IMG/VR virus record: IMGVR_UViG_2864804954_000001
Span: 46,193-110,192 of that record
DNA length: 64,000 nt
Origin: a virus
Taxonomy: Duplodnaviria; Heunggongvirae; Uroviricota; Caudoviricetes
Reading direction: 5' to 3' (one strand)
Shown: in pieces, positions 1-64,000 of the stretch
How positions within the stretch are numbered: position 1 is the stretch's first letter
How the letters are laid out: each line of letters begins with the position of its first letter
The notes under the pieces: model-generated
Told to the model about the DNA's origin: nothing
The model's input: only the letters and a program-made list of their open reading frames with translations
Databases searched by the model: none
Made by a program: the position numbers and the translations under genes

Positions 1-18
1 TGATGCTATCTAACCGTG

Positions 19-64
19 CTTGGGCGACTTGGGTATCCAAACCGCTATCGTATATATTAATAAG
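19..64 (+). repeat. 45-bp promoter-like repeat R1 (plus orientation)
   Basis: CTTGGGCGACTTGGGTATCCAAACCGCTATCGTATATATTAATAAG. TTGGGT-16-TATATA resembles a sigma70 promoter. Confidence 0.45.
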
Positions 65-246
65 ATCATTTAAGTTTTTATTAAATAAATACGACGCGGT
101 TTGGATGTTTCGCTTCCCAAGTTCCAAGTCTGAAGGCATGGGTTGCACACCTACCTTACGGCTTACGAAGAATGCTCCATTGATGGCCATAACGAAGTTT
201 TGCGCGACTTCGTGTGCGCGTAATCCTGCGATGTCGAAATTTTCCA

Positions 247-1062
247 TTACCCTGCTCGTCCAATTTTTTTGTTAAGTGAGATGTACTGCCCCAAGTAGCG
301 GAGTGCGGTCTTTGACAGGCGCATATCCAGCGGTGCGGTCGTGCGGTAGGTCTCTTGGGTTTCGCCAATGGTTTGTGAGGTCAGTCCATTACGTCGGTAA
401 AGTGTTGACTGATCACCACCGCCGAGGATTTCTTCTGCTTCCGCGAGCTGTGCCAATTTCAACGCCTTGACGAATCGTGGCGTGAGTCTTTTGAACTCTC
501 TTGGCGGTAGCAAGCTGAGATTGCCGACAAGGTGACTTTCACCCAAGTAAGCTTGGCCGACAGTGACGTCCTCGAATCGGAAGGTGCAGATTCGCAATCG
601 CGCTTCAATCATGGCTGCGACACGTTCATCTTCGTTAGCGGCTGTCCATGCAGCTGTGCCAGGAATGGACATCGAGGTCAGGTAGGCTTCGCGCAACGTC
701 TGGAAGCTATTCAATCCCGTGATCAATCGTTCGCGTGGGACGATGATGTAAGGGAGGTCGAATGCCTGAATGTTGCCGTCTTCGAGTGTCACCTCAAATT
801 CGACGATTCTCGCTTCGTTTAAGCGCGCCAATTCCATTGTCTCGTAAGTGAGCGCGTCAAGGTCAATGGCTGCGATCTGATTCAATTCAGACGCAATGGT
901 GAGGGTTGTTTGGGTAGTGTCGAACGACGTACTCGCTTGAATCTCGGTCGAGTTATCATCCACGATGCGATATGTGGCCGAGGTGACTGACAGCGGGTTT
1001 CCATCGCTGTCAGTAAAGCTCACAGCCAGTTGAACTGGGGTTCCTGCGAGGTAAGTGTTCAT
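247..1062 (-). CDS. hypothetical virion structural protein (271 aa), last gene of head block
   Basis: Long minus-strand ORF immediately downstream of the capsid genes. Its start overlaps the stop of the upstream gene (ATGA-type). No recognisable catalytic motif. Confidence 0.45.
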   Translation of the reverse strand: MNTYLAGTPVQLAVSFTDSDGNPLSVTSATYRIVDDNSTEIQASTSFDTTQTTLTIASELNQIAAIDLDALTYETMELARLNEARIVEFEVTLEDGNIQAFDLPYIIVPRERLITGLNSFQTLREAYLTSMSIPGTAAWTAANEDERVAAMIEARLRICTFRFEDVTVGQAYLGESHLVGNLSLLPPREFKRLTPRFVKALKLAQLAEAEEILGGGDQSTLYRRNGLTSQTIGETQETYRTTAPLDMRLSKTALRYLGQYISLNKKIGRAG

Positions 1063-1610
1063 TATTCGGCTTCACCCGCAACTTCTAGGATGCGATCAAT
1101 TAAGTCGTTAATTGAGCCAGCTTTTACACCGACCTGAGTGCCAATTTCGCGTAGACCTGTTAGGCCACTTTCGTCCACAACCGCTTCCAGTTGAGCGCGT
1201 GTGTATTTCACATCCACATTAGTAGCAGAATTATCAACCACGCGATCGCCAACAGCGGCAGTAGGTTGAGCATTTGCCACAACATTTACCCCCTCCGCTT
1301 TGAATTGAGCGTGGGCGACCACCGTAGTCACATCAATTGCCTGCGCTGCGTTTTGGACGCCCACGACTGCCGCTAAGTGATCAAGGCGAGCTTCTTGCAG
1401 GCCAGTTGGTGCAGGCGTTTGTAAGTTGGCTGCGTACACATCGCCGATGTTGGCATGTGAACCATCTTCCCAAATGGCGCCAATTGTTCCCGCGATTCGC
1501 ATCCCATCTACAGGCAGTACATCGTTAATCGATAGACCATCTTGGAAGTAGATCACTCCCATTTGACCCGTGTAGTTCTCAAAGCCTGAGCCTGTTAATC
1601 GTAATTTCAT
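1062..1610 (-). CDS. hypothetical structural protein (182 aa), Ala/Val/Gly-rich
   Basis: ORF directly after the MCP terminator. RBS AAGGA 8 nt upstream of the ATG. Composition typical of a decoration/fibre-like protein. Confidence 0.5.
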   Translation of the reverse strand: MKLRLTGSGFENYTGQMGVIYFQDGLSINDVLPVDGMRIAGTIGAIWEDGSHANIGDVYAANLQTPAPTGLQEARLDHLAAVVGVQNAAQAIDVTTVVAHAQFKAEGVNVVANAQPTAAVGDRVVDNSATNVDVKYTRAQLEAVVDESGLTGLREIGTQVGVKAGSINDLIDRILEVAGEAE

Positions 1611-1650
1611 GTTTTACATCCTTGTTTCAGCCGTTCTTTGGCTGTGAAGT

Positions 1651-1675
1651 ATGATAAGTCAGCGGTGACTTTATT
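1651..1675. promoter_or_regulatory. palindromic element PAL (inverted-flank variant)
   Basis: GATAAGTCAGCGGTGACTTTAT, 40 nt upstream of gene 1062-1610. Confidence 0.45.
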
Positions 1676-1831
1676 ACAACGCAAAACATTGAAAGCCATC
1701 GCCATATTCCCTGTGTAAATCTTGGTTCTTCCGACCAGTCTGGGACTGAGCAGATTGTGAAGAACAAACTTGCCTTCGTTTAAGCGTTCGCCTTTGTATC
1801 GTTTGGTTTTCATCACTTTCCTTGAGACGTA

Positions 1832-1864
1832 AAAAAAGAGGAAGCATTGCGCTTCCCCTTTCTA
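1832..1864 (-). terminator. intrinsic terminator after major capsid gene
   Basis: Hairpin GGAAGC-attgc-GCTTCC flanked by an A-run and T-run (bidirectional), 25 nt downstream of the MCP stop. Confidence 0.5.
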
Positions 1865-1889
1865 AATCTGACCAACTAAAGGCAGTTTA

Positions 1890-2792
1890 TTAGATGTTTA
1901 CCACACCTTTTAAACGCGCCAAAGAGCGGGTTGATTTCAATGCTAAACCGCAGTACCACTTCAAGCGGATACGGGTCGCATCTTTGTTCTGAACCGTACC
2001 GATGTTTTCAACAACGATACCCGCAGAACTGCCGCCGTAGATACCATGCAAGCCATCAGCTTCGTTCAAGCGTACTGCGTACACTGAACAAGTTTTGGTT
2101 GCAGTGCCTTGCACTTCATTCGCTGCCAAAAACTCGTTCATGATGATAGGGATACCATTATGAGTAAGCATCGGACGACCGAAGTTTTCAAGCTGTTGCA
2201 TTACCGCATCAGTGCCGTAAGTTGCGCGAAGCAATGAACGGAATGCGCGGATTGTGCCGCGACGCATTACTAATACGTCTGCACCCAATGGAATCAAGTC
2301 AACCAACTCGTCGAGCTTGGCAAGTGTCAATGCACCACCATTTTCGCCCATGTCAATTGTCTGTTCGGCAGTAACCAACTTCGCAATACCATCGAACGAT
2401 TTAGGAGTCGTTGCGGTATCACCAGTGGCTAAAGTTTGATGGAATTGACGCGCTACACCTTTCGCTTTTTTGGCAATCTGAATCGCCATTTGGTCGTTAG
2501 TGTCGCCCATCGTTGAATCGAGGAACTTATCGATGTCCACATCGCCAGCTAAGATGCGAAGTTTCGCAACTTGTTCTGTGAACGTAGACGCACTTTCTTG
2601 GATTTGTTCGTTCGGATCAATCCAGTCTGCTGCGGCTAACGTATCTTCGCGGTTATACAAGTAAGCCTTCGAGTTCACTTGCATGAACGGTAAGATGGCA
2701 AACAAGTCATCACGGTCGATGATTTCGTCGATCACGCCTGCTTCAAGCGTGTTATTACTGAGTTTCTCGGCTTCTTCGCGTAAAAGTGGCAT
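1890..2792 (-). CDS. major capsid protein (300 aa)
   Basis: Position after portal and scaffold. Strong SD AAGGAGAGG. Followed by a terminator. Size and composition of an HK97/T7-fold MCP. Confidence 0.6.
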   Translation of the reverse strand: MPLLREEAEKLSNNTLEAGVIDEIIDRDDLFAILPFMQVNSKAYLYNREDTLAAADWIDPNEQIQESASTFTEQVAKLRILAGDVDIDKFLDSTMGDTNDQMAIQIAKKAKGVARQFHQTLATGDTATTPKSFDGIAKLVTAEQTIDMGENGGALTLAKLDELVDLIPLGADVLVMRRGTIRAFRSLLRATYGTDAVMQQLENFGRPMLTHNGIPIIMNEFLAANEVQGTATKTCSVYAVRLNEADGLHGIYGGSSAGIVVENIGTVQNKDATRIRLKWYCGLALKSTRSLARLKGVVNI

Positions 2793-2890
2793 CCTTGCCT
2801 CTCCTTGTGCTTTATTTGATTGAGTTAATTCGGGTCTAACTCGCTCTAGTCACCGACAGAACAAATCCTACCATCCTTGGTAGGACTTGT

Positions 2891-2914
2891 AAAGTCACCG
2901 CTGACTTACTTTTA
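2891..2914. promoter_or_regulatory. palindromic element PAL
   Basis: AAAGTCACCGCTGACTTACTTTTA, about 100 nt upstream of MCP. Confidence 0.5.
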
Positions 2915-2922
2915 TAAGGAAG

Positions 2923-3801
2923 TTAGGCTTTTTGTTTCAATAGAGCGTTTAAGCCCGCTTGAATCTTTTCCTGACCTGTAAGGGCTTTCGGTGGGGTGTT
3001 GAGGTTTTGACCTTTAGGTGTCGAGATAGAACCTGCACCTTGTTTAACTTTGGATTTGATCAAGTGATCTTTTTCAGGGTCGGCTTCGATGATCTTGCGC
3101 ATTGCTTCATCAAAACTTACCGTTTGACCGTAGGCGTCTACGATCGCTGTGCGGTTTGCTTCGCCACGCGGCTTGTCATAGCCAACTACTTTTCCATCTT
3201 CAATTTCGAAGTGTTCGCCGTACAATGCGCGGGCTTTGGCAGGTGGCAACACCAACTCACCAGTAACAAACTCAGATTGGCTAAATTGAGTGCCAACCGT
3301 TAAGTCGCTGATGCGTTGTTCAGACGCGCCTTTTGCACCTTTAAGGTCTGCAATTTCCTGCTGCAGCTTGGCAACTTCCGCTTTGTGTTGATCTGCCATG
3401 CTTTGCTTCACGCGTTCGTATTCGCCACGATCTTCAAGAGCTTTAACTTCGGCAGCTTTTTTGTCAGCCAACACTTGACGGACTTCAGCTAAGTCCAAGT
3501 CACCGATGCTTTCACGTAATGCTGCTTCTGCTTCTTTTGCTTTTTTCGCAGCTTCCTTGTGCTTCATTACGTCTTTAAGCAATGCCGCTTCTTTGTCGGT
3601 CAACGAACCTTCTGCTTTTGGTGGAGCTGTCGCAGGGTTTGCTTCGCCACCTTCTGCACCTGAGCCAGTGCCAGCGTTTTCTTCAGCGCCCTCTGCAGGA
3701 GTTGGAGCTTGACCACCAGCGCCACCTAAATCACCACCCTCACCATCGGCAGGGTTAGATAGGTGTCCACCATTCGTTAAAAGTTGCATCCATAAAGGCA
3801 T
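2923..3801 (-). CDS. scaffolding protein (292 aa)
   Basis: Gly/Ala-rich N-terminus then a long charged coiled-coil (KEAAKKAKEAEAALRE...). Located between portal and MCP. Confidence 0.55.
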   Translation of the reverse strand: MPLWMQLLTNGGHLSNPADGEGGDLGGAGGQAPTPAEGAEENAGTGSGAEGGEANPATAPPKAEGSLTDKEAALLKDVMKHKEAAKKAKEAEAALRESIGDLDLAEVRQVLADKKAAEVKALEDRGEYERVKQSMADQHKAEVAKLQQEIADLKGAKGASEQRISDLTVGTQFSQSEFVTGELVLPPAKARALYGEHFEIEDGKVVGYDKPRGEANRTAIVDAYGQTVSFDEAMRKIIEADPEKDHLIKSKVKQGAGSISTPKGQNLNTPPKALTGQEKIQAGLNALLKQKA

Positions 3802-3841
3802 ATTCAGTTCCTTGCTATTCTCTTAGCTGTTGAGCCGACGA

Positions 3842-5539
3842 TCACTTGTCGGCTGTATTTTTGGTTACTTGACCTTGGCGTTTGTTTTTGACTGCCTTGG
3901 CTTCAGTGTTTCCTTGTGGGTCTTTCGCTTTCGCGTCAGTTTGGGCGGCGCCTGGATTGGTTGACGTTGTGTTCGTCAGCTTCCCTGCGTTGTTGTTGTC
4001 AGTTAGACGGTTGGCAAGCTCAATCGGATCTACAGGCCATTCTTTTAACTCACTGACCATCTTCGCTTTCAGGTCTTTGGCGAGTTGTGGGAACAACTTG
4101 TCGATGATTGATTCCATTTGATGACGACGAATCGTTTCAGGCGCATCAATCAGCATCAGACGTGCCGCGATGTCGAACTCGTCATATAAGCCGCGTGTGT
4201 CGAAGTTGTCAGGGTAAGAAATGAACTCATTTGCCCCTTCTTCTTTTTCGCCATGCCACTTGAGGACAAGTCGAGAAATCTGTTCTTCAACCCACTCTAG
4301 GGAATCCGACTTCGCACAGAGCAATGCGTTTACTCGCTCGAAATCGTATGCCTTCGCAACACCGCTTGAGTTATCAATACCCACCGCGTTGTCTTGCTTG
4401 GTGCGCTCCCCTGCTAAACCTACCGTGTGATAAATTTCACCCACGATCTTGTTTACAGCGGTAATGATGAGATCAGCCTGCTTCACGTCTGGAGAGAGGA
4501 AGAATGGCGTTCCACCTTCTCCGTCATACAAGAAGATACGGCTAGTACCCATCTCGATGAGCTTGGCGTGCGTGTCGTCGCCTGGCAGTACATTCTGCGC
4601 AGGCATCGCCAACTGACTGAATGTTTGATCTTGAATGATGGCATCCAAGTTTGAGAGGTAGTTAGCTACCGCTCGGTCGAGGTACGCAATGTCGTCGATC
4701 ATCGCGGGCGCCTCATATTCTTCATCGCCAATCATGTGATCGGCCAGAATTACAGGCACTTCACCTAAGCCGTGATTGTCACTGCCGATTTTGACGATCT
4801 GTGTCTTCTTGGTTGTGCCAATACGCTTTTCTTCGTACAGCGTCCAATCTAACTTCGTCCAAAGGCGATAACGATGGATGGGTTCACCTGTCGAACCAAA
4901 CGGATCTGAATCGTCTCGTCCAATTTCGTGAATCAACACCCACTGAAGGCGTCCTTCGTCGTCAAATGAGTAATCAAGCAACTGTTGTGGCCCAACAATG
5001 TAGGCATAGGCTTTCATGCCTGCCTTCTTCTCATCAGCCCGAGTTTTCACCTCCAACCCATCTTTAGGCTGGCTCATGTCCACCACAATGCCTACGCGTC
5101 CGTACTGTGAGGTTCGCTTGCTCACTTGACGCATAAAGTCATCAATGGTTAGACCGTTGCGTGTTGCTCGTTTCCAAAATCCTTGCAATGCTTCAGGCGA
5201 ATCTTTGACGTTGCGCGTGATGGACTGCTTGAATAGGTACTTGTTGATGAGGTCTACAACTTCGCGGGTATGGTTGAAGCGGTAGGCGCGTTTTAAACGA
5301 TCGCCATACTCTTTGTCGCCTTCCTTGATGTAGCGGAAGACATTTGTTTCAAACCACTCGCGACCGCCCTCATAGGTTGCTTGCATGAAGTTCCAGTGAG
5401 GGAGTTGTTGCTTGTACTTCGGGTGACGTCGCTCAACGAATTTGCGTAAACGCTTCTGCTCATCCCCACCGACTGTACTGCCACTTCCTGTCGCAGTTAC
5501 GGGGTTGATGACTTGCGTTTCTCCTTGCTTTAATGGCAT
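3842..5539 (-). CDS. portal protein (565 aa)
   Basis: Size and position directly downstream of TerL. Basic, unstructured C-terminus. Confidence 0.65.
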   Translation of the reverse strand: MPLKQGETQVINPVTATGSGSTVGGDEQKRLRKFVERRHPKYKQQLPHWNFMQATYEGGREWFETNVFRYIKEGDKEYGDRLKRAYRFNHTREVVDLINKYLFKQSITRNVKDSPEALQGFWKRATRNGLTIDDFMRQVSKRTSQYGRVGIVVDMSQPKDGLEVKTRADEKKAGMKAYAYIVGPQQLLDYSFDDEGRLQWVLIHEIGRDDSDPFGSTGEPIHRYRLWTKLDWTLYEEKRIGTTKKTQIVKIGSDNHGLGEVPVILADHMIGDEEYEAPAMIDDIAYLDRAVANYLSNLDAIIQDQTFSQLAMPAQNVLPGDDTHAKLIEMGTSRIFLYDGEGGTPFFLSPDVKQADLIITAVNKIVGEIYHTVGLAGERTKQDNAVGIDNSSGVAKAYDFERVNALLCAKSDSLEWVEEQISRLVLKWHGEKEEGANEFISYPDNFDTRGLYDEFDIAARLMLIDAPETIRRHQMESIIDKLFPQLAKDLKAKMVSELKEWPVDPIELANRLTDNNNAGKLTNTTSTNPGAAQTDAKAKDPQGNTEAKAVKNKRQGQVTKNTADK

Positions 5540-5555
5540 GGTCGTCCTTGATTTA

Positions 5556-5580
5556 GTAAGTCACGGGTGACTTACTTTTT
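5556..5580. promoter_or_regulatory. palindromic element PAL (perfect 9-bp arms)
   Basis: GTAAGTCAC-GG-GTGACTTAC-TTTTT between terL stop and portal start, 18 nt from the portal ATG. Confidence 0.5.
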
Positions 5581-5585
5581 CTAGT

Positions 5586-6830
5586 CTAAATGGAAATACC
5601 ACCAATTTCAAGTTTGCGAACAGGAAATTCCAACTCGATGCAATATCCCGCTGCATCGGCTGAGTGTTCTACGCCTGCGTCTTTATCGACGTCGCGACTT
5701 CCTGGCTTGTAGATGGTCTGCTCGAATGAGTTAATGAGGTGCTTGCAGGATTCGTCGATGCGCAAACGGATTTTGCCGTCCGCTGATCTAAGCATCCTGT
5801 TCACCGCATTGACGCGGTCGGCAATTGGTGGGTGCTTTTTGCGGTTCTTGATTCGGACAAAGCCCTTCTCCCGCATGATGTCCAAGTCGGTCTCACCCCT
5901 TGCGTGTTGACGCTGACCACTCGCAGGGTCAGGATAGATCACGACTTGTCGTTGGTATTTCCACAGCTTCTCGTCCAACGCATCGCAGATTTCCTGCGTG
6001 TTTGAACCGTACTGCACGATCTCATCAACCGCCCAAACTTCACCATTCGGCTGAGGTTGGAAAATGACGGTACTCATTGGGTCAATGTTGAAGTCCATCC
6101 CCACCCAAATTGGCAGAGCTGGATTGAACTTGTATTTCCCGACGTGTTCGTCACGGTCAAAGGCGTAGTACACACGTCCACTCATTGTCTCGAACGAAGC
6201 AAGGAACTCCTGCTTGAACGATTTGTCGTCCATATCGGCTTTCGCTGCTGCGATCTCCGACAATGGAATGAACGGTGAGGTGATGGTTGGAAACTGCCAT
6301 GACTCCCATTGGCCTGTCCGCAGCTTGTGTGGGTCTTTGCCTTGTTTGTAAACAGAGTAAAGACAGTTGTAAGCCTTCGGTGTCCCAATGAAGATGGCGT
6401 GACCACCAGTGTCGGCAAGCGTCGGTCGCAATACTTTGGTCCAAGTGTCTTCGTCCATGTCTTGATATTCATCAAGTACAAGGAAGTTGATACCTACACC
6501 ACGTAAGGAATCGGCTTTATCCGCACCTTTGAGTTCGATGCGCGAACCATTAACCAAACGAACGGTTAAGTTCGATTCATTGATCTTGGCAATCCAGGCA
6601 CGGGGAATTGCGTCGAGTAACGCAAGCCACATGATCTGCTTTGCCATTTTGTAGGTTGGCGCAACGTACCAAATCAACTGCTTTGGCTTTTGCGCTTTAG
6701 AGATCATCAGCACTTTGGAGAGCTGCGTCTTGCCCCAACGACGACCCGCTACGACACAGCGAAAACGAGCCTTCGATTGGTACACTTCCATTTGCTTAGG
6801 GTGTAATGCGAGCTTTTCCTTTAGTCCCAT
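5586..6830 (-). CDS. terL: terminase large subunit (414 aa)
   Basis: Walker A VVAGRRWGKT near the N-terminus and a Walker B-like LVLDE. C-terminal nuclease-like acidic residues. Confidence 0.8.
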   Translation of the reverse strand: MGLKEKLALHPKQMEVYQSKARFRCVVAGRRWGKTQLSKVLMISKAQKPKQLIWYVAPTYKMAKQIMWLALLDAIPRAWIAKINESNLTVRLVNGSRIELKGADKADSLRGVGINFLVLDEYQDMDEDTWTKVLRPTLADTGGHAIFIGTPKAYNCLYSVYKQGKDPHKLRTGQWESWQFPTITSPFIPLSEIAAAKADMDDKSFKQEFLASFETMSGRVYYAFDRDEHVGKYKFNPALPIWVGMDFNIDPMSTVIFQPQPNGEVWAVDEIVQYGSNTQEICDALDEKLWKYQRQVVIYPDPASGQRQHARGETDLDIMREKGFVRIKNRKKHPPIADRVNAVNRMLRSADGKIRLRIDESCKHLINSFEQTIYKPGSRDVDKDAGVEHSADAAGYCIELEFPVRKLEIGGISI

Positions 6831-6840
6831 TAATTACACT

Positions 6841-7443
6841 TTATGCAGTTGGTTGAGGGTCTTGGACTGCTTCGCCTTCTGGCATTTCAACCAACTCCTC
6901 TTGGAAGTCGTTGAAATCTCGGTTGCGTAAGTCCTCGATTTGATCTGCGGTCAATTCTTCGATCACCAGTGCTGGCAATTCGTTGGTATCGACTGCATCA
7001 GGTCGGTCAAGACCTAAGATCGCCCACCGCTCTTGACGAGCTTTTGAGATAACATTGACGGCAGCTTCAATTGCCTTAAGGTTGGATTGAGCAACGGACA
7101 GTGGCGAACCATCCTTCTTGCATTTCGAGAGTTCTTCCCACGCTAGGCGCGCAAGATGAGCGGACATCTTGTAATGCTCATCTTTCGTTTCCTTAATGCG
7201 CTGCGCGTAAATGGCTGCGTCTGCTGATGCTGCGTCCGTAACTTGTTCGGCAATCCGTTTCCGATGTTCTTCTGCTCTTGACCCGCGAACCACGCCACGT
7301 TTTTTCATGTGGAGTGATACTGCGGTGGGTGACACATCAAGCTTTTTGGCGATCTCGTCCCGTGTAGCTTCGCCTAATTCCCATAGGGCTTCCGCTTCAG
7401 CCCACTGTTTAGGCTTCGGCAGGGTTTTCTTTTCGGTAGTCAT
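6841..7443 (-). CDS. terS: terminase small subunit (200 aa)
   Basis: HTH (DEIAKKLDVSPTAVSLHMKKRG) at the N-terminus. Immediately upstream of terL. Acidic C-terminus. Confidence 0.55.
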   Translation of the reverse strand: MTTEKKTLPKPKQWAEAEALWELGEATRDEIAKKLDVSPTAVSLHMKKRGVVRGSRAEEHRKRIAEQVTDAASADAAIYAQRIKETKDEHYKMSAHLARLAWEELSKCKKDGSPLSVAQSNLKAIEAAVNVISKARQERWAILGLDRPDAVDTNELPALVIEELTADQIEDLRNRDFNDFQEELVEMPEGEAVQDPQPTA

Positions 7444-7543
7444 TCGCGTTCCATGCTTGAATGAAAAGGGGCGTGTGAGGTACTTCCATGTACTACACCG
7501 CCCCGTTGTTCAAGCGAGGATACTTTGAGCATCCTTTAAAGTC

Positions 7544-7568
7544 AAGTCACCGCTGACTTACTTTTATG
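7544..7568. promoter_or_regulatory. palindromic element PAL
   Basis: CAAGTCACCGCTGACTTACTTTTAT upstream of terS. Overlaps TTGACT -35-like hexamer. Confidence 0.5.
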
Positions 7569-7956
7569 TGTGGTATGCCAAGACGTACCATAGCGCACAA
7601 GACAGAGCCAGTGCTTCGGTATCGAATGGGATTGTCAGATGATGCTCATCGTTGAATACAAACGAAGCGATGAACATTGGTGAGTATTCTTCCCCACGTT
7701 TACGCTTCACAAAATCAATCGACGGGAAAATAAGAGGGTCTAGCCCGATGCGTTGCAGTTCAGGCATTGTGGCGTCAATATCACCACAGTAATCAGGAGC
7801 AATTGAGCAGCCGAACTGTTCGCTTCGTACCGCCTGATCGTCGAGCATGTGAGTGTTAAAACCGAGGAGGTAATCAATTTCTGAATTGGCTTGTGCGCCT
7901 GGGGAGAAGTCGTCCCCGATGATTAGAACTTCGTGTTCCGTAGTTGACTTGGGCAT
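7564..7956 (-). CDS. hypothetical protein (130 aa)
   Basis: ORF with RBS GCAAGG. Preceded by the 45-bp promoter-like repeat R2 and palindromic element. Confidence 0.45.
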   Translation of the reverse strand: MPKSTTEHEVLIIGDDFSPGAQANSEIDYLLGFNTHMLDDQAVRSEQFGCSIAPDYCGDIDATMPELQRIGLDPLIFPSIDFVKRKRGEEYSPMFIASFVFNDEHHLTIPFDTEALALSCALWYVLAYHT

Positions 7957-7983
7957 CCTTGCCGCTCCCGTGTATTAGTAATT

Positions 7984-8008
7984 AAGTAAGTCACGGATGA
8001 CTATATTA
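7984..8008. promoter_or_regulatory. palindromic element PAL
   Basis: TAAGTAAGTCACGGATGACTATATT, between repeat R2 and the gene 7956 start. Confidence 0.45.
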
Positions 8009-8050
8009 ATATATACGATAGCGGTAGGGATACCCAAGTTCACCCAAGTT
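8001..8050 (-). repeat. 45-bp promoter-like repeat R2 (minus orientation) upstream of gene 7564-7956
   Basis: Minus: CTTGGGTGAACTTGGGTATCCCTACCGCTATCGTATATATTAATATAG. Confidence 0.45.
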
Positions 8051-8061
8051 GCGGAGGATGG

Positions 8062-8337
8062 TTATTCGGCAACCGTTTTCGGTGTGTGCCACTCAACGTA
8101 TTTCTTACCAAGTTCGGTGGTGTCGAATAACACCTTACGGCGCTGTTCGCGTACGTCCGTTCCAACTTTGGCAATCAGTTTTTTACCGACCATACTGCGG
8201 ACAACAAATTGCATCGAAGGTTTGTTGGTTGGGTAAGACTGAGCCGCGATGATCTGATCGAGATCCACCAGTGTTCCATCTGCGTTTTTACCGTCGATGG
8301 TTTTGAGCAGTTCCATTTGTTTAGAAGTTAAGAGCAT
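8062..8337 (-). CDS. hypothetical protein (91 aa), possibly winged-helix
   Basis: Small basic ORF overlapping the upstream gene by 17 nt. Confidence 0.4.
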   Translation of the reverse strand: MLLTSKQMELLKTIDGKNADGTLVDLDQIIAAQSYPTNKPSMQFVVRSMVGKKLIAKVGTDVREQRRKVLFDTTELGKKYVEWHTPKTVAE

Positions 8338-9259
8338 TCAGCTTCTCCATGTTCAGCGGTTCGTCGGTGCGTTGATTGTCGAATGCCAACAACGGTAATC
8401 GCTCAGGCATGATCAACTCACGTCCTTCGAGCATTGCAGCCTTGACATCAGGGTTTTCATACATGCCGTACATTGGGCTTGCGAACACCAGTTGTTGTGT
8501 GGATTTGATCAGCATTTCCACCGAGAGTCCTTCCACGCGACTTGTGCCATTCATGCGGTTGTTCCCGGACTTCTCCATTGAGCTGTACTGGTAATAAAAC
8601 TTGCGCATTTCCGCGATGCACTTTTCACGCACCGCTTTGGGCATACCTTCCAGTTCACGCTTCACTCCGACGAAGTCACTTGGATGCGCTTCAAACCAAC
8701 TGCGGAAGAATTTCAATCCGCGCTCATAGTTGGTTGCACGTTTTGGCTGAGAGAATTGAATCCCTGCTTTTTGTGCGAATGGATTGAATTTGCTCATAGA
8801 GCTTTGGAACTCAATCAAACGGCAGCCAGTCATGCGCATCATGAGATTCTGTGCGCGGTAGGCAATCCCTGCCCCTCGGTACATGGTATCGACGACAAGA
8901 CGGCTGTTGGTGCACACATTGTCATTAATCCAGTTGGCGCGGTATTGATTCATCAGACGAGAGTCTTTGCCGCCGCTTGAGTTGGGACGTAGATGCTTGA
9001 ACAGGTCATTTCGTCCACCAAGCAGCATTTTGGGTACCGTCATCACTCCGACACCGATGGTCTTGCCGTGCAGCACCACTCGCCAACGTCGAGGGCCAAT
9101 CCCTTCACTTTTGCCTTTGTAGTGGAGTTCGTTGAGTAGTAACCAGTCCTCTTTTGTTCCTGGCTCGATGTAAATATCATCCAGTAGCGATAGGCGGTGG
9201 TTTTTAGGGACGTCGTGACGCTGAATTAAAACTTGCGGGGTGTCTTTGATTACTTTCAT
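8321..9259 (-). CDS. hypothetical protein with GNAT-like motif (312 aa)
   Basis: Motif TMYRGAGIAYRA resembles GNAT motif A (R/QxxGxG/A) after a beta-strand-like VVLHGKTIGVGVM. Confidence 0.4.
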   Translation of the reverse strand: MKVIKDTPQVLIQRHDVPKNHRLSLLDDIYIEPGTKEDWLLLNELHYKGKSEGIGPRRWRVVLHGKTIGVGVMTVPKMLLGGRNDLFKHLRPNSSGGKDSRLMNQYRANWINDNVCTNSRLVVDTMYRGAGIAYRAQNLMMRMTGCRLIEFQSSMSKFNPFAQKAGIQFSQPKRATNYERGLKFFRSWFEAHPSDFVGVKRELEGMPKAVREKCIAEMRKFYYQYSSMEKSGNNRMNGTSRVEGLSVEMLIKSTQQLVFASPMYGMYENPDVKAAMLEGRELIMPERLPLLAFDNQRTDEPLNMEKLNALNF

Positions 9260-9272
9260 GTTTCCTTCTCCT

Positions 9273-9297
9273 AAAAAAAGGGCTTTCGCCCTTTCTT
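9273..9297 (-). terminator. intrinsic terminator
   Basis: AAAAAAA-GGGC-tttc-GCCC-TTTCTT hairpin, bidirectional, downstream of thioredoxin gene. Confidence 0.5.
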
Positions 9298-9595
9298 ATA
9301 GTCCCCACTCAATCAGCTTGGCTTCTACTGAGGCGGTAGAGAGCTGCCCTGCAAAGCGGGAAAGTTCTTCTCCACCTTCGTCAACCAACATTGTGACAGG
9401 CACAGCACGAATTCCATGCCGTTCAAAGCGAGGGCGATTATCATCAGCCAGCTCCACGATTTCTAATTCAAAGCCGCGTAATTCTGCTTGAGCGGCCAGT
9501 TCAGGTTTAAGGCGTTTACATGGTCCACAAGTGGGAGAGGTAAACACCACGACTTTATTCGGCATTTTTGTATCCTTCAGGAGCTTTAATATCAA
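9296..9595 (-). CDS. thioredoxin-like protein (99 aa)
   Basis: CxxC active site in FTSPTCGPCKRLKPEL. Thioredoxin-fold length. Confidence 0.65.
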   Translation of the reverse strand: MILKLLKDTKMPNKVVVFTSPTCGPCKRLKPELAAQAELRGFELEIVELADDNRPRFERHGIRAVPVTMLVDEGGEELSRFAGQLSTASVEAKLIEWGL

Positions 9596-10211
9596 TCTTC
9601 TCGCGGAAGCGTTTGTCGATAGTCACGGTAGGCGCAAGGTCTTTCACCATGTCGCTATGTGTAGTGGCAACCAGTACAGTCGCACCCACGCTACGTGCCA
9701 CCTTCTGAAGATTGAAGGCAATTACTTTGGCGGTGGTTCGGTCGAGTACCGCTAAGAACTCGTCGGCAATCCAGACTTGCGCACCTGATTCAATTAACTT
9801 GGCAAGACGGAAACGGTAACGCTGACCATCCGACAATTCACTTGGCTTGCGAATGAACAGGTATGCGTCGTTTAAGCCTGCAACTGAAAGCAGTGTGAGC
9901 GCTTCCTTCGTGCTTGTTCCAATTTGGTCGATTAGAGGCGCATCGAGCAGTTCAACCTTGTCGATGTCGGCAACGGTTTTCCCTTCTGCCGTCATTAAGG
10001 TTGATAACTCACGCAGAACAGTGGACTTACCCGAGCCTGATTGACCCGTGATATACACCACATCACCTTCGCGAATCTCGATGCCTAGGTTATCGAACAC
10101 CACGAACTCTTTATCGTCCAACCCAAGTCCGAAGGCTTCCGCAATCTCCAAGACGCGCTTTGAGCGTTCAACTTCCGTGTTGTAACGCTTGTCAACTGTG
10201 TAGATCGGCAT
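9555..10211 (-). CDS. stand-alone ABC-type ATPase (218 aa)
   Basis: Walker A GQSGSGKST; ABC signature-like LSDGQRYRFRLA; Walker B WIADEFLAVLD; H-loop TTHSD. No transmembrane partner. Confidence 0.6.
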   Translation of the reverse strand: MPIYTVDKRYNTEVERSKRVLEIAEAFGLGLDDKEFVVFDNLGIEIREGDVVYITGQSGSGKSTVLRELSTLMTAEGKTVADIDKVELLDAPLIDQIGTSTKEALTLLSVAGLNDAYLFIRKPSELSDGQRYRFRLAKLIESGAQVWIADEFLAVLDRTTAKVIAFNLQKVARSVGATVLVATTHSDMVKDLAPTVTIDKRFREKIDIKAPEGYKNAE

Positions 10212-10861
10212 TATGCGGCTTCCATAATCTGTTTGATGTAACCCACAAAGGCTTGCGCGCCTTCTGCACCTGTCTCCGCTTCTGCTACTGCCAAAAAGCG
10301 TCGAATGGTACGTTCATCTTTGATGGCGATCTCTTTGAAGCCGAGCACCTTGTCGATACGCACGACGGCATTGTCGGTTTCTTCGATCATTTCACTGGTT
10401 TCTTCGGAGTGCTTTTCAGCTTCCGCGCTAATGTCCATCACAATCGCGTCAAGGTCGAACGTACCCAAGTCGGCAAACATGAAGTCAATTTCTTTCTTGT
10501 CGAAAATGCCGTCCATGTCAAAGTCAAGGGTTGATAACTCTTGTTGAAGAATGTCGGCATCAATGTCACCTACGGCAACGCGGTTGTCGGCAAGGCGCGA
10601 AGCTCGCGCTTGTTCTTCCGTAAGGTCATCACGCACCCATACTGGAACACTGGTAATACCTAAGTGAATCGCTGCAAGGCGACGACCATGCCCTTTGATG
10701 ACAACATGGTCTTTGTCTACGACAATTGGTTGGTCCCAACCAAACTCCGAGATTGACTTAGCAATCTTTTCGATTTGTTTTTTGTCGTGAACTTTGGCAT
10801 TCAGCTCGTATGGCTTGATGTCGTCAATGTCGAGGTAGACCACAGGAACTTTGATTGTCAT
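10211..10861 (-). CDS. ParB-like nuclease domain protein (216 aa)
   Basis: ParB N-terminal domain motif KGHGRRLAA and upstream DIDDIKPYELNAKVH. Acidic C-terminal half. Confidence 0.6.
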   Translation of the reverse strand: MTIKVPVVYLDIDDIKPYELNAKVHDKKQIEKIAKSISEFGWDQPIVVDKDHVVIKGHGRRLAAIHLGITSVPVWVRDDLTEEQARASRLADNRVAVGDIDADILQQELSTLDFDMDGIFDKKEIDFMFADLGTFDLDAIVMDISAEAEKHSEETSEMIEETDNAVVRIDKVLGFKEIAIKDERTIRRFLAVAEAETGAEGAQAFVGYIKQIMEAA

Positions 10862-11175
10862 TAGTCGATCTCCAACTCACCCATAGAACCTAAACCTACA
10901 GGTTGATAGTCAGGGTGATCAGGAGAGAGTGGCTTTTGTGATTGATCGCCTAATGTCAGTACCGCAACACGTTCCAGTGTCACCTCGCGATAATCGCGCA
11001 CCACGTCAAGTTCGTCATGAAGTAACTGTTCTTCGCGCTCGCTGATGCCGCCTGCTTTGATGATAGATTGAAGTAAGGCAACTTCGTCGGCCAGTTTGTT
11101 TGCTCGGTCGATGAGCTTTAGAACCAAAGCTGCTTTTTCTTTTGGAATTTCAACTTCCGCTGTTTGTTGTGTCAT
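10861..11175 (-). CDS. hypothetical protein (104 aa)
   Basis: ORF in ATGA overlap with both neighbours. Confidence 0.45.
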   Translation of the reverse strand: MTQQTAEVEIPKEKAALVLKLIDRANKLADEVALLQSIIKAGGISEREEQLLHDELDVVRDYREVTLERVAVLTLGDQSQKPLSPDHPDYQPVGLGSMGELEID

Positions 11176-11178
11176 TGC

Positions 11179-11820
11179 TTAATCCTTTAGCAATAGGTGT
11201 ACGAGTGCATCGCCTGCGTTGGTCATACTGTCCGAATCGTCGAAACCTTGAACCTTAATGGTCTTTTCGATGATTTGAGTTACCGCATCTACGTCCTTGA
11301 GCGGCACTTTGAATCGCATAACTTGGTGAGTTTGCACAGCTTTTTCATTGGGCAAATCATCTTCATCTTCAGGCAATGCCAAAGAGTCTAGTTCTTCCAA
11401 CGCTATACTTGAGTTAGTAAAGACCGAATCTAAATCCTCAATCGAAAGTGGCATTACAGCGATCAAGTCTTTGTAGTCACCAAGCGATTCGAGAATTTCG
11501 GCCAACTTGAAGGAATCGTCTTCACCAAAGCGACCGTTATCGACCAAGCTAATTTCTTTTGCTTTGCGATCATCAAGGATGCCGAGGTTTACGATTGGAA
11601 TCGAAGTTAAGCCAAGACGTTGTGCGATTTCAGCGCGGTGTTCACCGCCAATAATTTGAAGCGTCCCATCCAAGAGTTCGCGAACAATTACAGGCTTGAA
11701 CATGCCATAACGCTTGATGCTTTCTTCGAGTTTTGCATCGTTGTCGGGAGACACGATGTTGGAGTTCCAGGGGTTAGGAACGAGTGAGTCAGGATGTACC
11801 TGAGTGGTTTGGTATGTCAT
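11179..11820 (-). CDS. ParB-like domain protein (213 aa)
   Basis: ParB N-domain motif GGEHRAEIAQRLGLTSIPIV and PNPWNSN. Second ParB-like paralog. Confidence 0.55.
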   Translation of the reverse strand: MTYQTTQVHPDSLVPNPWNSNIVSPDNDAKLEESIKRYGMFKPVIVRELLDGTLQIIGGEHRAEIAQRLGLTSIPIVNLGILDDRKAKEISLVDNGRFGEDDSFKLAEILESLGDYKDLIAVMPLSIEDLDSVFTNSSIALEELDSLALPEDEDDLPNEKAVQTHQVMRFKVPLKDVDAVTQIIEKTIKVQGFDDSDSMTNAGDALVHLLLKD

Positions 11821-11833
11821 TCCTTATATCTAG

Positions 11834-11858
11834 TAAAGTAAGTCACGGGTGACTATAC
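11834..11858. promoter_or_regulatory. palindromic element PAL in divergent intergenic region
   Basis: TAAAGTAAGTCACGGGTGACTATAC. 14 nt from the minus-strand ATG, 42 nt from the plus-strand helicase ATG. Confidence 0.5.
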
Positions 11859-11899
11859 TTTGCCACAATCAAACATAATTTGCAAAGGACAAACACACA

Positions 11900-13621
11900 A
11901 TGACAGAAGTAGTAACCATTGCTTACAACGCAATTAATGCGAAATTGCACAACCCATCGGTAGATGCAAAACTCGCGGTTCAAGCCGTGCTGTCATACAA
12001 GGTCGATGGGTCAGAGCATTCACTGGCTTACAAACAACATAAATGGGACGGTCGTTCATCATTCTTTGAGTACAAGACCGCATCATTCCCAGCGGGTTTC
12101 GTTCACTACGTCGCTGCCAATTTGCGCAAGAAAGGTTTTGAGGTTCGCTTGGCGCGTAAACCAATGCCTGAACCTTTGGGTCCTGAACGTCCAGAAGTTG
12201 ACGCATTCGGCTATGTGGAGAAATACGACTATCAGCCACAGACTGTTGATCGCTTGGTGAAGTACGGCCAGATGATCGCTCAGGTCGCCACAGGTGGTGG
12301 TAAGAGCCGCATTGCACGTATGGCATTCCTTCGCATTGGTCGCCCTACCCTATTCCTTACTACACGCTCAATCCTGATGTACCAAATGAAGGATACTTTC
12401 GAGAAGGACTTGGGCGTGCCGTGTTCGGTGTTTGGTGACGGTCAGTTTGGTGAGACCAACGCTGCAGGACAAACCTCAGTGAAGCGCATGTCGGTTGGCA
12501 TGGTGCAGACCTTCTCGTCAAAACTTGAAGTGCCATCATTCGAGGTGGAGTTTCAAGTGCTTTACGAGGCGGTTACCAAAAAGTTTGAGGCTGAAGCAAA
12601 GGGTTTAACGTCGGAACTGAAGAAAGACGGCTTGCCACAGACCATCATCAAGAAGCGCATCGAGCAGCTTGCCGCCAAACAGCAGGCAGCCCTTAAAAAG
12701 AATGCACCCGCAATGAAGGCAAAAGCTGAGGCGAAGGTCAAAGAGAAAGAGACTGAACGCCAAAAGACCATCAAGCTACTTTCCATGTTTGAGTTTGTGA
12801 TCTTGGAAGAAGCACACGAAGCGTCAGGCAATTCGTACTATGACATTCTGCGTCACTGTGTTAATGCCAATTACCGTCTTGCTTTAACTGCTACACCGTT
12901 CATGAAGGACAGCGAAGAAAGCAATATGCGCTTAATGGCATGTAGCGGTTCAATCGGTATTAAGGTTACAGAGAAGATGTTGATTGATCGTGGCATTCTC
13001 GCAACGCCTTACTTCAAGATTGTCCAACTGCAGCGTAAGCCTGAGAAATTGATGCGTGGCACATCTTGGCAGTCTGCGTACCGCATTGGCGTGAAGGAGA
13101 ATGAAGAACGTAACCTGTCGCTTGTGGCTGAGGTCAAACGCGGTCAGAAGTATGGCTTAACTGCAATGGTGTTGGTGCAACATACGGCTCACGGTGAGCA
13201 TGTTGTGGAACAGTTGAACAAGCATGGTGTCCGTGCTGAGTTTATCTCGGGCGATTCTACACAGCCCGAACGCAAACGTGCCTTACAGCGTTTAGCCGAT
13301 GGTGAGACTGATGCGCTTGTGGGTACCACAATCCTTGATGTAGGTGTGGACGTTCCCGCAGTCGGCATGGTGATTCTTGCAGGTGGCGGCAAAGCAGAGG
13401 TTGCCATGCGTCAGCGTATTGGTCGTGGTCTGCGTGCCAAGAAGACTGGTCCAAACGTAGCATTCGTGGTTGACTTCTCCGATCACTGGAACAGTCATAC
13501 CGACGGTCATGCCAAGCAGCGTCTTGAGATCATCCAGTCTACGCCAGGATTTGCAGAGAACATCGTCCGTGATTTTGACTTCAAATCTTTAGGCTTCAGC
13601 GAAGTGGCAAAAGCTGCATAA
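11900..13621 (+). CDS. SF2 DNA helicase, UvsW/type III restriction-res-like (573 aa)
   Basis: Walker A TGGGKSRIA, DEAH-like box ILEEAHEASG, motif III TATPF, C-terminal helicase domain (FISGDS, GTTILDVGVDVP, RQRIGRGLR). Only sizeable plus-strand gene. Confidence 0.7.
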   Translation: MTEVVTIAYNAINAKLHNPSVDAKLAVQAVLSYKVDGSEHSLAYKQHKWDGRSSFFEYKTASFPAGFVHYVAANLRKKGFEVRLARKPMPEPLGPERPEVDAFGYVEKYDYQPQTVDRLVKYGQMIAQVATGGGKSRIARMAFLRIGRPTLFLTTRSILMYQMKDTFEKDLGVPCSVFGDGQFGETNAAGQTSVKRMSVGMVQTFSSKLEVPSFEVEFQVLYEAVTKKFEAEAKGLTSELKKDGLPQTIIKKRIEQLAAKQQAALKKNAPAMKAKAEAKVKEKETERQKTIKLLSMFEFVILEEAHEASGNSYYDILRHCVNANYRLALTATPFMKDSEESNMRLMACSGSIGIKVTEKMLIDRGILATPYFKIVQLQRKPEKLMRGTSWQSAYRIGVKENEERNLSLVAEVKRGQKYGLTAMVLVQHTAHGEHVVEQLNKHGVRAEFISGDSTQPERKRALQRLADGETDALVGTTILDVGVDVPAVGMVILAGGGKAEVAMRQRIGRGLRAKKTGPNVAFVVDFSDHWNSHTDGHAKQRLEIIQSTPGFAENIVRDFDFKSLGFSEVAKAA

Positions 13622-13697
13622 TTATTTGAGGCGATGTAGTCAATACTGCATCGCCTGCTATATAATGATTGCATCAATATATTATTAGAGATTTACA

Positions 13698-14003
13698 ATG
13701 AATGACAAGTTTGTGCCGCTAGAGGCAAGCGAGTTCTATCGCAACAAAGGCTTAAAGCGCGTTTCGGTCACTTTGACTGATGGCACAATTGCCTTTCTTG
13801 AGGACAAGCGTCAAGAGTTCAGCGCAATCAAGACCACCAAGCAAGGTGATGTTGTGGATGCGCTAGTTGCCACTTATCTTGACAACCCACAGTTTGCAGC
13901 TGCCGTAGACGAAACCTTACGCAACATCCTTGATCAGAAGGTGATGCAGAAGATGGGTCGCAAAGAAGGTTGGCGCAAAGACAAGTCGGATGACTCGAAG
14001 TAA
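13698..14003 (+). CDS. hypothetical protein (101 aa)
   Basis: Plus-strand ORF downstream of the helicase, followed by a terminator. Confidence 0.45.
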   Translation: MNDKFVPLEASEFYRNKGLKRVSVTLTDGTIAFLEDKRQEFSAIKTTKQGDVVDALVATYLDNPQFAAAVDETLRNILDQKVMQKMGRKEGWRKDKSDDSK

Positions 14004-14019
14004 CCCTCTCAGATCACAC

Positions 14020-14047
14020 AGAACGCTCCATGTGAGCGTTTTTTTAC
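14020..14047 (+). terminator. intrinsic terminator of plus-strand island
   Basis: AACGCTC-catgt-GAGCGTT followed by TTTTTTT. Confidence 0.6.
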
Positions 14048-14257
14048 GCTTATAGTTTGCTAGACAGTGCTTTGCTGTAACGTGTGAAATTGCGCAGCTC
14101 AGAGCCATATACGACGTTTTGCGATCTTACACGTACAGTCAGAGGCTTGCGTAAAGTTGATTTTGATGTATGATGAACCCAAACGAGTGTAGTGACTTGT
14201 TTGACCTGTAAAAGCTCAGTCGGAAACGATTGGGCTTTTGCTTTTTTCTGTATGCTA

Positions 14258-14342
14258 ATTTTCCCAAATACCCACCCCTCTTTTTCCTCCCATCCTCCCA
14301 AGTTCCCAAATTGGTAACTCCCCAAATTCCAATCTTCCCAAG
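14258..14342. repeat. strand-biased C-rich tract with CCCAA(G/A)TT units
   Basis: TTCCCAAATACCCACCCCTCTTTTTCCTCCCATCCTCCCAAGTTCCCAAATTGG...CCCCAAATTCCAATCTTCCCAAGG. Related CCCAAGTT units occur in R1-R3. Confidence 0.4.
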
Positions 14343-14642
14343 GCTGAACGCGTGCCGCATCTTGCCCTGTGCCGATGTTTGGCGATCTGTCGTTGGAAGT
14401 ATAAGGACAAGGTATCCACCACCCCATCCTGGAAATATAAGGAGGTCGTCGGAGGTCGGAGATTGAGGAAGGCTATGCACACGAAGGTTCGCGAAATTCC
14501 TAAGACTTCGCTTGTATATTATTTGATCAATTGATTCAGGTCTTGCTTAGTGTGTCGCGTCGCGTCGCGTGTTGCATCATCACTACATAGAAAAAAGCAT
14601 AGTGCTTTATACACTATGCTCTATATTGCGTTGTAATGCGTT

Positions 14643-15287
14643 TTAAGCTGCTGCTACTGCGTCGTCGTTGATGTTTAGCATGTTTAAGAAAATCTCACTG
14701 TGAGCGCTATCTTTGAAGCTTATAGCGTCGTCTTTTTTACCTTTTTCAACATGACACACATCGAGAAGCATTAACATCATGCGCGTGCTGCTGCTTTGCG
14801 TTTCAGCGGTTGACGGTGCAGTATTTTTATAGACTTTGATTTGTTTCAATTCGTCTAGTTTGAAGCTGTCTGTATTTTCGTTGACAATGTTAGCAGACAA
14901 GCAGCGCTCACACTCAAAGACAGTCAATGACTTATTAACTAGCAAATTGCGAACAATTGAGAACGTGTAACCGTCTAGTTTACGCGCGTTATTTTGCGCT
15001 ACTGCTGTCAATAGTTGACGAATTTTAGTGATCACTTTTACAGCAACGAATTTTTCGCTGTCTTTGTCGTTGATCGCAAAGTTTACTAAATCGTCGAGTT
15101 TTAAACCTTTTTTGATGCACAAGTCGATCATAGCTAAACCGCTTGCAGACGCGAAAGATTTAAGGTCGGTGCGCAATGTTTTGCATTCTTTACCTGTTAT
15201 ACCTTCGTGTAACGGTAAACGTATTTCGATCGCTTCAACGATAGCTTTTTGTAGTTTAGTTGCTTTTGCAGACGCTTTAGTAGTCAT
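14643..15287 (-). CDS. hypothetical early protein (214 aa)
   Basis: ORF preceded by promoter copy A (TTGCAT-16-TATTAT) and the conserved leader. Confidence 0.5.
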   Translation of the reverse strand: MTTKASAKATKLQKAIVEAIEIRLPLHEGITGKECKTLRTDLKSFASASGLAMIDLCIKKGLKLDDLVNFAINDKDSEKFVAVKVITKIRQLLTAVAQNNARKLDGYTFSIVRNLLVNKSLTVFECERCLSANIVNENTDSFKLDELKQIKVYKNTAPSTAETQSSSTRMMLMLLDVCHVEKGKKDDAISFKDSAHSEIFLNMLNINDDAVAAA

Positions 15288-15348
15288 GATGTATATACCT
15301 TATGTAGTGAGTGTTTAACCGTTTATCGAACCGTGTTTTGTGTTCTTC

Positions 15349-15390
15349 GTTTCGATAAAGCTATAATAGCAGATTTAAGTATTGATGCAA
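15349..15390 (-). promoter_or_regulatory. sigma70-like early promoter plus conserved leader (copy A)
   Basis: Minus strand reads TTGCAT-16 nt-TATTAT-AGCTTTATCGAAACGAAGAACAC. About 90 percent identical to copy B over roughly 100 bp. Confidence 0.55.
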
Positions 15391-15427
15391 CACTTATTTT
15401 ATAAATATTGCATCAAGTGTTCATTAT

Positions 15428-15817
15428 TTAAGCGGTTGCTTTAAGTGCTTTTTTCGCTGCTTTTTCGCGCTGCTTTTCTTCGTGCGCTGCAATCTCAGCA
15501 AAGAACAAGCGCAATAAGTCATGTTGTGAAATATTTAAGATTTTTTCAGCGTCGAACAAATTAAAACGGTACTCATCGAGCGAAGATACAACTCTCGCGA
15601 CAAAGGTTAAAAAATCACCTTCTGTTAATTCAGTCTTGACAAGCGCAAGCGTTGCAATTGTCTTTTTCAAGTTTTTAGCAATTACCTTTTTGCTTGTTTC
15701 GTCTTCAATTGAAAATTGAACCTCAAAGTGCTGTTTTGACGTGTACACGTCAAAAGTTATTTGAACAAGCGGTGTAGCGGTTGAAGCGATAAATTTCTGT
15801 TTTGCTAAAATTTGCAT
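15428..15817 (-). CDS. hypothetical early protein (129 aa)
   Basis: ORF preceded by promoter copy B. Confidence 0.5.
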   Translation of the reverse strand: MQILAKQKFIASTATPLVQITFDVYTSKQHFEVQFSIEDETSKKVIAKNLKKTIATLALVKTELTEGDFLTFVARVVSSLDEYRFNLFDAEKILNISQHDLLRLFFAEIAAHEEKQREKAAKKALKATA

Positions 15818-15870
15818 TTTTAAAACCTTATGTAGTGAGTTTGACCATCGAACCGCGTTTTGTGCATCTC

Positions 15871-15912
15871 GTTTCGATAAAGCTATAATAACAGATTTAA
15901 GTATTGATGCAA
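15871..15912 (-). promoter_or_regulatory. sigma70-like early promoter plus conserved leader (copy B)
   Basis: TTGCAT-16-TATTAT-AGCTTTATCGAAACGAGATGCAC on minus strand. Confidence 0.55.
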
Positions 15913-16184
15913 CATATAATTTTAATTATTTTTTGTTTGATCACTGATTATTCAATCAATTTTATTTGCAAAAATAACTATTGATTCAATATTTAAACTA
16001 TGTTACTCGCACGCACGCGCTCATTTATATGCAGTCAAAACTATACCGCTTGAATGCTGGAAATTTCGGGGTGGGAAATGGCTGTTTTTTGATGATTTTT
16101 TGACCGCACCTGACCGACGCACCAAGGACGCACCAAGGCGATTTCCAGGTCGGAGGTGGAGACTAATGGCGATGGCTCGTTAGG

Positions 16185-16290
16185 GGCAGGCGCTTTAGGA
16201 AAAATGTCAGCCCGCCCAAGGACTTTGAAGGCGCATGTTGGTGCAGGCGCTTTTAGGAAATAGTCAGCTCGCCCAAGGGTTTCTCGTTAG
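16185..16290. repeat. tandem 46-bp direct repeats
   Basis: GCAGGCGCTTTAGGAAAAATGTCAGCCCGCCCAAGGACTTTGAAGG and GCAGGCGCTTTTAGGAAATAGTCAGCTCGCCCAAGGGTTTCTCG. A third diverged copy lies at 18535-18580. Confidence 0.5.
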
Positions 16291-16425
16291 CTCAGGCTAT
16301 TGGTTTGATGGCTGCTATTGGTGCACGCTGGTCATGACAGGCAACACACTTCCCTGCTGCGCCCTTGGTTGATGCGTGTATTAAGAGTGACCGCCCAATG
16401 CGAGCGGTCAGTTGTCGTTTAGTCT

Positions 16426-16902
16426 TTAGTGCAAGTCGCTGTATGCTGCACAAGATTTGTCAGCGTAAACAATTACACATTTGTCCAAGTGAATTTCGAT
16501 TTCTTCTGTTGACTTCACATAATGAAGCACACGAGCTTGATCTTCTTCATCTCCTTCAGTGTAACAGTCTGCGCTTGCGTCGTTAATTTCTGCGACCGCT
16601 GTGTACATCGCTTGGTGCTGTTCATGCGTTAGGTGGTCAAGGCAAATTGTACTGAAATACTCGTAGTAATCATTTACACGCAAACCGTCATGGTAAATGA
16701 AGTCTGGTGTCATTGGCGCTGCACCTTTAGGCTGCTGTTCAGGGTGTGAAGCATAACGAAATACTTGATTGTCATTTTCTGCACCGCTACCGCACAAAGG
16801 AGATACGTTGCGCTTGCATAGAGAGATCACACAAGGACGCGAGAAACCCATTACCATTGCGTCGTATCCATGTTCTGCTATGCGGTATGCTGTAACTTTC
16901 AT
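16426..16902 (-). CDS. hypothetical early protein (158 aa)
   Basis: ORF preceded by CATAATAACTCTATCGAAACGAACAAC leader at 16927-16950. Confidence 0.45.
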   Translation of the reverse strand: MKVTAYRIAEHGYDAMVMGFSRPCVISLCKRNVSPLCGSGAENDNQVFRYASHPEQQPKGAAPMTPDFIYHDGLRVNDYYEYFSTICLDHLTHEQHQAMYTAVAEINDASADCYTEGDEEDQARVLHYVKSTEEIEIHLDKCVIVYADKSCAAYSDLH

Positions 16903-16926
16903 TTCGTTTAACTCTATGTGTTGTTC

Positions 16927-16960
16927 GTTTCGATAGAGTTATTATGAGTGTCGTTCTAAG
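16927..16960 (-). promoter_or_regulatory. early promoter/leader, TCGAAAC family
   Basis: Minus: CTCATAATAACTCTATCGAAACGAACAACAC, no SD before the ATG. Confidence 0.45.
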
Positions 16961-16994
16961 GCTTACTACACTAGGCGTAGGGTAGATGCAGATA

Positions 16995-17135
16995 GGTGAC
17001 AATGTTGCCTGCGAAAGCCTGATCTAGCCTTGGATCGGCCTGTGCCTGCCTTTGCCTGTGGCCGCCTGAATGTGCCTCGGAAAGTTTTGGGTGTGCCTGA
17101 GCCTGTAAATGCCTGCATGAGCCTGTAAATGCCGT
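16995..17135. repeat. GCCTG pentamer cluster and 15-bp direct repeat
   Basis: At least 10 GCCTG/GTGCCTG units. GAGCCTGTAAATGCC occurs twice (17099, 17119). Confidence 0.45.
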
Positions 17136-17160
17136 GGTATCTCTATAGAGAAGAACCGCA

Positions 17161-17439
17161 CTAGGCGGCCTTTCTTAACTTACGATCTGCAAAGTCCATT
17201 AGCTTTTTAGTGAATTGCAGATACTTGGCGCGGTCTTTCCCAATCAGCTCGTATGGGAAAGGCGCACCGCTCTCAATGAGTATGATCTTCTTTCTATGCT
17301 CGCATATATCAAGCACAGGCATAAAGTGACCGATCTCTCTTGTACGTGCGCCAAGATCGAGTACAGCAACTTTGAACGAATGACCTTTTAGGCGCGCTGC
17401 TATTAGCACTTGACCGTTTTTAATTAAGCGTAATTTCAT
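17161..17439 (-). CDS. hypothetical early protein (92 aa)
   Basis: True start MKLRL. Upstream ORF extension translates the leader as SIETN. Confidence 0.45.
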   Translation of the reverse strand: MKLRLIKNGQVLIAARLKGHSFKVAVLDLGARTREIGHFMPVLDICEHRKKIILIESGAPFPYELIGKDRAKYLQFTKKLMDFADRKLRKAA

Positions 17440-17462
17440 TTCTTTGTACCGTGTGTCGTTTG

Positions 17463-17520
17463 TTTCGATAGATGTATTGTGACGCACGATGTATGGACAT
17501 GAAGTGTTTGGAGTGCGAAT
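17463..17520 (-). promoter_or_regulatory. early promoter/leader, TCGAAAC family, with upstream GATGTATGGAC box
   Basis: Minus: ACTCCAAACACTTCATGTCCATACATCG-TGCGTCACAATACATCTATCGAAACAAACGAC. Confidence 0.45.
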
Positions 17521-17550
17521 TTGTGGCCTTGCCTGTGAGTGCCTTGGTTT

Positions 17551-17592
17551 TATTATATAAAGCCGCTCTATAGATAGAGCGGCTTTGTTTCT
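17551..17592 (-). terminator. intrinsic terminator (12-bp perfect stem)
   Basis: AAAGCCGCTCTA-taga-TAGAGCGGCTTT flanked by A/T runs. Confidence 0.6.
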
Positions 17593-17933
17593 TAACTGTG
17601 CAACTTGAGCAGTGAGTTATCTAATACCATTTTGGACACAAACTCGCGAGCGTCTGTCGCTTCGTAGAAGTTATGCGATCGGACGAGCTTCAATTCGTCG
17701 TATGTTAGTGCGTCAACGCATGAAATGTTGCTAATGTCACAATGACCGCTTGTATACTCGTTGATCTCGAAAATCAGCGCTTCATCACTGCTATAGACCG
17801 CAATGTCATAAATCAGATTGGACGCTTGCAGTACGATAAAATTACCATCTTCGACGTTGCAGTCTTGTTTTATGCTTTCAAGTTCTGCGATTTCGTCAGC
17901 GGTAGCGATTTGATTATTGATAAGTGTTTGCAT
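17592..17933 (-). CDS. hypothetical early protein (113 aa)
   Basis: True start MQTLINN. ORF-track N-terminal extension is leader read-through (LIETTN). Confidence 0.45.
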   Translation of the reverse strand: MQTLINNQIATADEIAELESIKQDCNVEDGNFIVLQASNLIYDIAVYSSDEALIFEINEYTSGHCDISNISCVDALTYDELKLVRSHNFYEATDAREFVSKMVLDNSLLKLHS

Positions 17934-17955
17934 AGCTCTCTTTAGAGTGTTTGTT

Positions 17956-18012
17956 GTTTCGATAAGTGAATTATGAAGCGCGATGTATGGACTTGAAGTG
18001 TTTGGAGTACGC
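17956..18012 (-). promoter_or_regulatory. early promoter/leader, TCGAAAC family with upstream GATGTATGGAC box
   Basis: Minus: ...GTCCATACATCGCGCTTCATAATTCACTTATCGAAACAACAAACAC. Confidence 0.45.
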
Positions 18013-18081
18013 TTGTTCAGCATTGCCCAAGGACGGTAGAGAGAATGGAAAGAGCCACCGCAATGATGGCTCTGTGTGGAG

Positions 18082-18312
18082 TTAGCAGGTGTGCCATTCA
18101 CCTACTATGTCCAGATCATGCACGCCAACCGCCATGCACTGCCCTGTCGGCTTCCAGATGTTGAAAGCTCTTGGGTGAAGTTTGCCGCGAAACATTTTCC
18201 ATACCAACCCTTTAACAGAGAAAGTGCCACGACCCTTCGCCTCATGCACAGTCACTCGACTGCCATTGCGTGTACGGTATTCGCCAGGTTTTGTTATTTC
18301 AAAATTTTCCAT
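18082..18312 (-). CDS. hypothetical early protein (76 aa)
   Basis: ORF with leader TATCATGACTCTATCGAAACGCACAACGAGAG directly upstream. Confidence 0.4.
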   Translation of the reverse strand: MENFEITKPGEYRTRNGSRVTVHEAKGRGTFSVKGLVWKMFRGKLHPRAFNIWKPTGQCMAVGVHDLDIVGEWHTC

Positions 18313-18319
18313 TGTTAAA

Positions 18320-19815
18320 CTCTCGTTGTGCGTTTCGATAGAGTCATGATAGACCGCAGACGGTGGGTTTCAACGCTTGGCTCAGGCAGTTTTGCATTTG
18401 TCCTCTCTCTACCGTAATAACAGCCCAAGGACGCGCCTTTGTCGCCAGTCTTCACCAAGGGGACGCCGTGGACGATCGGTGGAAATAAAAAAGCCAGCTC
18501 CGAAATTAATCTGGAACTGGCTCTTGGTTGTGTGTAGGTGCTTTAGGAAATATTCAGCTTGGAAAAAGGATTTTGAAGTTTAAAATTTTTCCTTAATTTT
18601 AATCTTTAAATTTAATCCTCCTTTCCATCGTGAAAACCTTGGAGAAGGAAACTGCCCCCCCTTACCCCCCGTGGCTTTAAATGGCTCATTTTTGGGAGAG
18701 TAAGGAGGAAGGCAATTTCTCTTGTCCTTGGCTAACACGAAGAAAGGAGGATTACTCTTTCCACATTTGCTAAACCTCGACCCAAGCAAACCGCACCCCT
18801 ATCGAAAGCAATACGTCCTGACGATTACCCAGTCAGAAACTAATCTAGGGCGAATGATAAGTCAGTGGTGACTATTTGGCAATATAAGTTTTGGGATTGG
18901 CGGTGGATTTTTAACAAGGCAATTCATAGGCTCGCATTCGCTCGCTCTCCTACAGTCCTCTCTACAGTATTCTTACCTACATACATCTCTCCTATGTTCC
19001 TCTATGTATTCCTCTCTACCGTACTACCTACATACATACTCTCTACGTTATTACTCCATGTGTGAATCCTCTCTACCGTAGTTATTGTCTTCCTTCTCTC
19101 TACCGTGGTTGTTCTCTTTATTGTTGGTTTTCTGCTTTGTGTTTAATAAGGTCTTTTTGATAGGTGTATGGAAAATTTTGGAGCTGTTCTGATTTGGGTG
19201 AATTAAGATTCTTTTTTGTGTAGGCGTATGGGTAACTTGGGAGACTTGGGGATTTGTCTCTCTACCGTAATATATAAATATATTCTTCCTGTTATTTATA
19301 TTTATTGCGGTGTGAACTTGGGAGTTTATGGAAATATGGGAATATGGGAATATTCCTTACCATATTTCTAGCCTGCGAGCCTGACGTTTTTATTTGCCTG
19401 AGTGCCTGCGGTTTTATTGTGCCTAGTATTTATTAATTCTCTCTCATTTGCGTTCTAAGCGTGTTTAGTTTGTTTGTGCTGTCGTTTATCGTTTTCTTTC
19501 TTAAAGTGTCTCTATGAGCGAATTAGAGCGGTTTTATCGCATGTTTTATATCTTTGTTTGACGGTTAAGTCGAATACTCTCCTGCGTTAAGTTAGATGAA
19601 AGGATTTATTAAATGATTGATGCAAGTATTAAATGTTTTCTTTAGGATTATCAATGGCTTATTATGTGTTTTGCCTTGGGAATATTTATGTACAAAAAAT
19701 AAGCGATCTAGGTGGTCTAAATCGCTTATTACATCATTGTGATGGAGTCTCTATTATCTCAGTGTGATCTTGGAAATCAGTCTGTTTAAACTTGTGCTTT
19801 GTCTTGTTCATACAA
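18320..19815. repeat. 1.5 kb non-coding region with iteron-like repeats
   Basis: No credible ORF. Contains CTCTCTACCGT(A/G) at least five times, TACCTACATACAT twice, the 46-bp GCAGGCGCTTTAGGAAA-type repeat, GCCTG clusters, TTGGGAG/TATGGGAATATGGGAAT tandem units and an AT-rich core. Confidence 0.5.
18856..18875. promoter_or_regulatory. palindromic element PAL (inverted-flank variant)
   Basis: GATAAGTCAGTGGTGACTAT in the iteron region. Confidence 0.4.
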
Positions 19816-20178
19816 TTAGCTCCAACCGTATGCTGTTTGTCCATTGCTAAAGTGCGATGTCATCGCGTCCAAGTTGACATACATATCTTGCGAAACTTCG
19901 TAAAGGTCTCCTGACGGTTCAAAGTCATTAATGTCGCTTAGGATTACACCGATTGCGTCGATTAAGTTGCAGTCCAATGCACTTAGGTCATGCGATGAAT
20001 GGACGCAAAAGTTTGAATCATCACACACAGAAGGAGAGATCGGACGCGAGAATGGAGTAACTTCGTTGTTGTAGATATGTAGGACGATGTCACCGCTTAA
20101 ACCAACCTTTTCAGATTCGGTTGACTTTAGGAGTGCGAAGCCCGTCGAACCGATGCGCGATATTTGCAAAGTTTTCAT
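19816..20178 (-). CDS. hypothetical early protein (120 aa)
   Basis: Leader GCATAATACATTTATCGAAACAAACAACGG, no SD. Confidence 0.45.
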   Translation of the reverse strand: MKTLQISRIGSTGFALLKSTESEKVGLSGDIVLHIYNNEVTPFSRPISPSVCDDSNFCVHSSHDLSALDCNLIDAIGVILSDINDFEPSGDLYEVSQDMYVNLDAMTSHFSNGQTAYGWS

Positions 20179-20198
20179 AAGGTTTTATAACCGTTGTT

Positions 20199-20225
20199 TG
20201 TTTCGATAAATGTATTATGCGTTAC
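20199..20225 (-). promoter_or_regulatory. early promoter/leader, TCGAAAC family
   Basis: CATAATAC-ATTTATCGAAACAAACAAC on minus strand, 21 nt before the ATG. Confidence 0.45.
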
Positions 20226-20298
20226 GGTAGAAGGATATGAAGCGTCTGGAGTACGGTAGTTTGACTGAGCCCTAACTTCACCAAGGAGAGTGACTAAC

Positions 20299-20327
20299 AA
20301 AAAGAAACCGCCTATTACAGCGGTTCT
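20299..20327 (-). terminator. intrinsic terminator
   Basis: Minus: AACCGC-tgtaatag-GCGGTT then TTCTTTTT. Confidence 0.5.
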
Positions 20328-20335
20328 TGGTGATC

Positions 20336-20704
20336 TTAGGTGTTTTCACCGTTCAGGACGCGTGTCACATTGAGGTCGCAATCAATTTTGACGGCTTCAA
20401 GCAGGGAGATGTCGTAGGACAGGTGGCTATAACAATTTGGAGCAACAACGGCATCAGAAAGCATGATGCAATGCTCAAGTAGATCATTGGCGGTAAAACC
20501 GTGAATAGGGCGATCTAGGACAAGCACAAGGTCATAATCAGCATGGTGCGCTTGGGTGACAGGGTTCAGCGTTTCAGGTTTACCGAAACCGTAGGTGAAG
20601 TGCGTCAGGAAGTGCGCATTGATTACTTCTTCACCTTTGGTGATTTTGAATTTGAAGATGTCGCTGTCTATGTGGAAGTCATCGGCGCGTTCTATGATTA
20701 ACAT
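20336..20704 (-). CDS. hypothetical early protein (about 122 aa)
   Basis: True start MLIIERADD. Upstream part of the ORF-track entry translates the leader (SIETNNEQNE). Start coordinate uncertain by 1-2 nt. Confidence 0.45.
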   Translation of the reverse strand: MLIIERADDFHIDSDIFKFKITKGEEVINAHFLTHFTYGFGKPETLNPVTQAHHADYDLVLVLDRPIHGFTANDLLEHCIMLSDAVVAPNCYSHLSYDISLLEAVKIDCDLNVTRVLNGENT

Positions 20705-20721
20705 TTCGTTTTGCTCGTTGT

Positions 20722-20750
20722 TTGTTTCGATAGAGTTATGATAGACCGCT
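20722..20750 (-). promoter_or_regulatory. early promoter/leader, TCGAAAC family
   Basis: Minus: GCGGTCTATCATAACTCTATCGAAACAAACAACGAGC. Same architecture as the 18332 copy. Confidence 0.45.
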
Positions 20751-20786
20751 AATGATGGAACACTAGCGGTTTTGAAGGACAGATGA

Positions 20787-21155
20787 TTAAGCGTCCGCTT
20801 CCTCAATCAATTTCAATTCCATCTTCATAAAGCCATCATCTTCCACTGTGACAATGGTGACGTGATTTTTGGTGCACGTTTGCGAGTGAATGCCTAGAAG
20901 CATGTTATGCACCGACGATTTGAAGGCGTTATACAGGCGAATGCCCATTTCAGAATCTTGGTCGCAGGCGCGCATTACGGTTTCAAAGTCCGCAAACTCG
21001 CTGTGAATGTCGAAGTTGCGTCCTTCTTCGTCCAATAGAGCGATACAGGAGAAGTGAAACTCCACCGATTCGTCACCAAGAATACGAGCGTCGAACTCTA
21101 CTCCTTCAGTTGCGCCAGTGTGACCGTAGTGCGCGCCAACATTCATAACTTTCAT
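20787..21155 (-). CDS. hypothetical early protein (122 aa)
   Basis: True start MKVMNVG. ISKQTT in the ORF track is the translated leader. Confidence 0.45.
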   Translation of the reverse strand: MKVMNVGAHYGHTGATEGVEFDARILGDESVEFHFSCIALLDEEGRNFDIHSEFADFETVMRACDQDSEMGIRLYNAFKSSVHNMLLGIHSQTCTKNHVTIVTVEDDGFMKMELKLIEEADA

Positions 21156-21174
21156 TTTTAAAAATCTCGTTGTT

Positions 21175-21200
21175 TGTTTCGATATGTGTATCTTGACCGC
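21175..21200 (-). promoter_or_regulatory. early leader, TCGAAAC family
   Basis: Minus: GATACACATATCGAAACAAACAACGAG, 20 nt before the ATG. Confidence 0.4.
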
Positions 21201-21235
21201 TTCACTATGGAAATGAAGCGGTTTTGATGGGCAGA

Positions 21236-21766
21236 TCAATAGGCGGCATATACTTTGTCATTGATCACGTAATAGCTTTCTTGGAGCGTGTCGCGACCGT
21301 AGGCTTCGTAATCGAAGTAATGCTGGATTTCGTCTGGAATTTCCAAGTTGCCTAACTCTTGGATGAGGTAGTATCCAAAGTCCTCATTGCCTTTAAAGTC
21401 CGTGCGAAAGTGATCGTCGTGCCATTTGCGCACATCGTCCCAATCTGAATAGCGACCTTTGACGATGGCTGCATACTGCTCGACAAGCTCCATTTCGCTG
21501 CTGTCGCAGTCTTCGATCATGGCGATGATTTTACTTAGACTGTCAAAAGCCCTGACTTCAATCTCAACGTCGGAAATGGAATCAACAAGGGCCCAAAATT
21601 CAAACTCCACATTGCGTGTTATTTCCTTGAGATCGTCCATGTCATCAAAGTTGATATTGAGACCGAATTGGTGCGTGAAGGAAAACGCCTCTATTTGATA
21701 GCGTTTGCTGCTGTCTGAGCAAAGGTTGGCGAACTGCTCTCTTGATATTTCAGTTGCAAAAGTCAT
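21236..21766 (-). CDS. hypothetical early protein (176 aa)
   Basis: True start MTFATEI. FIETNN is the translated leader. Confidence 0.45.
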   Translation of the reverse strand: MTFATEISREQFANLCSDSSKRYQIEAFSFTHQFGLNINFDDMDDLKEITRNVEFEFWALVDSISDVEIEVRAFDSLSKIIAMIEDCDSSEMELVEQYAAIVKGRYSDWDDVRKWHDDHFRTDFKGNEDFGYYLIQELGNLEIPDEIQHYFDYEAYGRDTLQESYYVINDKVYAAY

Positions 21767-21786
21767 TTTGTCTTTACCGTTGTTCG

Positions 21787-21834
21787 TTTCGATAAAGCAA
21801 TAATAAACCGCTAGTAGAGGACTACTAGCGGTTC
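21787..21834 (-). promoter_or_regulatory. terminator hairpin fused to next early promoter
   Basis: Minus: ACCGCTAGTAG-tcct-CTACTAGCGGT then TTTATTATT, whose TATTAT serves as the -10 for TGCTTTATCGAAACGAACAACGG. Confidence 0.55.
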
Positions 21835-21848
21835 TGTAGGGCGGTTCA

Positions 21849-22085
21849 TCACTTACCCTTCGTTGCGACCAACATAGCAATGGAAGTTACTGGATAACCG
21901 CCTATCGGTACGCCATACAAGCCTGCTTTCTTGCTGCGATTGTTCAACTCAGCGCGTAGGAGCGTGTTGTCACGACATAGGTTGTGCGCGGTGTTTTGTG
22001 CATCCAAGATCGCACGCTCATTGGAGCGAATCAGACGGAGTATCTCCTGCTCTGACAAAGTTTTAGCCTGAATAGCTACGTTCAT
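21849..22085 (-). CDS. hypothetical protein (78 aa)
   Basis: Start chosen at MNVAIQ to give an ATGA overlap with the upstream ORF. Confidence 0.35.
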   Translation of the reverse strand: MNVAIQAKTLSEQEILRLIRSNERAILDAQNTAHNLCRDNTLLRAELNNRSKKAGLYGVPIGGYPVTSIAMLVATKGK

Positions 22086-22297
22086 TTCAAAGATTCCTGT
22101 AATAGCGTTGGGACACAGTTGTCCAATTCTTCCCAAGTTTTCGCAAAACGGACTTTTAATTTGTCCTTATAGTCCCATAAGCGAAGTCGGTACTGTTCTA
22201 TTCCGCCAAAGATGACTTTGTGTATTTCGTACTCAAAGTGTCCATGTGGTCCATTGCCCATTGAGAGCATTATTGTTTCAAGCTGCTTTTCAGCCAT
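22082..22297 (-). CDS. hypothetical protein (71 aa)
   Basis: Small ORF in the operon. Confidence 0.35.
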   Translation of the reverse strand: MAEKQLETIMLSMGNGPHGHFEYEIHKVIFGGIEQYRLRLWDYKDKLKVRFAKTWEELDNCVPTLLQESLK

Positions 22298-22345
22298 ATA
22301 AACTCCAAAGTGTCGGTTTTGGCCTGACCGACAACAGGTGTGGAG

Positions 22346-22720
22346 CTACTCAATGGTTAAGCACTCAAGAGCCTTCTTTAGCTCGTCGTTGCCATACTCC
22401 GATTGTTGGTTGATTGTCGATTCGACGTCGCCCAGCTGCTCCACCAGTTGAAGCAATTCGTCTTTGTTTCTGCCACGCAAGCGATTGGCGATCGTGCGGA
22501 TCTCAGCGCGTATCGACGTCAGGAAATCTTCTTCAGGAAAACAGCCTTTCGCCTCTTTTACATAAACTTTGGCACTTTCGATCTGCAAGTCATTCTCGTC
22601 CTCATGCCGAATGATTAGAGCCTCAATCGTTTTTTCGCATAACGTACCATTTAGGCGAAATTCCTCTCGCGGTGTCATGGACGAAAAGTAGATATGACCG
22701 CCGTTCATTATTAGCTCCAC
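22346..22720 (-). CDS. hypothetical protein (124 aa)
   Basis: ORF overlapping the upstream gene by 10 nt. Confidence 0.45.
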   Translation of the reverse strand: MELIMNGGHIYFSSMTPREEFRLNGTLCEKTIEALIIRHEDENDLQIESAKVYVKEAKGCFPEEDFLTSIRAEIRTIANRLRGRNKDELLQLVEQLGDVESTINQQSEYGNDELKKALECLTIE

Positions 22721-22968
22721 TTACTTGCAATGAATGGAGCAGCAGCGGCAGCAATGGCATCGCCAATCGGTAAATCAGCCATTTGTTTTAACTCGCTGAG
22801 GAAGTTTGCCATGTCTTCGCCTTGCATCAAGATGTCTTTAAACACTTGGTCACGATCAACGATGCAGACGTTGTTTTTCGCCTTAGAGAAACGCACGCCA
22901 ACATTAGGGCGAGCGGCTGTCTCAATAAGAGAAGGGGCTATTTGGTGCAAATCGTGTGAAATTTTCAT
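22711..22968 (-). CDS. hypothetical protein (85 aa)
   Basis: First gene after a sigma70-like promoter. Confidence 0.4.
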   Translation of the reverse strand: MKISHDLHQIAPSLIETAARPNVGVRFSKAKNNVCIVDRDQVFKDILMQGEDMANFLSELKQMADLPIGDAIAAAAAPFIASKWS

Positions 22969-22993
22969 GTCTAAAACCTTTTTAGCTGTACGT

Positions 22994-23041
22994 CGTTTCG
23001 TTCGACAAGCTAATAATATTCAGACGTGATAGGGTTGACAA
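22994..23041 (-). promoter_or_regulatory. sigma70-like promoter with TCGAACGAAAC leader
   Basis: Minus: TTGTCA-17 nt-TATTAT-TAGCTTGTCGAACGAAACGACG. The palindromic element at 23041-23060 abuts the -35. Confidence 0.55.
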
Positions 23042-23060
23042 TAGTCACCGCTGACTTATC
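23041..23060. promoter_or_regulatory. palindromic element PAL abutting -35
   Basis: ATAGTCACCGCTGACTTATC immediately upstream of TTGTCA -35. Confidence 0.45.
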
Positions 23061-23261
23061 CTAGTATATCGCACACATTGCCTGTTCCATAGTCCTAACT
23101 CGTCATTTCGCGTATATGCGCGTTTAACCGTTCGACATATAAACACTCAAGAAAGCTTTTAAAATCGCTATACGCGCAAATTAGCGGCAGGAAATCAGCA
23201 CTAATTCATCAACTTAACTGTGAATTTTCATACTGCTGTGCGCCTTGGAAATTATCGTACG

Positions 23262-23288
23262 AAAAAAAGAGGGGCTTTCACCCCTCCT
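23262..23288 (-). terminator. intrinsic terminator
   Basis: Minus: GAGGGG-tgaaag-CCCCTC then TTTTTTT. Confidence 0.5.
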
Positions 23289-23289
23289 G

Positions 23290-23625
23290 TCACCATGCTA
23301 TCTGACCGTAGTCTTGCGATGGCTTAGGTGATGCTGTGTAACGCTTTTCTGGCGATTTTGAAACACCGTCCATGTTCAAGCATTCAGGTGACACTCTCCA
23401 CTTAGAGCGAATGTTGGCAACTTCCACACAGCTGACGGTCTTTCCATTGATTCGCTGTACAACAACCTCCACGCGTCTGCCATCGTTAGACGCGATAAAC
23501 CATCCTGTGCGCCCTGGAAGAATCGAATAGTCGTAGCGGTTGGCGAGTTCTTTTTCTGTTTCTTCCTTCAGTTTGAATAGTTGCTCGTCAGTCAGGCGTT
23601 TTAATATTTCAGTGTTCATTTCCAA
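23290..23625 (-). CDS. hypothetical protein (111 aa) with C-terminal ...DYGQIAW tail
   Basis: RBS AAGGA. Shares the C-terminal YGxxAW motif with seven other proteins. Confidence 0.45.
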   Translation of the reverse strand: MEMNTEILKRLTDEQLFKLKEETEKELANRYDYSILPGRTGWFIASNDGRRVEVVVQRINGKTVSCVEVANIRSKWRVSPECLNMDGVSKSPEKRYTASPKPSQDYGQIAW

Positions 23626-23640
23626 GTCCTTAATTTCGGT

Positions 23641-23669
23641 AAAAAAAACTAGGGCGATTTCTCGCCCTG
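23641..23669 (-). terminator. intrinsic terminator
   Basis: Minus: AGGGCGA-gaaa-TCGCCCT then TTTTTTTT. Confidence 0.55.
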
Positions 23670-23681
23670 TCGTTCGATTAT

Positions 23682-24671
23682 TTATGCTGCGTCTTTCTTA
23701 GAAAGCTCAGGGAAATACTGGTCGCGTAGTCGCGCCAAGATGGTCGATTCTTCATTTGGCACTAAGCGACCGCCTTCTTCTTTTGCAATCTTGAGCAAAG
23801 GAAGCATTTGCATCATTTGACCTGCTTGGGCGCGAGCTGTACCGATCGAGTAAGGCTTCGCAAGGAGGTCTTTCACTAGGTTGCTGTCGCGGCCACCTGA
23901 GATATAACCGTCAGTAAGGAGCAGTTTGAATGTGCGGTACATGACTTCATTCCAACGACCGTTCTGTTTGAACATCGTAAACAGGATCACTACCTTTTCA
24001 GCCACCTTCTTCTGCACCGTTTCACCGTTTGTTGTCAACGTAGGCTGTGCGTTGAGTAAGCGCAGGAACTTTTGCTGCTTCTCTTTCAGTTCTTCTTCTG
24101 GAAGATCGACGTCACCGAACTCAAGGACGATCTCGCTTGTGTCACCGCCAAGTCGGTCAAGCAGCACAGCAGAACGCTTGGAGTTTTGATACGTCGTGCG
24201 GTACGTTGTTGGTGCTTTCTCTTTCTTCTGTTTTTCAGGCTTTTCTTCTGCTTTCGGTTCTTCAACCGTTGGTGCAACTTCTTCGGTCGCAAGTGTCAAA
24301 GCGGACGCATCAAGCTCTGCTTCATCAAACATTGCGTTTAGGATTTCGTCGTCGCTTGGCTCAGTTTCGGCTGTAGCTGGCTTTTCTTCTGCGTCAAGCA
24401 GCAAGTCAAGGTCAAGTTCAGGCTCAGGTTCAGGCGTCGCTTCTTTCTTCTCAGCTTTAACAGGCTTTTCTTTTGTCTTCTTAGGTTTAGCTTCAACGAC
24501 AGGCGCTGCTTCTGCTTGTTCTACTTCATCGAGCAGCAAGCTAAGGTCGATTTCATCGGAAGCAACCGCAACAGCTTCAACGGCAGGCTCAAGAACAACG
24601 CCGTCTATTTCAGCAAAAAGATCGTCTAGGTTGATTTCGTCATTTTGAGCGATAGTGTTTTGAGTATTCAT
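23682..24671 (-). CDS. acidic low-complexity protein (329 aa)
   Basis: True start MNTQNT after the TCGAAACGAGATACAC leader. Glu/Pro/Lys-rich repeats. Confidence 0.45.
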   Translation of the reverse strand: MNTQNTIAQNDEINLDDLFAEIDGVVLEPAVEAVAVASDEIDLSLLLDEVEQAEAAPVVEAKPKKTKEKPVKAEKKEATPEPEPELDLDLLLDAEEKPATAETEPSDDEILNAMFDEAELDASALTLATEEVAPTVEEPKAEEKPEKQKKEKAPTTYRTTYQNSKRSAVLLDRLGGDTSEIVLEFGDVDLPEEELKEKQQKFLRLLNAQPTLTTNGETVQKKVAEKVVILFTMFKQNGRWNEVMYRTFKLLLTDGYISGGRDSNLVKDLLAKPYSIGTARAQAGQMMQMLPLLKIAKEEGGRLVPNEESTILARLRDQYFPELSKKDAA

Positions 24672-24712
24672 ATTTTGCACCTTATGCGTTGTGAGATGAT
24701 TTTGTGTATCTC

Positions 24713-24770
24713 GTTTCGATAAGTGCATTATGAGCGACGATGTATGGATTAGAAGTGCTTTTGATGGATA
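24713..24770 (-). promoter_or_regulatory. early promoter/leader, TCGAAAC family with GATGTATGGA box
   Basis: Minus: CATACATCGTCGCTCATAATGCACTTATCGAAACGAGATACAC. Confidence 0.45.
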
Positions 24771-24815
24771 GATGAAGTTATTATTTCTTTTATTTTCAAC
24801 AAATTAAGCCAACAC

Positions 24816-25010
24816 TCACTTATGAGTGTTGGACGCATGAAATATCTTTATAGCAATAAGAAAACACGCAATGGAGGTCAACAGGGGACACAAGGCAAAA
24901 AGTGGATTCAGATCATCTGACTGGAGCATGTGAGTGAATACGCCCTGAAAGACGCATCCAATCACAACAAAAGCAATGCTCCATTTTACATTGAGATAGG
25001 GCTTTACCAT
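24816..25010 (-). CDS. small membrane protein (64 aa, 2 TM)
   Basis: Two hydrophobic helices (AFVVIGCVFQGVF, LCPLLTSIACFLIAI). Confidence 0.35.
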   Translation of the reverse strand: MVKPYLNVKWSIAFVVIGCVFQGVFTHMLQSDDLNPLFALCPLLTSIACFLIAIKIFHASNTHK

Positions 25011-25435
25011 GCGGTGAAACCGTAATCCTGAGAAGGTGCGCTTGGTGGCGGTGGTGGGGGAGGTGGCGCTAACTGATTGCCAGTCTCAACCATTTCGCCA
25101 GTATCAAGATCAATATAGGATTCGGTCCAACTCAGCAAAAAATCCTCATAGAACGCATTGGCTTTCTTAATGTTAGAAAAGACTTTACCGAACTCCATTG
25201 ATTCACACCATTCTTGCTTGTTAGGCATGAAGTCGTACTGCTTGGCAACGAACAGCGGATAAGCACTTGGGAAACTAGCGTCAGCATTCTCAATTTTACC
25301 GACCCATTCAATCACCAGTTTGACCTTGTCATTCTGGAACTGATTTACAATGCGATATTCGTCATTGGCGATATGGTCGTTGTAAACGCCCTCTGATATT
25401 TCATCGCCATCTTTGTCAAAGTATTTGGTTACCAT
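25004..25435 (-). CDS. hypothetical protein (143 aa) with poly-Pro and C-terminal ...DYGFTAW
   Basis: PPPPPPPPSAPSQDYGFTAW tail. Same C-terminal motif family. Confidence 0.45.
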   Translation of the reverse strand: MVTKYFDKDGDEISEGVYNDHIANDEYRIVNQFQNDKVKLVIEWVGKIENADASFPSAYPLFVAKQYDFMPNKQEWCESMEFGKVFSNIKKANAFYEDFLLSWTESYIDLDTGEMVETGNQLAPPPPPPPPSAPSQDYGFTAW

Positions 25436-25806
25436 TTGGGGAATCCTCTTTCATCGTTCTCGACAAGCAAAGGCTTGTCTCTGTAACGATGTCCTTTTAG
25501 TGATGCTCTGTGTGTTGGCACTTCGTCGAACTCTTTCGCCATTTCAAAGAACACAATGGCTTCACGGCGATCTTGGAAGCACCAACGGTATGCGTATGGC
25601 GTGATCGGTGTCACATCCATACAGACCGACGTCGTGAACATCAATTCGAGTATTCCGATCACTTCGCCAGTCTCTAGCTTACGCCATGCAATAAATCTGT
25701 TTTCAACAAGGAAATCGTCGATCTCCTTGTTTGTCCAATCTTCAAAACTTAGTCTGTTTTTCATTTGCGCCATATCTCTTGCGGTTACATTGCAATAATA
25801 TCGCAT
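25429..25806 (-). CDS. hypothetical protein (125 aa)
   Basis: ORF overlapping the downstream gene by 7 nt. Confidence 0.45.
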   Translation of the reverse strand: MRYYCNVTARDMAQMKNRLSFEDWTNKEIDDFLVENRFIAWRKLETGEVIGILELMFTTSVCMDVTPITPYAYRWCFQDRREAIVFFEMAKEFDEVPTHRASLKGHRYRDKPLLVENDERGFPKW

Positions 25807-25850
25807 AGAGAGTGGGTGAGAAGTAACTTGCTAGGCTACTTCTCAGGCGG

Positions 25851-26099
25851 TTACTTGTCGCGACCGTTCCATTTAGCCGAAGTCATTTTGCCCAAGTAGA
25901 CAATGTTCTCGATTACAAATGACGGTTGGATGTGTCCGAGCTTTTCTGCCTGCATTAAGCAAAACTTCTCCAAATCCTCAATGTCTTTGTATGTAAATTG
26001 ACGAGACTTGGGCCTGCTAAATGATCGGTAGCTTTTCGTTTCGCCTCGACTTACGCTATTCACCTTGTAAACAACGATAAACCAATGCTGACGACGCAT
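25851..26099 (-). CDS. hypothetical protein (about 82 aa)
   Basis: Start moved to MRRQHW. The ORF-track N-terminus is the alternate frame of the Ser-rich tail of the upstream gene. Confidence 0.3.
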   Translation of the reverse strand: MRRQHWFIVVYKVNSVSRGETKSYRSFSRPKSRQFTYKDIEDLEKFCLMQAEKLGHIQPSFVIENIVYLGKMTSAKWNGRDK

Positions 26100-26127
26100 G
26101 TGCAACTTCCACCATGCCTTCAACTTA

Positions 26128-26646
26128 TCAATCACTCCAACTGCTCCCTGAATCAGAACTGCCCCAACCGCTATCAGAAGAACTCCAACCACTGTCAGAA
26201 CTCAATGATGACGAGCCTAGACTTGAACTGCCTAGCGAACTAAAGCTGTCATCGGAAGTCTGTGCCGGAACCGACGAGGAACGGTAGAAGTCCTCTTTCG
26301 GTTCGCTTGTCACATCTACTGGAGCAGGCTCGAGTTTTGGCGTTTCTGCTTGTTTAGGCTCGTCGCGATCTCCGAAGTTTTCAGCTGCTTCCAATAGATC
26401 ATTCAAAGCCATCGCTGCAAGCACGCCATCAGAAAAGCCTAACCCGCTCGATTGAGTAGGCGCTTCGCCTTGAACTTTGTAGGATTCAAGTGGCATTGTG
26501 TGCTGACGGAAGTTTGGCATTCTGCCAAACCCCTGGCCATATTGCGCACCAACCATGCGACTTACTTGGTGATGCTTACTCACGCAAGCGTCACGATCTT
26601 TCTTTGTCCAGTGTCGCTTAAAGCAATATTCGCATTTAAACAGCAT
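26128..26646 (-). CDS. zinc-finger protein with Ser/Gly/Trp-rich repeat tail (172 aa)
   Basis: CEYCFKRHWTKKDRDACVSKHH zinc-binding-like N-terminus. C-terminal SSLGSSSLGSSSLSSDSGWSSSDSGWGSSDSGSSWSD. TAATG overlap with the upstream gene. Confidence 0.45.
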   Translation of the reverse strand: MLFKCEYCFKRHWTKKDRDACVSKHHQVSRMVGAQYGQGFGRMPNFRQHTMPLESYKVQGEAPTQSSGLGFSDGVLAAMALNDLLEAAENFGDRDEPKQAETPKLEPAPVDVTSEPKEDFYRSSSVPAQTSDDSFSSLGSSSLGSSSLSSDSGWSSSDSGWGSSDSGSSWSD

Positions 26647-26885
26647 TATTCGCGCTCCAAAAGATGAACCTGACAAAGCATGAACTGATTGATGCTTGGC
26701 TTGTCTACGCGAATATCCCAAACTTCACTGTTGATGCCTGTACCGTGACCACCGACGCATTTAGCGTCAGTGATTGTTAAAGTTTTGGCGTCTTCAAATT
26801 CCTGCTCAGAAGTGAGGTGCATTGATTCATAACCTTTAGGCGAAAGTTTGACTTTCATACCTGCATACGGTTGGCGAGTTAGCAT
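26646..26885 (-). CDS. hypothetical protein (79 aa)
   Basis: ORF in an overlapping operon. Confidence 0.4.
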   Translation of the reverse strand: MLTRQPYAGMKVKLSPKGYESMHLTSEQEFEDAKTLTITDAKCVGGHGTGINSEVWDIRVDKPSINQFMLCQVHLLERE

Positions 26886-27487
26886 GTTGCCTCCTGATAC
26901 TGATCGAGCAGATCCTCCGCGTATTCGCTTTCGCCATAGAAAGCCTCTACAGCTTCACAGTAAGTACCTGCGCGATCTTCTTCCTCTGCTTTGATGACGC
27001 TCAAGTATTTGTCTCCACCTTCAAGCGGCTTCATCCAAAGGTAGCTGTGTGCACCAAAGTTCCCTTCAGCTTCTTCAAGGAAGATATGCTTGACGTTGCA
27101 CTGCAGGCGGTTAGCGATCTGCTTTAATAGCTTTTCTCCCGCAGGGCCCCAAGCAGTGCTGAATCGAACCTCAAACATGCCTGAAAGCTCACAGCAATAA
27201 TCTTCCTTGTGACTGGCAAAATCAGATTCATGGGCGTTGTGTGTCGTTCCCCAATTTGTCTCCAACCACTTGCGCTGCATAACTTCAGGCATCACTGGCA
27301 TACGCAAGATGCGATCAAAATCAACACGGCATTCAATAGGCTCTGCAAGGAAGTGATGAGGACCTAAAAAATGCACTAGACGCTTCTTGCGGGTAAACTT
27401 CCGCATAAAAGCCTTTTTGTGCGCAAGAGGAATAATGATTGAGTTTTGGCACCAGTTAGGCATCTTCAAGCTCCTTTTTACAATCAA
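26879..27487 (-). CDS. hypothetical protein (202 aa)
   Basis: ORF, Cys/His-containing. Confidence 0.45.
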   Translation of the reverse strand: MIVKRSLKMPNWCQNSIIIPLAHKKAFMRKFTRKKRLVHFLGPHHFLAEPIECRVDFDRILRMPVMPEVMQRKWLETNWGTTHNAHESDFASHKEDYCCELSGMFEVRFSTAWGPAGEKLLKQIANRLQCNVKHIFLEEAEGNFGAHSYLWMKPLEGGDKYLSVIKAEEEDRAGTYCEAVEAFYGESEYAEDLLDQYQEATC

Positions 27488-27650
27488 TTACCGCCTGCTT
27501 TAAAAGCTCAAGAGAGCAGGGCTCACAAAAGTCCACGCACATTTTTAAAAGCGACATTGCACTTTTGGCTGCAGGCGTTGACATCTTCATCATGTACTGT
27601 GCGACGTCTTTATTAATTCCTGCCGCCTGTTCAATTTGAGATTGATTCAT
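27456..27650 (-). CDS. hypothetical protein (64 aa)
   Basis: Small ORF overlapping its neighbours. Confidence 0.35.
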   Translation of the reverse strand: MNQSQIEQAAGINKDVAQYMMKMSTPAAKSAMSLLKMCVDFCEPCSLELLKQAVIDCKKELEDA

Positions 27651-27883
27651 TCGTCTTCTCCTGCAGTCTTGCTGTAAAACTCCAAAAGCGCACAGTGGTA
27701 CTTTGCTGCCGCCTGTTCATTGACAATGCAATACTCTGAATAAGCATCACACGCGGGTCCACCTTCGTATGAATTTTCCATGTCAACTTTGACGCCTAAA
27801 CTTTCAGGTGTAGGCGCGCCCTTTTCAAGCGCACGTTCGTCAAGTCGAAAGTAGGAAGCGTTTTGCTGAATGTTGATATTCAT
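27647..27883 (-). CDS. hypothetical protein (78 aa)
   Basis: Small ORF in ATGA overlap. Confidence 0.35.
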   Translation of the reverse strand: MNINIQQNASYFRLDERALEKGAPTPESLGVKVDMENSYEGGPACDAYSEYCIVNEQAAAKYHCALLEFYSKTAGEDE

Positions 27884-29214
27884 GCTAATTCCTCCTCATC
27901 TTCTTCGCAGGCGACGTCATAGTGGTACACCGCTTCGATTACTTCGCCTTTGTCGTTGGTGCGGTAATACAGTGGAGCAGAGCCGTCACCGTGCGCTGTG
28001 TGCGAGTTACAGCCATGCTCAAACGTGCCACCTTCTTCTTTTTCAGGATTGTTGGCATTGCGGTATGAATCGCCACCTGATGACAGTGCGCATAGCTCAA
28101 AGTAGGCTTTGCGGTCGTCGCGATCTGTGTCGCCACCGTACTCGTTCTGATACCAACCTTCATCAAAGAAGCCCGCCTGACCTGAATCGACACCCACATC
28201 GAATTTGTTGTTTTCAATCCATACACCCTGATCGAAGGTGGTAAACTCAGGCACAGATTCATGCTTGACGTGCAGGAAGTGTGTGCGCTGTGGTTTACCG
28301 CTGTCAAACAGCTGTTGCGTGTACTCCACCGATTTTTTGAGCGCCTGCACGCAGACTGGATTTGACATGGTGAAATATACTTGGTCATGCGCTTCGTTGG
28401 CCGTACCTTCTGGAACACGCATACGCATTAATGCCATTGTTAGATGATGCCCATCACTCGAACGAGCGCGGTCAAGAATATGCGAGTATTTTTCAACAAG
28501 GACGTAATTGACTAGCTTCTCTAGGCAGTTCTGCGCGTAATCTTCCTCTTTCCACCAACTTCTGTGAGTGTTCAGCGGGGCAAATTTAGGCACTAAGGCT
28601 TCAATGATTGGCATAACTTCGGACGGATACCCGATTGACTTCCACGAAACGTAAATAGAGCGTCCATTCGCCTTCTCATACGCCTTAATTGCGTCGTAAA
28701 TTTGGACGTACTTTGCGTATTCGCCGTATTCAGTCATTGGCTCAAGAATTTCTATGGCCATCTTTTTCACAGCGATTAATTCAAGCAACTCGCCTTCGTC
28801 GTAACGATCACGGAAGAAACCGATTCGCGCTTGGTACTGACCATTGGCAGCAGGCATAGAGCCTTTGCACCACGTATCGTTGCTGTAGCATGGGTCGGTA
28901 AAGCGGATCGCGCCCGACTTAACTGTGAACACACCAAGATCGCGAACAGAACGTGTTGGCGAAGCGGCATTGATGCTCACGTAAGGAATCAACGACATTA
29001 CTTCAGTTACAGTTTGAGTGGCATCATCAAAAACAATCCAACCGTTTGCGAAGATGCCCCATTCAAATTTTTCGTTGGCAAGGTCTTCACCAACTTCGGG
29101 TGGAACAACAGAGAACCCAGTCTCACCGCGAACATATTCGAGAAAGGCGGGTATCGTTTTGTCTTTTTCGTGGCTCTTGCGCAAATCAGCAAGAACGCTT
29201 ACAAACTTCTTCAT
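27880..29214 (-). CDS. large hypothetical protein (444 aa)
   Basis: True start MKKFVSV with RBS AGAGG. The upstream 67 codons of the ORF-track entry translate the promoter/leader (IIIDLSKQ = ATTATCATTGACTTATCGAAACAAG). Confidence 0.5.
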   Translation of the reverse strand: MKKFVSVLADLRKSHEKDKTIPAFLEYVRGETGFSVVPPEVGEDLANEKFEWGIFANGWIVFDDATQTVTEVMSLIPYVSINAASPTRSVRDLGVFTVKSGAIRFTDPCYSNDTWCKGSMPAANGQYQARIGFFRDRYDEGELLELIAVKKMAIEILEPMTEYGEYAKYVQIYDAIKAYEKANGRSIYVSWKSIGYPSEVMPIIEALVPKFAPLNTHRSWWKEEDYAQNCLEKLVNYVLVEKYSHILDRARSSDGHHLTMALMRMRVPEGTANEAHDQVYFTMSNPVCVQALKKSVEYTQQLFDSGKPQRTHFLHVKHESVPEFTTFDQGVWIENNKFDVGVDSGQAGFFDEGWYQNEYGGDTDRDDRKAYFELCALSSGGDSYRNANNPEKEEGGTFEHGCNSHTAHGDGSAPLYYRTNDKGEVIEAVYHYDVACEEDEEELA

Positions 29215-29243
29215 GGGTTTAACCTCTTTGGTCAGTGTGACTT

Positions 29244-29270
29244 GTTTCGATAAGTCAATGATAATGCGTA
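29244..29270 (-). promoter_or_regulatory. early promoter/leader, TCGAAAC flanked by TGACTTA/AAGTCAC half-sites
   Basis: Minus: CATTATCATTGACTTATCGAAACAAGTCACACTG. The leader motif sits inside a palindrome resembling the intergenic palindromic element. Confidence 0.45.
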
Positions 29271-29284
29271 AACTTTGGAAAGGT

Positions 29285-30007
29285 TTAGGCAGATTGAGCT
29301 TCTGCTTTAAGCGCCCTAACATCAGCAGCGGTAAGCGTGGTGACTGGTCTAAACGTGTAATGTGCGTTGTAGATACGGTCGTCACCGATTGGGTCTGAGA
29401 ATACGAAAGTGCCATCTGCTCGTTGCATCATGTTTGCGCCATGCAGATCGACAAATGCGCGGTCGTAATCCTGCATGAACTGCGCAAGTTCATCTAAGGC
29501 GTCGATGATGGTTGGGTTGTCGTGCTGATAGAACGCGTTGTCGCGTAGGTGGTGCGCGATGTCTTTTGCTCTTGAGCGATAGTCAGGAACTTGTGACCGC
29601 TTGTCACCTTCGCGCCAATCTTTTGCAATACGACGAGACAAGGTGGCATTGCGCGTACCTTGAGGAATTTTATGCAATCTCTCAATCTCATAAAGATAGA
29701 TTGGCACTTGCAGCTCGATAGGATTTGTCAGCTTCGTGCGTGTCACGTTTTTTGATGTCGTGAACGTGCCAACGCGACCGAAGTTGCGAATGACATTTGC
29801 GAAGTGATGGCTGTCAGGTCGGTAAAGCGCGTCTGTATGGAACAGATAGCTTGCTTCATCAATGCTTAATTTTAAGACTGTGTTTTCGTTGTCGGATTCA
29901 AAGACGCCTGAATACTGGCCGCTACCGATAAGTTTACGACCTGCGAGGGCAGGATGATTCTTTCTGATCTCTTTAACGAGAGGGTCAGTTAATGTGAAAA
30001 TTTTCAC
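29285..30007 (-). CDS. putative protein kinase-like protein (240 aa)
   Basis: Gly-rich loop LIGSGQYSGVF followed by a VLKL lysine. Later HGANMMQRADGTFVFSDPIGD resembles the catalytic/Mg-binding segment of kinase-fold enzymes. Confidence 0.4.
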   Translation of the reverse strand: MKIFTLTDPLVKEIRKNHPALAGRKLIGSGQYSGVFESDNENTVLKLSIDEASYLFHTDALYRPDSHHFANVIRNFGRVGTFTTSKNVTRTKLTNPIELQVPIYLYEIERLHKIPQGTRNATLSRRIAKDWREGDKRSQVPDYRSRAKDIAHHLRDNAFYQHDNPTIIDALDELAQFMQDYDRAFVDLHGANMMQRADGTFVFSDPIGDDRIYNAHYTFRPVTTLTAADVRALKAEAQSA

Positions 30008-30113
30008 GGTGTACCTTTATTTGCTTTCGTTTCAATTGTGCTATTAAACAATGCGAATTGTGGAAAGTGTTGATTTTGTTGATATTGCCGAGCAGGGCAT
30101 AAAACAACAGGCA

Positions 30114-30143
30114 ATAAAAAACGGGCAAGTTTCCCTGCCCGTT
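30114..30143 (-). terminator. intrinsic terminator
   Basis: Minus: ACGGGCAG-ggaaact-TGCCCGT then TTTTT. Confidence 0.5.
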
Positions 30144-30259
30144 CCTCGACTGGAGTTGTAGCCTAAAGTTCACTTGCGGAAAACTTTAGCTCGAAACGCA
30201 CAACGCACCAACCAAAAAGGTAAGGTCAAAATAGCTCTTATACTTTGACCTGTCAAGGA

Positions 30260-30553
30260 TTACGCTTGTGGATTTTGATAAAAGTAACGGAAATACTCAT
30301 CCAAACCAGGCGCTCTATCCAACCTTTCCAATTCTCTGTCGGCTTGTTGAGCCTTCGCCAAACCCCAACGATGTAGGCAGTAACACAGTCCTGCGATAAC
30401 AAGGCAAGGAAAAAAGAAAATCCCCAGTACGCCAAAAATCATTACGGATAATAAAGATTGTCTGGCTTTTTCTTCGTACCACACCTTTTCTTCGGCAAGG
30501 TGTAATGCGCGTTCGCAAAGCTCATCCATCTCTTTAGTGCGTTCTAGTTCCAT
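30260..30553 (-). CDS. membrane protein (97 aa, 1-2 TM)
   Basis: Hydrophobic core LLSVMIFGVLGIFFFPCLVIAGLCYCL between charged helices. Confidence 0.4.
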   Translation of the reverse strand: MELERTKEMDELCERALHLAEEKVWYEEKARQSLLSVMIFGVLGIFFFPCLVIAGLCYCLHRWGLAKAQQADRELERLDRAPGLDEYFRYFYQNPQA

Positions 30554-30576
30554 TTTTTCCCCATGCAGAGGGCTTA

Positions 30577-30924
30577 TTAACCCTCTTTAGCTTCTTCCGT
30601 TACCGCTGTAGTTGATGCAAGTTCAGCTTGCATAGCGTCCAAACGGGTCAGGCTCGTAATGACAAAATTATCTTCACGAATATCATAGTTCTGGCAGAGC
30701 AACTTTTTAAGGGATTGATAGTGATCATGGGTCAAAATTACACCATCCAAACCCACTATGCCGTCAAACCATGTTGTTTGGCCATCTTGACCCACTCGAA
30801 ACGCTGCAAAGTGATAGCTTACAGGCGATAGCGGCGGTGCAGAGTCAGTTCGAGCTTCTTTCTTTGGAAAGTTCAAAACATTATCTTCAGGCTCAACTTT
30901 CGCCGCTGTTTGTCCTTTTGACAA
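30577..30924 (-). CDS. hypothetical protein (115 aa)
   Basis: ORF upstream of dnaQ-like gene. Confidence 0.4.
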   Translation of the reverse strand: MSKGQTAAKVEPEDNVLNFPKKEARTDSAPPLSPVSYHFAAFRVGQDGQTTWFDGIVGLDGVILTHDHYQSLKKLLCQNYDIREDNFVITSLTRLDAMQAELASTTAVTEEAKEG

Positions 30925-30936
30925 TTCTAAATCCTT

Positions 30937-31479
30937 TTAACTGATTGGTAATTTGTAGAAGCCGCGATCAATGCCCTTAAACAGACATTCGGCGAGGACT
31001 TCGGTGTCATAGTCGGCAGCATGGGCTGCTGTCGGGTCATAATCGACGCCCAATGCAAAGCAGAGTTCACCAAGCTTAGGTGATTTACCGTTGAAGGTTG
31101 CCCAACGACCATTGTCCATCGTACAGAAGGAGTTCACTAGCGGCACGGTCTTGCCAACGCGTAGCATTTCTCCTGCGATGAATGGCGCATCGAACGCGAG
31201 ATTATGTGCAATGAGGCACTTTGAACCTGAAATGATTCGATGCACTTCATCTGCGACATCCTCCCACTTGGGGCAACCCATCAGCATTTCATAGCTAATA
31301 CCATGAACCGCTTGTGCAGCAGGGTCGATAGGGCGATCGGGGTCGATACGTTGCACATATCGGTTTACGAGGCTTCGGGTGTCAAGGTCATACGTGAGTA
31401 GGGCAATCTCGATGATCTTGTCACCTTTTTCCTGACTTAGACCTGTAGTTTCTGTATCTGCGCATGTGATAAGTGTCAT
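30937..31479 (-). CDS. dnaQ: DnaQ-like 3'-5' exonuclease, DEDDh (180 aa)
   Basis: Exo I DTETTG, Exo II CLIAHNLAFDAPF, Exo III HAADYDTEVLAECL. Confidence 0.7.
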   Translation of the reverse strand: MTLITCADTETTGLSQEKGDKIIEIALLTYDLDTRSLVNRYVQRIDPDRPIDPAAQAVHGISYEMLMGCPKWEDVADEVHRIISGSKCLIAHNLAFDAPFIAGEMLRVGKTVPLVNSFCTMDNGRWATFNGKSPKLGELCFALGVDYDPTAAHAADYDTEVLAECLFKGIDRGFYKLPIS

Positions 31480-31571
31480 GCTGTTCTCCTAACGCCTTAT
31501 TGATGTGATCACTAATTGCTTAATGATCACATTGTAAAACGTCAATCTAGGGGTTGATGTTCTACAGCTGG

Positions 31572-32405
31572 CTACTTCACATTAACCAACGGTGATGCAC
31601 TTCCGTTGCCCAAAAAGACTGTATGAGTGCCTTCTTTTGCAAATGATGCTTCGGCTTCAATTTCCATTTTCCGCACTAGCATTGGCGTAAGTGACTGAGC
31701 AATTACATGGTTGGCTTCAGCGTCGGCGCGCGCCTTGATCAAGCGTACTTCCGCCTGAGCTTCCGCTAACTGCTTCTGACCTTCTGCGCGTTGGGTTTCA
31801 AACTGCACCTGAGCTGCTTGGCGAATCGAATCCTCCAATTTGCTGTCGGTCGTCAATGTGCGCACTGTGGCACCAGGAATAACGAACACACCAGGCATTT
31901 CTTTATTCAAGGACTTCTGTAGCTCACTGGTGACGTCGGCAGCAATTTCATCACGATGTTTGTGAATCTCCGCTGAATCATACTTGGCAGCAGCTTTGAA
32001 GATCGCTTCCAGTGCATGACGCTTCACGTAGCGCTCACCTACAACCTGATCACCGTCGGCATTTTCCGACAAGTCACCCGCCAATTTAGACAGCGTATCT
32101 GCCACCATGTTTGGCTGAATCATGTAGCGGATGTCGATGTCCACATTTTGCATAGTCACGTTGTCTTGCGTTTTAGGATGCAAGTTTTCGAGTGGCACAG
32201 TCGTTTCGCGGACACTTACCACTTTCAGGTCACGTGTGATGGTTTGATATGGACCAGGCGGCAGTTCATCCATTTTCATTTTGCCAAGCACCGATTCCAC
32301 ACCGACATGACCTGTTTCAACCTTGGTACAACCAGTGAAGGCCAATGCCATACCGATCGTTAAGATTCCTAATAATTTTTTCACTTTAAGTCCCTGTAAG
32401 TGCAT
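31572..32405 (-). CDS. SPFH/band-7 (prohibitin/HflKC-like) lipoprotein (277 aa)
   Basis: Lipobox LAFTGC after the signal peptide. Band-7 core followed by an Ala/Glu-rich coiled-coil (QFETQRAEGQKQLAEAQAEVRLIKARADAEA). Confidence 0.6.
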   Translation of the reverse strand: MHLQGLKVKKLLGILTIGMALAFTGCTKVETGHVGVESVLGKMKMDELPPGPYQTITRDLKVVSVRETTVPLENLHPKTQDNVTMQNVDIDIRYMIQPNMVADTLSKLAGDLSENADGDQVVGERYVKRHALEAIFKAAAKYDSAEIHKHRDEIAADVTSELQKSLNKEMPGVFVIPGATVRTLTTDSKLEDSIRQAAQVQFETQRAEGQKQLAEAQAEVRLIKARADAEANHVIAQSLTPMLVRKMEIEAEASFAKEGTHTVFLGNGSASPLVNVK

Positions 32406-32568
32406 AAGTGAGGATTGCAGTAAAGATCACTACAATCAGGATGATTTGAATTGCATACTTGCGGATAAAGGCAAACACTGGTGTACGAACCTGTTTCGAG
32501 CTAAGTCCGACGACCAGTGCCGCAATTACAGCAAGCACAAATCCCCATTTAATGAGAGCGGCAATCAC
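32386..32568 (-). CDS. small 2-TM membrane protein (60 aa)
   Basis: Two hydrophobic helices. Overlaps the SPFH gene start. Possible NfeD-like partner. Confidence 0.4.
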   Translation of the reverse strand: MIAALIKWGFVLAVIAALVVGLSSKQVRTPVFAFIRKYAIQIILIVVIFTAILTYALTGT

Positions 32569-32810
32569 TTTTTCTTGCGACCGCCCTGATGTTTAACTTT
32601 CGAGCTTTCGATAATCTTCACCAAGACATCCGTGTTTTGCTCCACAAACAATTTGAAGTTTGCTTCTGCCTGTTCGTCAGTGAAGTAATCTTCACCAAAC
32701 GCTTTCTTCCACGCTTCTTGGAAGTTGATACCTTCTTGGTGAATCACGAAATCGTCGTAATTCTTAAACAGTTTGCCGTCACTGGCTTCATGAACACGCA
32801 CTAATGGCAT
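32565..32810 (-). CDS. hypothetical protein (81 aa)
   Basis: ORF in ATGA overlap. Confidence 0.4.
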   Translation of the reverse strand: MPLVRVHEASDGKLFKNYDDFVIHQEGINFQEAWKKAFGEDYFTDEQAEANFKLFVEQNTDVLVKIIESSKVKHQGGRKKK

Positions 32811-32870
32811 GAGTAAATCCTTTTTGGTTGGGCGGTGACAGGTTTCGAGACTGCCACCGACGTTGTTTGT

Positions 32871-33590
32871 TTAAGCCGCTTTTAAGCCTAGATCACCAAG
32901 AGCTTGAATGGTTGCTTCTTTCACTTTGATGTGAATGGCACCTTCAAGACCCACTCGCAACAAGTCTTTCGCTGCATCCAATTGATCAGGCTCGTAACCC
33001 ATCAGAACTAAACCAAGCAATGAAGTGAGTGCTTCAAATTTGTCTTCAGGGGCAACAGTGGCTAATGCGGCTGCTGAATTGATAACTGAAATTTCGTAGT
33101 TGCGTGGGTCTTGCGCATGATCGGGGAACAGGATGTCGGCAAATTTATGACCAGAAGTTACGATGTCTTCCAATGTAGCGAATGGCTTGATTTTGATGTT
33201 GTGCGTGTTTTCAACCACCAAAGTTTTTTCGTCTTTGCCGTGAGCTGCGATTTTTGCTTGGTCTTGAGCGAGAAGCTTCTCTGCAATGTCCACTGCTAAT
33301 TTGGCAGCCACCACCACAGGTTTGTTTTCGTAGGCAGGCTTATTGCGAAGTTGAAGTTCAAAAATGGCGCGACGCACTAATTTGTCGGCTTCAACTGGAG
33401 TTAGCGACTTGTCACGTGTGAAGCCCGCAAGTGCGGCAATAAAAATTGCTGCTTCGCGATTAATGGCAGGGTGTAACTTTAAATCGCCAGTCTCAGTACG
33501 AGCAGGCTGTGTACTTGGGTCGGTAGCTTTCGATGCACGTTGACACATAATGGAAACCTTTTTGGTTGGTGCGACGCCCACATCGAGCAT
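32871..33590 (-). CDS. hypothetical protein (239 aa)
   Basis: ORF preceded by the palindromic element at 33605-33628. Confidence 0.45.
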   Translation of the reverse strand: MLDVGVAPTKKVSIMCQRASKATDPSTQPARTETGDLKLHPAINREAAIFIAALAGFTRDKSLTPVEADKLVRRAIFELQLRNKPAYENKPVVVAAKLAVDIAEKLLAQDQAKIAAHGKDEKTLVVENTHNIKIKPFATLEDIVTSGHKFADILFPDHAQDPRNYEISVINSAAALATVAPEDKFEALTSLLGLVLMGYEPDQLDAAKDLLRVGLEGAIHIKVKEATIQALGDLGLKAA

Positions 33591-33604
33591 CGCTACGTCG
33601 CCAT

Positions 33605-33628
33605 TATAGTCACCGCTGACTTACTTTT
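33605..33628. promoter_or_regulatory. palindromic element PAL
   Basis: TATAGTCACCGCTGACTTACTTTT, 15 nt upstream of the 33590 start. Confidence 0.5.
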
Positions 33629-33651
33629 TACGAATAGATGACATTGAATGG

Positions 33652-34419
33652 CTAAGGTTTAGCCAAATGATGATTATTCAGGATAATATCTAACTGTTTG
33701 GCGTCTAATGGCGAATCCGCTCGAAATACGTCAAGTCCAATTTGACGCAACTTATGCTCAACGCTGGCTTCAATTTCGATTTGCGCGTCATGTACCGCCT
33801 TATCAATGGTTTCCTCCGCACACTCCAATGCAAAGTGTAGGTTGTTCGGCAGCTTGCCAACATTACGCTTTGCGACGTCCAGTAGCGGTTCAAGTAGCGT
33901 TGTGATGTCTTTCTTGCTCACGGACTTCTGAGATTTGATTTCATCCACCTTCTCCGCGAGTTTCTGCAACGAGAGTTCTGCCAAGCGAATCGCTTTCTTG
34001 GCGTCATTGCGGATTTCACTCTTAATCAAGTCCGTCTTTGTTTCAATCGGCTCGATATTGGGCATCCGCGTTGTGGTCTTTTCAAACTCAGCGGGAGCAT
34101 ACTGGATGGTACATGGCGTACCTTCACCTTTACCGCTCGACTGAATCATAGAAACAAACTGCGCATGGCTCATCGCCACCTGAATGATCGACTGACGCTT
34201 GCCGTGAACCCAGTCAGTATTTAAACCACGCTGTAGGTATGCGCTTGAAATTTCCAACTGAATGTAATCGCGGTGCGATACGTCAGAGCCAAACAGAACT
34301 CGATCGCCTTGCGGATTAGACAGGCGAACTACACCGAATGCAGGATGTCTGTGAACTGCATAATCGCCGTCTTGCTCTACCGTTGGTCGTTGAGGTTTAA
34401 CCGCCCTTGTATGTGACAT
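33652..34419 (-). CDS. hypothetical protein (255 aa)
   Basis: ORF with no recognisable motif. Confidence 0.45.
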   Translation of the reverse strand: MSHTRAVKPQRPTVEQDGDYAVHRHPAFGVVRLSNPQGDRVLFGSDVSHRDYIQLEISSAYLQRGLNTDWVHGKRQSIIQVAMSHAQFVSMIQSSGKGEGTPCTIQYAPAEFEKTTTRMPNIEPIETKTDLIKSEIRNDAKKAIRLAELSLQKLAEKVDEIKSQKSVSKKDITTLLEPLLDVAKRNVGKLPNNLHFALECAEETIDKAVHDAQIEIEASVEHKLRQIGLDVFRADSPLDAKQLDIILNNHHLAKP

Positions 34420-34616
34420 GCCTTTAGTCTCTTATATACCGTGATTGAATTGTGACGCATGATGCTTGGAAAACATGACGTCAAAAGATTTAGCCAAAAG
34501 AAATCCCAAGTACCGCGAAGTGACTTGGGAAGACTTGGGGTCCGCGAGTGCTATCGTATATTTATATAAACCGCTATTAACTAATTTATATTTAATACGA
34601 TCGCGGGTTGGGAAAA

Positions 34617-35273
34617 CTACTGTCGGACTGAGGTGGCAAACTCCACACCACCAAGAGTACGAAGCTCACGGGCTTTACCAGCGTTCTTGCGTTCCAGTGA
34701 CCGCTTAATGCCAAGCTCGCAGGCTTTGATACGCATGTTGATGTCCAACATTGCGCGTGGAATGTAGAAGTGCGGAACAATCAGTCGCTCGTCTGAGAAA
34801 GTACCCAAGTAAATCAGGTTCAATTTCTCCATCAAAGCTAGAACAGATTTCGCTGACGTTTCACTTGATGTTAGGGGTACGCCTGGTTGCAACAGAACGA
34901 GCGATGTAAAGCGTTCGTTTGTCAAGTTGACGCAATCGGTCACGTACTGAGTTAGGCGCGCACTCTGCGCATCTGAGAGGTCATCCGTAACCGCTAACAT
35001 TGCATAGCCAATCAAGTCCAACGGTGTGCGATCACACACCGCGTCCAGACCTTTGATTGAGGAGTAAATCTCATCAAAACGTCGGAGCAAATGTTCTTGA
35101 ATGTCCATGCGGGTGTCAAAGTCATACGACTGGTTTGAAGAATCGTACCCAAGTTCCTTTTGAAGTGTGCCGATCTCCATTTTAACTAGAGTAGCACCTG
35201 ACTTTTTCGCATAGGCTTCCGCAAGTGTTGTTTTACCCGTGCGGTGTGCGCCTACTAACCCTAACATGATCAT
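34617..35273 (-). CDS. P-loop kinase, possibly dNMP kinase (218 aa)
   Basis: P-loop LVGAHRTGKTT at residues 6-16, like the T4 gp1/thymidylate-kinase arrangement. Confidence 0.45.
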   Translation of the reverse strand: MIMLGLVGAHRTGKTTLAEAYAKKSGATLVKMEIGTLQKELGYDSSNQSYDFDTRMDIQEHLLRRFDEIYSSIKGLDAVCDRTPLDLIGYAMLAVTDDLSDAQSARLTQYVTDCVNLTNERFTSLVLLQPGVPLTSSETSAKSVLALMEKLNLIYLGTFSDERLIVPHFYIPRAMLDINMRIKACELGIKRSLERKNAGKARELRTLGGVEFATSVRQ

Positions 35274-35653
35274 TAGCTGCGTAATTCCTGTTTGTCGGCA
35301 CGCACCTGAGCTTGAGCGTTCGAGTAAGTGCCTTGACTGTAGCGTTTGCCCAACTTTGCAATGTTGGCTTGAATTGTTTGTTCGCGAGTAATTCCTGTCA
35401 TCTGACGGATACGCTCCATGAAGAACTCAAGATCACCCAATTCTTCAATGACGTTTTCCATGTCAATCGGTTTGCGGTAGATGGTCACTCTTTTGATGGC
35501 GTCCAAAAGTTCACCCGCTTCGCCCGATACACCCATTGCCATGTGAGTTAATTCCGCATCTGCAGGAGTTAATTCACGGACGATCACTTCGCCTGGCTTA
35601 GATAGGGCTGCGACCATGTCAGAAAATACGATTGGTGATGTTGCTGCGTTCAT
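35273..35653 (-). CDS. MazG-like nucleotide pyrophosphohydrolase (126 aa)
   Basis: EAGELLDAIKR ... EELGDLEFF MazG helix pair. Confidence 0.55.
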   Translation of the reverse strand: MNAATSPIVFSDMVAALSKPGEVIVRELTPADAELTHMAMGVSGEAGELLDAIKRVTIYRKPIDMENVIEELGDLEFFMERIRQMTGITREQTIQANIAKLGKRYSQGTYSNAQAQVRADKQELRS

Positions 35654-35934
35654 TGGCTAAGTTCCTTCTTTAAGTCAGACAATGTTTGAGTTTTCGGCTT
35701 TTGGATTAAGTTCTTAATCGATTCTGCTATGTGTCGCGCTGCTTCTTCTTCTGCTTCTGCTTCGCTTTGCTTTGCGAGAGCTTTTTGCACTTTAAGCGCG
35801 TGTTTTGCTTGTTCGTCGCGTTGTTGTCGTGCGACTTCTTCAAGCTGCTTTACTTGCTTGTTAAAGTTGACCATCACGCTTGCGACACTCGCTGGGCTAA
35901 ACAAGGACTTAATGAAAACGAATAACTTGTTCAT
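35650..35934 (-). CDS. hypothetical coiled-coil protein (94 aa)
   Basis: ORF with an N-terminal hydrophobic stretch, rest charged helix. Confidence 0.4.
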   Translation of the reverse strand: MNKLFVFIKSLFSPASVASVMVNFNKQVKQLEEVARQQRDEQAKHALKVQKALAKQSEAEAEEEAARHIAESIKNLIQKPKTQTLSDLKKELSQ

Positions 35935-35991
35935 CGTCTGACTCCGAGGGAGCGGCTTGCTCCCTATATGTTAGTGAGGTTAGAGGTAGTT

Positions 35992-36867
35992 TTAGTAAAA
36001 TTTGGATTCAATTAACTTACGATGCTGTACCCAACCCGAGAAGTTTCCGTGTTGATGCGGGTTGCGGTACTGTTTGCCAGTCATAAGTTTGGTGAACCAA
36101 TTGGCTTGAACGTCAGGTGTTGCCTGATGCTCAAATGGCGATGCGTGCAACGGGCGCGCACCTACGAGTTGCTCGCAGAGAGCCAAGTCTTTTTGTACGT
36201 CTGGCGCTTGACCGTCATGGCGCAAGTAGGACACACGACAACAACGAGCTGCCGACACCTGCAACAAAAGGTCGGTTGGATAGAGTTCACGTTCTTCATC
36301 CGTAATGTATGGAAGATGCCATTCACCAGGCTGCAGGAGCAACGGTAGGCTGTGGTCCATACATTCGCGCATCGCAATGGCTAATTCGCGAATTTCAGGC
36401 TGTGCATCTTCGTGATCGCGCAATTCAAACCAGTTGCCGTATTCAGTGGCAGTCAACACCACCGAGATATATTGAAATGGTTCAAGAATGCGGTTAGCGA
36501 CTTGCTTGTGCAGGCCAATTCCTACCATCTGCTCCGCAATGTCTGCTGCCATATCTGCTGCAAGTTTCCACTGCTCGATTGCTTCGTCACGTAAGGTTGG
36601 CTCAAGCTCAACTTTGGCTTGCATACCTGATTGGTTTTTACCCCAATGACAAGGCATAGCAGGCTCGTTGCGTACTTGCTCCAACATGCGAACCACTGGA
36701 ATTGCGCGAGAGGATGAAGCGTTGCGGCTAAATACACGGTGCGTCATCAACTCACTGTGAATGAAGCGCGGATAACGCAGTTGGAACGTGGTAATGCGCT
36801 GACCTGATGGACTGATCGAGTCTGCAAGAATAGTTGCTTCAACTTTAAACGTCATGATTATTCCCAC
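35992..36867 (-). CDS. thyX: flavin-dependent thymidylate synthase ThyX (291 aa)
   Basis: ThyX motif RHRVFSRNASSSRAIP and second RHxxxS-type repeat. Confidence 0.75.
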   Translation of the reverse strand: MGIIMTFKVEATILADSISPSGQRITTFQLRYPRFIHSELMTHRVFSRNASSSRAIPVVRMLEQVRNEPAMPCHWGKNQSGMQAKVELEPTLRDEAIEQWKLAADMAADIAEQMVGIGLHKQVANRILEPFQYISVVLTATEYGNWFELRDHEDAQPEIRELAIAMRECMDHSLPLLLQPGEWHLPYITDEERELYPTDLLLQVSAARCCRVSYLRHDGQAPDVQKDLALCEQLVGARPLHASPFEHQATPDVQANWFTKLMTGKQYRNPHQHGNFSGWVQHRKLIESKFY

Positions 36868-37874
36868 TCCAACGCGCCAGTTTGGTACGCGTCCACTTTT
36901 GTTTCAAAGAAGTTCTTTTCCACACCGTTAGGCGCAGAGAAGCGCTCAACCCACTCGTAAGGGTTGGTGACGTTGCCGTAAGGCAAGAATGGCGCGTCGA
37001 TGTAATCGGCACGTTTGTTGCCCAATGTTTTGATGTAGTTTTCAAGCATGTCGTCGGTAGCACCAAAGACACCGCCACTGAAAATGTATTTCGCCCATGA
37101 AACTTCCAACTGAACTGATTCATGGAAGATTTGATAAGCGTCACGCCAAAACGCATCGTCGAACACTTCAGGATTTTCAATACGCATGGTGTTAAGCATG
37201 TGCATGAATAGAGTTAAGTGGTTTTGCTCCTCATCACGCTGGATGAAGCGAATCATGTCGGCAGAACCGAGCATCTTTCCTTGACGCGCCAATAGGTAGA
37301 ACACCAAGAAGCCCGAGAAGAAGTACACGCCTTCAAGTAGAATGTTTGACACCAATGCCAACGCGAAGCCACGCGCCGTAAATTCTTCAGCACCAAGCAC
37401 CTTGGATTGTTCAAGAATGAACTCATTCTTTTTCGCCAAAATCCCGTCACGCTCGAAGGTCATGTAAATGCTCATCGGGTCAAGGGAGATGGCTTCAATC
37501 ATTTGCGAGTAAGAGTCAACGTGTAACGCTTCCTCGAATGCTTGACGCGACAGACACATTTCAACTTCTGGAGAAGTGACATGCGCTGCAATATTCATGT
37601 TGATGTTGTGAAATTGGATACCATCCAAGTTCGACAAGAAAGCGAGAGCTTTGTCGTAGGCATTGCGCTCTGCTTCTGTGAGATTTTCGCGATAGCAGAT
37701 TACATCGTCCGCTAAGTTGACCTCGCCAGGCGTCCAAGTGTTTGCAAGCATCAGCTTCCAAACGTCACGCGCCCACTTGTGTTTCATAGGCGAGATCGCC
37801 ATGAGGTCATCGCGTGGGCCAAGGATTAAACGTCGGTCGTTTACTCGCTTGGCATAATTAGTTTGTTTGTCCAT
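36858..37874 (-). CDS. nrdB: ribonucleotide reductase small subunit NrdB (338 aa)
   Basis: Di-iron ligand helices (EALHVDSY, EEQNHLTLF, LLEGVYFFSGF). Start set at MDKQTNY with RBS AAAGGA. The ORF-track extension to 37949 crosses a terminator hairpin. Confidence 0.75.
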   Translation of the reverse strand: MDKQTNYAKRVNDRRLILGPRDDLMAISPMKHKWARDVWKLMLANTWTPGEVNLADDVICYRENLTEAERNAYDKALAFLSNLDGIQFHNINMNIAAHVTSPEVEMCLSRQAFEEALHVDSYSQMIEAISLDPMSIYMTFERDGILAKKNEFILEQSKVLGAEEFTARGFALALVSNILLEGVYFFSGFLVFYLLARQGKMLGSADMIRFIQRDEEQNHLTLFMHMLNTMRIENPEVFDDAFWRDAYQIFHESVQLEVSWAKYIFSGGVFGATDDMLENYIKTLGNKRADYIDAPFLPYGNVTNPYEWVERFSAPNGVEKNFFETKVDAYQTGALEWE

Positions 37875-37894
37875 AAAATCCTTTTCCTTAGAAC

Positions 37895-37932
37895 AATAAA
37901 AAAGTGGTGGAGCGTTCGTTCTCCCCACCACT
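37895..37932 (-). terminator. strong hairpin plus U6 in the nrdB leader (terminator/attenuator)
   Basis: Minus: GUGGUGGGG-agaacgaacg-CUCCACCAC then UUUUUUAUU, 20 nt upstream of the nrdB ATG. Confidence 0.55.
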
Positions 37933-37952
37933 TCCTCGTTCTCTCTCACAGT

Positions 37953-37976
37953 ATAGTCACCGCTGACTTACTTTTA
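37953..37976. promoter_or_regulatory. palindromic element PAL upstream of nrdB leader hairpin
   Basis: TATAGTCACCGCTGACTTACTTTT. Confidence 0.5.
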
Positions 37977-38115
37977 AGGAAGGACTTTAACTGTTTGGAC
38001 GATTTGTAGCCATGTTGAAAGATTGGATTAATAAATGAGCGACTTGATTTTTATTATTACGTGTTCTATATTTACTTGGAGAGCTAAAGCAGCTGTCACT
38101 GCTCTAGCCATGTTC

Positions 38116-38211
38116 TTAGTACGCTGATTGAGAAATCAACAACACCAAGAGCATGATAACGATGATCATTAGGGTGCGCATCGTCAATCCTCCAAGTTCA
38201 ATGGGTAACAT
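38116..38211 (-). CDS. possible small hydrophobic peptide (31 aa)
   Basis: MLPIELGGLTMRTLMIIVIMLLVLLISQSAY. Below the ORF-track cutoff. Confidence 0.2.
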   Translation of the reverse strand: MLPIELGGLTMRTLMIIVIMLLVLLISQSAY

Positions 38212-38281
38212 CTAGCTGTTACGTGCCACCGAACGCCGAATTGCGTTCGGCATAAGCATGATACAGTAAAAACAAAGGCTT

Positions 38282-38674
38282 CTATTTAGAAGCCTTTGTT
38301 TTGTCTAAAGATTGCCGATACTTTCTTCGTGGTCGCATCTTCACCTGGCGCGTATGCAAGTAAGCATAAGGCGGGGTATTTTTGCTATTCACTTTCAAGC
38401 TGTCATTCAAGCCGCTTGCTACCCAATCCACAAATTTTCGATTACTTACACGTAGGCGGGGTTCTTCATTTTTAATGATTGCAATCTGCCCAACTAAAAG
38501 TCCCAACAAGTGATTGACCGACCTTGTAACTGCGAATGATCGATTGTATTTAGCCCACTGAGCCACAATTATTGAATCCGTCATTTCGAGCTTTGGTTTG
38601 CTGCAGGCGACTCTTATCGCGTTAAACACCAAGCGAAGGCGGGCTTTGATTTCCTTTTTAATCTTTTTGATCAT
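38282..38674 (-). CDS. hypothetical basic protein (130 aa)
   Basis: ORF preceded by TATAAT-AGCAACTCGAAACGAC promoter/leader. Confidence 0.4.
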   Translation of the reverse strand: MIKKIKKEIKARLRLVFNAIRVACSKPKLEMTDSIIVAQWAKYNRSFAVTRSVNHLLGLLVGQIAIIKNEEPRLRVSNRKFVDWVASGLNDSLKVNSKNTPPYAYLHTRQVKMRPRRKYRQSLDKTKASK

Positions 38675-38776
38675 TTCTTGCCCCGACGTAGAGCGTCCTG
38701 AACTTCTTGTGGTAGGTTTTTAAATTCGTCGTTGGTTAAGATCATGTCTTGATTCCTTTTCAGTTAAGCGTTAGTC

Positions 38777-38800
38777 GTTTCGAGTTGCTATTATATCAAA
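38777..38800 (-). promoter_or_regulatory. promoter/leader, TCGAAAC family
   Basis: Minus: GATATAATAGCAACTCGAAACGACTAACG. -10 TATAAT. Confidence 0.45.
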
Positions 38801-39371
38801 CTAAGTCACGGGTGACTTTTAAAGTTTTGGACGAATGTGCAATTATTTTCAAATGTCCAAATAAGTGATTCACAACCAAACCGATCTCAGATAGAGAATA
38901 TTCGTCCAAGTCTTTCTCAAGGCGCGTGCCTTCTCCGATCATGTTGACCAACTTCAGCCCTGCTTCATCATTGTCGCCAATTGCAAACAGGCGGTAGGGT
39001 AGCGCTTTAAACCATGAGCGCATCTGTTTTGGATTGTTGCACAGGACAGCAATGGCATTGTGACCCAAGCGATGTAAGGCTGCCGCCTTAAAGATTCCCT
39101 CCACTACAAAACAAACGGGCTTTGATGGATTGAGCAATTCAAGCCCCCATACTGCCACCTGACCATCTGTTCGATAAGTATAGTAACGCGCTTCATCTTT
39201 GAAGTTGATGCGCTTGTTATCGCTGTTAGGGTTGTACTGCTGATAACCAGTGAACTGACCTGACAAGTTGTTCAAATACACCGTAAGGAGCTGATTTTCG
39301 TCATCTAGCACAATATTGTGATAGAGATTAGGATCGAAATGTCTTTCGATTAGGTGTTGGCGCAAGTTCAT
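38796..39371 (-). CDS. Toprim-domain protein, primase-like (191 aa)
   Basis: CFVVEGIFKAAAL ... LFAIGDNDEAGLK: Toprim Glu plus DxD. Confidence 0.45.
   Translation of the reverse strand: MNLRQHLIERHFDPNLYHNIVLDDENQLLTVYLNNLSGQFTGYQQYNPNSDNKRINFKDEARYYTYRTDGQVAVWGLELLNPSKPVCFVVEGIFKAAALHRLGHNAIAVLCNNPKQMRSWFKALPYRLFAIGDNDEAGLKLVNMIGEGTRLEKDLDEYSLSEIGLVVNHLFGHLKIIAHSSKTLKVTRDLV
38801..38820. promoter_or_regulatory. palindromic element PAL
   Basis: CTAAGTCACGGGTGACTTTT overlapping the stop of the Toprim gene. Directly upstream of TATAAT. Confidence 0.45.
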
Positions 39372-39508
39372 TGTTTAGGCTCACATTTGTAAATCTTGTC
39401 CACGTAGTAAAATCCACCAACGCGCTCACATTCTTTTCCTATGGTCCACACAGAAGCATCCCAAAAGAAAATCCCACCAACGACAATGCCGAGAAAGAAA
39501 TGTTTCAT
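39368..39508 (-). CDS. possible small membrane peptide (46 aa)
   Basis: MKHFFLGIVVGGIFFW... with ATGA overlaps to both neighbours. Not in the ORF track (<60 aa). Confidence 0.3.
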   Translation of the reverse strand: MKHFFLGIVVGGIFFWDASVWTIGKECERVGGFYYVDKIYKCEPKQ

Positions 39509-40014
39509 GCTGCGTTCCGTAATGTGTATGTGCGATCGGTTAAATGTTTAGGCTTCTTGTAGCGCTCGTTGTAGCAAGGCTTGCATAGTGACTCCAATCG
39601 AGTCTCGCTCTTTCGACTACGGCCATAAAAGAACTCTTTGGTTGCCGGGTGATAGTCGTCGCACCCTTTGCAATACTTGTGGCGCTCACCGTCAATAAAT
39701 TCATACAGCGGCTTTTTGCGCGTTCTGTCCTGTCTTGCTGAGAAGCGGTAAAAGTGATGAATCGCAGAGTGATGGACGCAAATTACCTCCTCACCTTTGA
39801 AAATGCCGAAGCCGTATGAGACATGCCAATCCTGATGCAGCATGAGTCCACCTTTCTTCTGCAAGGCGTAACCAAGTGATTTAGCAAGTGTGTAGTAATC
39901 TTCAAGATCAATTACATCCTTTACGCGCTGAAGTTCTACAAGTCGCTCTGTGGTGTCATAGGCTTCTACTTCTTCTGCGGTCGCCTGTACGCATGTTGTA
40001 ATAAGTTCGATCAC
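39505..40014 (-). CDS. Cys/His-rich protein, possible HNH-type nuclease (169 aa)
   Basis: HHSAIHHF and CKGCDDYHP ... CKPCYNERY zinc-ribbon-like pairs. Confidence 0.4.
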   Translation of the reverse strand: MIELITTCVQATAEEVEAYDTTERLVELQRVKDVIDLEDYYTLAKSLGYALQKKGGLMLHQDWHVSYGFGIFKGEEVICVHHSAIHHFYRFSARQDRTRKKPLYEFIDGERHKYCKGCDDYHPATKEFFYGRSRKSETRLESLCKPCYNERYKKPKHLTDRTYTLRNAA

Positions 40015-40901
40015 GCTAAACGCCCCAATTCTTTTAATTTTCTATTCTTGGCTTTCTCCCGATCACTTTCCGCTTGCGACCGACATGGCTTGCACTTTGA
40101 AACAGGCTTACCATTGCGCATAGTCCAGTATTGTGCAGTCATAGGAAAATACTTTTTACATTCAAAACAACATTGACTTTGTGAGCCATCTTCGTTGGTG
40201 ACAATCTTCTCAAGACCTAACTTTTTCTCGAATCTCCTTATGACCACATTTGCTCTGCTCTCTAGCTTTGACACTACTTTCAGGTTGGAAATATCAACGT
40301 TCCCACTGTCGCCATCAATAAAGCAAACCTCACTATTGTCATCTACAGGGGAAATGAACGCATTTGCAACAATGCGAGACAAAGTCCTATTTTCTTGATT
40401 GGAATCTCTACGAAGATTAATCATGAAGTTGATGGATTTGTTAAACTTCCTGTTTGTTTCACTCAGATGAGGAGGTACAAGATACTCTTGCCTGATGTAC
40501 TCAATGCCTCCAGCGTTTCTTCTAGCTTTAAGTCGCTTTACCCTGCTGAAGTTTGAAACCATGTACTCGTCGAAGCCCTCAATTTTTCTCCAAACTTCAC
40601 CTTCAATGTTTTCAATTGGCGGGAACTTGTCTGGATAGACAGCTTGCATCAAGGCGTTTATGGCGACAATTGCAGGCTTCTCACGACCGCGACAAAGTGA
40701 CACTTTGTTCAGGGAGTCAATTTTGTTTCCATGTCTGTTCTTGCCGCCAACAGCTTTCAACTGTTTCCCTCTCACGTATCTACGAACGGCATTTGACATA
40801 ACGATCTCTCGCGGCAGTGAGAATACAGCGCCATCTTCACGCAATTCGTAAAGCCCCTCAAAACCAGGAACTTTGCGACGTTCCAATTTAATTTCGCTCA
40901 T
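40011..40901 (-). CDS. NUMOD4/HNH_3-type homing endonuclease (296 aa)
   Basis: N-terminal PGFEGLYELREDGAVFS (NUMOD4 signature). C-terminal CCFECKKYF...CKPCR zinc finger. Located between nrdB and nrdA. Confidence 0.6.
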   Translation of the reverse strand: MSEIKLERRKVPGFEGLYELREDGAVFSLPREIVMSNAVRRYVRGKQLKAVGGKNRHGNKIDSLNKVSLCRGREKPAIVAINALMQAVYPDKFPPIENIEGEVWRKIEGFDEYMVSNFSRVKRLKARRNAGGIEYIRQEYLVPPHLSETNRKFNKSINFMINLRRDSNQENRTLSRIVANAFISPVDDNSEVCFIDGDSGNVDISNLKVVSKLESRANVVIRRFEKKLGLEKIVTNEDGSQSQCCFECKKYFPMTAQYWTMRNGKPVSKCKPCRSQAESDREKAKNRKLKELGRLA

Positions 40902-41104
40902 GCTAAACGCTCCAACAATTGCTCATAAGAAATGTTGCCCAGCGAGTTCACCGCTTGGCGTACCGTAAAACCGTCGCCATTTAAGCGTCTCGCGAACGTA
41001 GAGCGATTTGCTCCACATAGCTTCGCGATTGCATAGGCGGTAAGAGAATGCGCTCCTACGTCAAATAAGCGCGGTTTTAGAGGGGGTTGCGATTCACGAA
41101 TCAT
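40898..41104 (-). CDS. small HTH protein (68 aa)
   Basis: LTAYAIAKLCGANRSTFARRLNG helix-turn-helix. Confidence 0.4.
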   Translation of the reverse strand: MIRESQPPLKPRLFDVGAHSLTAYAIAKLCGANRSTFARRLNGDGFTVRQAVNSLGNISYEQLLERLA

Positions 41105-41460
41105 GCTCGGTTCTCCAACATAGAGATTAGGTCGCTAACTGTGTACTTCGAGCCAACCATTCTTAGGGTGCGCTCAAGTGAAAATTTCTGCACACGTAAG
41201 CGATAATCAACACGACGGTTGGTTACGCCTATTAGTTTTGCTATTTGTCCAGAGGTAAGCTTGTGAGAGCCAACTGCAAATCTAGCAACAGGCGTTGTGC
41301 GGTTGCTTTCTTTGAGATACTGAACCGCCTCATCAACGGTCATATTCTTTTTAGTAACCAAGTTAAAAAGGGTTGAAAGGTTTGTTTCCGCAAGTAGAGC
41401 GAGGTAATACAAAGAGCCAGTGTGACCATTCCAGCTGTGAATATGTTTTGATGTAGCCAT
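41101..41460 (-). CDS. HTH protein (119 aa)
   Basis: LTSGQIAKLIGVTNRRVDYRLR helix-turn-helix. Confidence 0.4.
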   Translation of the reverse strand: MATSKHIHSWNGHTGSLYYLALLAETNLSTLFNLVTKKNMTVDEAVQYLKESNRTTPVARFAVGSHKLTSGQIAKLIGVTNRRVDYRLRVQKFSLERTLRMVGSKYTVSDLISMLENRA

Positions 41461-41499
41461 AAAAAAATAACGCTATCTGTTTCGAGATAGCGTCATTTT
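41461..41499 (-). terminator. hairpin with UCGAAAC loop, A/T flanked
   Basis: ACGCTATC-tgtttcga-GATAGCGT flanked by AAAAAAA and CATTTTAT. Confidence 0.45.
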
Positions 41500-41520
41500 A
41501 TGAAGTTGATCTAGGCTTGT

Positions 41521-41542
41521 AAAGTCACGGGTGACTTACTTC
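41521..41542. promoter_or_regulatory. palindromic element PAL
   Basis: AAAGTCACGGGTGACTTACTTC between nrdA stop and the HTH gene. Confidence 0.45.
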
Positions 41543-41696
41543 AACTTTTTACCCTTGCGTAAGAAGCAACAGCCCATGCACTTCGGTTGAAGTGTTACCC
41601 CATCACGTTTCAAGTAAAAGAACTTGTCATTGGCAGGGTAGTAGGTATCACAGCACTTGCAGAGCTTGCGTCCGTCAACATACAAAGCCTTAGCTG

Positions 41697-44036
41697 TCAT
41701 TGGCAGCTCTCACAATCAGGGTTGTCGATTGAACACATATTCAACTCCTGATTCATGATGTCGGTGTTCGGCGAAGTGGTCGCAACTGGCTGTGTTTTCA
41801 CCACTTTGCTTGCTTCCTGCGATTCGTTGCGTAAGTAGTAAGTTGTTTTCAAGCATAGTACCCATGCAAGTGTGTACCAACCTGCCAACTGACTACCTTT
41901 GACGCCACGTTTAGCGAACAGGTTGGTTGACTGTGATTGATCAATCCACTTCTGACGAACAGCGGCAGCGCGGATAATCCAAGTTTGATCAATGTCATAC
42001 GCAGACTTCACTAAATGCGCAGCAGGATAAGCCAATGAAGGGTCAATCCAGTCGAACGGTCCACTGAGGTTAGACTTCACACATTCAAGCTCGTATGGTG
42101 GCTCGATACATGCAGTCGTACCAAGAATGTTGGAGATCGTTGCGGTCGGTGCAATCGCCATTACGTTTGAGTTGCGCATACCCTGACGCTTCACTTTTTC
42201 ACGGAGCGCATCCCAATCTAAGCGAGTTTCTGGAGCAGTCTGCCATTCGTGTTTAGGGCGAGACTTCAACAGTTCCGCATAGGTATCAATTGGCATGATG
42301 CCCTTAGACCAGTCAGAACCTTTAAATGATGGGTACGCGCCACGTTCTGCAGCCAAGTCGCTTGATGCTTCAATCGCGAAGTAAGCAATTTTTTCAAACA
42401 AGACATCCTGTTCAAGCAATGCCGCTTCTGAATCAAAAGCAATGCCACGCTGAATGAGGTATTCAGCCAAGCCCATCACACCGAGACCAACAGGGCGGTG
42501 ACGTTGGTTAGATGCTTTGGCGCGTGATGACGGATAGAAGTTAATGTCGATCACGTTGTCCAACATGCGCACACCAGTACGGATAATCCGACGTAGGTGT
42601 TCGTCATTCTTCACCATGCTAAGGTTGATTGAGCCTAAGTTGCACACCGCTGTTTCGTCATCAGACGTGTTTAGGGTGATTTCGGTACAAAGGTTCGAGC
42701 TGTGAACAACCCCTGCGTGGCGCTGCGGAGAACGCAAATTACATGCGTCTTTGAATGTCACCCAAGGGTGGCCAGTCTCAAACAGTGAGGTGATGATCTT
42801 CTTCCACACTTGCATGATTGGCATTTGATGACGGTATTTGCCTTCACGCTCCAACTGCTCATAGCGATCTTCAAACTCTTTGCCGTAGAGTTCGTGCAAT
42901 TCAGGGTATTCGTTTGGTGAGAAGAACGACCACATTGCATCAGGCGTTTCGATCACGCGACGCATAAACAAGTCACACGTCCATGCTGCAGGGAAGATGT
43001 CATGCGCACGGAGACGTTCGTCACCTGAGTTCTTCTTCAATTCGCAGAATGCCCAAAAGTCGGGGTGCCAAGTTTCCATGTAAGGTGCGAATGAGCCTTT
43101 ACGTTTACCGCCCTGATTCACCGCAACAGCTGTATCGTTGTAAACCTTCAAGTAAGGCACTGTGCCGCTTGATTTACCTTGTGTGCCGCGAATGATGTCA
43201 CCTGACGAACGTACACGCGTCCAGTCTGTACCAATACCACCAGCGTATTTAGATAAACGCGCACATTCTTCGATTGTTCCATAGATCGACGCATAGCGGT
43301 TTTCATCATCTTCCGATGATAATCTGTCTGCCATTGTATTCAGGTAGCAAGACGAAAGCTGTTGGTGTAGACCCGCTGAGTTGAATAGCGTCGGTGTCGA
43401 AGCCAAGTAGTCGTGATAACTAAACTGCAAATAGAACTCAATGGCTTTGTTTGTGCGATCTTCGGGCTTTTCGCCGAGCGCAAGACCCATTGCCACACGC
43501 ATGAAGAAGTGTTGTGGCGCTTCAATGATTTTGCCTGACTCTTTCACACCCACTTCCAAGCGTGAGCGTACAAAGTAGCGGTCAGTCAGAATGGTGATGC
43601 CGAGGTATTCAAACAGAAGATCGTTCGCAGGGACGATAACCGCATCTAGCGCCTCAAGGTCGAAGTGTTCAAGTAATTCAGGAGTAAGAACCTGATCTGC
43701 AACACCACGTTCAATGTAGGTGCGTAACGGCGCATAGCCGAAACCTGTGTGACCCAATTCAGCATTTACTTTGCTGTAGATGTCCAGTAACGCAAGGCGT
43801 GCAGCCGCTTTGCTTGCATCCATGCAGCTACGCTTAATAAGTTTGGCCGCAGACTGCACCAATGAAAGCTGAATTTCAGAAGTAGGCATATTCGGTCGAA
43901 TCAACATTACCGTGCCATCTTTGATAATGTTCGGGTCAACGTCTAAGCCTTGAGTTGCCCAATCGACTGCTTTGTCGATCTTGCTTGCGTCAAAGGGTTG
44001 GGTTGTTCCGTCGCGTTTTACAACCATCGTGGTCAT
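41697..44036 (-). CDS. nrdA: ribonucleotide reductase large subunit NrdA, class Ia (779 aa)
   Basis: ATP-cone at the N-terminus (VVKRDGTTQPFDASKI). Catalytic NLCTEI, C-terminal CESC pair. Confidence 0.85.
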   Translation of the reverse strand: MTTMVVKRDGTTQPFDASKIDKAVDWATQGLDVDPNIIKDGTVMLIRPNMPTSEIQLSLVQSAAKLIKRSCMDASKAAARLALLDIYSKVNAELGHTGFGYAPLRTYIERGVADQVLTPELLEHFDLEALDAVIVPANDLLFEYLGITILTDRYFVRSRLEVGVKESGKIIEAPQHFFMRVAMGLALGEKPEDRTNKAIEFYLQFSYHDYLASTPTLFNSAGLHQQLSSCYLNTMADRLSSEDDENRYASIYGTIEECARLSKYAGGIGTDWTRVRSSGDIIRGTQGKSSGTVPYLKVYNDTAVAVNQGGKRKGSFAPYMETWHPDFWAFCELKKNSGDERLRAHDIFPAAWTCDLFMRRVIETPDAMWSFFSPNEYPELHELYGKEFEDRYEQLEREGKYRHQMPIMQVWKKIITSLFETGHPWVTFKDACNLRSPQRHAGVVHSSNLCTEITLNTSDDETAVCNLGSINLSMVKNDEHLRRIIRTGVRMLDNVIDINFYPSSRAKASNQRHRPVGLGVMGLAEYLIQRGIAFDSEAALLEQDVLFEKIAYFAIEASSDLAAERGAYPSFKGSDWSKGIMPIDTYAELLKSRPKHEWQTAPETRLDWDALREKVKRQGMRNSNVMAIAPTATISNILGTTACIEPPYELECVKSNLSGPFDWIDPSLAYPAAHLVKSAYDIDQTWIIRAAAVRQKWIDQSQSTNLFAKRGVKGSQLAGWYTLAWVLCLKTTYYLRNESQEASKVVKTQPVATTSPNTDIMNQELNMCSIDNPDCESCQ

Positions 44037-44064
44037 ATATTCTGTCCTTAGTTTTTGGGGTGGC

Positions 44065-44090
44065 TATAGTAAGTCACCTATGACTTACTA
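44065..44090. promoter_or_regulatory. palindromic element PAL upstream of nrdA
   Basis: TATAGTAAGTCACCTATGACTTACTA, 30 nt upstream of the nrdA ATG. Confidence 0.45.
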
Positions 44091-44103
44091 TAAAGAGTTT
44101 TTT

Positions 44104-44562
44104 TTAAGTCCAGTCAAAACCTTGTGGTGGTTTGGTGACTGGCGTTGCTGTGAGCGGCTCAGGCTCGGATTTAGGTTCAGAAGTGAATGTCTTTGCATAG
44201 TCTGAAACTTCCCCTGTTGTGAAGAAGTCTTCCTTGCGGTAGTGGCCAACAAATTCGCCCAGCTTATCCAAGAGGTCACGCGTAGAGGGTTCGCTGCGCG
44301 CTCCGCCTGCTACATGCTTCATGTGACGCGCACGTAAAGATGAAAGGTCAATACCAGTGCCGCCTGGCGTAGATGCTGCAATCAGTCTTTCTTTGGCAAT
44401 CTTGCTCACATAATCTTGCGCCCACTTGTGCGATGCCTCATCGGCAAGTTGCGCTCTGAGCATTTCTTCCGCGCTAAATGCAGGAAACTTAACTTCGTAA
44501 GTAGGCTTTTTGCCGCTGTTAAACCAGTCAGTTAAAGCTTTGCTATCAATCGCCATCACCAA
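44104..44562 (-). CDS. hypothetical protein (152 aa)
   Basis: ORF in ATGA-type overlap. Ends ...PPQGFDWT. Confidence 0.45.
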   Translation of the reverse strand: MVMAIDSKALTDWFNSGKKPTYEVKFPAFSAEEMLRAQLADEASHKWAQDYVSKIAKERLIAASTPGGTGIDLSSLRARHMKHVAGGARSEPSTRDLLDKLGEFVGHYRKEDFFTTGEVSDYAKTFTSEPKSEPEPLTATPVTKPPQGFDWT

Positions 44563-45380
44563 GCCACCTGTCCGTATCGTTCCGAGATCATTTCTGGCGA
44601 CTGCTGATTTAAGAGAATTTCGAGTGAATCTTCAATGTCGGCTTTTTCTTTGGCTGCTGCCAGTGCAAGCTCTACCTCGCGCTTCTGTTTGGCAATGAGT
44701 TCGCGCTCTCTTTGTAGTTCCATTTCTTTTTGTGCGTCTTTGGCTTTCTTGCGCATACGTTCCTCTCTTTCTTCGCTTTCCTTTCTCATTCGTTCTGCTT
44801 CGGACAATCCATTCACACGGATAGTGCCCCTCTGTTCACGCTTAGGGGTTGATGATGCAATTGAGATTCGCTTTTCGGAGATGCATGACTCCGCTGTGAT
44901 CATTCCAAAATGATCTACTGCACTTGAAACGTAACCCCTGTTGACTGATTCCACTTCAACATCAAGGTTGATGTAGAGTTCATTTTGGCGTTCTAGCTTT
45001 TCTGCATTTTCTACGAACTCCTCACGCGCTTGATCGCAACCGCCACGATTACAGCGGAGCGAAATGCCGAATTTATGCTTACGGTTAAGGTTGTCTTGAT
45101 AGCTGCTTGATTCACACATGCGGTTGGAACAGCCAATGCACGTCGTAGGAAAGCCGCCGCTCATGTGCAACTGCTTTCCAATTTCGTGCTTGAAGACATC
45201 TCCAATGGTCTGCATGGTTTGGTCATACATACGAGAAACGCTGATGTTACGCGAATCAAGGTAATGTTTTGCATCCATTGGGTCGATGAGCATCACCGCC
45301 TGGATCAAATCGCCATTCAAAAATCTGACAGTGTTAAGTTGGGATTCTGCGGGTGAAAAACCAGTCACTTTATTGTCCAT
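44556..45380 (-). CDS. hypothetical protein (274 aa) with C-terminal ...ERYGQVAW
   Basis: Cys cluster CIGCSNRMCESS...CNRGGCDQ, charged coiled-coil, then the shared C-terminal tail. Confidence 0.45.
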   Translation of the reverse strand: MDNKVTGFSPAESQLNTVRFLNGDLIQAVMLIDPMDAKHYLDSRNISVSRMYDQTMQTIGDVFKHEIGKQLHMSGGFPTTCIGCSNRMCESSSYQDNLNRKHKFGISLRCNRGGCDQAREEFVENAEKLERQNELYINLDVEVESVNRGYVSSAVDHFGMITAESCISEKRISIASSTPKREQRGTIRVNGLSEAERMRKESEEREERMRKKAKDAQKEMELQRERELIAKQKREVELALAAAKEKADIEDSLEILLNQQSPEMISERYGQVAW

Positions 45381-45408
45381 AAAAAAAGGCTAGAAAATAT
45401 CTAGCCTA
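45381..45408 (-). terminator. intrinsic terminator
   Basis: Minus: AGGCTAG-atattt-TCTAGCC then TTTTTTT. Confidence 0.5.
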
Positions 45409-45410
45409 AT

Positions 45411-45433
45411 TATAGTCACCGCTGACTTACTTT
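45411..45433. promoter_or_regulatory. palindromic element PAL
   Basis: TATAGTCACCGCTGACTTACTTT upstream of gene 44556-45380. Confidence 0.5.
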
Positions 45434-45441
45434 CTACCTAA

Positions 45442-46080
45442 TCAATGGAGCAACTGTCCATTTTTTAGCTGCTCAGCATATTCAGCAAAGGCCTCTGTGC
45501 GAATCCCTGCGCGAATAATAAAGCAAGCATCGGCTAAGTGTTCGTTGTCGTTGATGATCGGATATTCCTTCTGATCTTTACGCTTGGTCTTTGCGCGTAA
45601 CCAAGGTGCGTCAGGGAATAGTTTTGTCGCTGCCTCAATCATTTCATGCTTGGTTGCTGTAATGTCGCTACAGCCCGCCAGTTTCGCTGCTGAGGGCGAG
45701 ACTTCAATCAAGGGCTTGGGACACGTCCCAAGCAGCCCCAAGCTCACACCGTATGACGTCATAGCGCGACTTGATTGTGAACCGATGGGAATCTCTGCAA
45801 TGACGATGTCTGCATCTTTTACCGCCTCATGAAAGGCTGCGCTGAGAATTTTGGCACGACGTAGATCGTCAGAGCCAACCGAGACACCTTTCGGCAGCTC
45901 CCGCACCTTCGTCACTTTGCCTTCACGCGACTTCTTCAGGCGTTCGACTTTGCCGTCTTCTGTCTGTGCCAATTTAAGATCGTAGACTTCGTAATTTTCG
46001 GGGTTGTCCAAATCTACCATTGCTATCGCAAGTCCCATATTTGAAAGCGCAGGGTCGCAACCGACCACTTTGATTTTCAT
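45442..46080 (-). CDS. RuvC-like Holliday junction resolvase (212 aa)
   Basis: N-terminal KIKVVGCDPALSNMGLAI (RuvC D7 region) and C-terminal NEHLADACFI (catalytic D/H region). Confidence 0.5.
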   Translation of the reverse strand: MKIKVVGCDPALSNMGLAIAMVDLDNPENYEVYDLKLAQTEDGKVERLKKSREGKVTKVRELPKGVSVGSDDLRRAKILSAAFHEAVKDADIVIAEIPIGSQSSRAMTSYGVSLGLLGTCPKPLIEVSPSAAKLAGCSDITATKHEMIEAATKLFPDAPWLRAKTKRKDQKEYPIINDNEHLADACFIIRAGIRTEAFAEYAEQLKNGQLLH

Positions 46081-46182
46081 GTGTTGTTTCCTTTTTGGTT
46101 GGACGGTCGTTTCGAGTGACCGTGTTGGGAGTTGGGAGTGCCGTTCGCTACCGTAATATTTATAAGTAATTCTAGTAAGAAT

Positions 46183-46220
46183 CTATATTAAATATACGAT
46201 AGCTATGGCGGTTCCCAAGT
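46183..46220 (-). repeat. promoter-like repeat R3 (minus orientation) upstream of ruvC-like operon
   Basis: Minus: CTTGGGAACCGCCATAGCTATCGTATATTTAATATAG. Confidence 0.4.
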
Positions 46221-46222
46221 GA

Positions 46223-46795
46223 TTACCAAGAACCTTCCTGAGTGTAGGCTTTGCTGTCACCTGTGCGCTTGATCTGACGTTGGCGGTCGCGCTCTGCGTA
46301 TTCGCGTTGCAGATTCACCACGTTGTTGTTAATGTCATCCATTGCGGTAAGGAAATACTTGGTCAGCACCGCTTTAAATTCGCTGCCGAACATATCAACC
46401 GCCTTGTCGAATGGAACAATCAAGTAACCGACATCACGGACGATCGCGGTAGGCTTAAATAGAATATTCACCATCGACTTTGAGCGTTGTACGTCCGACA
46501 GCTCGAAGCCGTAAAAGTTAAACACTTCACCCGCAAGAAAGTGTCTGGCACTTGGTACTCCGTTGCCGTTAAGTTGCACTACCTGATTGCCTGATTCAAG
46601 CAAGGTGAAGATCGGCAAGACGTTTGGGTCTCGAAGTTTGTTCTTCAGCACCTCATCGTTGAGTTCATCAATGGCGCAGGCCATTAAATCCTCATAACGC
46701 TCCCGAAATTCGGCACGATCAGCATCAGCTTCCTTTTCGTCTTGCTCTGCTTCGTTGACAACCTCTGCCAACAGTTCGAGTTCAAGTTCATTCAT
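46223..46795 (-). CDS. hypothetical acidic protein (190 aa)
   Basis: ORF with no recognisable motif. Confidence 0.45.
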   Translation of the reverse strand: MNELELELLAEVVNEAEQDEKEADADRAEFRERYEDLMACAIDELNDEVLKNKLRDPNVLPIFTLLESGNQVVQLNGNGVPSARHFLAGEVFNFYGFELSDVQRSKSMVNILFKPTAIVRDVGYLIVPFDKAVDMFGSEFKAVLTKYFLTAMDDINNNVVNLQREYAERDRQRQIKRTGDSKAYTQEGSW

Positions 46796-46857
46796 GTTTC
46801 AATTTTCCCTTTGATTTAACGCGCCGTGTCATCAAGGTATGCAATCGCATACGCTAG

Positions 46858-46902
46858 ACAACAAAAAACGCTAGAAACGCAAATCATGCGAATCTAGCGT
46901 GC
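46858..46902 (-). terminator. intrinsic terminator after sbcC-like gene
   Basis: Minus: ACGCTAGA-...-TCTAGCGT then TTTTTTGTTG. Confidence 0.45.
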
Positions 46903-46908
46903 GTCCTA

Positions 46909-46936
46909 ATTGCTATTTTAGTGACTTACTTTGTAG
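46909..46936. promoter_or_regulatory. degenerate PAL half-site
   Basis: TAGTGACTTACTTTG...TATCACCGCT. Only the right arm is conserved. Confidence 0.3.
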
Positions 46937-48863
46937 TATCACCGCTCACGACGGATTGACCGCCTTTTTTCTGCACAACAATGACTTGGTCGATGTAGTC
47001 TCGGAGTTCATTGTGAGAAATCACCAGGACTGTGCCACGCTCACGCGCTTTACGTTCCAACACACCCATCAATCGCTCGATGCCTGCTTCATCAAGAGCG
47101 TCGTCAATTTCATCACCAATGAACAATTGAATCGGCTTTGTTGCGCGTGATGCCACCAAGTCTTGCAGTGCCAATGCGGTTGCAAGGCGCACCTTACGCT
47201 TTTCACCGCCTGACAACCCTGCGAAGCTGTCAGAGCCACAATCGTTCGTGACCGCAATGGAGAACTTCTCTTTCAACTCACCTTTGGCAGTCGTTGTCAG
47301 TGTGGTCCACGTTGCGTGAATGTTGCCATCAGATAGCGCACCCAAGTAGTCGCGTGTACGATCATTCAAAAATGGCGTCACAGTATCAAGGATGTGCGCA
47401 CGGACACCACCCTGACCATACACGCCCACCGCTGCGGTATGCAGATCAACAAGCTCATTGGCTTTTTCAAACATAGCTTCAAGTTCAGTGTGCTTCGTCT
47501 TTAAGGCGTCAAGTGTCTCTTGGATTTTCTTCACTGAATCGGTGAATGGGTTTGCTTCATTGTAAAGTTCGTTCGCAACCTTCTTGATGCCTTCGATGTT
47601 GCTCTTGTGCATGTCAATTTTGGTTTTTACACCTTCCAATGAGCTGAGTGCATTCTCAATGGTACGCACTTTGTTGGTGAGTTCGATAACATCTACCGTC
47701 GGAGCGTCTTTAGCAATCTGCTCCAACTCTTTTGCTTCCGCTAACTTAGCATCAGCGGTCGCTTTCAACTGCTTGGCTTCTGCTGCGCTGCTTTCTGCTG
47801 CTGTACGCTTTGCGGTTCGCGCTGCTTCAATGTCATGATCACAAATCGTTTTGCCGCATTCTTTACAGCCTGTACCAACAAGCGATGTGATGGTTTTGAT
47901 CTCTGCAACTTGACCGCGAACCGAGCTAAGCTTGTGGTCGTAGTCTCGCTGCAGGAGTTGTGCTTCGTGATTGGCTTTCTTCCAAGCGTCGCTCTTGTCT
48001 TGAGCTGCTTTGTTGGTGTCTTTTGCGGAAGCGATTGCTGCCTCCAAACGCGATTTTCCACCAAGCAGGGCAGACTCGTCGAATTTGGCTTTGTGATCTT
48101 CTGCCGCCTTGATCGCTTCCTGTTCATGGAGTACGCCAGCAAGTTTGGCTTTAACGCGGTCGCGCTTGGTTTCATCGAACTCTTTCTCTTTTTGTTGTGT
48201 ATCTTCGAGGTTTTTTGATGTGAGGTGAATGCGGTCGATCGCCAATTGCAATGCGCTTTTGATTTCGTCCGCTTTGAGTTTTTCAGTCTTCAGTTTGGCT
48301 CTTGCGATCTCATGTGCCTTCTCAAGCATCTGAACACCCGCAGCCTCCTCAATGAGTACCTTTAAGAATTTGTCGGTCATTGCAGGCAAGTCCGGCATCT
48401 TCTCCTGACCCGCATAGATGGATGACGTGAACACATCATAAGAACAACCCAAGATCGTGTTGACAACCTCTTGCGTTTCCTTGTCTGTGCCTTTCGTCAA
48501 CGACGTTTCGACCGTGCCCATTGAATCGAGTTTGTCAACAAGCAATGCGTTCTTGTTGGTGCTATGTTTGCGGTGACGCGTCACGCGGTAGACCGCGCCA
48601 TCATCTTCAATCAATACTTGACCGATACACTCTTTTTTGGCTGTGCGGTTGACGACTGCGTCACCTGTAATGCCACGCGCTGTGACGCCATGCAGCACCC
48701 AACACAAACCATCGACGATAGAGGACTTGCCCGCACCGTTTGATTTAGCGGAGCTGTCTTGTTCGTTCTCGCCTTGAATCAGGATGAGCCCTCGATCAGC
48801 CAAGTCAATTGCGGCCTTGCCGATGGTAAGGAAGTTTTGTAAATCAAGTTCTAAAAATCGCAT
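46926..48863 (-). CDS. SbcC/Rad50-like ATPase, T4 gp46-like (645 aa)
   Basis: Walker A NGAGKSSI, long coiled-coil with a CxxC zinc hook (GCKECGKTIC), signature LSGGEKRKVRLA, Walker B LFIGDEIDDALD. Confidence 0.75.
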   Translation of the reverse strand: MRFLELDLQNFLTIGKAAIDLADRGLILIQGENEQDSSAKSNGAGKSSIVDGLCWVLHGVTARGITGDAVVNRTAKKECIGQVLIEDDGAVYRVTRHRKHSTNKNALLVDKLDSMGTVETSLTKGTDKETQEVVNTILGCSYDVFTSSIYAGQEKMPDLPAMTDKFLKVLIEEAAGVQMLEKAHEIARAKLKTEKLKADEIKSALQLAIDRIHLTSKNLEDTQQKEKEFDETKRDRVKAKLAGVLHEQEAIKAAEDHKAKFDESALLGGKSRLEAAIASAKDTNKAAQDKSDAWKKANHEAQLLQRDYDHKLSSVRGQVAEIKTITSLVGTGCKECGKTICDHDIEAARTAKRTAAESSAAEAKQLKATADAKLAEAKELEQIAKDAPTVDVIELTNKVRTIENALSSLEGVKTKIDMHKSNIEGIKKVANELYNEANPFTDSVKKIQETLDALKTKHTELEAMFEKANELVDLHTAAVGVYGQGGVRAHILDTVTPFLNDRTRDYLGALSDGNIHATWTTLTTTAKGELKEKFSIAVTNDCGSDSFAGLSGGEKRKVRLATALALQDLVASRATKPIQLFIGDEIDDALDEAGIERLMGVLERKARERGTVLVISHNELRDYIDQVIVVQKKGGQSVVSGDTTK

Positions 48864-48873
48864 GTCTTACTCC

Positions 48874-49047
48874 TTACGCGAACAGGTTGGCGGCGATGAC
48901 GATGAATGAAAGCACCAATAACACTTCGTCTGCATACTTACGACGAAAAATCTTGAACAACAGCGGACGGCCAGGGATTGCCTGCACGCTGAGAACTAAC
49001 GCAATGGCAAGGAGAATGTTTGATGCGATAAGTGCGTAAAAGGTCAT
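48874..49047 (-). CDS. possible small 2-TM membrane protein (57 aa)
   Basis: MTFYALIASNILLAIALVLSV...VLLVLSFIVIAANLFA. ATGA overlap with the sbcD-like stop. Confidence 0.3.
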   Translation of the reverse strand: MTFYALIASNILLAIALVLSVQAIPGRPLLFKIFRRKYADEVLLVLSFIVIAANLFA

Positions 49048-50129
49048 TCTGCTGACTCCATACGTGCTTCTGCCAAGATTGTGGCGCACAATTTGTTTAG
49101 TGCCACTTTGTCTACTGCAGGGGATTTGTTGACAAATTCTGTGACAGATTCTTCGATACTGGCACCCGCCTTCACAGTGGAGCTTGAGCGTGATGCTTCG
49201 ATCACAACTTTGGTGGTGATGATCATCACACCCTTTGCGCCACAATCGGTTAAGAACTTACGGACACGCTCAACGTCTGCGGTCTTTGCTGAGTTGATCT
49301 TGGCGCGAACATACGCACCATCAACCGCTGCCTTGATTTCAACCTCGTCCATATCGCCGTCGATTTCGACAAAGTCTGGCGCATGTGACTTGTGCCACTT
49401 CACACCCGCATCAGAGACAATTAAGAAGCCTGCTTTTGATTTCAGGTCAGACCATGTTTGATGTGTGGACGCGCCGACTGAATAAACGCCGTTGCCAAAA
49501 TCTTTGTGGTGGTGGTAGTGACCGCTGAATACATACTTGAAGCCATAGTCTGACAAGTCTTTGTCTGTCATGCCGTGCGCAGGCAGACCCGCAATTACAC
49601 CATCAACAGGCGCATGAATCATTAAAGCCCAATCGTTGTGACGGTCACTGTACATGCTGCCATTGATGTCATCGACCGCTTTTGCAATGGCTGCTTTGAG
49701 CGTTGCGACATCCTGAATCCAGGGAATCATTACAACGCGGTCATCGCCAAAGAATGTTGTCTCATTTACGATTTCACACCCGATACCTTCAAGTGCGGTA
49801 ATTGCAGAAGATACGCGCTGCGCGTCACGCCCTTCTAAGTCATGGTTGCCCGCCAAAATGCGAACCTTCAAACCAAGCTCTTTAATAATGCGACTGTAGA
49901 CGTCGAGCGTTGGATTTAATACTGACGGTGCAATGTTACCGCGAACGTGAAATAGATCGCCTGTGTGATACATCGTGCTGCCGCCTTGCGCTTTAATTTC
50001 ACAAGCAAGACGCCACTTTTCGTCGAGAATCGTTTGAAGGCGGTTATTAACACCTGAAGGTAGTATGGTTGAGAAGGCGTGCCAGTTATGGCAGTGAGTA
50101 TCTGACTGAATACCGTAAGGTAGTTTCAT
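49044..50129 (-). CDS. SbcD/Mre11-like nuclease, T4 gp47-like (361 aa)
   Basis: Phosphoesterase motifs QSDTHCH, GDLFH, LAGNHD, FSGHYHHH. Confidence 0.75.
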   Translation of the reverse strand: MKLPYGIQSDTHCHNWHAFSTILPSGVNNRLQTILDEKWRLACEIKAQGGSTMYHTGDLFHVRGNIAPSVLNPTLDVYSRIIKELGLKVRILAGNHDLEGRDAQRVSSAITALEGIGCEIVNETTFFGDDRVVMIPWIQDVATLKAAIAKAVDDINGSMYSDRHNDWALMIHAPVDGVIAGLPAHGMTDKDLSDYGFKYVFSGHYHHHKDFGNGVYSVGASTHQTWSDLKSKAGFLIVSDAGVKWHKSHAPDFVEIDGDMDEVEIKAAVDGAYVRAKINSAKTADVERVRKFLTDCGAKGVMIITTKVVIEASRSSSTVKAGASIEESVTEFVNKSPAVDKVALNKLCATILAEARMESAE

Positions 50130-50185
50130 ATTCGTTCCAGTTAGTTGTTCAATTGTTTGTGCGTTTCGAGCGTATTATATAACAA

Positions 50186-50210
50186 GTTAAGTCACCCATA
50201 ACTTACTTAT
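50186..50210. promoter_or_regulatory. palindromic element PAL upstream of sbcD-like gene
   Basis: GTTAAGTCACCCATAACTTACTTAT followed (minus sense) by TATAAT-ACGCTCGAAACGCAC. Confidence 0.45.
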
Positions 50211-50620
50211 TCTGGGTAGTTTTTAGGTTTGTAGTACACATGCCCACCGACACGACCAAGTGATGTAAAATCATGTCGCCATTTCGGACGTGTGGATGGG
50301 GTGTGGAAGTTGCTCACATTGCGGTACTTCGTAGGTACATCAAGTGAGCCGCCCAGTGCCTTGCGAGCGATCATTTGGCATTCCTCCCACGTGTCTTGTT
50401 CTTGCGGTTTTCCTGCAGGACGTAATGTTCTGCCGACAACTAAGTGCTTTGTCCAACTGAACTGCGAGGGTCTCATAACTTCGGCACAGACATTGCTATT
50501 GTTGTCTCTTGCGCGGTTAATGGTTGTTTGTGCAATGATTTTTTTGCCTAGCTCTGGTTCACCACGTCCTTCATGGTAAATGTTCAAAGCTAGGCAGGTC
50601 AGCGCGGTTGAAAGTATCAT
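50207..50620 (-). CDS. SleB/CwlJ-type cell-wall hydrolase, putative endolysin (137 aa)
   Basis: ALNIYHEGRGEP...TINRAR...CAEVMRPSQFSW matches the Hydrolase_2 family. Start set at MILSTAL. Confidence 0.5.
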   Translation of the reverse strand: MILSTALTCLALNIYHEGRGEPELGKKIIAQTTINRARDNNSNVCAEVMRPSQFSWTKHLVVGRTLRPAGKPQEQDTWEECQMIARKALGGSLDVPTKYRNVSNFHTPSTRPKWRHDFTSLGRVGGHVYYKPKNYPE

Positions 50621-50621
50621 T

Positions 50622-50828
50622 TTAGGGTCTAACTCCTCGTTGAATCTTTCGCACAGCGTTGTGCCAATTCCTCGCTGCGTGACTGCATGACGGAGAGCCT
50701 GGGACGGGTAATGTGTACCCATTTGGTGACTTTAGAACGACATGGTTGCCACCTCGACGGTAGGACCAGCCATTTTTGATGAGGGATTGCGCTGTGCTTT
50801 GGATTGATTTGTCGTTTGATAATCGCAT
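50622..50828 (-). CDS. HicA/YcfA-like small protein (68 aa)
   Basis: LIKNGWSYRRGGNHVVLKSPNGYTLPVPG matches the HicA G(S/G)(S/N)H...P.G...VP pattern. Confidence 0.35.
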   Translation of the reverse strand: MRLSNDKSIQSTAQSLIKNGWSYRRGGNHVVLKSPNGYTLPVPGSPSCSHAARNWHNAVRKIQRGVRP

Positions 50829-50885
50829 TACATATTCTCCATATCGGTGAAAAATGAGCTTTATAGCTCTGTAATGCGATTATAT

Positions 50886-50913
50886 AAGTAAGTTACTGGT
50901 GACTTACTTTTAT
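50886..50913. promoter_or_regulatory. palindromic element PAL
   Basis: TAAGTAAGTTACTGGTGACTTACTTTTA upstream of the 50828/50620 operon. Confidence 0.45.
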
Positions 50914-50914
50914 T

Positions 50915-51301
50915 TTAACGAATTTCGAGGGCAGTTTCTAGGGCTTCGGCTGTATGTGAGGAATTGGCAACGAACAGATTGCGGTTCAAACGACGCATCG
51001 GCTCTTTGCCGGACACGTAATGAACCTCAGAAGGGGCGTTAAGGAAGTCCTGCATATTGGCGATATATGTGGTCTTTTTCTTGCCAATCTTATGCAGCAC
51101 GCCAATCTGTGTGCATCCTGCCGCTTCTGCTTGGCGAATGGTTGCTGTCGGCAATGTCCAAGCGTTGTGCTTGTGATCGAGAGCGCGTGTCTTTTCGCCA
51201 CCGATATGTTCAAGGTAAAGCTTGCGGCCATCCCCAAAGTCGTAATAGCGACCCTTGAATTTGCCGTTTACCGTTCTGTCTGTGCGTTTAATCACTACCA
51301 T
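50915..51301 (-). CDS. hypothetical protein (128 aa)
   Basis: ORF. First gene of the cluster after the palindromic element at 50886-50913. Confidence 0.45.
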   Translation of the reverse strand: MVVIKRTDRTVNGKFKGRYYDFGDGRKLYLEHIGGEKTRALDHKHNAWTLPTATIRQAEAAGCTQIGVLHKIGKKKTTYIANMQDFLNAPSEVHYVSGKEPMRRLNRNLFVANSSHTAEALETALEIR

Positions 51302-51711
51302 GCTCCAAATGCTTTGTTGTTTCTCATTTTGTTGACCGTTCCAAGATCAACCTGAACTGTCATTAATCCTCTAGTGAACTGTGCGACAAGCTGTGGTGAA
51401 GGCTGATAGGTGAGAAATAGCTCCTCGACCTGTTCGGCAATTGCTACAAATGACGTCTCAAAGGTGCAGCTTTCGGTATGCTCAATCAAACCCCAACCTT
51501 GTTTCTTTAGGCTGTTCACTTTCATCATGGCAGCGTAATGCAGCGAGCCATTAATGAGCGATTGTGAGTTGTTGATCGCCAAGCTGCTGACAATGCAAAA
51601 CCAAGACGAGTTGCTGTGGATGTTGTAGACCAATACAACGATGCACCCGACATCATTCTTAGACAGCTTCCACACATAAAGTCTCAAGTCTGAATCTGGA
51701 ATCACGACCAT
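51295..51711 (-). CDS. tandem-array protein 1 with C-terminal ...NKAFGAW (138 aa)
   Basis: Shares the C-terminal tail and the conserved junction TTTGGAGCATGGTCATGA with its neighbours. Confidence 0.5.
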   Translation of the reverse strand: MVVIPDSDLRLYVWKLSKNDVGCIVVLVYNIHSNSSWFCIVSSLAINNSQSLINGSLHYAAMMKVNSLKKQGWGLIEHTESCTFETSFVAIAEQVEELFLTYQPSPQLVAQFTRGLMTVQVDLGTVNKMRNNKAFGAW

Positions 51712-52166
51712 GCTCCAAACGCTTTGTAGTTCTTCACGCCTAAGACAACTGGGTCGAACGGCATTTCCATGAGTTTGAAATACTCAATGATCGTAAACTC
51801 GTCCATGATTGCCTTTAGGTGCGTAAACAATTGGGTCTGATCGACAACGGTGTTGAAGTCATACGCTGTGCGGACATCATCCTGTGCGCCAGGGTGAAGA
51901 ACAATCTCCCATCCGTAGCGACCATGCTGCCGTTTGTACTGCTCAAACTCCCGATAAACCAAACCTTCGCCCGACTTAACGAGCTTCGGTGGCTCTTGTC
52001 TGTCTTTTGGTTGATCCAGTCTGACGATGATGCTGAACGGATTTCTTTTGTGGGATTGGTTGGCAACAATACAGATTAACTGCATCTGTTCTTCATCGTT
52101 GGAGGTACTTTTGAAGGTTGCTGTTGCCATTGTCAGAACGCGAAAGTTATCATCACTCATGACCAT
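51702..52166 (-). CDS. tandem-array protein 2 with C-terminal ...NYKAFGAWS (154 aa)
   Basis: Same tail and junction. Confidence 0.5.
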   Translation of the reverse strand: MVMSDDNFRVLTMATATFKSTSNDEEQMQLICIVANQSHKRNPFSIIVRLDQPKDRQEPPKLVKSGEGLVYREFEQYKRQHGRYGWEIVLHPGAQDDVRTAYDFNTVVDQTQLFTHLKAIMDEFTIIEYFKLMEMPFDPVVLGVKNYKAFGAWS

Positions 52167-52588
52167 GCTCCAAAATTACCGTATCGCTCGCTTGGATCTT
52201 CCTTTAGATCAAGTTCCTGTGAACCTGTAACAGCCTGAACAAGTGTATGAATGACAATCTCGTCATTCGTGCCAATACGGATGAGGTCAATCAAAGCGTC
52301 CAAGCCTTTTTGTTTGCTGACGTCTTGGTTGTACGTGCTATTGCGGTAAATCGAATCGTAGCCGCTATCTCTGATCGCCTCACAGAAGTCTTCAAGACCT
52401 TCAAGGCTTGGGCTTTCATAAGTGACGTGGCTTTTCAGATTAATCTTTTCGATCTCTTTGCCGTTGTCTCGCAAGGCGAATACCTGACGACGTTTAATCT
52501 CAGGCGTATTAATAACGAGGATGCTGATGCGGTCGTCCAGTGTTTTGTTTTTGTATTCACTGATGAATCCCGATACGATCATGACCAT
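52157..52588 (-). CDS. tandem-array protein 3 with C-terminal ...RYGNFGAWS (143 aa)
   Basis: Same tail and junction. Confidence 0.5.
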   Translation of the reverse strand: MVMIVSGFISEYKNKTLDDRISILVINTPEIKRRQVFALRDNGKEIEKINLKSHVTYESPSLEGLEDFCEAIRDSGYDSIYRNSTYNQDVSKQKGLDALIDLIRIGTNDEIVIHTLVQAVTGSQELDLKEDPSERYGNFGAWS

Positions 52589-53037
52589 GCTCCAAAGTTA
52601 GCGTAAGTTTCTTGTTCCAGTGTCAACTTTGCCTCGCGCACTTCTTCTGCCATAGCGATAGACTTGTTGATGTTTTCAATAAACAGGCGAAGTTGATCTT
52701 CTTTGTAAATTGCGGAACGAATATGGTTAGCAATGTCGAGATTGGCTTCATCTGTACCGTCGCAGTCGATAGTGACTTCTACTAAAGGGTCTCCTGTAGT
52801 TACCCAGCCCTTTTTTGCATAGTCATCCCAAAGCTCGTTGTGCTTTTCGGCCGAGTCACTCAGGCTCTCAAACGTATGGATTTTGGCTACTTCAGCACCA
52901 AAACATTCAGCCATCAAAAAGATGCCAAGCACCTGATTGTCGAAGCAGACAAGGTGTCTTGCAGGAACGGTCGATTCAAGAATGAACTCGGACACAATTA
53001 CGTCAAAATGATGTCGTTTCATTACCAAGCCGCCCAT
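52579..53037 (-). CDS. tandem-array protein 4 with C-terminal ...TYANFGAWS (152 aa)
   Basis: Same tail and junction. Confidence 0.5.
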   Translation of the reverse strand: MGGLVMKRHHFDVIVSEFILESTVPARHLVCFDNQVLGIFLMAECFGAEVAKIHTFESLSDSAEKHNELWDDYAKKGWVTTGDPLVEVTIDCDGTDEANLDIANHIRSAIYKEDQLRLFIENINKSIAMAEEVREAKLTLEQETYANFGAWS

Positions 53038-53525
53038 GTGTCTTTGTAGCGTAATTCGCGTTCTTTGGCTGCCAACTCAGCTTGTATGCGTTCGAGTTCT
53101 TCGCGTTGTCGTCTTTCTGTTTCGCGCTGTATCAGTATTGCGGTTCTAGCTTCTTCTTTCGCTTTCTGCTCTGCTTTGTATTGTTCAAGCTGTCTTTGCT
53201 TTTCAGCTTTCTTTTCTAGCTCTCGCAGCTTCTCAGCTTTCATTTCAGCGAGCCAAAGACTGTACTCAGCTTTCGTGAAGCGTGTCTTGTAGGTTGCGTT
53301 GTAACGCTCATTCTTGCGGAGAAAACTATCGAGGACGTGGTGCAGACTTGCACTCATTCGCGTGTGCTTGGAGCGCGGTACTTTTGGGTCTGTACCGCGT
53401 AGGTCAAGAAAGTATTCGATGGCAGTTAGATTGCCTTTTTTGATTAAGTCTATTGGCTTAAAGCCTGCGTACACGCCAGAAGCCAAAGGTTCATCTATTT
53501 CTATGAATGATGATCTTGAACTCAC
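53022..53525 (-). CDS. coiled-coil protein with C-terminal ...RYKDTWAAW (167 aa)
   Basis: Long charged helix (KAEKLRELEKKAEKQRQLEQYKAEQKAKEE) then the AW tail. Confidence 0.45.
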   Translation of the reverse strand: MSSRSSFIEIDEPLASGVYAGFKPIDLIKKGNLTAIEYFLDLRGTDPKVPRSKHTRMSASLHHVLDSFLRKNERYNATYKTRFTKAEYSLWLAEMKAEKLRELEKKAEKQRQLEQYKAEQKAKEEARTAILIQRETERRQREELERIQAELAAKERELRYKDTWAAW

Positions 53526-53875
53526 TCAATCCTCCTCAAGTAAACCACACATGCTTTCTTGCTGTGGTTTACGATATGTGGACCAAGAAACTTGGTCATA
53601 AGTTTGTAAATACGGCTAGCTGAATTACCATCTGCTCGACCAATTTCCGAGTGATTATTCGCGGCATGGTACAAACAGATTTGACCGAACGTGTCCTGTT
53701 CGACGCTGATAACTTCTGCTTTTGCGAAAATCATTTTATCTTTTGAGTTTTGGAGATAGACGTGATCGCCACACTGGAGCAACTTTGTCCACTTAACACC
53801 CATGCGAATCGTATTAAATTCGCCATCGAAACCTTCAAGCGGTGGCACGAAGTCCAACACATAACCTTGAATCAT
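53522..53875 (-). CDS. hypothetical protein, possible ASCH/PUA-like fold (117 aa)
   Basis: ORF in ATGA overlap. Beta-rich small domain. Weak call. Confidence 0.35.
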   Translation of the reverse strand: MIQGYVLDFVPPLEGFDGEFNTIRMGVKWTKLLQCGDHVYLQNSKDKMIFAKAEVISVEQDTFGQICLYHAANNHSEIGRADGNSASRIYKLMTKFLGPHIVNHSKKACVVYLRRIE

Positions 53876-53882
53876 AAGAAAG

Positions 53883-53921
53883 CCCTAAACTAAAACTTGC
53901 ATTCTAGTTTAGGGCGGTTCC
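53883..53921 (-). terminator. intrinsic terminator after recA-like gene
   Basis: 11-bp perfect stem GCCCTAAACTA-...-TAGTTTAGGGC followed by TTTCTT on the minus strand. Confidence 0.55.
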
Positions 53922-53940
53922 GACTACTTTTAAGCGAAAA

Positions 53941-55023
53941 TTATGCAGCTTCTTCCTCTACTGCCTTTTCTTCACTTGGTAAGAATGCCTTCAATTGCTC
54001 TAAGCCATCCTCTTGCTCGTTCAAATGCTTCGCAAGCGCCTTCTCGTAATACTTCTTGCCGTCTGTCCACGTCACGTAAGGTTTGCTGTAGTTCACCCAA
54101 CCTTTCTTGATGGCCAAGTTGAGTGTCGATGCGACATGGTCGAAGTTGGCACAGCCGATCTCGTCGTACATCAGGCGAAGGTCACACTCTTGGAACGGTC
54201 GAGTGAGTTTGTTCTTCACGGTCTGCACTGTGATGTTTTGACCGACGAACTCTTTCTCTCCATCAGCACCTTTGTCCATGATCTTTTGACGGCCAAGCGC
54301 AAGACGAACCGAAGCGTAAAACTCCATCGCTTTACCTCCTGGGGTAGTTCGAGGATCACCAAAAGCAACGCCCGGCTTTAAGCGCATTTGGTTCAAGTAC
54401 CAAAAGGTTGCGTTTAATTCTTCGGCTTTGGCTGCAACAACTTTTAACGTCGTTGATGTCACACGTGCTAAGGCTGTCGTGTCGTTCATCGTGTACGTGT
54501 CCATTTCGCGCTCATTGCCTTTTGAATCATGCAGCATTGATTCAGGTACGGCAGACGCAATTGAATCGCCCACAACAAGAATAGGTGCATCATCAGGGAT
54601 TGCTTTTGAGCGACGGATAATCTGACATGCTCGAATGGCAGTTGCGTTACCTTCCTCCCAAGTTTTCGGTTTGATGTAAATCCAGTAAGGACGCTGCGTG
54701 TTCAAGCCAAAACCTTCTGCAAGGTTGACATCAAATGAACGCTCCCAATCAATGAAGATGGCAACGCCACCCATCTTTTGAGTTTGCACCATACACTTTG
54801 TTGCAATGGCGGTTTTACCTGTAGAGGACTCGCCGAAGGTTTCAAGCAAGCGACCGACTGGAACGCCGCCGTCGTAGCTACCTGAAATGATGCGGTTAAG
54901 TTCAGGATTACCTGTATCAATCCATTGTGTAACAGACTGCTGATCGTCGTTCTCGCCAATGCCTTTGTCGAGTGCGAGTGCCAACATTTCGAGTTTTGGG
55001 TCTAGTGGGATTGTTGTAGCCAT
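53941..55023 (-). CDS. RecA/UvsX-like recombinase (360 aa)
   Basis: Walker A GESSTGKT in a RecA-core context (LNRIISGSYDGGVPVGRLLETFGESSTGKTAIA). Walker B IFIDWE. Confidence 0.75.
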   Translation of the reverse strand: MATTIPLDPKLEMLALALDKGIGENDDQQSVTQWIDTGNPELNRIISGSYDGGVPVGRLLETFGESSTGKTAIATKCMVQTQKMGGVAIFIDWERSFDVNLAEGFGLNTQRPYWIYIKPKTWEEGNATAIRACQIIRRSKAIPDDAPILVVGDSIASAVPESMLHDSKGNEREMDTYTMNDTTALARVTSTTLKVVAAKAEELNATFWYLNQMRLKPGVAFGDPRTTPGGKAMEFYASVRLALGRQKIMDKGADGEKEFVGQNITVQTVKNKLTRPFQECDLRLMYDEIGCANFDHVASTLNLAIKKGWVNYSKPYVTWTDGKKYYEKALAKHLNEQEDGLEQLKAFLPSEEKAVEEEAA

Positions 55024-55041
55024 GTGTTGTGTCCTTTTTGT

Positions 55042-56076
55042 TTAGTGCTTGAATGGTTGTACGAAGTTGTCCAGACCTTTCAGAATGGACATGAACGCAA
55101 ACTCACCGCAGAAGTCCGCAAACTCATCACGGTTGTATGCGCCTTTTGTTAGAACAAGTTTCGATTTGTCTAACGGTTGCGGCACTAAGAGTTGCATTAG
55201 CTTGAGATTACGCCCAAACAAAATACGACCTTGACCGACGTAGGCATCTTTGTGTTTCTTTAATGCCTTCTTGTGTGCCTTCTCGTTGTCTTCCGCTGAC
55301 AGTGCAGGGTCTTCAACGTAGATGAACTGTTTCTCCCATTCCTCCTTTGTTAATTCTGAATTACCTTGCCATAATGATCGTTCAGCTTTGGTACGCGGCT
55401 CGTATGTGCCTTCGTCGCATTTCTTCCAGAAGTTTTGTACCGAACCATGCTCCGCAAGTAGCAATGGCGCTGTACCTTCACCGATACCACCTACACCGCT
55501 AATGCAGTCTGAGGTATCGCCGTGCAGGCATTTACCTTGCAAGAAGGCATACGGTGTTTTGTAGCCTGTCTTTTCAAAGAAGTTGCCTATGGTGATGATT
55601 CGAGTATCTTCACGTAGATCGCGCCACGTTACGCCTTCACGAACCAATTGCGCCCAGTCCATATCTCCTGAAATCAACAAAACCGTGTTGCCTGCGACCG
55701 ACATTAGGCGCTTTACAAACACACCCGCCAAGTCATCTGCTTCGAGATTTTTGGCGCGCATCTGTGTAATGCCTAAAAGAGTTAAGACACGTTGAATGTG
55801 CGGCTGCTGTGACTTGTAGGCTTCATGCTCTGCTTGTTGCTTGGGTGTTGAATTGCGATCGCCTTTGTAGCCTGGGTGAAGGTCATAGCGAAATTCTGCT
55901 CTACCATCCCATAGCGCAAGCATTGATGCTGCTGGATAGCTCATACGCAACTGACGCATCACTTTAATGAAGCCAAGTATTGCTTGTGTTTGCTGACCAT
56001 TAATTGAAAGTTTGGTTGCGTGATGACATGCGTAACCAATAGAGTTCGCGTCGATCAAAATAGTTAAATTGCCCAT
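55042..56076 (-). CDS. FEN/5'-3' exonuclease, RNase H-like (344 aa)
   Basis: N-terminal LTILIDANSIGYA (PIN-like) and downstream acidic clusters (LISGDMD, GVGGIGEGTA helix-3-turn-helix). Confidence 0.65.
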   Translation of the reverse strand: MGNLTILIDANSIGYACHHATKLSINGQQTQAILGFIKVMRQLRMSYPAASMLALWDGRAEFRYDLHPGYKGDRNSTPKQQAEHEAYKSQQPHIQRVLTLLGITQMRAKNLEADDLAGVFVKRLMSVAGNTVLLISGDMDWAQLVREGVTWRDLREDTRIITIGNFFEKTGYKTPYAFLQGKCLHGDTSDCISGVGGIGEGTAPLLLAEHGSVQNFWKKCDEGTYEPRTKAERSLWQGNSELTKEEWEKQFIYVEDPALSAEDNEKAHKKALKKHKDAYVGQGRILFGRNLKLMQLLVPQPLDKSKLVLTKGAYNRDEFADFCGEFAFMSILKGLDNFVQPFKH

Positions 56077-56090
56077 ACATATTCCCCTCT

Positions 56091-56119
56091 AAAGAAAAGC
56101 CACCGCAAGGGTGGCTGTT
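56091..56119 (-). terminator. intrinsic terminator after SSB-like gene
   Basis: Minus: AGCCACC-cttgc-GGTGGCT then TTTTCTTT. Confidence 0.5.
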
Positions 56120-56140
56120 CTAGTTGCGCTCAGTCAGCGA

Positions 56141-56968
56141 TTAACCCGCTGCGTCCAATTCTGCAAAGATGTCGTTAAGATCGGAATCTAACGCCACTTC
56201 TGCAACTGTTGAGCGAGAGGCTTCGGCTGCGCGAGAGGTTTCATGCACTTCGATCGCTTCTGCTGAAGGGGCAGCAATCGCTTTCGTTTCAGGAGTTGCA
56301 GCAGGCAATAAGCCAACTACACCTTTCACCGCACCGATGGCACGTTGCATGTTTTCTTCATTCTCTTGGCGAACGTATTCGTCAAGATCGTTCAGGCGAC
56401 TCAAGATTGAAGCATCAAGAGGATGCTTGTTCATTGTTGGCTGAACGCTGTATTTTGTATTCAAACCTTTACCTTCGCGGACAACCTTAATGATGATCGG
56501 CTCTTGAGGGTCGAACATTGCTGCACCCCAATCTTCCATCAGGTCAAGGATTTGACCAAAGACTGTTTTGCGAATTTCGAAGATTTGTGGATCAACTTTG
56601 TTTTCGCCATCTAAAGTGATGACGTTTAACAAGAATGATTGACCAGAGTTTGCATCTTTCAATGCCTTGATTTGCTCGTCATCAGTTACGCTTTGAGACG
56701 CTTGGCTGATTGCCTGACAAACAGGACAAGGTTTATTGAATGTCTTATCAAGACAAGGGTAAACAGCTTGCAATTCGCCTGCTGTGTTTTTGACATAGTG
56801 TTGACCAAAGTCGTGGAAGAAAATTTCTTCTTGACCTTTACGCCATCCTGGCAATAACACAATACGGTTCACGCCATCCTTTGGCTTCACCGTTTTCGCA
56901 CGTTGTTTGATTGCTTCTTGTTTAGACTTTGCCGCTGCTAAGATTTTGTCGATTGCTGCGTTACTCAT
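56141..56968 (-). CDS. gp32-like ssDNA-binding protein (275 aa)
   Basis: RIVLLPGW...FFHDFGQHYVKN...YPCLDKTFNKPCPVCQ parallels the T4 gp32 Zn-binding core (H, C, C, C). Acidic C-terminal tail. Confidence 0.5.
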   Translation of the reverse strand: MSNAAIDKILAAAKSKQEAIKQRAKTVKPKDGVNRIVLLPGWRKGQEEIFFHDFGQHYVKNTAGELQAVYPCLDKTFNKPCPVCQAISQASQSVTDDEQIKALKDANSGQSFLLNVITLDGENKVDPQIFEIRKTVFGQILDLMEDWGAAMFDPQEPIIIKVVREGKGLNTKYSVQPTMNKHPLDASILSRLNDLDEYVRQENEENMQRAIGAVKGVVGLLPAATPETKAIAAPSAEAIEVHETSRAAEASRSTVAEVALDSDLNDIFAELDAAG

Positions 56969-57069
56969 GGGTTTAATCCTTTTTGGTTTGTGTCGTTTGA
57001 CGTTTCAAGTTTTAAGTTCGAGGACTTGTTGACTAAGTGATTTCGAGTTACTTAGTCAACGATTGAAAG

Positions 57070-57094
57070 TATAGTCACGGGTGACTTACTTTTC
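57070..57094. promoter_or_regulatory. palindromic element PAL upstream of SSB-like gene
   Basis: TATAGTCACGGGTGACTTACTTTTC. Confidence 0.5.
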
Positions 57095-57113
57095 AATATA
57101 TTTTTAGCGGCAA

Positions 57114-58214
57114 TTAAGCAGCTTTACGGTTCATTGCTTCTTTGGCAGCCAACACCGCTCGCTCTGCCATTGACAGGTCTTCCGAACGACGTTGAGTGGC
57201 CGCAGGGGTAGTAGGGTCGCCCGCTGATTCACGAATACGCATTGTGCCTTTCATTTCTTCACGACGGTCTGAGCCAAGTTGAATCAACATGGCACGTCGA
57301 TCGTGCATGGCATTCACAAAACCTTTGTGCGTGTCGGCAACCGCTTGGGCGTCAATCAGCTCCAAGTATTTATCGACCCACTGTTGGTCCATGCGCACCG
57401 CATTTTCAATTGCTTTTTCGGTTGCTTTCTCTCCTTCTTTCAGGAACTTCTTGCGATAGGCGTCATACAGTCGCGCTTCGAGCGTGTTGAATTGCTGCTT
57501 GGTGCGCGACAACTGTCGTTCCGCTTCTGCATTCTTTGCAACGTAGTACGCCATCAGACCTGATTGGTCGTACATACACTCTTGCAAGGTGGCTTCGGTA
57601 ACGCGAGTTTCACGCATGAAGCCTTTTAAATCGGGCTGCAAGCTGAGTTTCGCCGCTTCTTTACGTGCTGCCGCTGATACCTTTGGAGCTTCCGCTTCAC
57701 GCGGCTTCATTTCGACTTCAGGGAGCGTTGCAACTTCCGCATCAGGCATGGTGGCTGTCACAGCTTCTTCAATCACCTCGCTGACCGCAATGTCTGCTAC
57801 TGGCGGGGCAACATTAGCAACAGGCGGTGGTTGTGTTGTTGCTGGAGCTGCTGGCTGAATATCTGAATGAACTTCCATCTTTGGTTCAAAGGCAATTTCG
57901 AGACCGACTTGTTGCTCCGCATTGAGCTTGTCTGCCTGCGTTGGCGTCATCGCTTCGAGTTCTGCAATCAATGCCGCATCTTCTAACTCAAATGGCTCGT
58001 CATCTGTAGATGGGTGAATAACTTCTGGAGTAGGCGGTGTTGAGCTGCCTGCTTGCCAGTGTTCATTTTCAGGAACGGGCGTTGCGACCGTAACAGGTTC
58101 AGGCGCGGGCGCGGGCTTTTCAATCGCCGCATCTGTATTGAATAGACTGGCATTCTGAGCTTCTAACTCAGCCATTAAGCTATTTAGATCGTCGTCGTTT
58201 ATATCAACTGTCAT
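57114..58214 (-). CDS. hypothetical protein, acidic/Pro-Ala-rich N-terminus, helical C-terminus (366 aa)
   Basis: ORF between SSB-like gene and dnaE. Possible replisome accessory protein. Confidence 0.45.
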   Translation of the reverse strand: MTVDINDDDLNSLMAELEAQNASLFNTDAAIEKPAPAPEPVTVATPVPENEHWQAGSSTPPTPEVIHPSTDDEPFELEDAALIAELEAMTPTQADKLNAEQQVGLEIAFEPKMEVHSDIQPAAPATTQPPPVANVAPPVADIAVSEVIEEAVTATMPDAEVATLPEVEMKPREAEAPKVSAAARKEAAKLSLQPDLKGFMRETRVTEATLQECMYDQSGLMAYYVAKNAEAERQLSRTKQQFNTLEARLYDAYRKKFLKEGEKATEKAIENAVRMDQQWVDKYLELIDAQAVADTHKGFVNAMHDRRAMLIQLGSDRREEMKGTMRIRESAGDPTTPAATQRRSEDLSMAERAVLAAKEAMNRKAA

Positions 58215-58325
58215 GTTGAATGTCCTTTTTGATTGCTGCTGTAGCGTGTTTCGTTGCTACATTTCTAATGTTAAGTGACGATGTCAGGAAAGCGACACGG
58301 CAGTGTCACTCCCTGAACACTCTCC

Positions 58326-61300
58326 CTATTCGAGAATTTCTGCGACCTTCTCGAAAGTTTGGACAAGACCAGTCATCTTCGACGGGTCGAAGTGGACTTG
58401 TTGTGGATTTAAGCCGCACACAATCGTTGCGTCGAGCTTAGGGTCATAGAAGGACTTACCAATCAGGTCAGCGGTGCTACCTTTGGTGCCTGGTAAGAAG
58501 TGTTTGATCGCTGCTGAACCGAGCGCAACGATAATGCTAGGCTTGATCAGTTCAACTTCTTCACTAATGAATTTCTTGCAGCCGTTAAGCTGTTCATTGC
58601 TCAAGAACTTATCTTGCTTTTTGGCTTTGACTAGCGTCGTGTAATAACCTTCATTCGCTGATAGGTCTGCTTCCTTGATTGCGTTCTTCACGTACTTAGA
58701 GGCGTCACCTTCCATCAAGCGACCTTTCTTTTCTTCCTCCCAAGTAGGGCAGTCCGTAACAACCATGAACTTGACTGTTTTGCCACAGCGCACAGTCGGA
58801 TGCGGTTGACCTTTCAGTGAGCAGCCATCGCACTTCAAGAAGTCTTGAGATAGTGAGATCAGGCGCGAACGCAAGTGTCCTTCAGTTAGATCGGTGGTGC
58901 GATCAGCCTTGACCGTGTCGATGATAAGTCCTGGCATCAACTCGATTTGGTCTTTACGTCTGTCCATGTGATTTGCAGGCAGTTCGTCACTGTCAATACT
59001 GGCGAATGCACCGACCTTGCGTAAGGCTTCGATGACCGCTGCATTGACACCTGAACCTTTAAATCCTGCTGCTTCGACCACTTCTTGAATTGAATCAAAT
59101 TTGCCTTTGACTGGACTTTCAATGTCGTAACCGTAGACAGGCGTTTTCTCTGCATTGCGCTTGTATCGGACGATGGTGATGTCTCGATGCTTCTGTCGCA
59201 TGGCAACAATCTTACGCGCTGTCGTTTCAGATACGCCTTTGACTGCACTGAATGGCGACAGAATGGTGCTGTTGTTTGGAATGGTGAACTTATCACTCGA
59301 CACGTTGATGTCAGGCGGTAACACTTCAATGCCGTACTCTCGCGCATCACGCACAAGTCCAGTGAGTTTGTCTTCACCTACGACCGACAATGAGGCAGCA
59401 AAGTATTCGGCAGGGTAGTGGACACGAATGTAGGCGCACCATACTGAGATAATCGAATACTCGACAGAGTGGCTTTTGTTGAAACCGTAACCTGCGAACG
59501 CTTCAATTTTATGGAAGATTCGACCTGCTTCGGCTGCCGCCACACCTGACTTTGTCATTGCGCCGTTTACGAATTTCTCAGCAAGTGCCGCCATCTTGGT
59601 CGCATCTTTTTTACCCATCGCTTTACGCAAGCCATCTGCTTCTGCGTTGGTGAAGCCTGCAAAGTCAACTGCGACCTTCATTACCTGTTCCTGATAGATA
59701 ATGACGCCTAGCGTGTCCTTGAGTGCGTCGGTCATGTTTGGATGATCGTACTCGACCGCCTTCAGACCTTGACGCACAGCAACGTAATCATCCATCAGAC
59801 CTGAGTCCATTGGGCCAGGGCGATACAGGGCGGTTGCTGCTGCAATATCATCAAAGGTCATTGCGCCACCCTTTGCGATGTTCTTAAGCAAGGCACGCAT
59901 ACCGTTCGATTCAAACTGGAACACGCCTGTCGTGTCACCTCTTGCGAAGGCATTCATCGTCTTAGGGTCATCAAGTGGAATCTTGAGTAGATCGAGTTCT
60001 ACGCCATGACGTTCTTTAATGTACCGCTGCGCAATGTGCAACGTGTCTAAGGTGGACAGACCGAGTAAGTCCATCTTGACCAAGCCCCACAGTTCTACAC
60101 AGCGTTTGTCCCAATTGACCACTGGAGCTTCACCACGCGTTTCGAGTACCGCACGGTTTGCAATCGGTTCGCCTGCAACGATAATCCCTGCTGCGTGTTG
60201 TCCGAATGACTTCATCGTGCCTTCGAGTTTGACGGCATGACTCCAAATTGCAGGATGGTCGAGTTTGAATTTCTCAAGCTCAGGCACAGCACTTGCTGAT
60301 TCTTCAAGTCCTACGGTTTGACCATGATCTTTCAGCACGTACTTGGTGGCGGTCAATTCAAGCGGTGATAGACCGCTAATACGCCCTGCATCGCGCAAAG
60401 CTGACGCCGACGCAAGTGTTGAGTAGTTACTGATGCCTGCGACGTGATCTGCGCCATATTTGTCAACAAGATAGTTCACCACTTTGTAACGTGCCGACGA
60501 TGCAAAGTCCAAGTCGGCATCGGGCAAGTCGAGACGTTCAGGGTTAATGAAACGCTCAAAGATTAGACCGAAACGAATTGGATCTACTTCTGTGATGCCA
60601 AGTAAATACGCGACAAGCGAACCACCAACTGAACCACGACCAGGACCCACAATCACACCGTTGTCTTTCGCCCATGCGACCAAGTCTTCAACAAGTAAGA
60701 AGTATGATTCAAAGCCCATGTTCTTGAGGACGTTGAGTTCATAGCGTAGACGGTCACGATAGACGCCTGATAGCTCTGCTGCTGAAGGCTTATGGCCAAG
60801 AACTTCAACCGAGAAGCGTTTCTTCCAACCTTCGGCACATAGGCCGCACAGGAGCTTGAACTCGTCATCGCCAAACTTAGGCAATGAAACGTCGCGCTTG
60901 TCAAAGGTATATTTCGCCTTGTCTGAAATTTCACCTAAATAGCCTAAGCCTGCTGTCCATACCGAAATGTCGCGCACACCGTTGTATTTTGCTTGGCGGT
61001 ACGCTGCTTGTTTAACACGTTCGAGGATGTCTTTTGGCTCAAAGAACGCAAAGTCCTTCACATGCTGCTTTGGTCGCCATGATTCTGACATCTGCGTATT
61101 CGTTGCAATGGCACTCATGAGGTCAAGTGTGCTTGCGTCCGCATTGTCAGCGTAGCAGAAAGGGTAGGTAACGATCGGCGCTGCGCTGAATGTGTTGATG
61201 AACTCAATTGCCTTGCTGTTCATGCGGTCAAACAATGGCGTATCGACAGGGGAGAGTTCAACATAGAAGTCGTCGCCAAAATGTCGCTGCAATTCACTTG

Positions 61301-61772
61301 CAATGGCAGTTGCATTCGGATGACTGAACAGACCGAACATATCGCCAGTCGTCACAACAACATCCTCAAGCTCTAACAGACTTTTAAGGTCAGTACGGCT
61401 GTGGTAGTAATACTGCTCTTTGGTGTTTGCTGCGGTCAGTAGTTTGAACAGGCTTTTCAGGCCAGCTTCCGACTTCACATACACTTTCGGTTGAAACATT
61501 GGATTCGCTTTTGGTGCGATACCTGATGATTTTGATGGCACGCGGTACGTTGCATCATCATACACACGAAGGCGACAACCGATGACCGGCTGAATACCTT
61601 TCGCTTTGCACTTATCTGAAAACTCCACAAGCGCGTGAACGCTCATGTCGTCAACAAGCGCGACAGACGCATAGCCTAGCTCTGCTGCTTTGTCTGCTAT
61701 CTGTCCGATCTGCAGTAGTGAACTACCAATCGAGAAGTGACTCTGGACTGATAGTGCGTGATTAATTTGCAT
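58326..61772 (-). CDS. dnaE: DNA polymerase III alpha subunit DnaE (1148 aa)
   Basis: PHP domain at the N-terminus (SVHALVEFS, histidine clusters), polymerase core (GPGRGSVGGSLVAYLLGIT, FDIDF-like acidic pair), OB/tau-binding C-terminus. Full length. Confidence 0.9.
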   Translation of the reverse strand: MQINHALSVQSHFSIGSSLLQIGQIADKAAELGYASVALVDDMSVHALVEFSDKCKAKGIQPVIGCRLRVYDDATYRVPSKSSGIAPKANPMFQPKVYVKSEAGLKSLFKLLTAANTKEQYYYHSRTDLKSLLELEDVVVTTGDMFGLFSHPNATAIASELQRHFGDDFYVELSPVDTPLFDRMNSKAIEFINTFSAAPIVTYPFCYADNADASTLDLMSAIATNTQMSESWRPKQHVKDFAFFEPKDILERVKQAAYRQAKYNGVRDISVWTAGLGYLGEISDKAKYTFDKRDVSLPKFGDDEFKLLCGLCAEGWKKRFSVEVLGHKPSAAELSGVYRDRLRYELNVLKNMGFESYFLLVEDLVAWAKDNGVIVGPGRGSVGGSLVAYLLGITEVDPIRFGLIFERFINPERLDLPDADLDFASSARYKVVNYLVDKYGADHVAGISNYSTLASASALRDAGRISGLSPLELTATKYVLKDHGQTVGLEESASAVPELEKFKLDHPAIWSHAVKLEGTMKSFGQHAAGIIVAGEPIANRAVLETRGEAPVVNWDKRCVELWGLVKMDLLGLSTLDTLHIAQRYIKERHGVELDLLKIPLDDPKTMNAFARGDTTGVFQFESNGMRALLKNIAKGGAMTFDDIAAATALYRPGPMDSGLMDDYVAVRQGLKAVEYDHPNMTDALKDTLGVIIYQEQVMKVAVDFAGFTNAEADGLRKAMGKKDATKMAALAEKFVNGAMTKSGVAAAEAGRIFHKIEAFAGYGFNKSHSVEYSIISVWCAYIRVHYPAEYFAASLSVVGEDKLTGLVRDAREYGIEVLPPDINVSSDKFTIPNNSTILSPFSAVKGVSETTARKIVAMRQKHRDITIVRYKRNAEKTPVYGYDIESPVKGKFDSIQEVVEAAGFKGSGVNAAVIEALRKVGAFASIDSDELPANHMDRRKDQIELMPGLIIDTVKADRTTDLTEGHLRSRLISLSQDFLKCDGCSLKGQPHPTVRCGKTVKFMVVTDCPTWEEEKKGRLMEGDASKYVKNAIKEADLSANEGYYTTLVKAKKQDKFLSNEQLNGCKKFISEEVELIKPSIIVALGSAAIKHFLPGTKGSTADLIGKSFYDPKLDATIVCGLNPQQVHFDPSKMTGLVQTFEKVAEILE

Positions 61773-61789
61773 GGGTTTACTCTTACTGA

Positions 61790-62482
61790 TTACTTGCTGT
61801 CATTGTCATTGAGCAATGTAGGGTTTGCGACGATTCGGGCGTCTTCCTCAATGGCAATGTCAAACATGGTGAACAACTTAATGGCGAGCGACACATGGCT
61901 TGCTGCGGTCTCGTTTGACCACTGGAGTTGTTCAGTGAATGTGACGCGTAAGCCTGCTCGATCAAAACCGCCGTCGATTAGCTTTACCAAAGCAACTGAC
62001 AGCCATTTAGGGCCCGTCTTTTCAAGTGGGTTTCCGCCAGTCTTGAGATTTGCTTTGATTTGCGCAATTAAACCCGCCTTGCACAGCTGCGTAGCGAAAG
62101 TTCGCGCCTTCACAGGTAATGCCATGATTAGGGTTTCGGTGCGCTCGTCGATCTCGTAGACGATCTTTTCCACCTTGCTTGCACGTTCGACCTGTTTCGG
62201 CATCGGACGCATTGGCTTTTCAAGGTCAGGCTTTGTTTCTTCCGCCTTCTTCTCTTTGCGTTCGTTACGCGCCTTAGCGAGTGCCTGATTGTGCTTGTGA
62301 AGCATGTCCTCTACATTCACAATGCCTTTGATGCGTTCTAAAGTGGCTGTCACTTCCTGGCCGCATTGTTTATACGCCACGCAACCTTCACAAATTTTGC
62401 TATTGCTGGCATAACATGAAGGTGCGCCAAAACATGCAGGAGCTTGTTGTGCTTCTGCGCTATCTGCGTTCGGTTTACTCAT
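61790..62482 (-). CDS. hypothetical protein with N-terminal Cys cluster (230 aa)
   Basis: CFGAPSCYASNSKICEGCVAYKQC, then a charged helical region. Confidence 0.45.
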   Translation of the reverse strand: MSKPNADSAEAQQAPACFGAPSCYASNSKICEGCVAYKQCGQEVTATLERIKGIVNVEDMLHKHNQALAKARNERKEKKAEETKPDLEKPMRPMPKQVERASKVEKIVYEIDERTETLIMALPVKARTFATQLCKAGLIAQIKANLKTGGNPLEKTGPKWLSVALVKLIDGGFDRAGLRVTFTEQLQWSNETAASHVSLAIKLFTMFDIAIEEDARIVANPTLLNDNDSK

Positions 62483-62554
62483 GATTAAATCGCTCTATTT
62501 GCGCTGTACGCGCTCAATTGACCTTTAGACGTGTATTGATACTCGCTTGATGCT

Positions 62555-63211
62555 TTACGTGTGAAATGCGTTAGCTACTGCGGTTTTAACTTCATTAACC
62601 GCATTCACAATAAACCGCTGTGCTTCTGGAGTATCAACCGTCATCTTGAGGCAGTTCGCAACGAACTTAATGTCAATCTCCACTGCATGACTTGTCTTGA
62701 GTCCATTTGCCGATGCAAACGCACATTGCGCTCGTTGGGCATAAAACTCTTGCTTGACAAAGTCAGGTGGACTCATCGAGTAATCCAATAACGTGCGAGC
62801 CATCGGGCTGAGGCTGTCGCGTAAATGATTAACCTCGCTTTGTAACTCCACTTCTTCCTCAGCCGAACTTGATTCATCAGCGAACGAATCGAACCATTCG
62901 CCTTCGCTATCTTCGCCCGTGTGGGATTGACTGCCACTGATGGTTTTCATTTCGTAGCGATAGAGGCGTTCAATTTCGTTTGTCACTGCATTGGTTGCTG
63001 CTGTCACAAAGTAGGTGGAGAACTTTGCTCTCTCTGGATCAAAGCCGTGATAGCTTTTGATAAACACTTCGCGGAGCTGGCCGTGTATTTCGTCATAATC
63101 AAAGTGATCAGCTAAGCCCGCAGCCGCAAAGCGTCGAGACGCTTTTTGGCTTGCGAAATGGATAAGTTTCTCGTTCTCTTGAAAGAATTGTTCTAAAGGT
63201 AGCTTGTCCAT
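62555..63211 (-). CDS. phage sigma factor, sigma70 family regions 2 and 4 (218 aa)
   Basis: FDPERAKFSTYFVTAATNAVTNEIER closely follows sigma70 region 2.1-2.3 (FDP..G.KFSTYA..WIR.AI). C-terminal LSPMARTLLDY region-4-like. Confidence 0.5.
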   Translation of the reverse strand: MDKLPLEQFFQENEKLIHFASQKASRRFAAAGLADHFDYDEIHGQLREVFIKSYHGFDPERAKFSTYFVTAATNAVTNEIERLYRYEMKTISGSQSHTGEDSEGEWFDSFADESSSAEEEVELQSEVNHLRDSLSPMARTLLDYSMSPPDFVKQEFYAQRAQCAFASANGLKTSHAVEIDIKFVANCLKMTVDTPEAQRFIVNAVNEVKTAVANAFHT

Positions 63212-63235
63212 TGCGGTCTCCCCTGGGAGTTCGGA

Positions 63236-64000
63236 TTAACCGAACACTCGTTGAGAGAATTTTTCCACCGCTTCTTTATCCACGCGTGATAGCTTGTTGA
63301 TGAATGACAGCTGCACACCCATTGCAAAGTTACCGCGACAGATACCGATCTGCGCCGCATTGATCATGGTACGCAGGGAAATTGTGTCGCTAATCTTCGA
63401 GCCATCGTATGCTTCACGCACAAGAGAGGCGAACTCTACAATCTTTTTGCTATCCGCTTCTGCTAAACCGCAACGCTTGTTCAGTGCTGCAATCTCCATT
63501 GCTTTAGGCATATAGTGTTTTTGAATACACATACCGAAACGGTCGAAGTTGGCAGAGTTTTGAATGTTCGTACCTTGATACAAGCCTGTCTCGTCACCTG
63601 AGCCGTTGGTGTTACCTGTCGCAACGAAGCGGAAGTTCGGATGTGGCTTAATGATACGGTTGGCTGCATCAGCTTCTTTGATCATCAAAGGTTTGCCTTC
63701 AAGTACCGCCTGATACACAGACAATACCGCTGGTGATGCGAAGTCGTATTCGTCTGCTAAGTACATCCAACCGTTCTGCATTGCCAACGCTAATGGCCCT
63801 AACTCGAATACAGTCGCGCCATCTTTCACCGTCCACATACCGACGATGTGCGATTCTTCGGTGTTGGCCGTATGCTGAATACGAACGAATGGGCGGTTAG
63901 TACGTGCCGCGACCTGTTCAAACAGTTCCGACTTGCCTGTACCTTTATGACCCCATACATACGGATTAATGTTGAGCGACAGTGCCAACATGACATTTTT
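63236..64000 (-). CDS. AAA+ ATPase, MoxR/CobS-like, 5'-truncated by window edge
   Basis: Walker A GHKGTGKSE only about 15 residues from the first Met of the ORF, so the true N-terminus probably lies beyond 64000. Walker B LADEYD. Confidence 0.5.
   Translation of the reverse strand, partial: KNVMLALSLNINPYVWGHKGTGKSELFEQVAARTNRPFVRIQHTANTEESHIVGMWTVKDGATVFELGPLALAMQNGWMYLADEYDFASPAVLSVYQAVLEGKPLMIKEADAANRIIKPHPNFRFVATGNTNGSGDETGLYQGTNIQNSANFDRFGMCIQKHYMPKAMEIAALNKRCGLAEADSKKIVEFASLVREAYDGSKISDTISLRTMINAAQIGICRGNFAMGVQLSFINKLSRVDKEAVEKFSQRVFG

Follow-up and report, generated by a model that had tools for sequence, protein, structure and literature searches.

A shared aromatic C-terminal tail on unrelated small proteins from the replication and recombination region of a phage-plasmid

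Described terminal peptides and the tail genes of the window

In E. coli SSB (DDDIPF) and in T7 gp2.5 and gp4, a terminal Phe together with the carboxylate enters pockets of partner proteins and so organises replication and recombination proteins. The internal proteins of T4, encoded at a hyperplastic locus, carry an N-terminal capsid targeting sequence that is cleaved, and encapsulins, which have the same HK97 fold as tailed-phage capsids, load cargo through C-terminal peptides. Aromatic linear motifs also tether accessory factors in eukaryotes, where NFKxFxK of Nbs1 binds Mre11 and FxxA of BRC binds Rad51; binding sites of this type are not known from SbcD or RecA. The clamp-binding C-terminal epitopes of T4 gp43, gp33 and gp55 are interchangeable, sit on divergent linkers of variable length and dock on gp45 (PMC2988020). 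The bacterial beta-clamp motif is often found at the extreme C-terminus, where binding relies on the free carboxylate together with an aromatic or aliphatic last residue, and replacement of Phe by Trp within Pol III alpha's internal motif significantly weakened clamp binding (PMC11139829). Our literature search found no description of a Y..aromatic-G-x-W tail.

We analysed a window of 64,000 nucleotides from an Acinetobacter phage-plasmid (IMG/VR record IMGVR_UViG_2864804954_000001, positions 46,193 to 110,192), whose replication/recombination region encodes at least ten small proteins with such a tail. A preliminary description had listed eight of them, and all eight were confirmed as minus-strand open reading frames with the tails given (stops at 23290, 25004, 44556, 51295, 51702, 52157, 52579 and 53022); at least two variants were added. 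The genes are as follows.

19816..20178, minus strand: possible weak member, 120 aa, C-terminus ..GQTAYGWS
23290..23619, minus strand: tail gene, 109-111 aa, C-terminus ..PKPSQDYGQIAW
25004..25435, minus strand: tail gene, 143 aa with a poly-Pro linker, C-terminus ..PPPSAPSQDYGFTAW
25429..25806, minus strand: possible weak member, 125 aa, C-terminus ..NDERGFPKW
44104..44556, minus strand: variant member, 150 aa, C-terminus ..PPQGFDWT
44556..45380, minus strand: tail gene, 274 aa, C-terminus ..SERYGQVAW
46223..46795, minus strand: additional member, 190 aa, C-terminus ..KAYTQEGSW (Y-x5-W)
51295..51705, minus strand: array gene 5, 136 aa, C-terminus ..NNKAFGAW
51702..52160, minus strand: array gene 4, 152 aa, C-terminus ..NYKAFGAWS
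52157..52582, minus strand: array gene 3, 141 aa, C-terminus ..SERYGNFGAWS
52579..53022, minus strand: array gene 2, 147 aa, C-terminus ..ETYANFGAWS
53022..53525, minus strand: array gene 1, 167 aa with a coiled-coil linker, C-terminus ..LRYKDTWAAW

The bodies of these proteins are all function-unknown in Pfam, PHROGs and NCBIfam, those encoded at 23290 and 25004 matching the function-unknown families phrog_10017 and phrog_5241 and that at 25429 matching phrog_24748. The 44556 protein consists of a four-Cys alpha/beta domain, a long helix, an acidic EQEIAELL-like helix and the tail. AlphaFold models of the 44556 protein (pLDDT 85 overall, 48-59 in the tail) and of the 46223 protein (84 overall, ~45 in the tail) gave no fold match, and as modelled the carriers run from a folded domain through a helix or linker into a disordered tail. 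The 46223 gene occupies a conserved slot between sbcC and ruvC. The 44104 gene lies directly upstream of nrdA, and its product has an internal motif, DFFTTGEVSDYAK, besides the terminal tail; its orthologs end ..ESDWI, the one in the related locus L024 having an internal ..DFFTEGEYVSYEK.. and the C-terminus ..KIESDWI.

Like the T4 clamp-binding epitopes, the tail is a common short hydrophobic C-terminal epitope borne on variable linkers by unrelated proteins; however, the T4 epitope is hydrophobic plus acidic, and its carriers are core enzymes, whereas the carriers here are numerous hypervariable accessory proteins with a Y..aromatic-G-x-W ending. The bacterial beta-clamp motif, including its hexameric form, is likewise a short linear C-terminal motif, but the tails lack its Gln and its Leu/Met core, contain a Gly and end in Trp, and without a fit to Q-phi-x-[L/M]-[F/L] this assignment was rejected. 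In SSB, gp2.5 and gp4 the hub bears the tail and the partners bear the pockets, whereas here many proteins bear the tail, and an SSB-type tail was rejected because the acidic run is missing. Thus, the likening of the tail to SSB or gp2.5 acidic tails and to clamp-binding motifs in the preliminary description did not hold, while its broader reading of a selected shared tag on unrelated proteins did. The T4 internal proteins and encapsulin cargo resemble the present set as unrelated, fast-evolving proteins with one short terminal peptide, but the T4 signal is N-terminal and cleaved, the encapsulin cargo consensus differs, and the tail genes lie in an early replication/recombination region. The small subunit of ribonucleotide reductase offers another likeness, as NrdB ends ..GALEWE in the window and ..KGLEW in phage nickie, close to ..GFDWT of the 44104 protein; nevertheless, NrdB ends ..GLSQFADL in SSU5 (tails ..WATW) and ..TADDEF in RHEph10 (tails ..NFGRF), so the R2 motif was rejected, and such a relation could at most concern a small 'D-W-x' subclass. 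A possible likeness to Nbs1 and BRC lies in tail genes that flank sbcCD and follow recA and in tails such as NFGRF or NFGAW, although the phage RecA has no internal copy of the motif. No recurrent internal copy was found in the core proteins at all, RecA included, leaving mimicry of an oligomerisation motif without support.

Conservation and distribution of the tail

The consensus comprises a Tyr, one to four residues, [W/F/Y/I]-[G/A]-x-[W/F], at most one small residue and the free carboxylate; it is carried on variable linkers, made of poly-Pro, coiled coil or low complexity, at their disordered end. Of the 22 AW dipeptides in the ~100 predicted proteins, 8 stood at the very C-terminus where 0.12 would be expected (Poisson P~1e-12), and all four occurrences of FGAW were terminal. 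All-vs-all BLASTP aligned the tail proteins over their last 10-23 residues only, and phmmer with the last 10 residues cut off found no similarity between paralogs except coiled-coil low complexity. Codon usage in the tails was less diverse than first described: six genes use GCA TGG and two use GCT TGG, the 53022 gene has GCG GCT TGG rather than GCC GCC TGG, and four array genes share identical tail DNA. From one lineage to another the DNA changes and the peptide is kept.

The preliminary description had named absence of the motif from orthologs in related phages as evidence against it; instead, distant orthologs of 20-28% identity kept the tail, and a pattern search recovered it across the whole clade. 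Within the 44556 family (18 homologs, 20-86% identity), only C81, C84, C110, G114, C115 and the terminal W274 are invariant and Y269 is conserved in at least 90%, with tails including DRYGVAAW, SRYGEVAW, ANYGEVAW and TDYGITAW. Homologs of the 23290 protein (74-98% identity) retain SQDYGQ(I/T/V)AW, and Y184 and W190 are invariant in the 46223 family (51-98% identity). Array orthologs in L024 and L022 are barely alignable, yet end YESSWGAW, YNQQFGDWA, YDEWGEW and YSEWGAWA, the L024 orthologs of the 53022, 51295 and 52579 proteins ending ..AAYESSWGAW, ..AAYNQQFGDWA and ..SAYDEWGEW, respectively. Relatives of the 53022 protein end ..LLYREAWAAW, one with a synonymous GCT>GCA change; synonymous tail changes among relatives were confined to the 44556 and 53022 tails, and conservative changes were also present among close relatives. 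By these alignments, purifying selection acts on the tail only.

The tail was found across a large clade of DnaE-encoding siphophages and phage-plasmids, including the Acinetobacter element and SSU5-, nickie- and RHEph10-like phages, with genomes of roughly 105-120 kb. Tails end ..DFGGWA and ..DIGGWA in nickie; ..NPRFGMF, ..ENFGRF and ..NPNFGRF in RHEph10; ..LYGRF, ..PNFGAF, ..LFGAF and ..PNFGTF in V1VFA-S; ..GWATW and ..TWATW in SSU5; and ..EIGAW in BUCTxx99. Since W and F termini occur together within single genomes, covariation cannot point to a receptor. In the relatives pooled, 19 tails were observed against 1.8 expected, a comparison that is post hoc because the consensus was refined after the data had been seen; the AW statistic of the window and the opposite-strand control are untouched by that refinement. 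In this control, the pattern [FYW]G.[WF].?$ matched 98 coding-strand open reading frames and none of 3,712 on the opposite strand in 80 IMG/VR loci. The 98 occupy two slots, from RecA/ASCH-like to SleB/SbcD and from SbcC to RuvC, a restriction to sbcCD-adjacent positions that is partly a sampling effect because the survey reached ~10 kb to either side of recA; SSU5, nickie and the Rhizobium phages have tails after dnaG or dnaE as well. Core genes are 25-70% identical, but for 94 of the 98 the body gave no BLASTP match when compared with the reference tail proteins used. The carriers are fast-evolving, mutually unrelated accessory proteins of the replication/recombination module, and a selected shared tag at the protein level, not chance or paralogy, is strongly supported by these comparisons.

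The tandem array and alternative explanations

Five of the tail genes form a tandem array, in which the tail codons have a DNA-level role that had been missed before: they supply the ribosome-binding site of the next gene and a recombination repeat.

50915..53875, minus strand: translationally coupled operon of an ASCH-like gene, five tail genes and a conserved gene (50915-51295)
51297-51309, 51707-51719, 52162-52174 and 52584-52596: copies of the 13-mer TTTGGAGCATGGT

The gene calls of the operon use 4-nt overlaps, and terminator-like hairpins lie at 53915-53882 and 50869-50856. The G-A-W-S codons (GGA GCA TGG TCA TGA) provide a Shine-Dalgarno GGAG 7 nt upstream of the next ATG or GTG, which overlaps the stop. 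In the related locus L006, two genes were deleted exactly between 13-mer copies; in the Acinetobacter lineage the 13-nt repeats allow loss of cassettes by recombination.

Could the peptide be a by-product of this coupling cassette (Shine-Dalgarno, spacer and overlapping start) and recombination junction? The four identical junctions, their lack of synonymous variation among relatives, the L006 deletion and the codon after GGA, which always begins with G in L022 and L024, would all fit. However, an intrinsic terminator, not a coupled gene, follows the 23290 tail, and the 23290, 25004 and 44556 tails have no GGAG. Most of the 69 unique tails from the 80 loci have Ser or Thr after the Gly, with Ser at that position in most lineages; GGAG cannot come from their codons, so the motif is no by-product of the ribosome-binding site. 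The conserved Tyr 4-6 residues upstream has no part in initiation either, and the peptide outlives changes of the DNA. As the sole explanation, a DNA element is thus refuted and highly improbable; its effects are a second layer, local to the Acinetobacter lineage. Still more improbable is a functionless remnant, left by common ancestry or by an exon-like C-terminal piece that underwent gene conversion repeatedly: tandem arrangement and identical array DNA speak for it, but the opposite of relaxed selection on the tail was observed, the tail being retained in many lineages and in non-tandem genes while bodies and linkers diverged beyond recognition.

Three other roles for a selected peptide were weighed. 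Docking on a single conserved protein of the host, such as a factor in replication, repair, transcription or proteostasis, would bring diverse takeover or anti-defence proteins to a common target. From Acinetobacter to Pseudomonas, Rhizobium, Stenotrophomonas and Enterobacteria phages the motif hardly varies, which is what a host target conserved universally would predict; the bodies are replaced rapidly, in an arms-race-like manner, and close to the 23290 and 25004 members there is an anti-restriction-like gene. We nevertheless regard a host hub as unlikely: the tail fits neither the beta-clamp motif, in which Trp at the last position of the Pol III alpha internal motif weakened binding (PMC11139829), nor the acidic SSB C-termini, and the tail genes keep conserved slots within the phage recombination module, one overlapping the end of sbcC in SSU5; lambda, a weak control, has no such tails. 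Loading of variable effectors into the procapsid for co-injection seems rather less probable again. It would account for rapidly replaced, unrelated small proteins in an array sharing one terminal peptide, and the capsids of the clade, which presumably have the HK97 fold of tailed phages in general, would match encapsulins. Yet every member lies in the early replication/recombination region, co-transcribed and translationally coupled with recA-, sbcCD- and ruvC-linked genes, the SSU5 structural module holds no tail genes, and the tail does not match the encapsulin consensus; moreover, some carriers have a nucleic-acid-related domain (WGR in RHEph10 gp034) or sit at conserved positions beside primase or polymerase genes (directly after dnaE in V1VFA-S). 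Many phage regulators are unstable, and a terminal, exposed, hydrophobic and disordered tail could time degradation by a host AAA+ protease. Such a degron is very unlikely, given a tail unlike known C-terminal degrons such as ssrA-like LAA and exact Tyr, Gly and Trp positions over large distances that exceed the needs of a loose hydrophobic degron; no phage protease was seen within the window.

A probable docking peptide and its candidate receptors

From its recurrence in hundreds of related phages we infer that the tail is very probably a selected docking peptide, and it is probable that the tails are short linear motifs for one common receptor, preferably a conserved protein of the same module. 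Such a receptor is preferred because the tail genes flank sbcCD in fixed slots just downstream of recA, and because other lineages place them just downstream of dnaG or dnaE. Our guess as to which protein receives the tail covers gp32-like SSB, RecA, SbcCD, DnaE or a conserved 366-aa protein.

46926..50129, minus strand: SbcD (49044-50129) and SbcC (46926-48863), with tail genes on both sides throughout the clade
53941..55023, minus strand: RecA-like recombinase, immediately upstream of the tail-gene operon
56141..56968, minus strand: gp32-like SSB (Pfam PF08804)
57114..58214, minus strand: conserved 366-aa protein, between DnaE and SSB

The SSB is conserved in nearly all 80 related loci and has a separate acidic tail of its own, ..DSDLNDIFAELDAAG, and a candidate clamp motif, QIELM-like, is present in the phage DnaE itself. 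Among the genes of the window, none was recognised as encoding a clamp or clamp loader. The 366-aa protein, whose N-terminal half is disordered and acidic/Pro-rich and whose C-terminal domain is conserved and helical, was rejected as a clamp, being largely disordered or helical. The very high turnover of the bodies, a counter-point to the docking reading, would suit arms-race or accessory genes better than subunits of a replisome.

In the docking model, both aromatic side chains, with the carboxylate close by, would insert into a pocket of one common receptor. Many different proteins of these phages may thereby be recruited to, or compete for, the same receptor site, much as T4 gp43, gp33 and gp55 do through clamp-binding tails that are interchangeable.

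Gene content and identity of the element

Almost all genes of the window lie on the minus strand. Those on which the analysis draws are listed here; ThyX and a sigma-like protein are also encoded.

58326-61772, minus strand, DnaE-type polymerase fused to a UDG-like domain
57114-58214, minus strand, conserved 366-aa protein
56141-56968, minus strand, gp32-like SSB
55042-56076, FEN
53941-55023, minus strand, RecA
49044-50129, minus strand, SbcD
46926-48863, minus strand, SbcC
45442-46080, RuvC-like resolvase
41697-44036, ribonucleotide reductase (RNR) large subunit
36858-37949, RNR small subunit

Megablast of the region yielded no nucleotide match to deposited phages. At the protein level, the window RecA and DnaE were 35-45% identical to their counterparts in nickie, RHEph10, BUCTxx99 and SSU5, all of them siphophages or phage-plasmids with sizes of roughly 105-120 kb, named for Pseudomonas, Rhizobium, Stenotrophomonas and Salmonella hosts, respectively. 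Several public assemblies hold near-identical contigs of ~110 kb, one of them a 110,323-bp contig in an Acinetobacter tibetensis genome, the sequence just beyond the window carries a ParA-like and an integrase-family gene, and RecA is 69% identical in Acinetobacter baumannii plasmids of about 105-107 kb. Taken together, these relatives, contigs, flanking genes and plasmid RecA proteins indicate that the element is an Acinetobacter phage-plasmid-like siphophage. Homologs of this module's RecA occur in about 1,000 PLSDB plasmids; Acinetobacter accounts for 138 of these, Klebsiella and Escherichia for hundreds, and other genera are represented as well.

Several other features of the element were recorded. 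The UDG-superfamily domain of the DnaE polymerase is C-terminal, and at the place of the internal clamp motif of E. coli alpha, DnaE reads DQIELMPGL. A NUMOD4/HNH homing-endonuclease gene (40011-40901) sits among small genes between those for the large and small RNR subunits. The match to the RecA homologs of the A. baumannii plasmids is split in two pieces over 1,479 nt, suggesting that recA of these plasmids holds an insertion. The ORF-poor stretch at 18000-19300 carries at least seven copies of an iteron-like unit, TCTCTCTACCGTA, in both orientations, which could serve the phage-plasmid as its replication origin, as a partition site or as an array of operators.

A common C-terminal tail on unrelated proteins

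The preliminary description had listed eight ORFs whose products share a short C-terminal aromatic tail, and all eight were present with exactly those tails. We name these small minus-strand ORFs by their lower window coordinates; five of them, from 53525 down to 51295, form a tandem array. In a crude set of about 100 predicted window proteins, 8 of the 22 AW dipeptides were located at the extreme C-terminus compared to 0.12 expected (Poisson P~1e-12), and all four occurrences of FGAW in the same set were C-terminal. Examples of the tails, as 12-15-mers, are EDPSERYGNFGAWS, SPEMISERYGQVAW and GDSKAYTQEGSW, with KPPQGFDWT as a further form. The 46223 (..KAYTQEGSW) and 44104 (..PQGFDWT) proteins are additional members, and from their termini the 19816 (..TAYGWS) and 25429 (..RGFPKW) proteins are possibly members as well. 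The protein 21236-21880, in the same accessory region as the 23290 and 25004 tail genes, gave an anti-restriction PHROG match (phrog_2059, E=2e-11).

The bodies of these proteins had been described as unlike each other, and all-against-all BLASTP indeed aligned only the last 10-23 residues. When the last ten residues were cut off, the only similarity that phmmer picked up among the window tail proteins was coiled-coil low complexity; at the sensitivity of BLASTP and phmmer, hidden paralogy of the bodies was rejected. Pfam, PHROGs and NCBIfam gave no informative function for the bodies, nothing was returned by sequence searches of the PDB, and two tail proteins run with tblastn on the phage collection gave no match. 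The 44556 and 46223 proteins were modeled with AlphaFold (mean pLDDT 85 and 84); in both models a confidently predicted domain and a long helix lead to a terminal tail at a pLDDT of about 45-59, and fold searches with these two models returned no significant match. In other members, the linker to the tail is poly-Pro or Pro/Lys/Ser.

Similar termini were found in the named relatives. In nickie, gp74 and gp75, encoded between sbcC and ruvC, end ..DFGGWA and ..DIGGWA, and gp57, encoded after dnaG, ends ..YGSGWGAFG. The RHEph10 proteins gp034 (a WGR-domain protein encoded after dnaG), gp035 and gp068 end ..NPRFGMF, ..ENFGRF and ..NPNFGRF, and in V1VFA-S the ends are ..ELYGRF (after dnaG), ..PNFGAF (directly after dnaE), ..ELFGAF and ..PNFGTF. 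BUCTxx99 has the tail ..EIGAW. SSU5_042 ends ..GWATW and SSU5_076, whose gene overlaps the end of sbcC, ends ..TWATW; the tail of the window 53022 protein (..TWAAW) resembles both. Xanthomonas phage JGB6, in which the genes are fragmented, was left out of the comparison. With a relaxed core pattern, chosen post hoc, the relatives' regions contained 19 terminal matches compared to 1.8 expected from internal frequencies. The structural module of SSU5 had no tail of the relaxed pattern, and by position no member lies in any structural module.

A scan of IMG/VR with a RecA alignment yielded 80 diverse loci (RecA 46-72% identical); the survey took in about 10 kb to either side of recA, and tail locations elsewhere are therefore under-sampled. 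A search for [FYW]-G-x-[WF] plus 0-1 residue found the pattern at the end of 98 ORFs on the RecA strand, spread over 57 of the 80 loci, compared to none of 3,712 ORFs on the opposite strand; lambda has no ORF with such a tail. Chance origin of the tails was rejected by the enrichment, the opposite-strand control and the counts in relatives. The 69 unique tails have Tyr at -6 to -8, G/N/E/S/D at -4, W/F/Y at -3, Gly at -2, S/A/T/G at -1 and W (53) or F (16) at 0, followed by an optional Ser or Ala. The tail ORFs occupy two slots, from RecA/ASCH-like to SleB/SbcD and from SbcC to RuvC. No BLASTP match to the reference tail proteins used was found for 94 of the 98 bodies, while in the same loci DnaE, the 366-aa protein, SSB, FEN, RecA, SbcD, SbcC and RuvC are 25-70% identical.

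The preliminary description had also looked to orthologs as a check on the motif, and the tail was kept in distant orthologs of the 44556 and array families and throughout the 46223 family. Among 1.84 billion representative proteins, a profile built on the 44556 family recovered 12 distant homologs that aligned only in the N-terminal four-Cys domain, and nearly all of these end (D/R/N/A)-Y-G-x-x-x-W (ends: DRYGVAAW, QRYGVQTW, SRYGEVAW, CDYGVEVW, ANYGEVAW, ANYGEEVW, TDYGITAW and SAYGESAWA). In the alignment of 18 sequences (20-86% identity), the four Cys, one Gly and the terminal Trp are the only invariant residues, and at least 90% of the sequences keep the tail Tyr. The 46223 family has Y184 and W190 without exception, and the array orthologs in the relative L024, which are barely detectable (E 1e-5 to 1e-9), end YESSWGAW, YNQQFGDWA and YDEWGEW. 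This pattern of conservation indicates that selection is acting on the tail peptide.

Other short motifs were seen in the same proteins and their neighbors. An internal motif, DFF(T/S)(T/E)GE(V/Y)..Y.K, occurs in gene 44104-44556, 35-55 residues ahead of the Trp tail (minus strand, about 44190-44229); orthologs of 44104 keep it, and it is also found in the distant 44556-like proteins P0007, P0009, P0010, P0014 and P0016, which suggests bipartite binding or module shuffling between the adjacent genes 44104 and 44556. Three sites in the window carry an acidic amphipathic motif, D-L-N-x-hydrophobic-hydrophobic-A-E-L: the C-terminus of SSB (DLNDIFAELD), the disordered N-terminal half of the 366-aa protein, which has it twice (DLNSLMAELE, ALIAELEA), and, as a similar EQEIAELL-like helix, the segment just before the tail in the 44556 family. 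The protein 30937-31479, which has a DnaQ-like look, ends ..DRGFYKLPIS and aligns in position with SSU5_086 (L020 8677-9234; annotated as a 3'-5' exonuclease), which ends ..KYGFFKLPFERS; the aromatic tail common to the two is possibly a polymerase- or clamp-binding motif. Ser/Asp/Gly-rich C-termini were found in the window (26128-26721, ..SSSDSGWGSSDSGSSWSD), nickie (L014 24753-25277, ..SSSSDSGSSSCD) and SSU5 (L020 13055-13549, ..SSSTCNSGSSFCCD).

Coding DNA of the array

The upstream ASCH-like gene, the five genes from 53525 to 51295 and the downstream gene 50915 form one translationally coupled operon bounded by terminator-like hairpins. An identical 13-mer, TTTGGAGCATGGT, encodes the F-G-A-W(-S) tail in four of the array genes. 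Its GGAG is located 7 nt upstream of the next ATG or GTG, so the G-A codons double as the Shine-Dalgarno of the next gene, and the start overlaps the stop codon (ATGA/GTGA), an arrangement also used by independent gene calls in related assemblies. In the more distant relatives L022 and L024 the DNA differs, and the codon after GGA is still G-initial, giving Ala, Asp or Glu. When the relative L006 (12436-13244) was compared with window 51295-52588, the 51702 and 51295 genes were gone by an exact deletion between two copies of TTTGGAGCATGGT, indicating that the tail DNA acts as a cassette junction. Three roles thus fall on the same 13 nucleotides: they encode a peptide motif, provide a ribosome-binding site and act as a repeat in recombination. 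Gene 50915-51295 (phrog_9044), which closes the operon, is without a tail and far better conserved than the tail genes; BLASTP recognized it in 45 of 80 related loci, with identities of 25-45%.

This DNA layer is real but local, because a terminator rather than a coupled gene comes after the 23290 tail, GGAG is missing from the 23290, 25004 and 44556 tails, synonymous changes are seen in the 44556 and 53022 tails, and most related lineages have Ser/Thr after Gly, which cannot encode GGAG. A ribosome-binding site as the sole cause of the tails was rejected on the uncoupled 23290 tail, the non-GGAG tails and the Ser/Thr after Gly, and readings based on DNA only or on ancestry only are excluded as sole causes.

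Docking as the proposed function of the tail

Since the tail is terminal and disordered, with variable linkers, two strict aromatics and a strict Gly on unrelated carriers, we propose that it serves in docking: the tails would dock many accessory proteins on one receptor. Short, disordered, conserved amid varying flanks and recurrent in unrelated proteins beyond chance, they have the general properties of docking SLiMs. The closest documented precedent is the clamp-binding C-terminal epitopes of T4 gp43, gp33 and gp55, which are highly similar and interchangeable and follow divergent linkers (PMC2988020); the tails likewise place a short conserved C-terminal epitope after a divergent linker on unrelated proteins. 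Among the searched proteins of the 64-kb window, from an element of about 110 kb, there was no gp45-like clamp or RFC-like clamp loader. The preliminary description did not recognize the motif, and a full-text literature search found no description of it.

The likenesses to known tails that had been suggested did not hold. The beta-clamp binding motif is Q-phi-x-[L/M]-[F/L] or Q-phi-x-[L/M]-x-[F/L], and changing the last Phe to Trp in Pol III alpha's internal motif weakened clamp binding (PMC11139829). The tails have an invariant Gly at -2 and Trp as the commonest last residue, and neither the window tails nor the 69 unique tails contain the Gln-aliphatic-L/M arrangement, so they do not fit the clamp-binding definition. 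The resemblance to the acidic tails of SSB and gp2.5 also fails: there is no Asp/Glu run, acidic residues number one or two at most, Pro-Phe is absent, and the phage SSB's own acidic tail is distinct from the shared tails. Mimicry of the RNR R2 tail was rejected for the main family, which is unlike the cognate NrdB C-termini in SSU5 and RHEph10; the 44104-type D-W-x subclass next to nrdA resembles the window NrdB end, ..GALEWE. The RNR small subunits themselves end ..AYQTGALEWE in the window (36858-37949) and ..EYEDKGLEW in nickie (L014 39854-40870), and in RHEph10 (L015 36235-37197, 38897-39145) an acidic-Phe tail is common to NrdB (..TADDEF) and its neighbor glutaredoxin (..SGDDDF), suggesting that these two dock at a shared large-subunit site.

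Among possible receptors, a conserved member of the same module (SSB, RecA, SbcCD, DnaE or the 366-aa protein) is favored, purely on gene position, because the tail genes hold fixed positions. The 366-aa protein was rejected as a DnaN-like clamp: it had no match in Pfam, NCBIfam or PDB sequence searches, its N-terminal half is acidic and Pro-rich with only the helical C-terminal domain conserved, and its homologs are anywhere between 159 and 365 aa long. Two genes, 50915 and the ASCH-like one, were rejected as obligatory partners, both being absent by BLASTP from several tail-bearing loci, and mimicry of an internal motif was rejected since no core protein has a recurrent internal copy. Terminal W and F do not covary with lineage; both coexist within single genomes, so that covariation gives no pointer to the receptor. 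The candidate receptor and carrier proteins searched gave no PDB sequence or fold match. A conserved host hub is a plausible docking target in place of a phage protein, considering the rapid turnover of the bodies and the uniformity of the motif among phages whose hosts differ widely. Variable bodies with a constant terminal peptide are also seen in T4 internal proteins and in encapsulin cargo, and targeting to the capsid fits the tails in part on that account, but the gene positions are early and recombination-linked. A degron is a possible reading that agrees poorly with so precise a motif.

As a fuller and tentative proposal, which we regard as possible rather than probable, the SSU5/nickie/RHEph10 super-clade would have a so far undescribed hub-and-tail network in which the proteins of the hypervariable cassettes in the two slots flanking sbcCD all attach to one phage recombination/replication pocket through one universal aromatic-Gly-x-Trp tail. 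SbcCD, RecA, SSB, DnaE and the 366-aa protein would be the candidate carriers of the pocket, and the DNA coding for the tail would in some lineages serve as the cassette junction as well. If true, this would be a plug-in system swapping accessory, possibly anti-defense, functions onto the replisome.

The principle of a docking tail is already known; the motif, its breadth and its setting in hypervariable cassettes seem to be new. Should the tail prove to be a docking peptide, it would define a hub of interactions in a group of phage-plasmids that is very widespread, and one peptide could fish out the common partner, giving a handle on dozens of uncharacterized proteins at once. Docking would also explain how rapidly exchanged accessory genes stay linked to a conserved machine.

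Follow-up and report, generated by a model that had tools for sequence, protein, structure and literature searches.

How does one short string of DNA come to stand between successive small genes whose bodies look unrelated, and what keeps it there? In the window (the whole stretch analysed, 64,000 nucleotides), the 18-nt string TTTGGAGCATGGTCATGA or a copy of it with one or two mismatches occurs at four successive minus-strand gene boundaries, from g1/g2 to g4/g5 (Table 1). A scan of the window allowing up to three mismatches gave 4 matches against 0.12 expected, and at least 4 matches were obtained in 0 of 100 shuffles. An earlier note had described four open reading frames here, which are all present on the minus strand, and an identical 18-nt string at each boundary, which turned out to be exact at two junctions and to carry one and two mismatches at the other two. 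The peptide FGAWS it had read is there, but the conserved peptide is longer, Y-x-[NA]-F-G-A-W-(S). The array of four genes also stands, except that the upstream gene gA bears a tail as well: because gA (53022-53525) ends in YKDTWAAW with the junction TGGGCGGCTTGGTAATGA, the run comprises five tail-bearing genes. When its sequence is read directly, this gA/g1 junction is a weaker, fifth form of the repeat without GGAG and with no clear Shine-Dalgarno (SD) sequence. The other junctions fall into two subtypes, g1/g2 with g2/g3 (27 nt at 93%) and g3/g4 with g4/g5 (37 nt at 86%).

The array lies in a block of seven overlapping co-directional genes, in which ATGA, GTGA or TAATG overlaps are found at 6 of 6 boundaries from the ASCH-like gene through g5. 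Strong hairpins occur only at the two edges of the block, and promoter-like sites are no commoner in it than in shuffles (4 found, 5.2 expected). The gap after g5 is about 190-295 nt, depending on the hydrolase start chosen. The tail-bearing ORFs are under purifying selection and are thus real genes (dN/dS 0.17-0.52). The ASCH-like gene has a homologue in phage nickie. gA is found in every relative, with a positional homologue in plasmid XL380 (26% identity, E 1e-4), and g5, the constant downstream flank of the array, is also in all relatives, including XL380 at 36% identity. The exact g2 protein is encoded on 3 public contigs, and its homologues at 89% and 51% identity retain the tail.

Table 1. 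Features of the coupled block, its junctions and other W-tail genes (positions in the window; C-terminal residues are given up to the stop codon)
Feature	Position	Strand	Remarks
Hairpin	53882..53915	-	15 bp, then T-run; between RecA and ASCH-like gene; upstream block edge
ASCH-like gene	53522..53875	-	phrog_3705 (PHROG match E 8e-44); heads the overlapping chain; GTGA overlap into gA
gA	53022..53525	-	167 aa; N-terminal domain and long charged coiled coil; first W-tail gene of the run; dN/dS 0.52
J0 (gA/g1)	53019..53036	-	TGGGCGGCTTGGTAATGA, W-A-A-W-stop; TAATG stop/start overlap
g1	52579..53022	-	147 aa from second ATG (152 aa from 53037); ends ETYANFGAWS
J1 (g1/g2)	52579..52596	-	TTTGGAGCATGGTCATGA, exact
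g2	52157..52582	-	141 aa; ends SERYGNFGAWS; dN/dS 0.24
J2 (g2/g3)	52157..52174	-	TTTGGAGCATGGTCATGA, exact
g3	51702..52160	-	152 aa; ends KNYKAFGAWS; dN/dS 0.28; absent in L011
J3 (g3/g4)	51702..51719	-	TTTGGAGCATGGTCGTGA; 1 mismatch (GTG for ATG); GTG start overlaps TGA stop
g4	51295..51705	-	136 aa from GTG (138 from ATG); ends RNNKAFGAW; dN/dS 0.17; absent in L011
J4 (g4/g5)	51292..51309	-	TTTGGAGCATGGTAGTGA; 2 mismatches (TAG stop, GTG start)
g5	50915..51295	-	126 aa; phrog_9044 (PHROG match E 8e-15); no W-tail; dN/dS 0.10
Perfect 14-nt inverted repeat	50819..50883		gap 3' of g5; downstream block edge
W-tail gene	46223..46795	-	190 aa; ends YTQEGSW; directly after SbcC; not coupled downstream
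W-tail gene	44556..45380	-	274 aa; ends SERYGQVAW; SERYG also in g2
W-tail gene	44104..44562	-	about 150 aa; ends PPQGFDWT
W-tail gene, 23290..25806 cluster	25429-25806	-	ends ERGFPKW
W-tail gene, 23290..25806 cluster	25004-25435	-	ends SQDYGFTAW
W-tail gene, 23290..25806 cluster	23290-23625	-	ends SQDYGQIAW; then intergenic SD and hairpin; not coupled
W-tail gene	19816..20178	-	120 aa; ends TAYGWS

The junction is triple-coded, as it holds the C-terminal peptide Y-x-N-F-G-A-W-S, a GGAG Shine-Dalgarno sequence and the ATGA stop/start overlap. At J1-J4, GGAG stands 7 nt before the second ATG or GTG and 1 nt from the first ATG. This spacing and most gene calls on public contigs favour the second start (products of 147/141/152/136 aa for g1-g4), which makes the MVM/MVV N-terminus proposed earlier doubtful. 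The first ATG is used in some public calls (P0008, 138 aa; L020), and the g5 homologue in XL380 starts with MVIER. As for the enforced coupling that had been claimed, the SD at the correct spacing and the ATGA overlap in a tight co-directional chain are present, giving the block the architecture of translational coupling; on this ground each gene would depend on translation of the one before it.

Selection on these nucleotides can be seen at two levels. Among 6-9 alleles per gene, the codons for Y (TAC/TAT), N (AAC/AAT) and F (TTT/TTC) vary synonymously at constant residues, so selection acts on the peptide; gA alleles likewise retain WAAW with varying Ala codons (GCG/GCA, GCT/GCA). The tail is kept where identity of the bodies drops to 40% (g1 alleles) and 51% (g2 alleles) at the amino-acid level, which bears out the earlier statement that bodies diversify and junctions stay constant. 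The invariant rare Gly codon GGA indicates that selection acts on the nucleotides too, and hence dual coding: GGA makes up 11% of Gly codons in the phage, yet is used at 4 of 4 junctions (p=1.5e-4) and in every allelic tail. Given the amino acids and the codon usage of the phage, the chance of TTT-GGA-GCA at all four junctions is about 1e-7. The residue after the tail Gly is A, V, E, G or D, all with codons that begin with G, so that GGA plus G yields GGAG. In the phages nickie and BUCTxx99, the tail Gly and Tyr codons are free to vary, and TAA and intergenic DNA come after some of the tails. The W-tail motif under this peptide-level selection lies in a disordered region: the g1 tail is disordered in the AF2 model (pLDDT <50), and Pro-rich or acidic linkers precede the W-tails.

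Such tails are by no means restricted to the array. In the window, W occurs within the last two residues in 13 of 96 genes, against 2.1 expected (p=2e-7). In the Pseudomonas phage nickie the count is 13 of 152 (p=1.5e-4), among them the runs of neighbours 00106-00108 and 00074-00075, and at least 10 of its genes bear the tail; the Stenotrophomonas phage BUCTxx99 has at least 12 tail genes, ten of them consecutive and ending in Y-G-x-W (10 of 90 genes in its first 50 kb, p=4e-4, 2 of these being probable chance ORFs). XL380 is likewise enriched. The tail gene at 46223..46795 is the positional counterpart of nickie CNR34_00074, which ends in DFGGWA, and the cluster at 23290..25806 belongs to PHROGs of unknown function. 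No mutual body similarity was found among 35 tail proteins from three phages. Since the same tail is carried by dissimilar proteins of the window, nickie and BUCTxx99, it is a clade-wide C-terminal tag and not array-specific. The junction had been regarded as peculiar to an amplified unit; it turned out to be the local form of a tail found on many dissimilar proteins, here and in three other genomes. In the window, W-tails are associated with coupled junctions (10/14 vs 19/79, p=0.001), which means that part of the pattern could be nucleotide-driven.

Array copy number in relatives, a comparison the earlier note had proposed, does vary. Between the same flanks, the number of cassettes on related contigs from Acinetobacter phages or phage-plasmids is 4 in most (all four on at least 8 contigs), 3 in L010, 2 in L011 and 0 in plasmid XL380, in which gA is joined straight to g5. 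L010 is without g1 and has the hybrid junction GCAGCATGGCAATGATCG, a variant found on 2 contigs; L011, a single 1,982-bp contig, is without g3 and g4 and has the junction GGAGTATGGTCATGATTGAACGC. The 3- and 2-cassette breakpoints fall exactly within the junction. Assembly collapse appears an unlikely source of these deletion variants, as most of the repeats (18-37 nt) do not reach the k-mer length of the Logan assemblies, which we take to be k=31; the L010 hybrid junction having its own substitution and occurring on two contigs also disfavours it. Between the window and L014, identity changes cassette by cassette (g2 98%, g3 83%, g4 99.8%). The divergent g3 patch begins at the g2/g3 junction and ends in mid-g3, and another patch spans gA/g1, so the recombination breakpoints of divergent patches are not always at junctions. 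The N-terminal half of g3 (52160 to about 51900) is a hypervariable patch with mosaic divergence. In nickie and BUCTxx99 the island is absent, with one or two small genes between RecA and SbcD.

Searches elsewhere gave little. The exact 18-mer has 3 single matches in IMG/VR, on contigs of 55-57% G+C, which is consistent with chance, and no arrays. In GenBank phages, megablast and tblastn with the region, g1-g4 and g5 found no genuine match; a g1 match to an endolysin (E 5e-3) was judged spurious. A search of IMG/VR for related loci (RecA, ASCH-like protein, g5) gave no useful relative, a JGI metagenome scan found nothing and a GTDB genome scan only a distant Chitinophagaceae MAG. The representative search matched P0012, a repeat protein of 1495 aa, which was rejected as a low-complexity artefact.

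From these results, the following explanation as a whole is probable. gA and g1-g4 would be five consecutive small genes read as one translationally coupled chain, and we propose that the overlap of three codes keeps the repeated junction conserved: the last residues of the C-terminal tag on a disordered tail, the GGAG made by Gly GGA and a G-starting codon 7 nt before the next start, and the ATGA (or TAATG) overlap. The tag would be a clade-wide short linear motif, about (P)-x-[ED]-[ND]-[FY]-G-x-W-(x)-COOH, on many dissimilar small non-structural proteins, and most likely docks or targets its carriers to one common reader. As a by-product, the gene-spaced direct repeats would act as crossover points, so that whole cassettes may be lost or gained in frame. 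As part of the same explanation, the locus is probably a variable accessory island that has RecA/ASCH on one side and g5/SbcCD on the other, within the replication-recombination module of an Acinetobacter phage or phage-plasmid of about 111 kb.

The main alternative is that g1-g4 are tandem duplicates of one cassette, amplified accordion-like and diverged in an arms race with constant ends, and that they are anti-defence or host-takeover genes. The similar sizes (136-152 aa), the pairing of neighbouring junctions by subtype (g1/g2 and g3/g4), the fast evolution with variable copy number and the island's position within a conserved module, like accessory hotspots, would all fit. In a MAFFT alignment all four proteins also have an invariant Gly, which belongs to a K-x-x-G-[WY] motif in mid-protein, and hhalign of g3 vs g4 with tails included gives a local alignment of 107 columns at probability 33%. 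Once the tails are trimmed, however, no pair exceeds shuffled controls in sequence or profile: all pairs have z<1.3 in Smith-Waterman comparisons with shuffles, and z<=1.4 in hhalign with 6-9 alleles per family; in blastp among g1-g4 only the last 10 aa or so align. For the fold, the WGR domain (PF05406; PARP1-3, bacterial and phage WGR proteins) was taken for comparison. The structure models give a weak hint that g1-g4 might share a WGR-like fold; the AF2 model of g3 is poor (pLDDT 47), with the same element order as g1. No Pfam WGR match was found for g1-g4 at E<=1, and profile searches of the PDB gave no WGR chain and no other match. The tail and junction on 35 mutually dissimilar proteins of three phages mean that proteins with the same end need not have bodies of common origin. 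Against the anti-defence part, g1-g4 have no significant match to known defence or anti-defence families (PADLOC, Pfam, PHROGs, NCBIfam). Tandem amplification is therefore not demonstrable from bodies that have neither sequence nor profile similarity, and we consider this alternative unlikely. T4 amplifies tifA through short homologies in a virus-host arms race (10.1101/2022.04.14.488369). Like such gene accordions, the array consists of small accessory genes whose copy number varies via recombination at short repeats; accordion copies are near-identical, whereas the bodies of g1-g4 have no detectable similarity.

A more specific proposal is that the W-tail binds or recruits a DnaB-family replicative helicase or another replisome hub, and that the array proteins would be helicase or replisome modulators. 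A scan for N-Y-G-D-W-stop-ATG led to a replication initiator of the O type (phrog_270/678, 297 aa), encoded on prophage-like viral contigs with a G+C content of 38-41%. This protein ends in QQQTPADMKNADLNYGDW, and its gene is coupled directly to that of a DnaB-like helicase. Helicase recruitment is required of initiators, as in lambda O/P and P22 gp18/gp12, the tail genes here lie among replication and recombination genes, and an acidic linker with a terminal aromatic residue resembles SSB-Ct and the T7 gp2.5/gp4 tails. This is, however, one independent family at about the chance rate, since by rough estimate 6 or so random matches are expected and four singletons plus the O-like family were observed, and the other proteins of that initiator's prophage are without the tail. 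Helicase docking seems quite unlikely overall. Replisome tails of this type are among the nearest known systems. In E. coli, SSB-Ct has the sequence DDDIPF, the T7 gp2.5 and gp4 tails end in Phe, and the C-terminal peptide of NrdB docks into NrdA. Like these, the W-tails are disordered, combine acidic or Asn residues with a terminal aromatic and belong to genes in a DNA-metabolism setting, and in the known cases several proteins dock into one pocket. Unlike them, the W-tails have the consensus [FY]-G-x-W and far more carriers, many of them tiny ORFans, and are known here from sequence. NrdA itself was considered as the common reader, as NrdB in three of four genomes ends in a similar Y..G-A-L-x-W; it was down-weighted because BUCTxx99, with the largest array, has an NrdB without the tail.

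Could the junction be a pure translation signal, an SD-spacer-ATGA reinitiation cassette copied between boundaries, with FGAWS only the read-out of the upstream frame? The constant use of a rare GGA, the bias to G-starting codons after it and the enrichment of W-tails at coupled junctions would be expected then. But Y, N and F lie outside the SD and keep their residues under synonymous change, and nickie and BUCTxx99 keep the Gly via GGT, GGC and GGG, which give no SD. Tails also stand before intergenic DNA (window 23290, 46223 and 44104; nickie 00108; BUCTxx99 16140 and 26983), a W-tail is missing from 19 coupled junctions of the window, and we know of no need for TGG in a spacer. A signal of this kind is thus very unlikely to be the whole explanation. 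ATGA/TAATG coupling with an internal SD is common in phage operons. The array is like these in its stop/start overlap and in having the SD inside the upstream gene at 5-9-nt spacing, and unlike them in that one stretch of 18-37 nt is repeated from boundary to boundary and encodes a selected peptide.

The junction might instead be a site dedicated to recombination, through which cassettes are exchanged (cf. integron attC, lambdoid linkers or boundary sequences, T4-type PeSL), and be kept by selection for shuffling. This would suit the exact junction-to-junction indels in L010, L011 and XL380 and the cassette-wise mosaic of L014 with its g3 patch starting at the g2/g3 junction, but is highly improbable. 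The neighbours include no integrase, there is no attC-like imperfect palindrome, intergenic space, promoter or stem-loop, and the repeats at the junctions are all direct (27-37 nt), none inverted. Other breakpoints fall within genes or across junctions, no relative has a new cassette type, and dispersed single genes carry the same tail. Besides, repeats of 18-37 nt are expected to recombine passively.

We return to the tag as a docking signal. For g1-g4 and gA, no significant family was found in Pfam, PHROGs, NCBIfam or PADLOC, and Rfam had no match in the region. The tail motif had no database match and no partner was found, and the literature (phage C-terminal Trp or SLiM tag; Nickievirus) held no description of it. 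With no tail reader and no database or paper match, we infer the docking role by analogy, and the biological function of g1-g4 with it; the occurrence of one tail on dozens of otherwise dissimilar small proteins points to a previously undescribed shared docking or targeting signal. Among known systems, the T4-type internal proteins IPI-III and the polymorphic IP locus share a capsid targeting sequence (CTS), which is N-terminal and cut by the prohead protease, and IPI* is an anti-restriction protein. As in T4, we have a run of small, fast-evolving, dissimilar genes sharing a short terminal peptide, and the conserved coding stretch also supplies homology for shuffling. Unlike the CTS, the tag of the array is C-terminal, the N-termini of g1-g4 differ (MKRHH, MIVSG, MSDDN, VIPDS), and the genes lie in a replication/recombination module with no known protease site or virion link. 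Besides, the cargo-loading peptides of encapsulins are C-terminal. McdB has an invariant C-terminal Trp in its shell-docking motif (PMC11321042). Like both, the W-tail puts a short C-terminal peptide on unrelated proteins after a flexible Pro-rich or charged linker, and McdB-type motifs illustrate that docking can hinge on a terminal Trp; unlike both, its motif sequence differs and there is no known shell or compartment partner here.

More tentatively, the W-tail may serve throughout a clade of phages and phage-plasmids of about 110 kb (Acinetobacter, Pseudomonas, Stenotrophomonas) as an address label by which dozens of unrelated small proteins reach one and the same reader; candidates for it are a hub (replisome or helicase), a protease and the capsid. 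The label would share its nucleotides with the start of the following gene and its ribosome-binding site, so that, as we propose, tagged genes could be strung, exchanged and deleted as in-frame modules, the four-gene array being one such string.

Most small early phage genes are ORFans that offer no handle, and a shared, selectable C-terminal tag would supply one for experiments. The reader of the tag could reveal how many accessory proteins are organised, timed or delivered. One short DNA element would combine a peptide code, a ribosome-binding site and recombination homology, and such triple use suggests a concrete way in which phage accessory genes could come and go as modules, with the W-tail motif as a simple search key for similar gene sets in other genomes.

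The ORF listing contains four minus-strand ORFs of 138-154 aa (g1-g4), as the earlier note had described, which lie between two overlapping genes, gA and the constant downstream flank g5. The junction string TTTGGAGCATGGTCATGA, said in that note to be the same at every boundary of the array, is exact at two of them, and the third and fourth boundaries carry versions with one and two mismatches, respectively; allowing up to 3 mismatches, there are 4 matches versus 0.12 expected. Two junction subtypes are found, one at g1/g2 and g2/g3 (27 nt in common, 93%) and the other at g3/g4 and g4/g5 (37 nt in common, 86%). The C-terminal peptide is conserved, too, and turned out to be longer than first given, namely Y-x-[NA]-F-G-A-W-(S) (the W-tail; example tail peptides are EQETYANFGAWS and PENYGDW). 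Besides, gA, which ends with ..YKDTWAAW, is joined to g1 by TGGGCGGCTTGGTAATGA, so the feature is found in five genes running. The second ATG or GTG of the junction overlaps the stop codon as ATGA or GTGA. Since GGAG lies 7 nt upstream of this second start but only 1 nt from the first ATG, and the second start is preferred in most gene calls on public contigs, the proposed MVM/MVV N-terminus is doubtful.

Positions of the array and of other features in the window
Feature	Position	Description
DnaE-type polymerase	58326-61772	1148 aa
RecA	53941-55023	
Hairpin, 15-bp stem and T-run	53882-53915	Directly after RecA; one edge of the seven-gene overlapping block
gA	53022-53525	Minus strand
g1-g4	51295-53037	
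g5	50915-51295	phrog_9044
Inverted repeat, perfect, 14 nt	50819-50883	After g5; other edge of the seven-gene overlapping block
Cell-wall hydrolase	50207-50722	PF07486, SleB-like
Hypervariable patch 1	52160-51900	N-terminal half of g3
Hypervariable patch 2	53215-52700	C-terminal half of gA, and g1
NrdB (RNR small subunit)	36858-37949	Ends with ..YQTGALEWE

Two layers of selection are visible at the junction, one on the peptide and one on the nucleotides. On the peptide, the codons of Tyr (TAC/TAT), Asn (AAC/AAT) and Phe (TTT/TTC) vary synonymously between alleles while the residues are fixed, W-A-A-W of gA is constant although its Ala codons differ, and the tail is kept where the identity of the body (the protein without tail) is 40-51%. 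On the nucleotides, the tail Gly is invariably GGA, which accounts for 11% of the Gly codons of this phage (p=1.5e-4, four junctions), and complete codon identity across the four junctions, given the peptide, has a p of ~1e-7. After the tail Gly comes A, V or E in this phage and G, D, V or S in relatives, mostly with G-initial codons, so that GGA-Gnn reads GGAG. Because both layers are under selection, the junction is, judged from the sequence, a triple code of tail, SD and stop/start overlap.

We calculated median dN/dS from 6-10 alleles per gene in related contigs. The values are 0.52 for gA, 0.22 for g1, 0.24 for g2, 0.28 for g3 and 0.17 for g4, versus 0.10 for g5, indicating that gA and g1-g4 are real proteins which evolve faster than the flank. 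None of them has a family match in Pfam, PHROG, NCBIfam or PADLOC, and no homologues of g1-g4 were found among GenBank phages. The earlier reading as a tandemly amplified cassette is not supported by tests of body similarity. BLASTP alignments among g1-g4 are confined to the last ~10 residues, and the tail-less proteins show no excess score over shuffles by Smith-Waterman (z<1.3) or over column shuffles by profile-profile comparison (z<=1.4). For the common fold, for which structure prediction had been proposed as a check, the AF2 model of g1 is moderate (pLDDT 67), with four strands, a helix, two strands, two helices and a disordered tail, and that of g3 is poor (pLDDT 47) but has the same element order; MAFFT aligns an invariant Gly within a K-x-x-G-[WY] motif of g1-g4. 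Taken together, these comparisons exclude recent amplification, while ancient common descent is possible.

Array copy number in relatives, the other check proposed, does vary. Most relatives have all four cassettes, and three variants differ. In the first (two contigs), g1 is missing and gA is fused to the start of g2 via the hybrid junction GCAGCATGGCAATGATCG. In the second, g3 and g4 are missing and the g2 tail adjoins g5 (GGAGTATGGTCATGATTGAACGC), with identity to other genomes starting again precisely at the junction. In the third, the Acinetobacter baumannii XL380 plasmid, gA is directly joined to g5; this gA shares 26% identity with that of the window (E 1e-4) and its C-terminus is ..YGDVLGSW. 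Counting the four-cassette majority, the flanks thus stay constant while the number of cassettes between them is 0, 2, 3 or 4. Nucleotide identity is also mosaic: compared with a related contig (L014), it is 98% in g2, 83% in g3 and 99.8% in g4. The location of the two hypervariable patches indicates that breakpoints are at junctions only in part. Genomes which are otherwise ~98.5% identical over 19 kb differ mostly in these patches.

The window has the same sequence as a 110,906-bp Logan contig, and an annotated g3 homologue lies on a 110-kb contig of an Acinetobacter tibetensis assembly. More distantly related is a 'plasmid' of A. baumannii XL380 (circular, 112 kb), which has genes for terminase, portal, capsid and ParB. 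The element is therefore an Acinetobacter phage or phage-plasmid. The A. tibetensis contig (GCA_047918715.1, JBLROI010000011.1) has its position 1 within g1; the assembly may have broken at the variable region, or a circular or permuted molecule may have been opened at an arbitrary point. The XL380 element ('plasmid unnamed', NZ_CP046537.1, 112,007 bp), a phage-plasmid relative, also encodes MCP, DnaE, RecA and SbcCD, carries UmuDC, an AraC regulator and formaldehyde-detoxification genes, and is without the g1-g4 cassettes.

The gene order is DnaE, gp32-like, FEN, RecA, the hairpin, ASCH-like, gA, g1-g4, g5, a gap with the inverted repeat, cell-wall hydrolase, SbcD and SbcC. RecA shares ~45% identity with RecA of Pseudomonas phage nickie (MG018927.1) and Stenotrophomonas phage BUCTxx99 (OR529408.1), in which one or two small genes come between RecA and SbcD; thus the array is an island within a conserved module. 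RecA is uninterrupted in the window, unlike two relatives with an intein, one a related contig (L015, 151-1725, 524 aa, PF14890 match) and the other XL380 (L029, 4548-6755, 735 aa). The cell-wall hydrolase gene lies within this replication/recombination module, distant from any lysis cassette. DnaE has a precomputed uracil-DNA-glycosylase match (PF03167) besides PHP, Pol3-alpha and HHH domains.

The W-tail is not confined to the array. Of the 96 window genes, all of whose C-termini were listed, 13 encode W at one of the last two positions, versus 2.1 expected (p=2e-7), and W counts by position from the C-terminal end are 7, 6, 2, 1 and then 0. The common pattern is Y-G-x-Phi-x-A-W or F-G-A-W-S; for example, a 274-aa protein ends with ..SERYGQVAW, comparable with ..SERYGNFGAWS of g2. 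W-tails are associated with coupled (stop/start overlapping) junctions (10 of 14 versus 19 of 79; p=0.001), with 19 coupled junctions lacking a tail and 4 tails uncoupled as exceptions.

In nickie, tails are ..DFGGWA, ..DIGGWA, ..DFGGWS, ..GAGSWA, ..AFGTWA, ..MGGWA and ..NFGSWA, and the genes include a run of three and a pair, with junction TGGGCATGA. The loci with this junction and Phi-G-[GST]-W-[AS] ends are CNR34_00074-75, 00106-108, 00113 and 00123-124; 00124 ends with ..EGFGAFA, where Phe replaces Trp. BUCTxx99 has ten small genes running on the minus strand (26983-30074; 64-138 aa, all annotated hypothetical), nine ending with ..Y-G-x-W and the last with ..YDSIW, which overlap by TGGTAATG or TGGTGATG; two further tail genes are dispersed. 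This run is a larger version of the window array. XL380 is likewise enriched in W-tails. In these genomes the tail Gly and Tyr codons are not fixed and intergenic DNA follows several of the tails, indicating that the peptide is selected in its own right. Among 35 tail proteins compared, no body similarity was found, and in many of them a linker, Pro-rich or acidic, precedes the motif. By these patterns, the tail is apparently a clade-wide tag.

As for what reads the tail, a DnaB-type helicase may be one lead. A scan for N-Y-G-D-W-stop-ATG found an O-like replication initiator, present in viral contigs of 38-41% G+C, ending with ..ADLNYGDW and coupled to a DnaB-like helicase gene. This lead is weak, being a single independent family, a yield about as expected by chance from such a scan. 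The initiator (phrog_270/678; L035, 10092-12310, and ~30 other IMG/VR prophage contigs) ends with ..QQQTPADMKNADLNYGDW, which matches the tail of the BUCTxx99 array, and is TAATG-coupled to the helicase gene. The NrdB tail is a classic peptide docking into NrdA, and NrdB has tails like the W-tail in three genomes, the window, nickie (73846-74862, ..YEDKGLEW) and XL380 (9-998, ..YKAGGALTW), while NrdB of BUCTxx99 ends with ..NYLNSLPK and has no similar tail.

A literature search returned no account of the W-tail motif, nor of arrays of this kind in Nickievirus-like phages, and the array is a member of none of the families tested for membership. Precedents exist for terminal tags shared between proteins, for coupling overlaps and for recombination at short repeats, while the combination of features, the motif itself and its breadth over three host genera appear to be new.

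In conclusion, we consider it fairly likely that the array consists of tagged accessory genes in a string, with a repeated junction which is an overlapping code. The tag may be a short linear motif through which the proteins bearing it dock at, or are targeted to, a single reader, comparable to the capsid-targeting sequence of T4, the cargo peptides of encapsulins, and the tails of SSB, T7 gp2.5 and NrdB. The cassette variants show that the repeats also serve, passively, as sites of crossover at which cassettes are lost or gained. Candidate roles for g1-g4 are anti-defence, modulation of the replisome or of recombination, and WGR-like binding of DNA ends.
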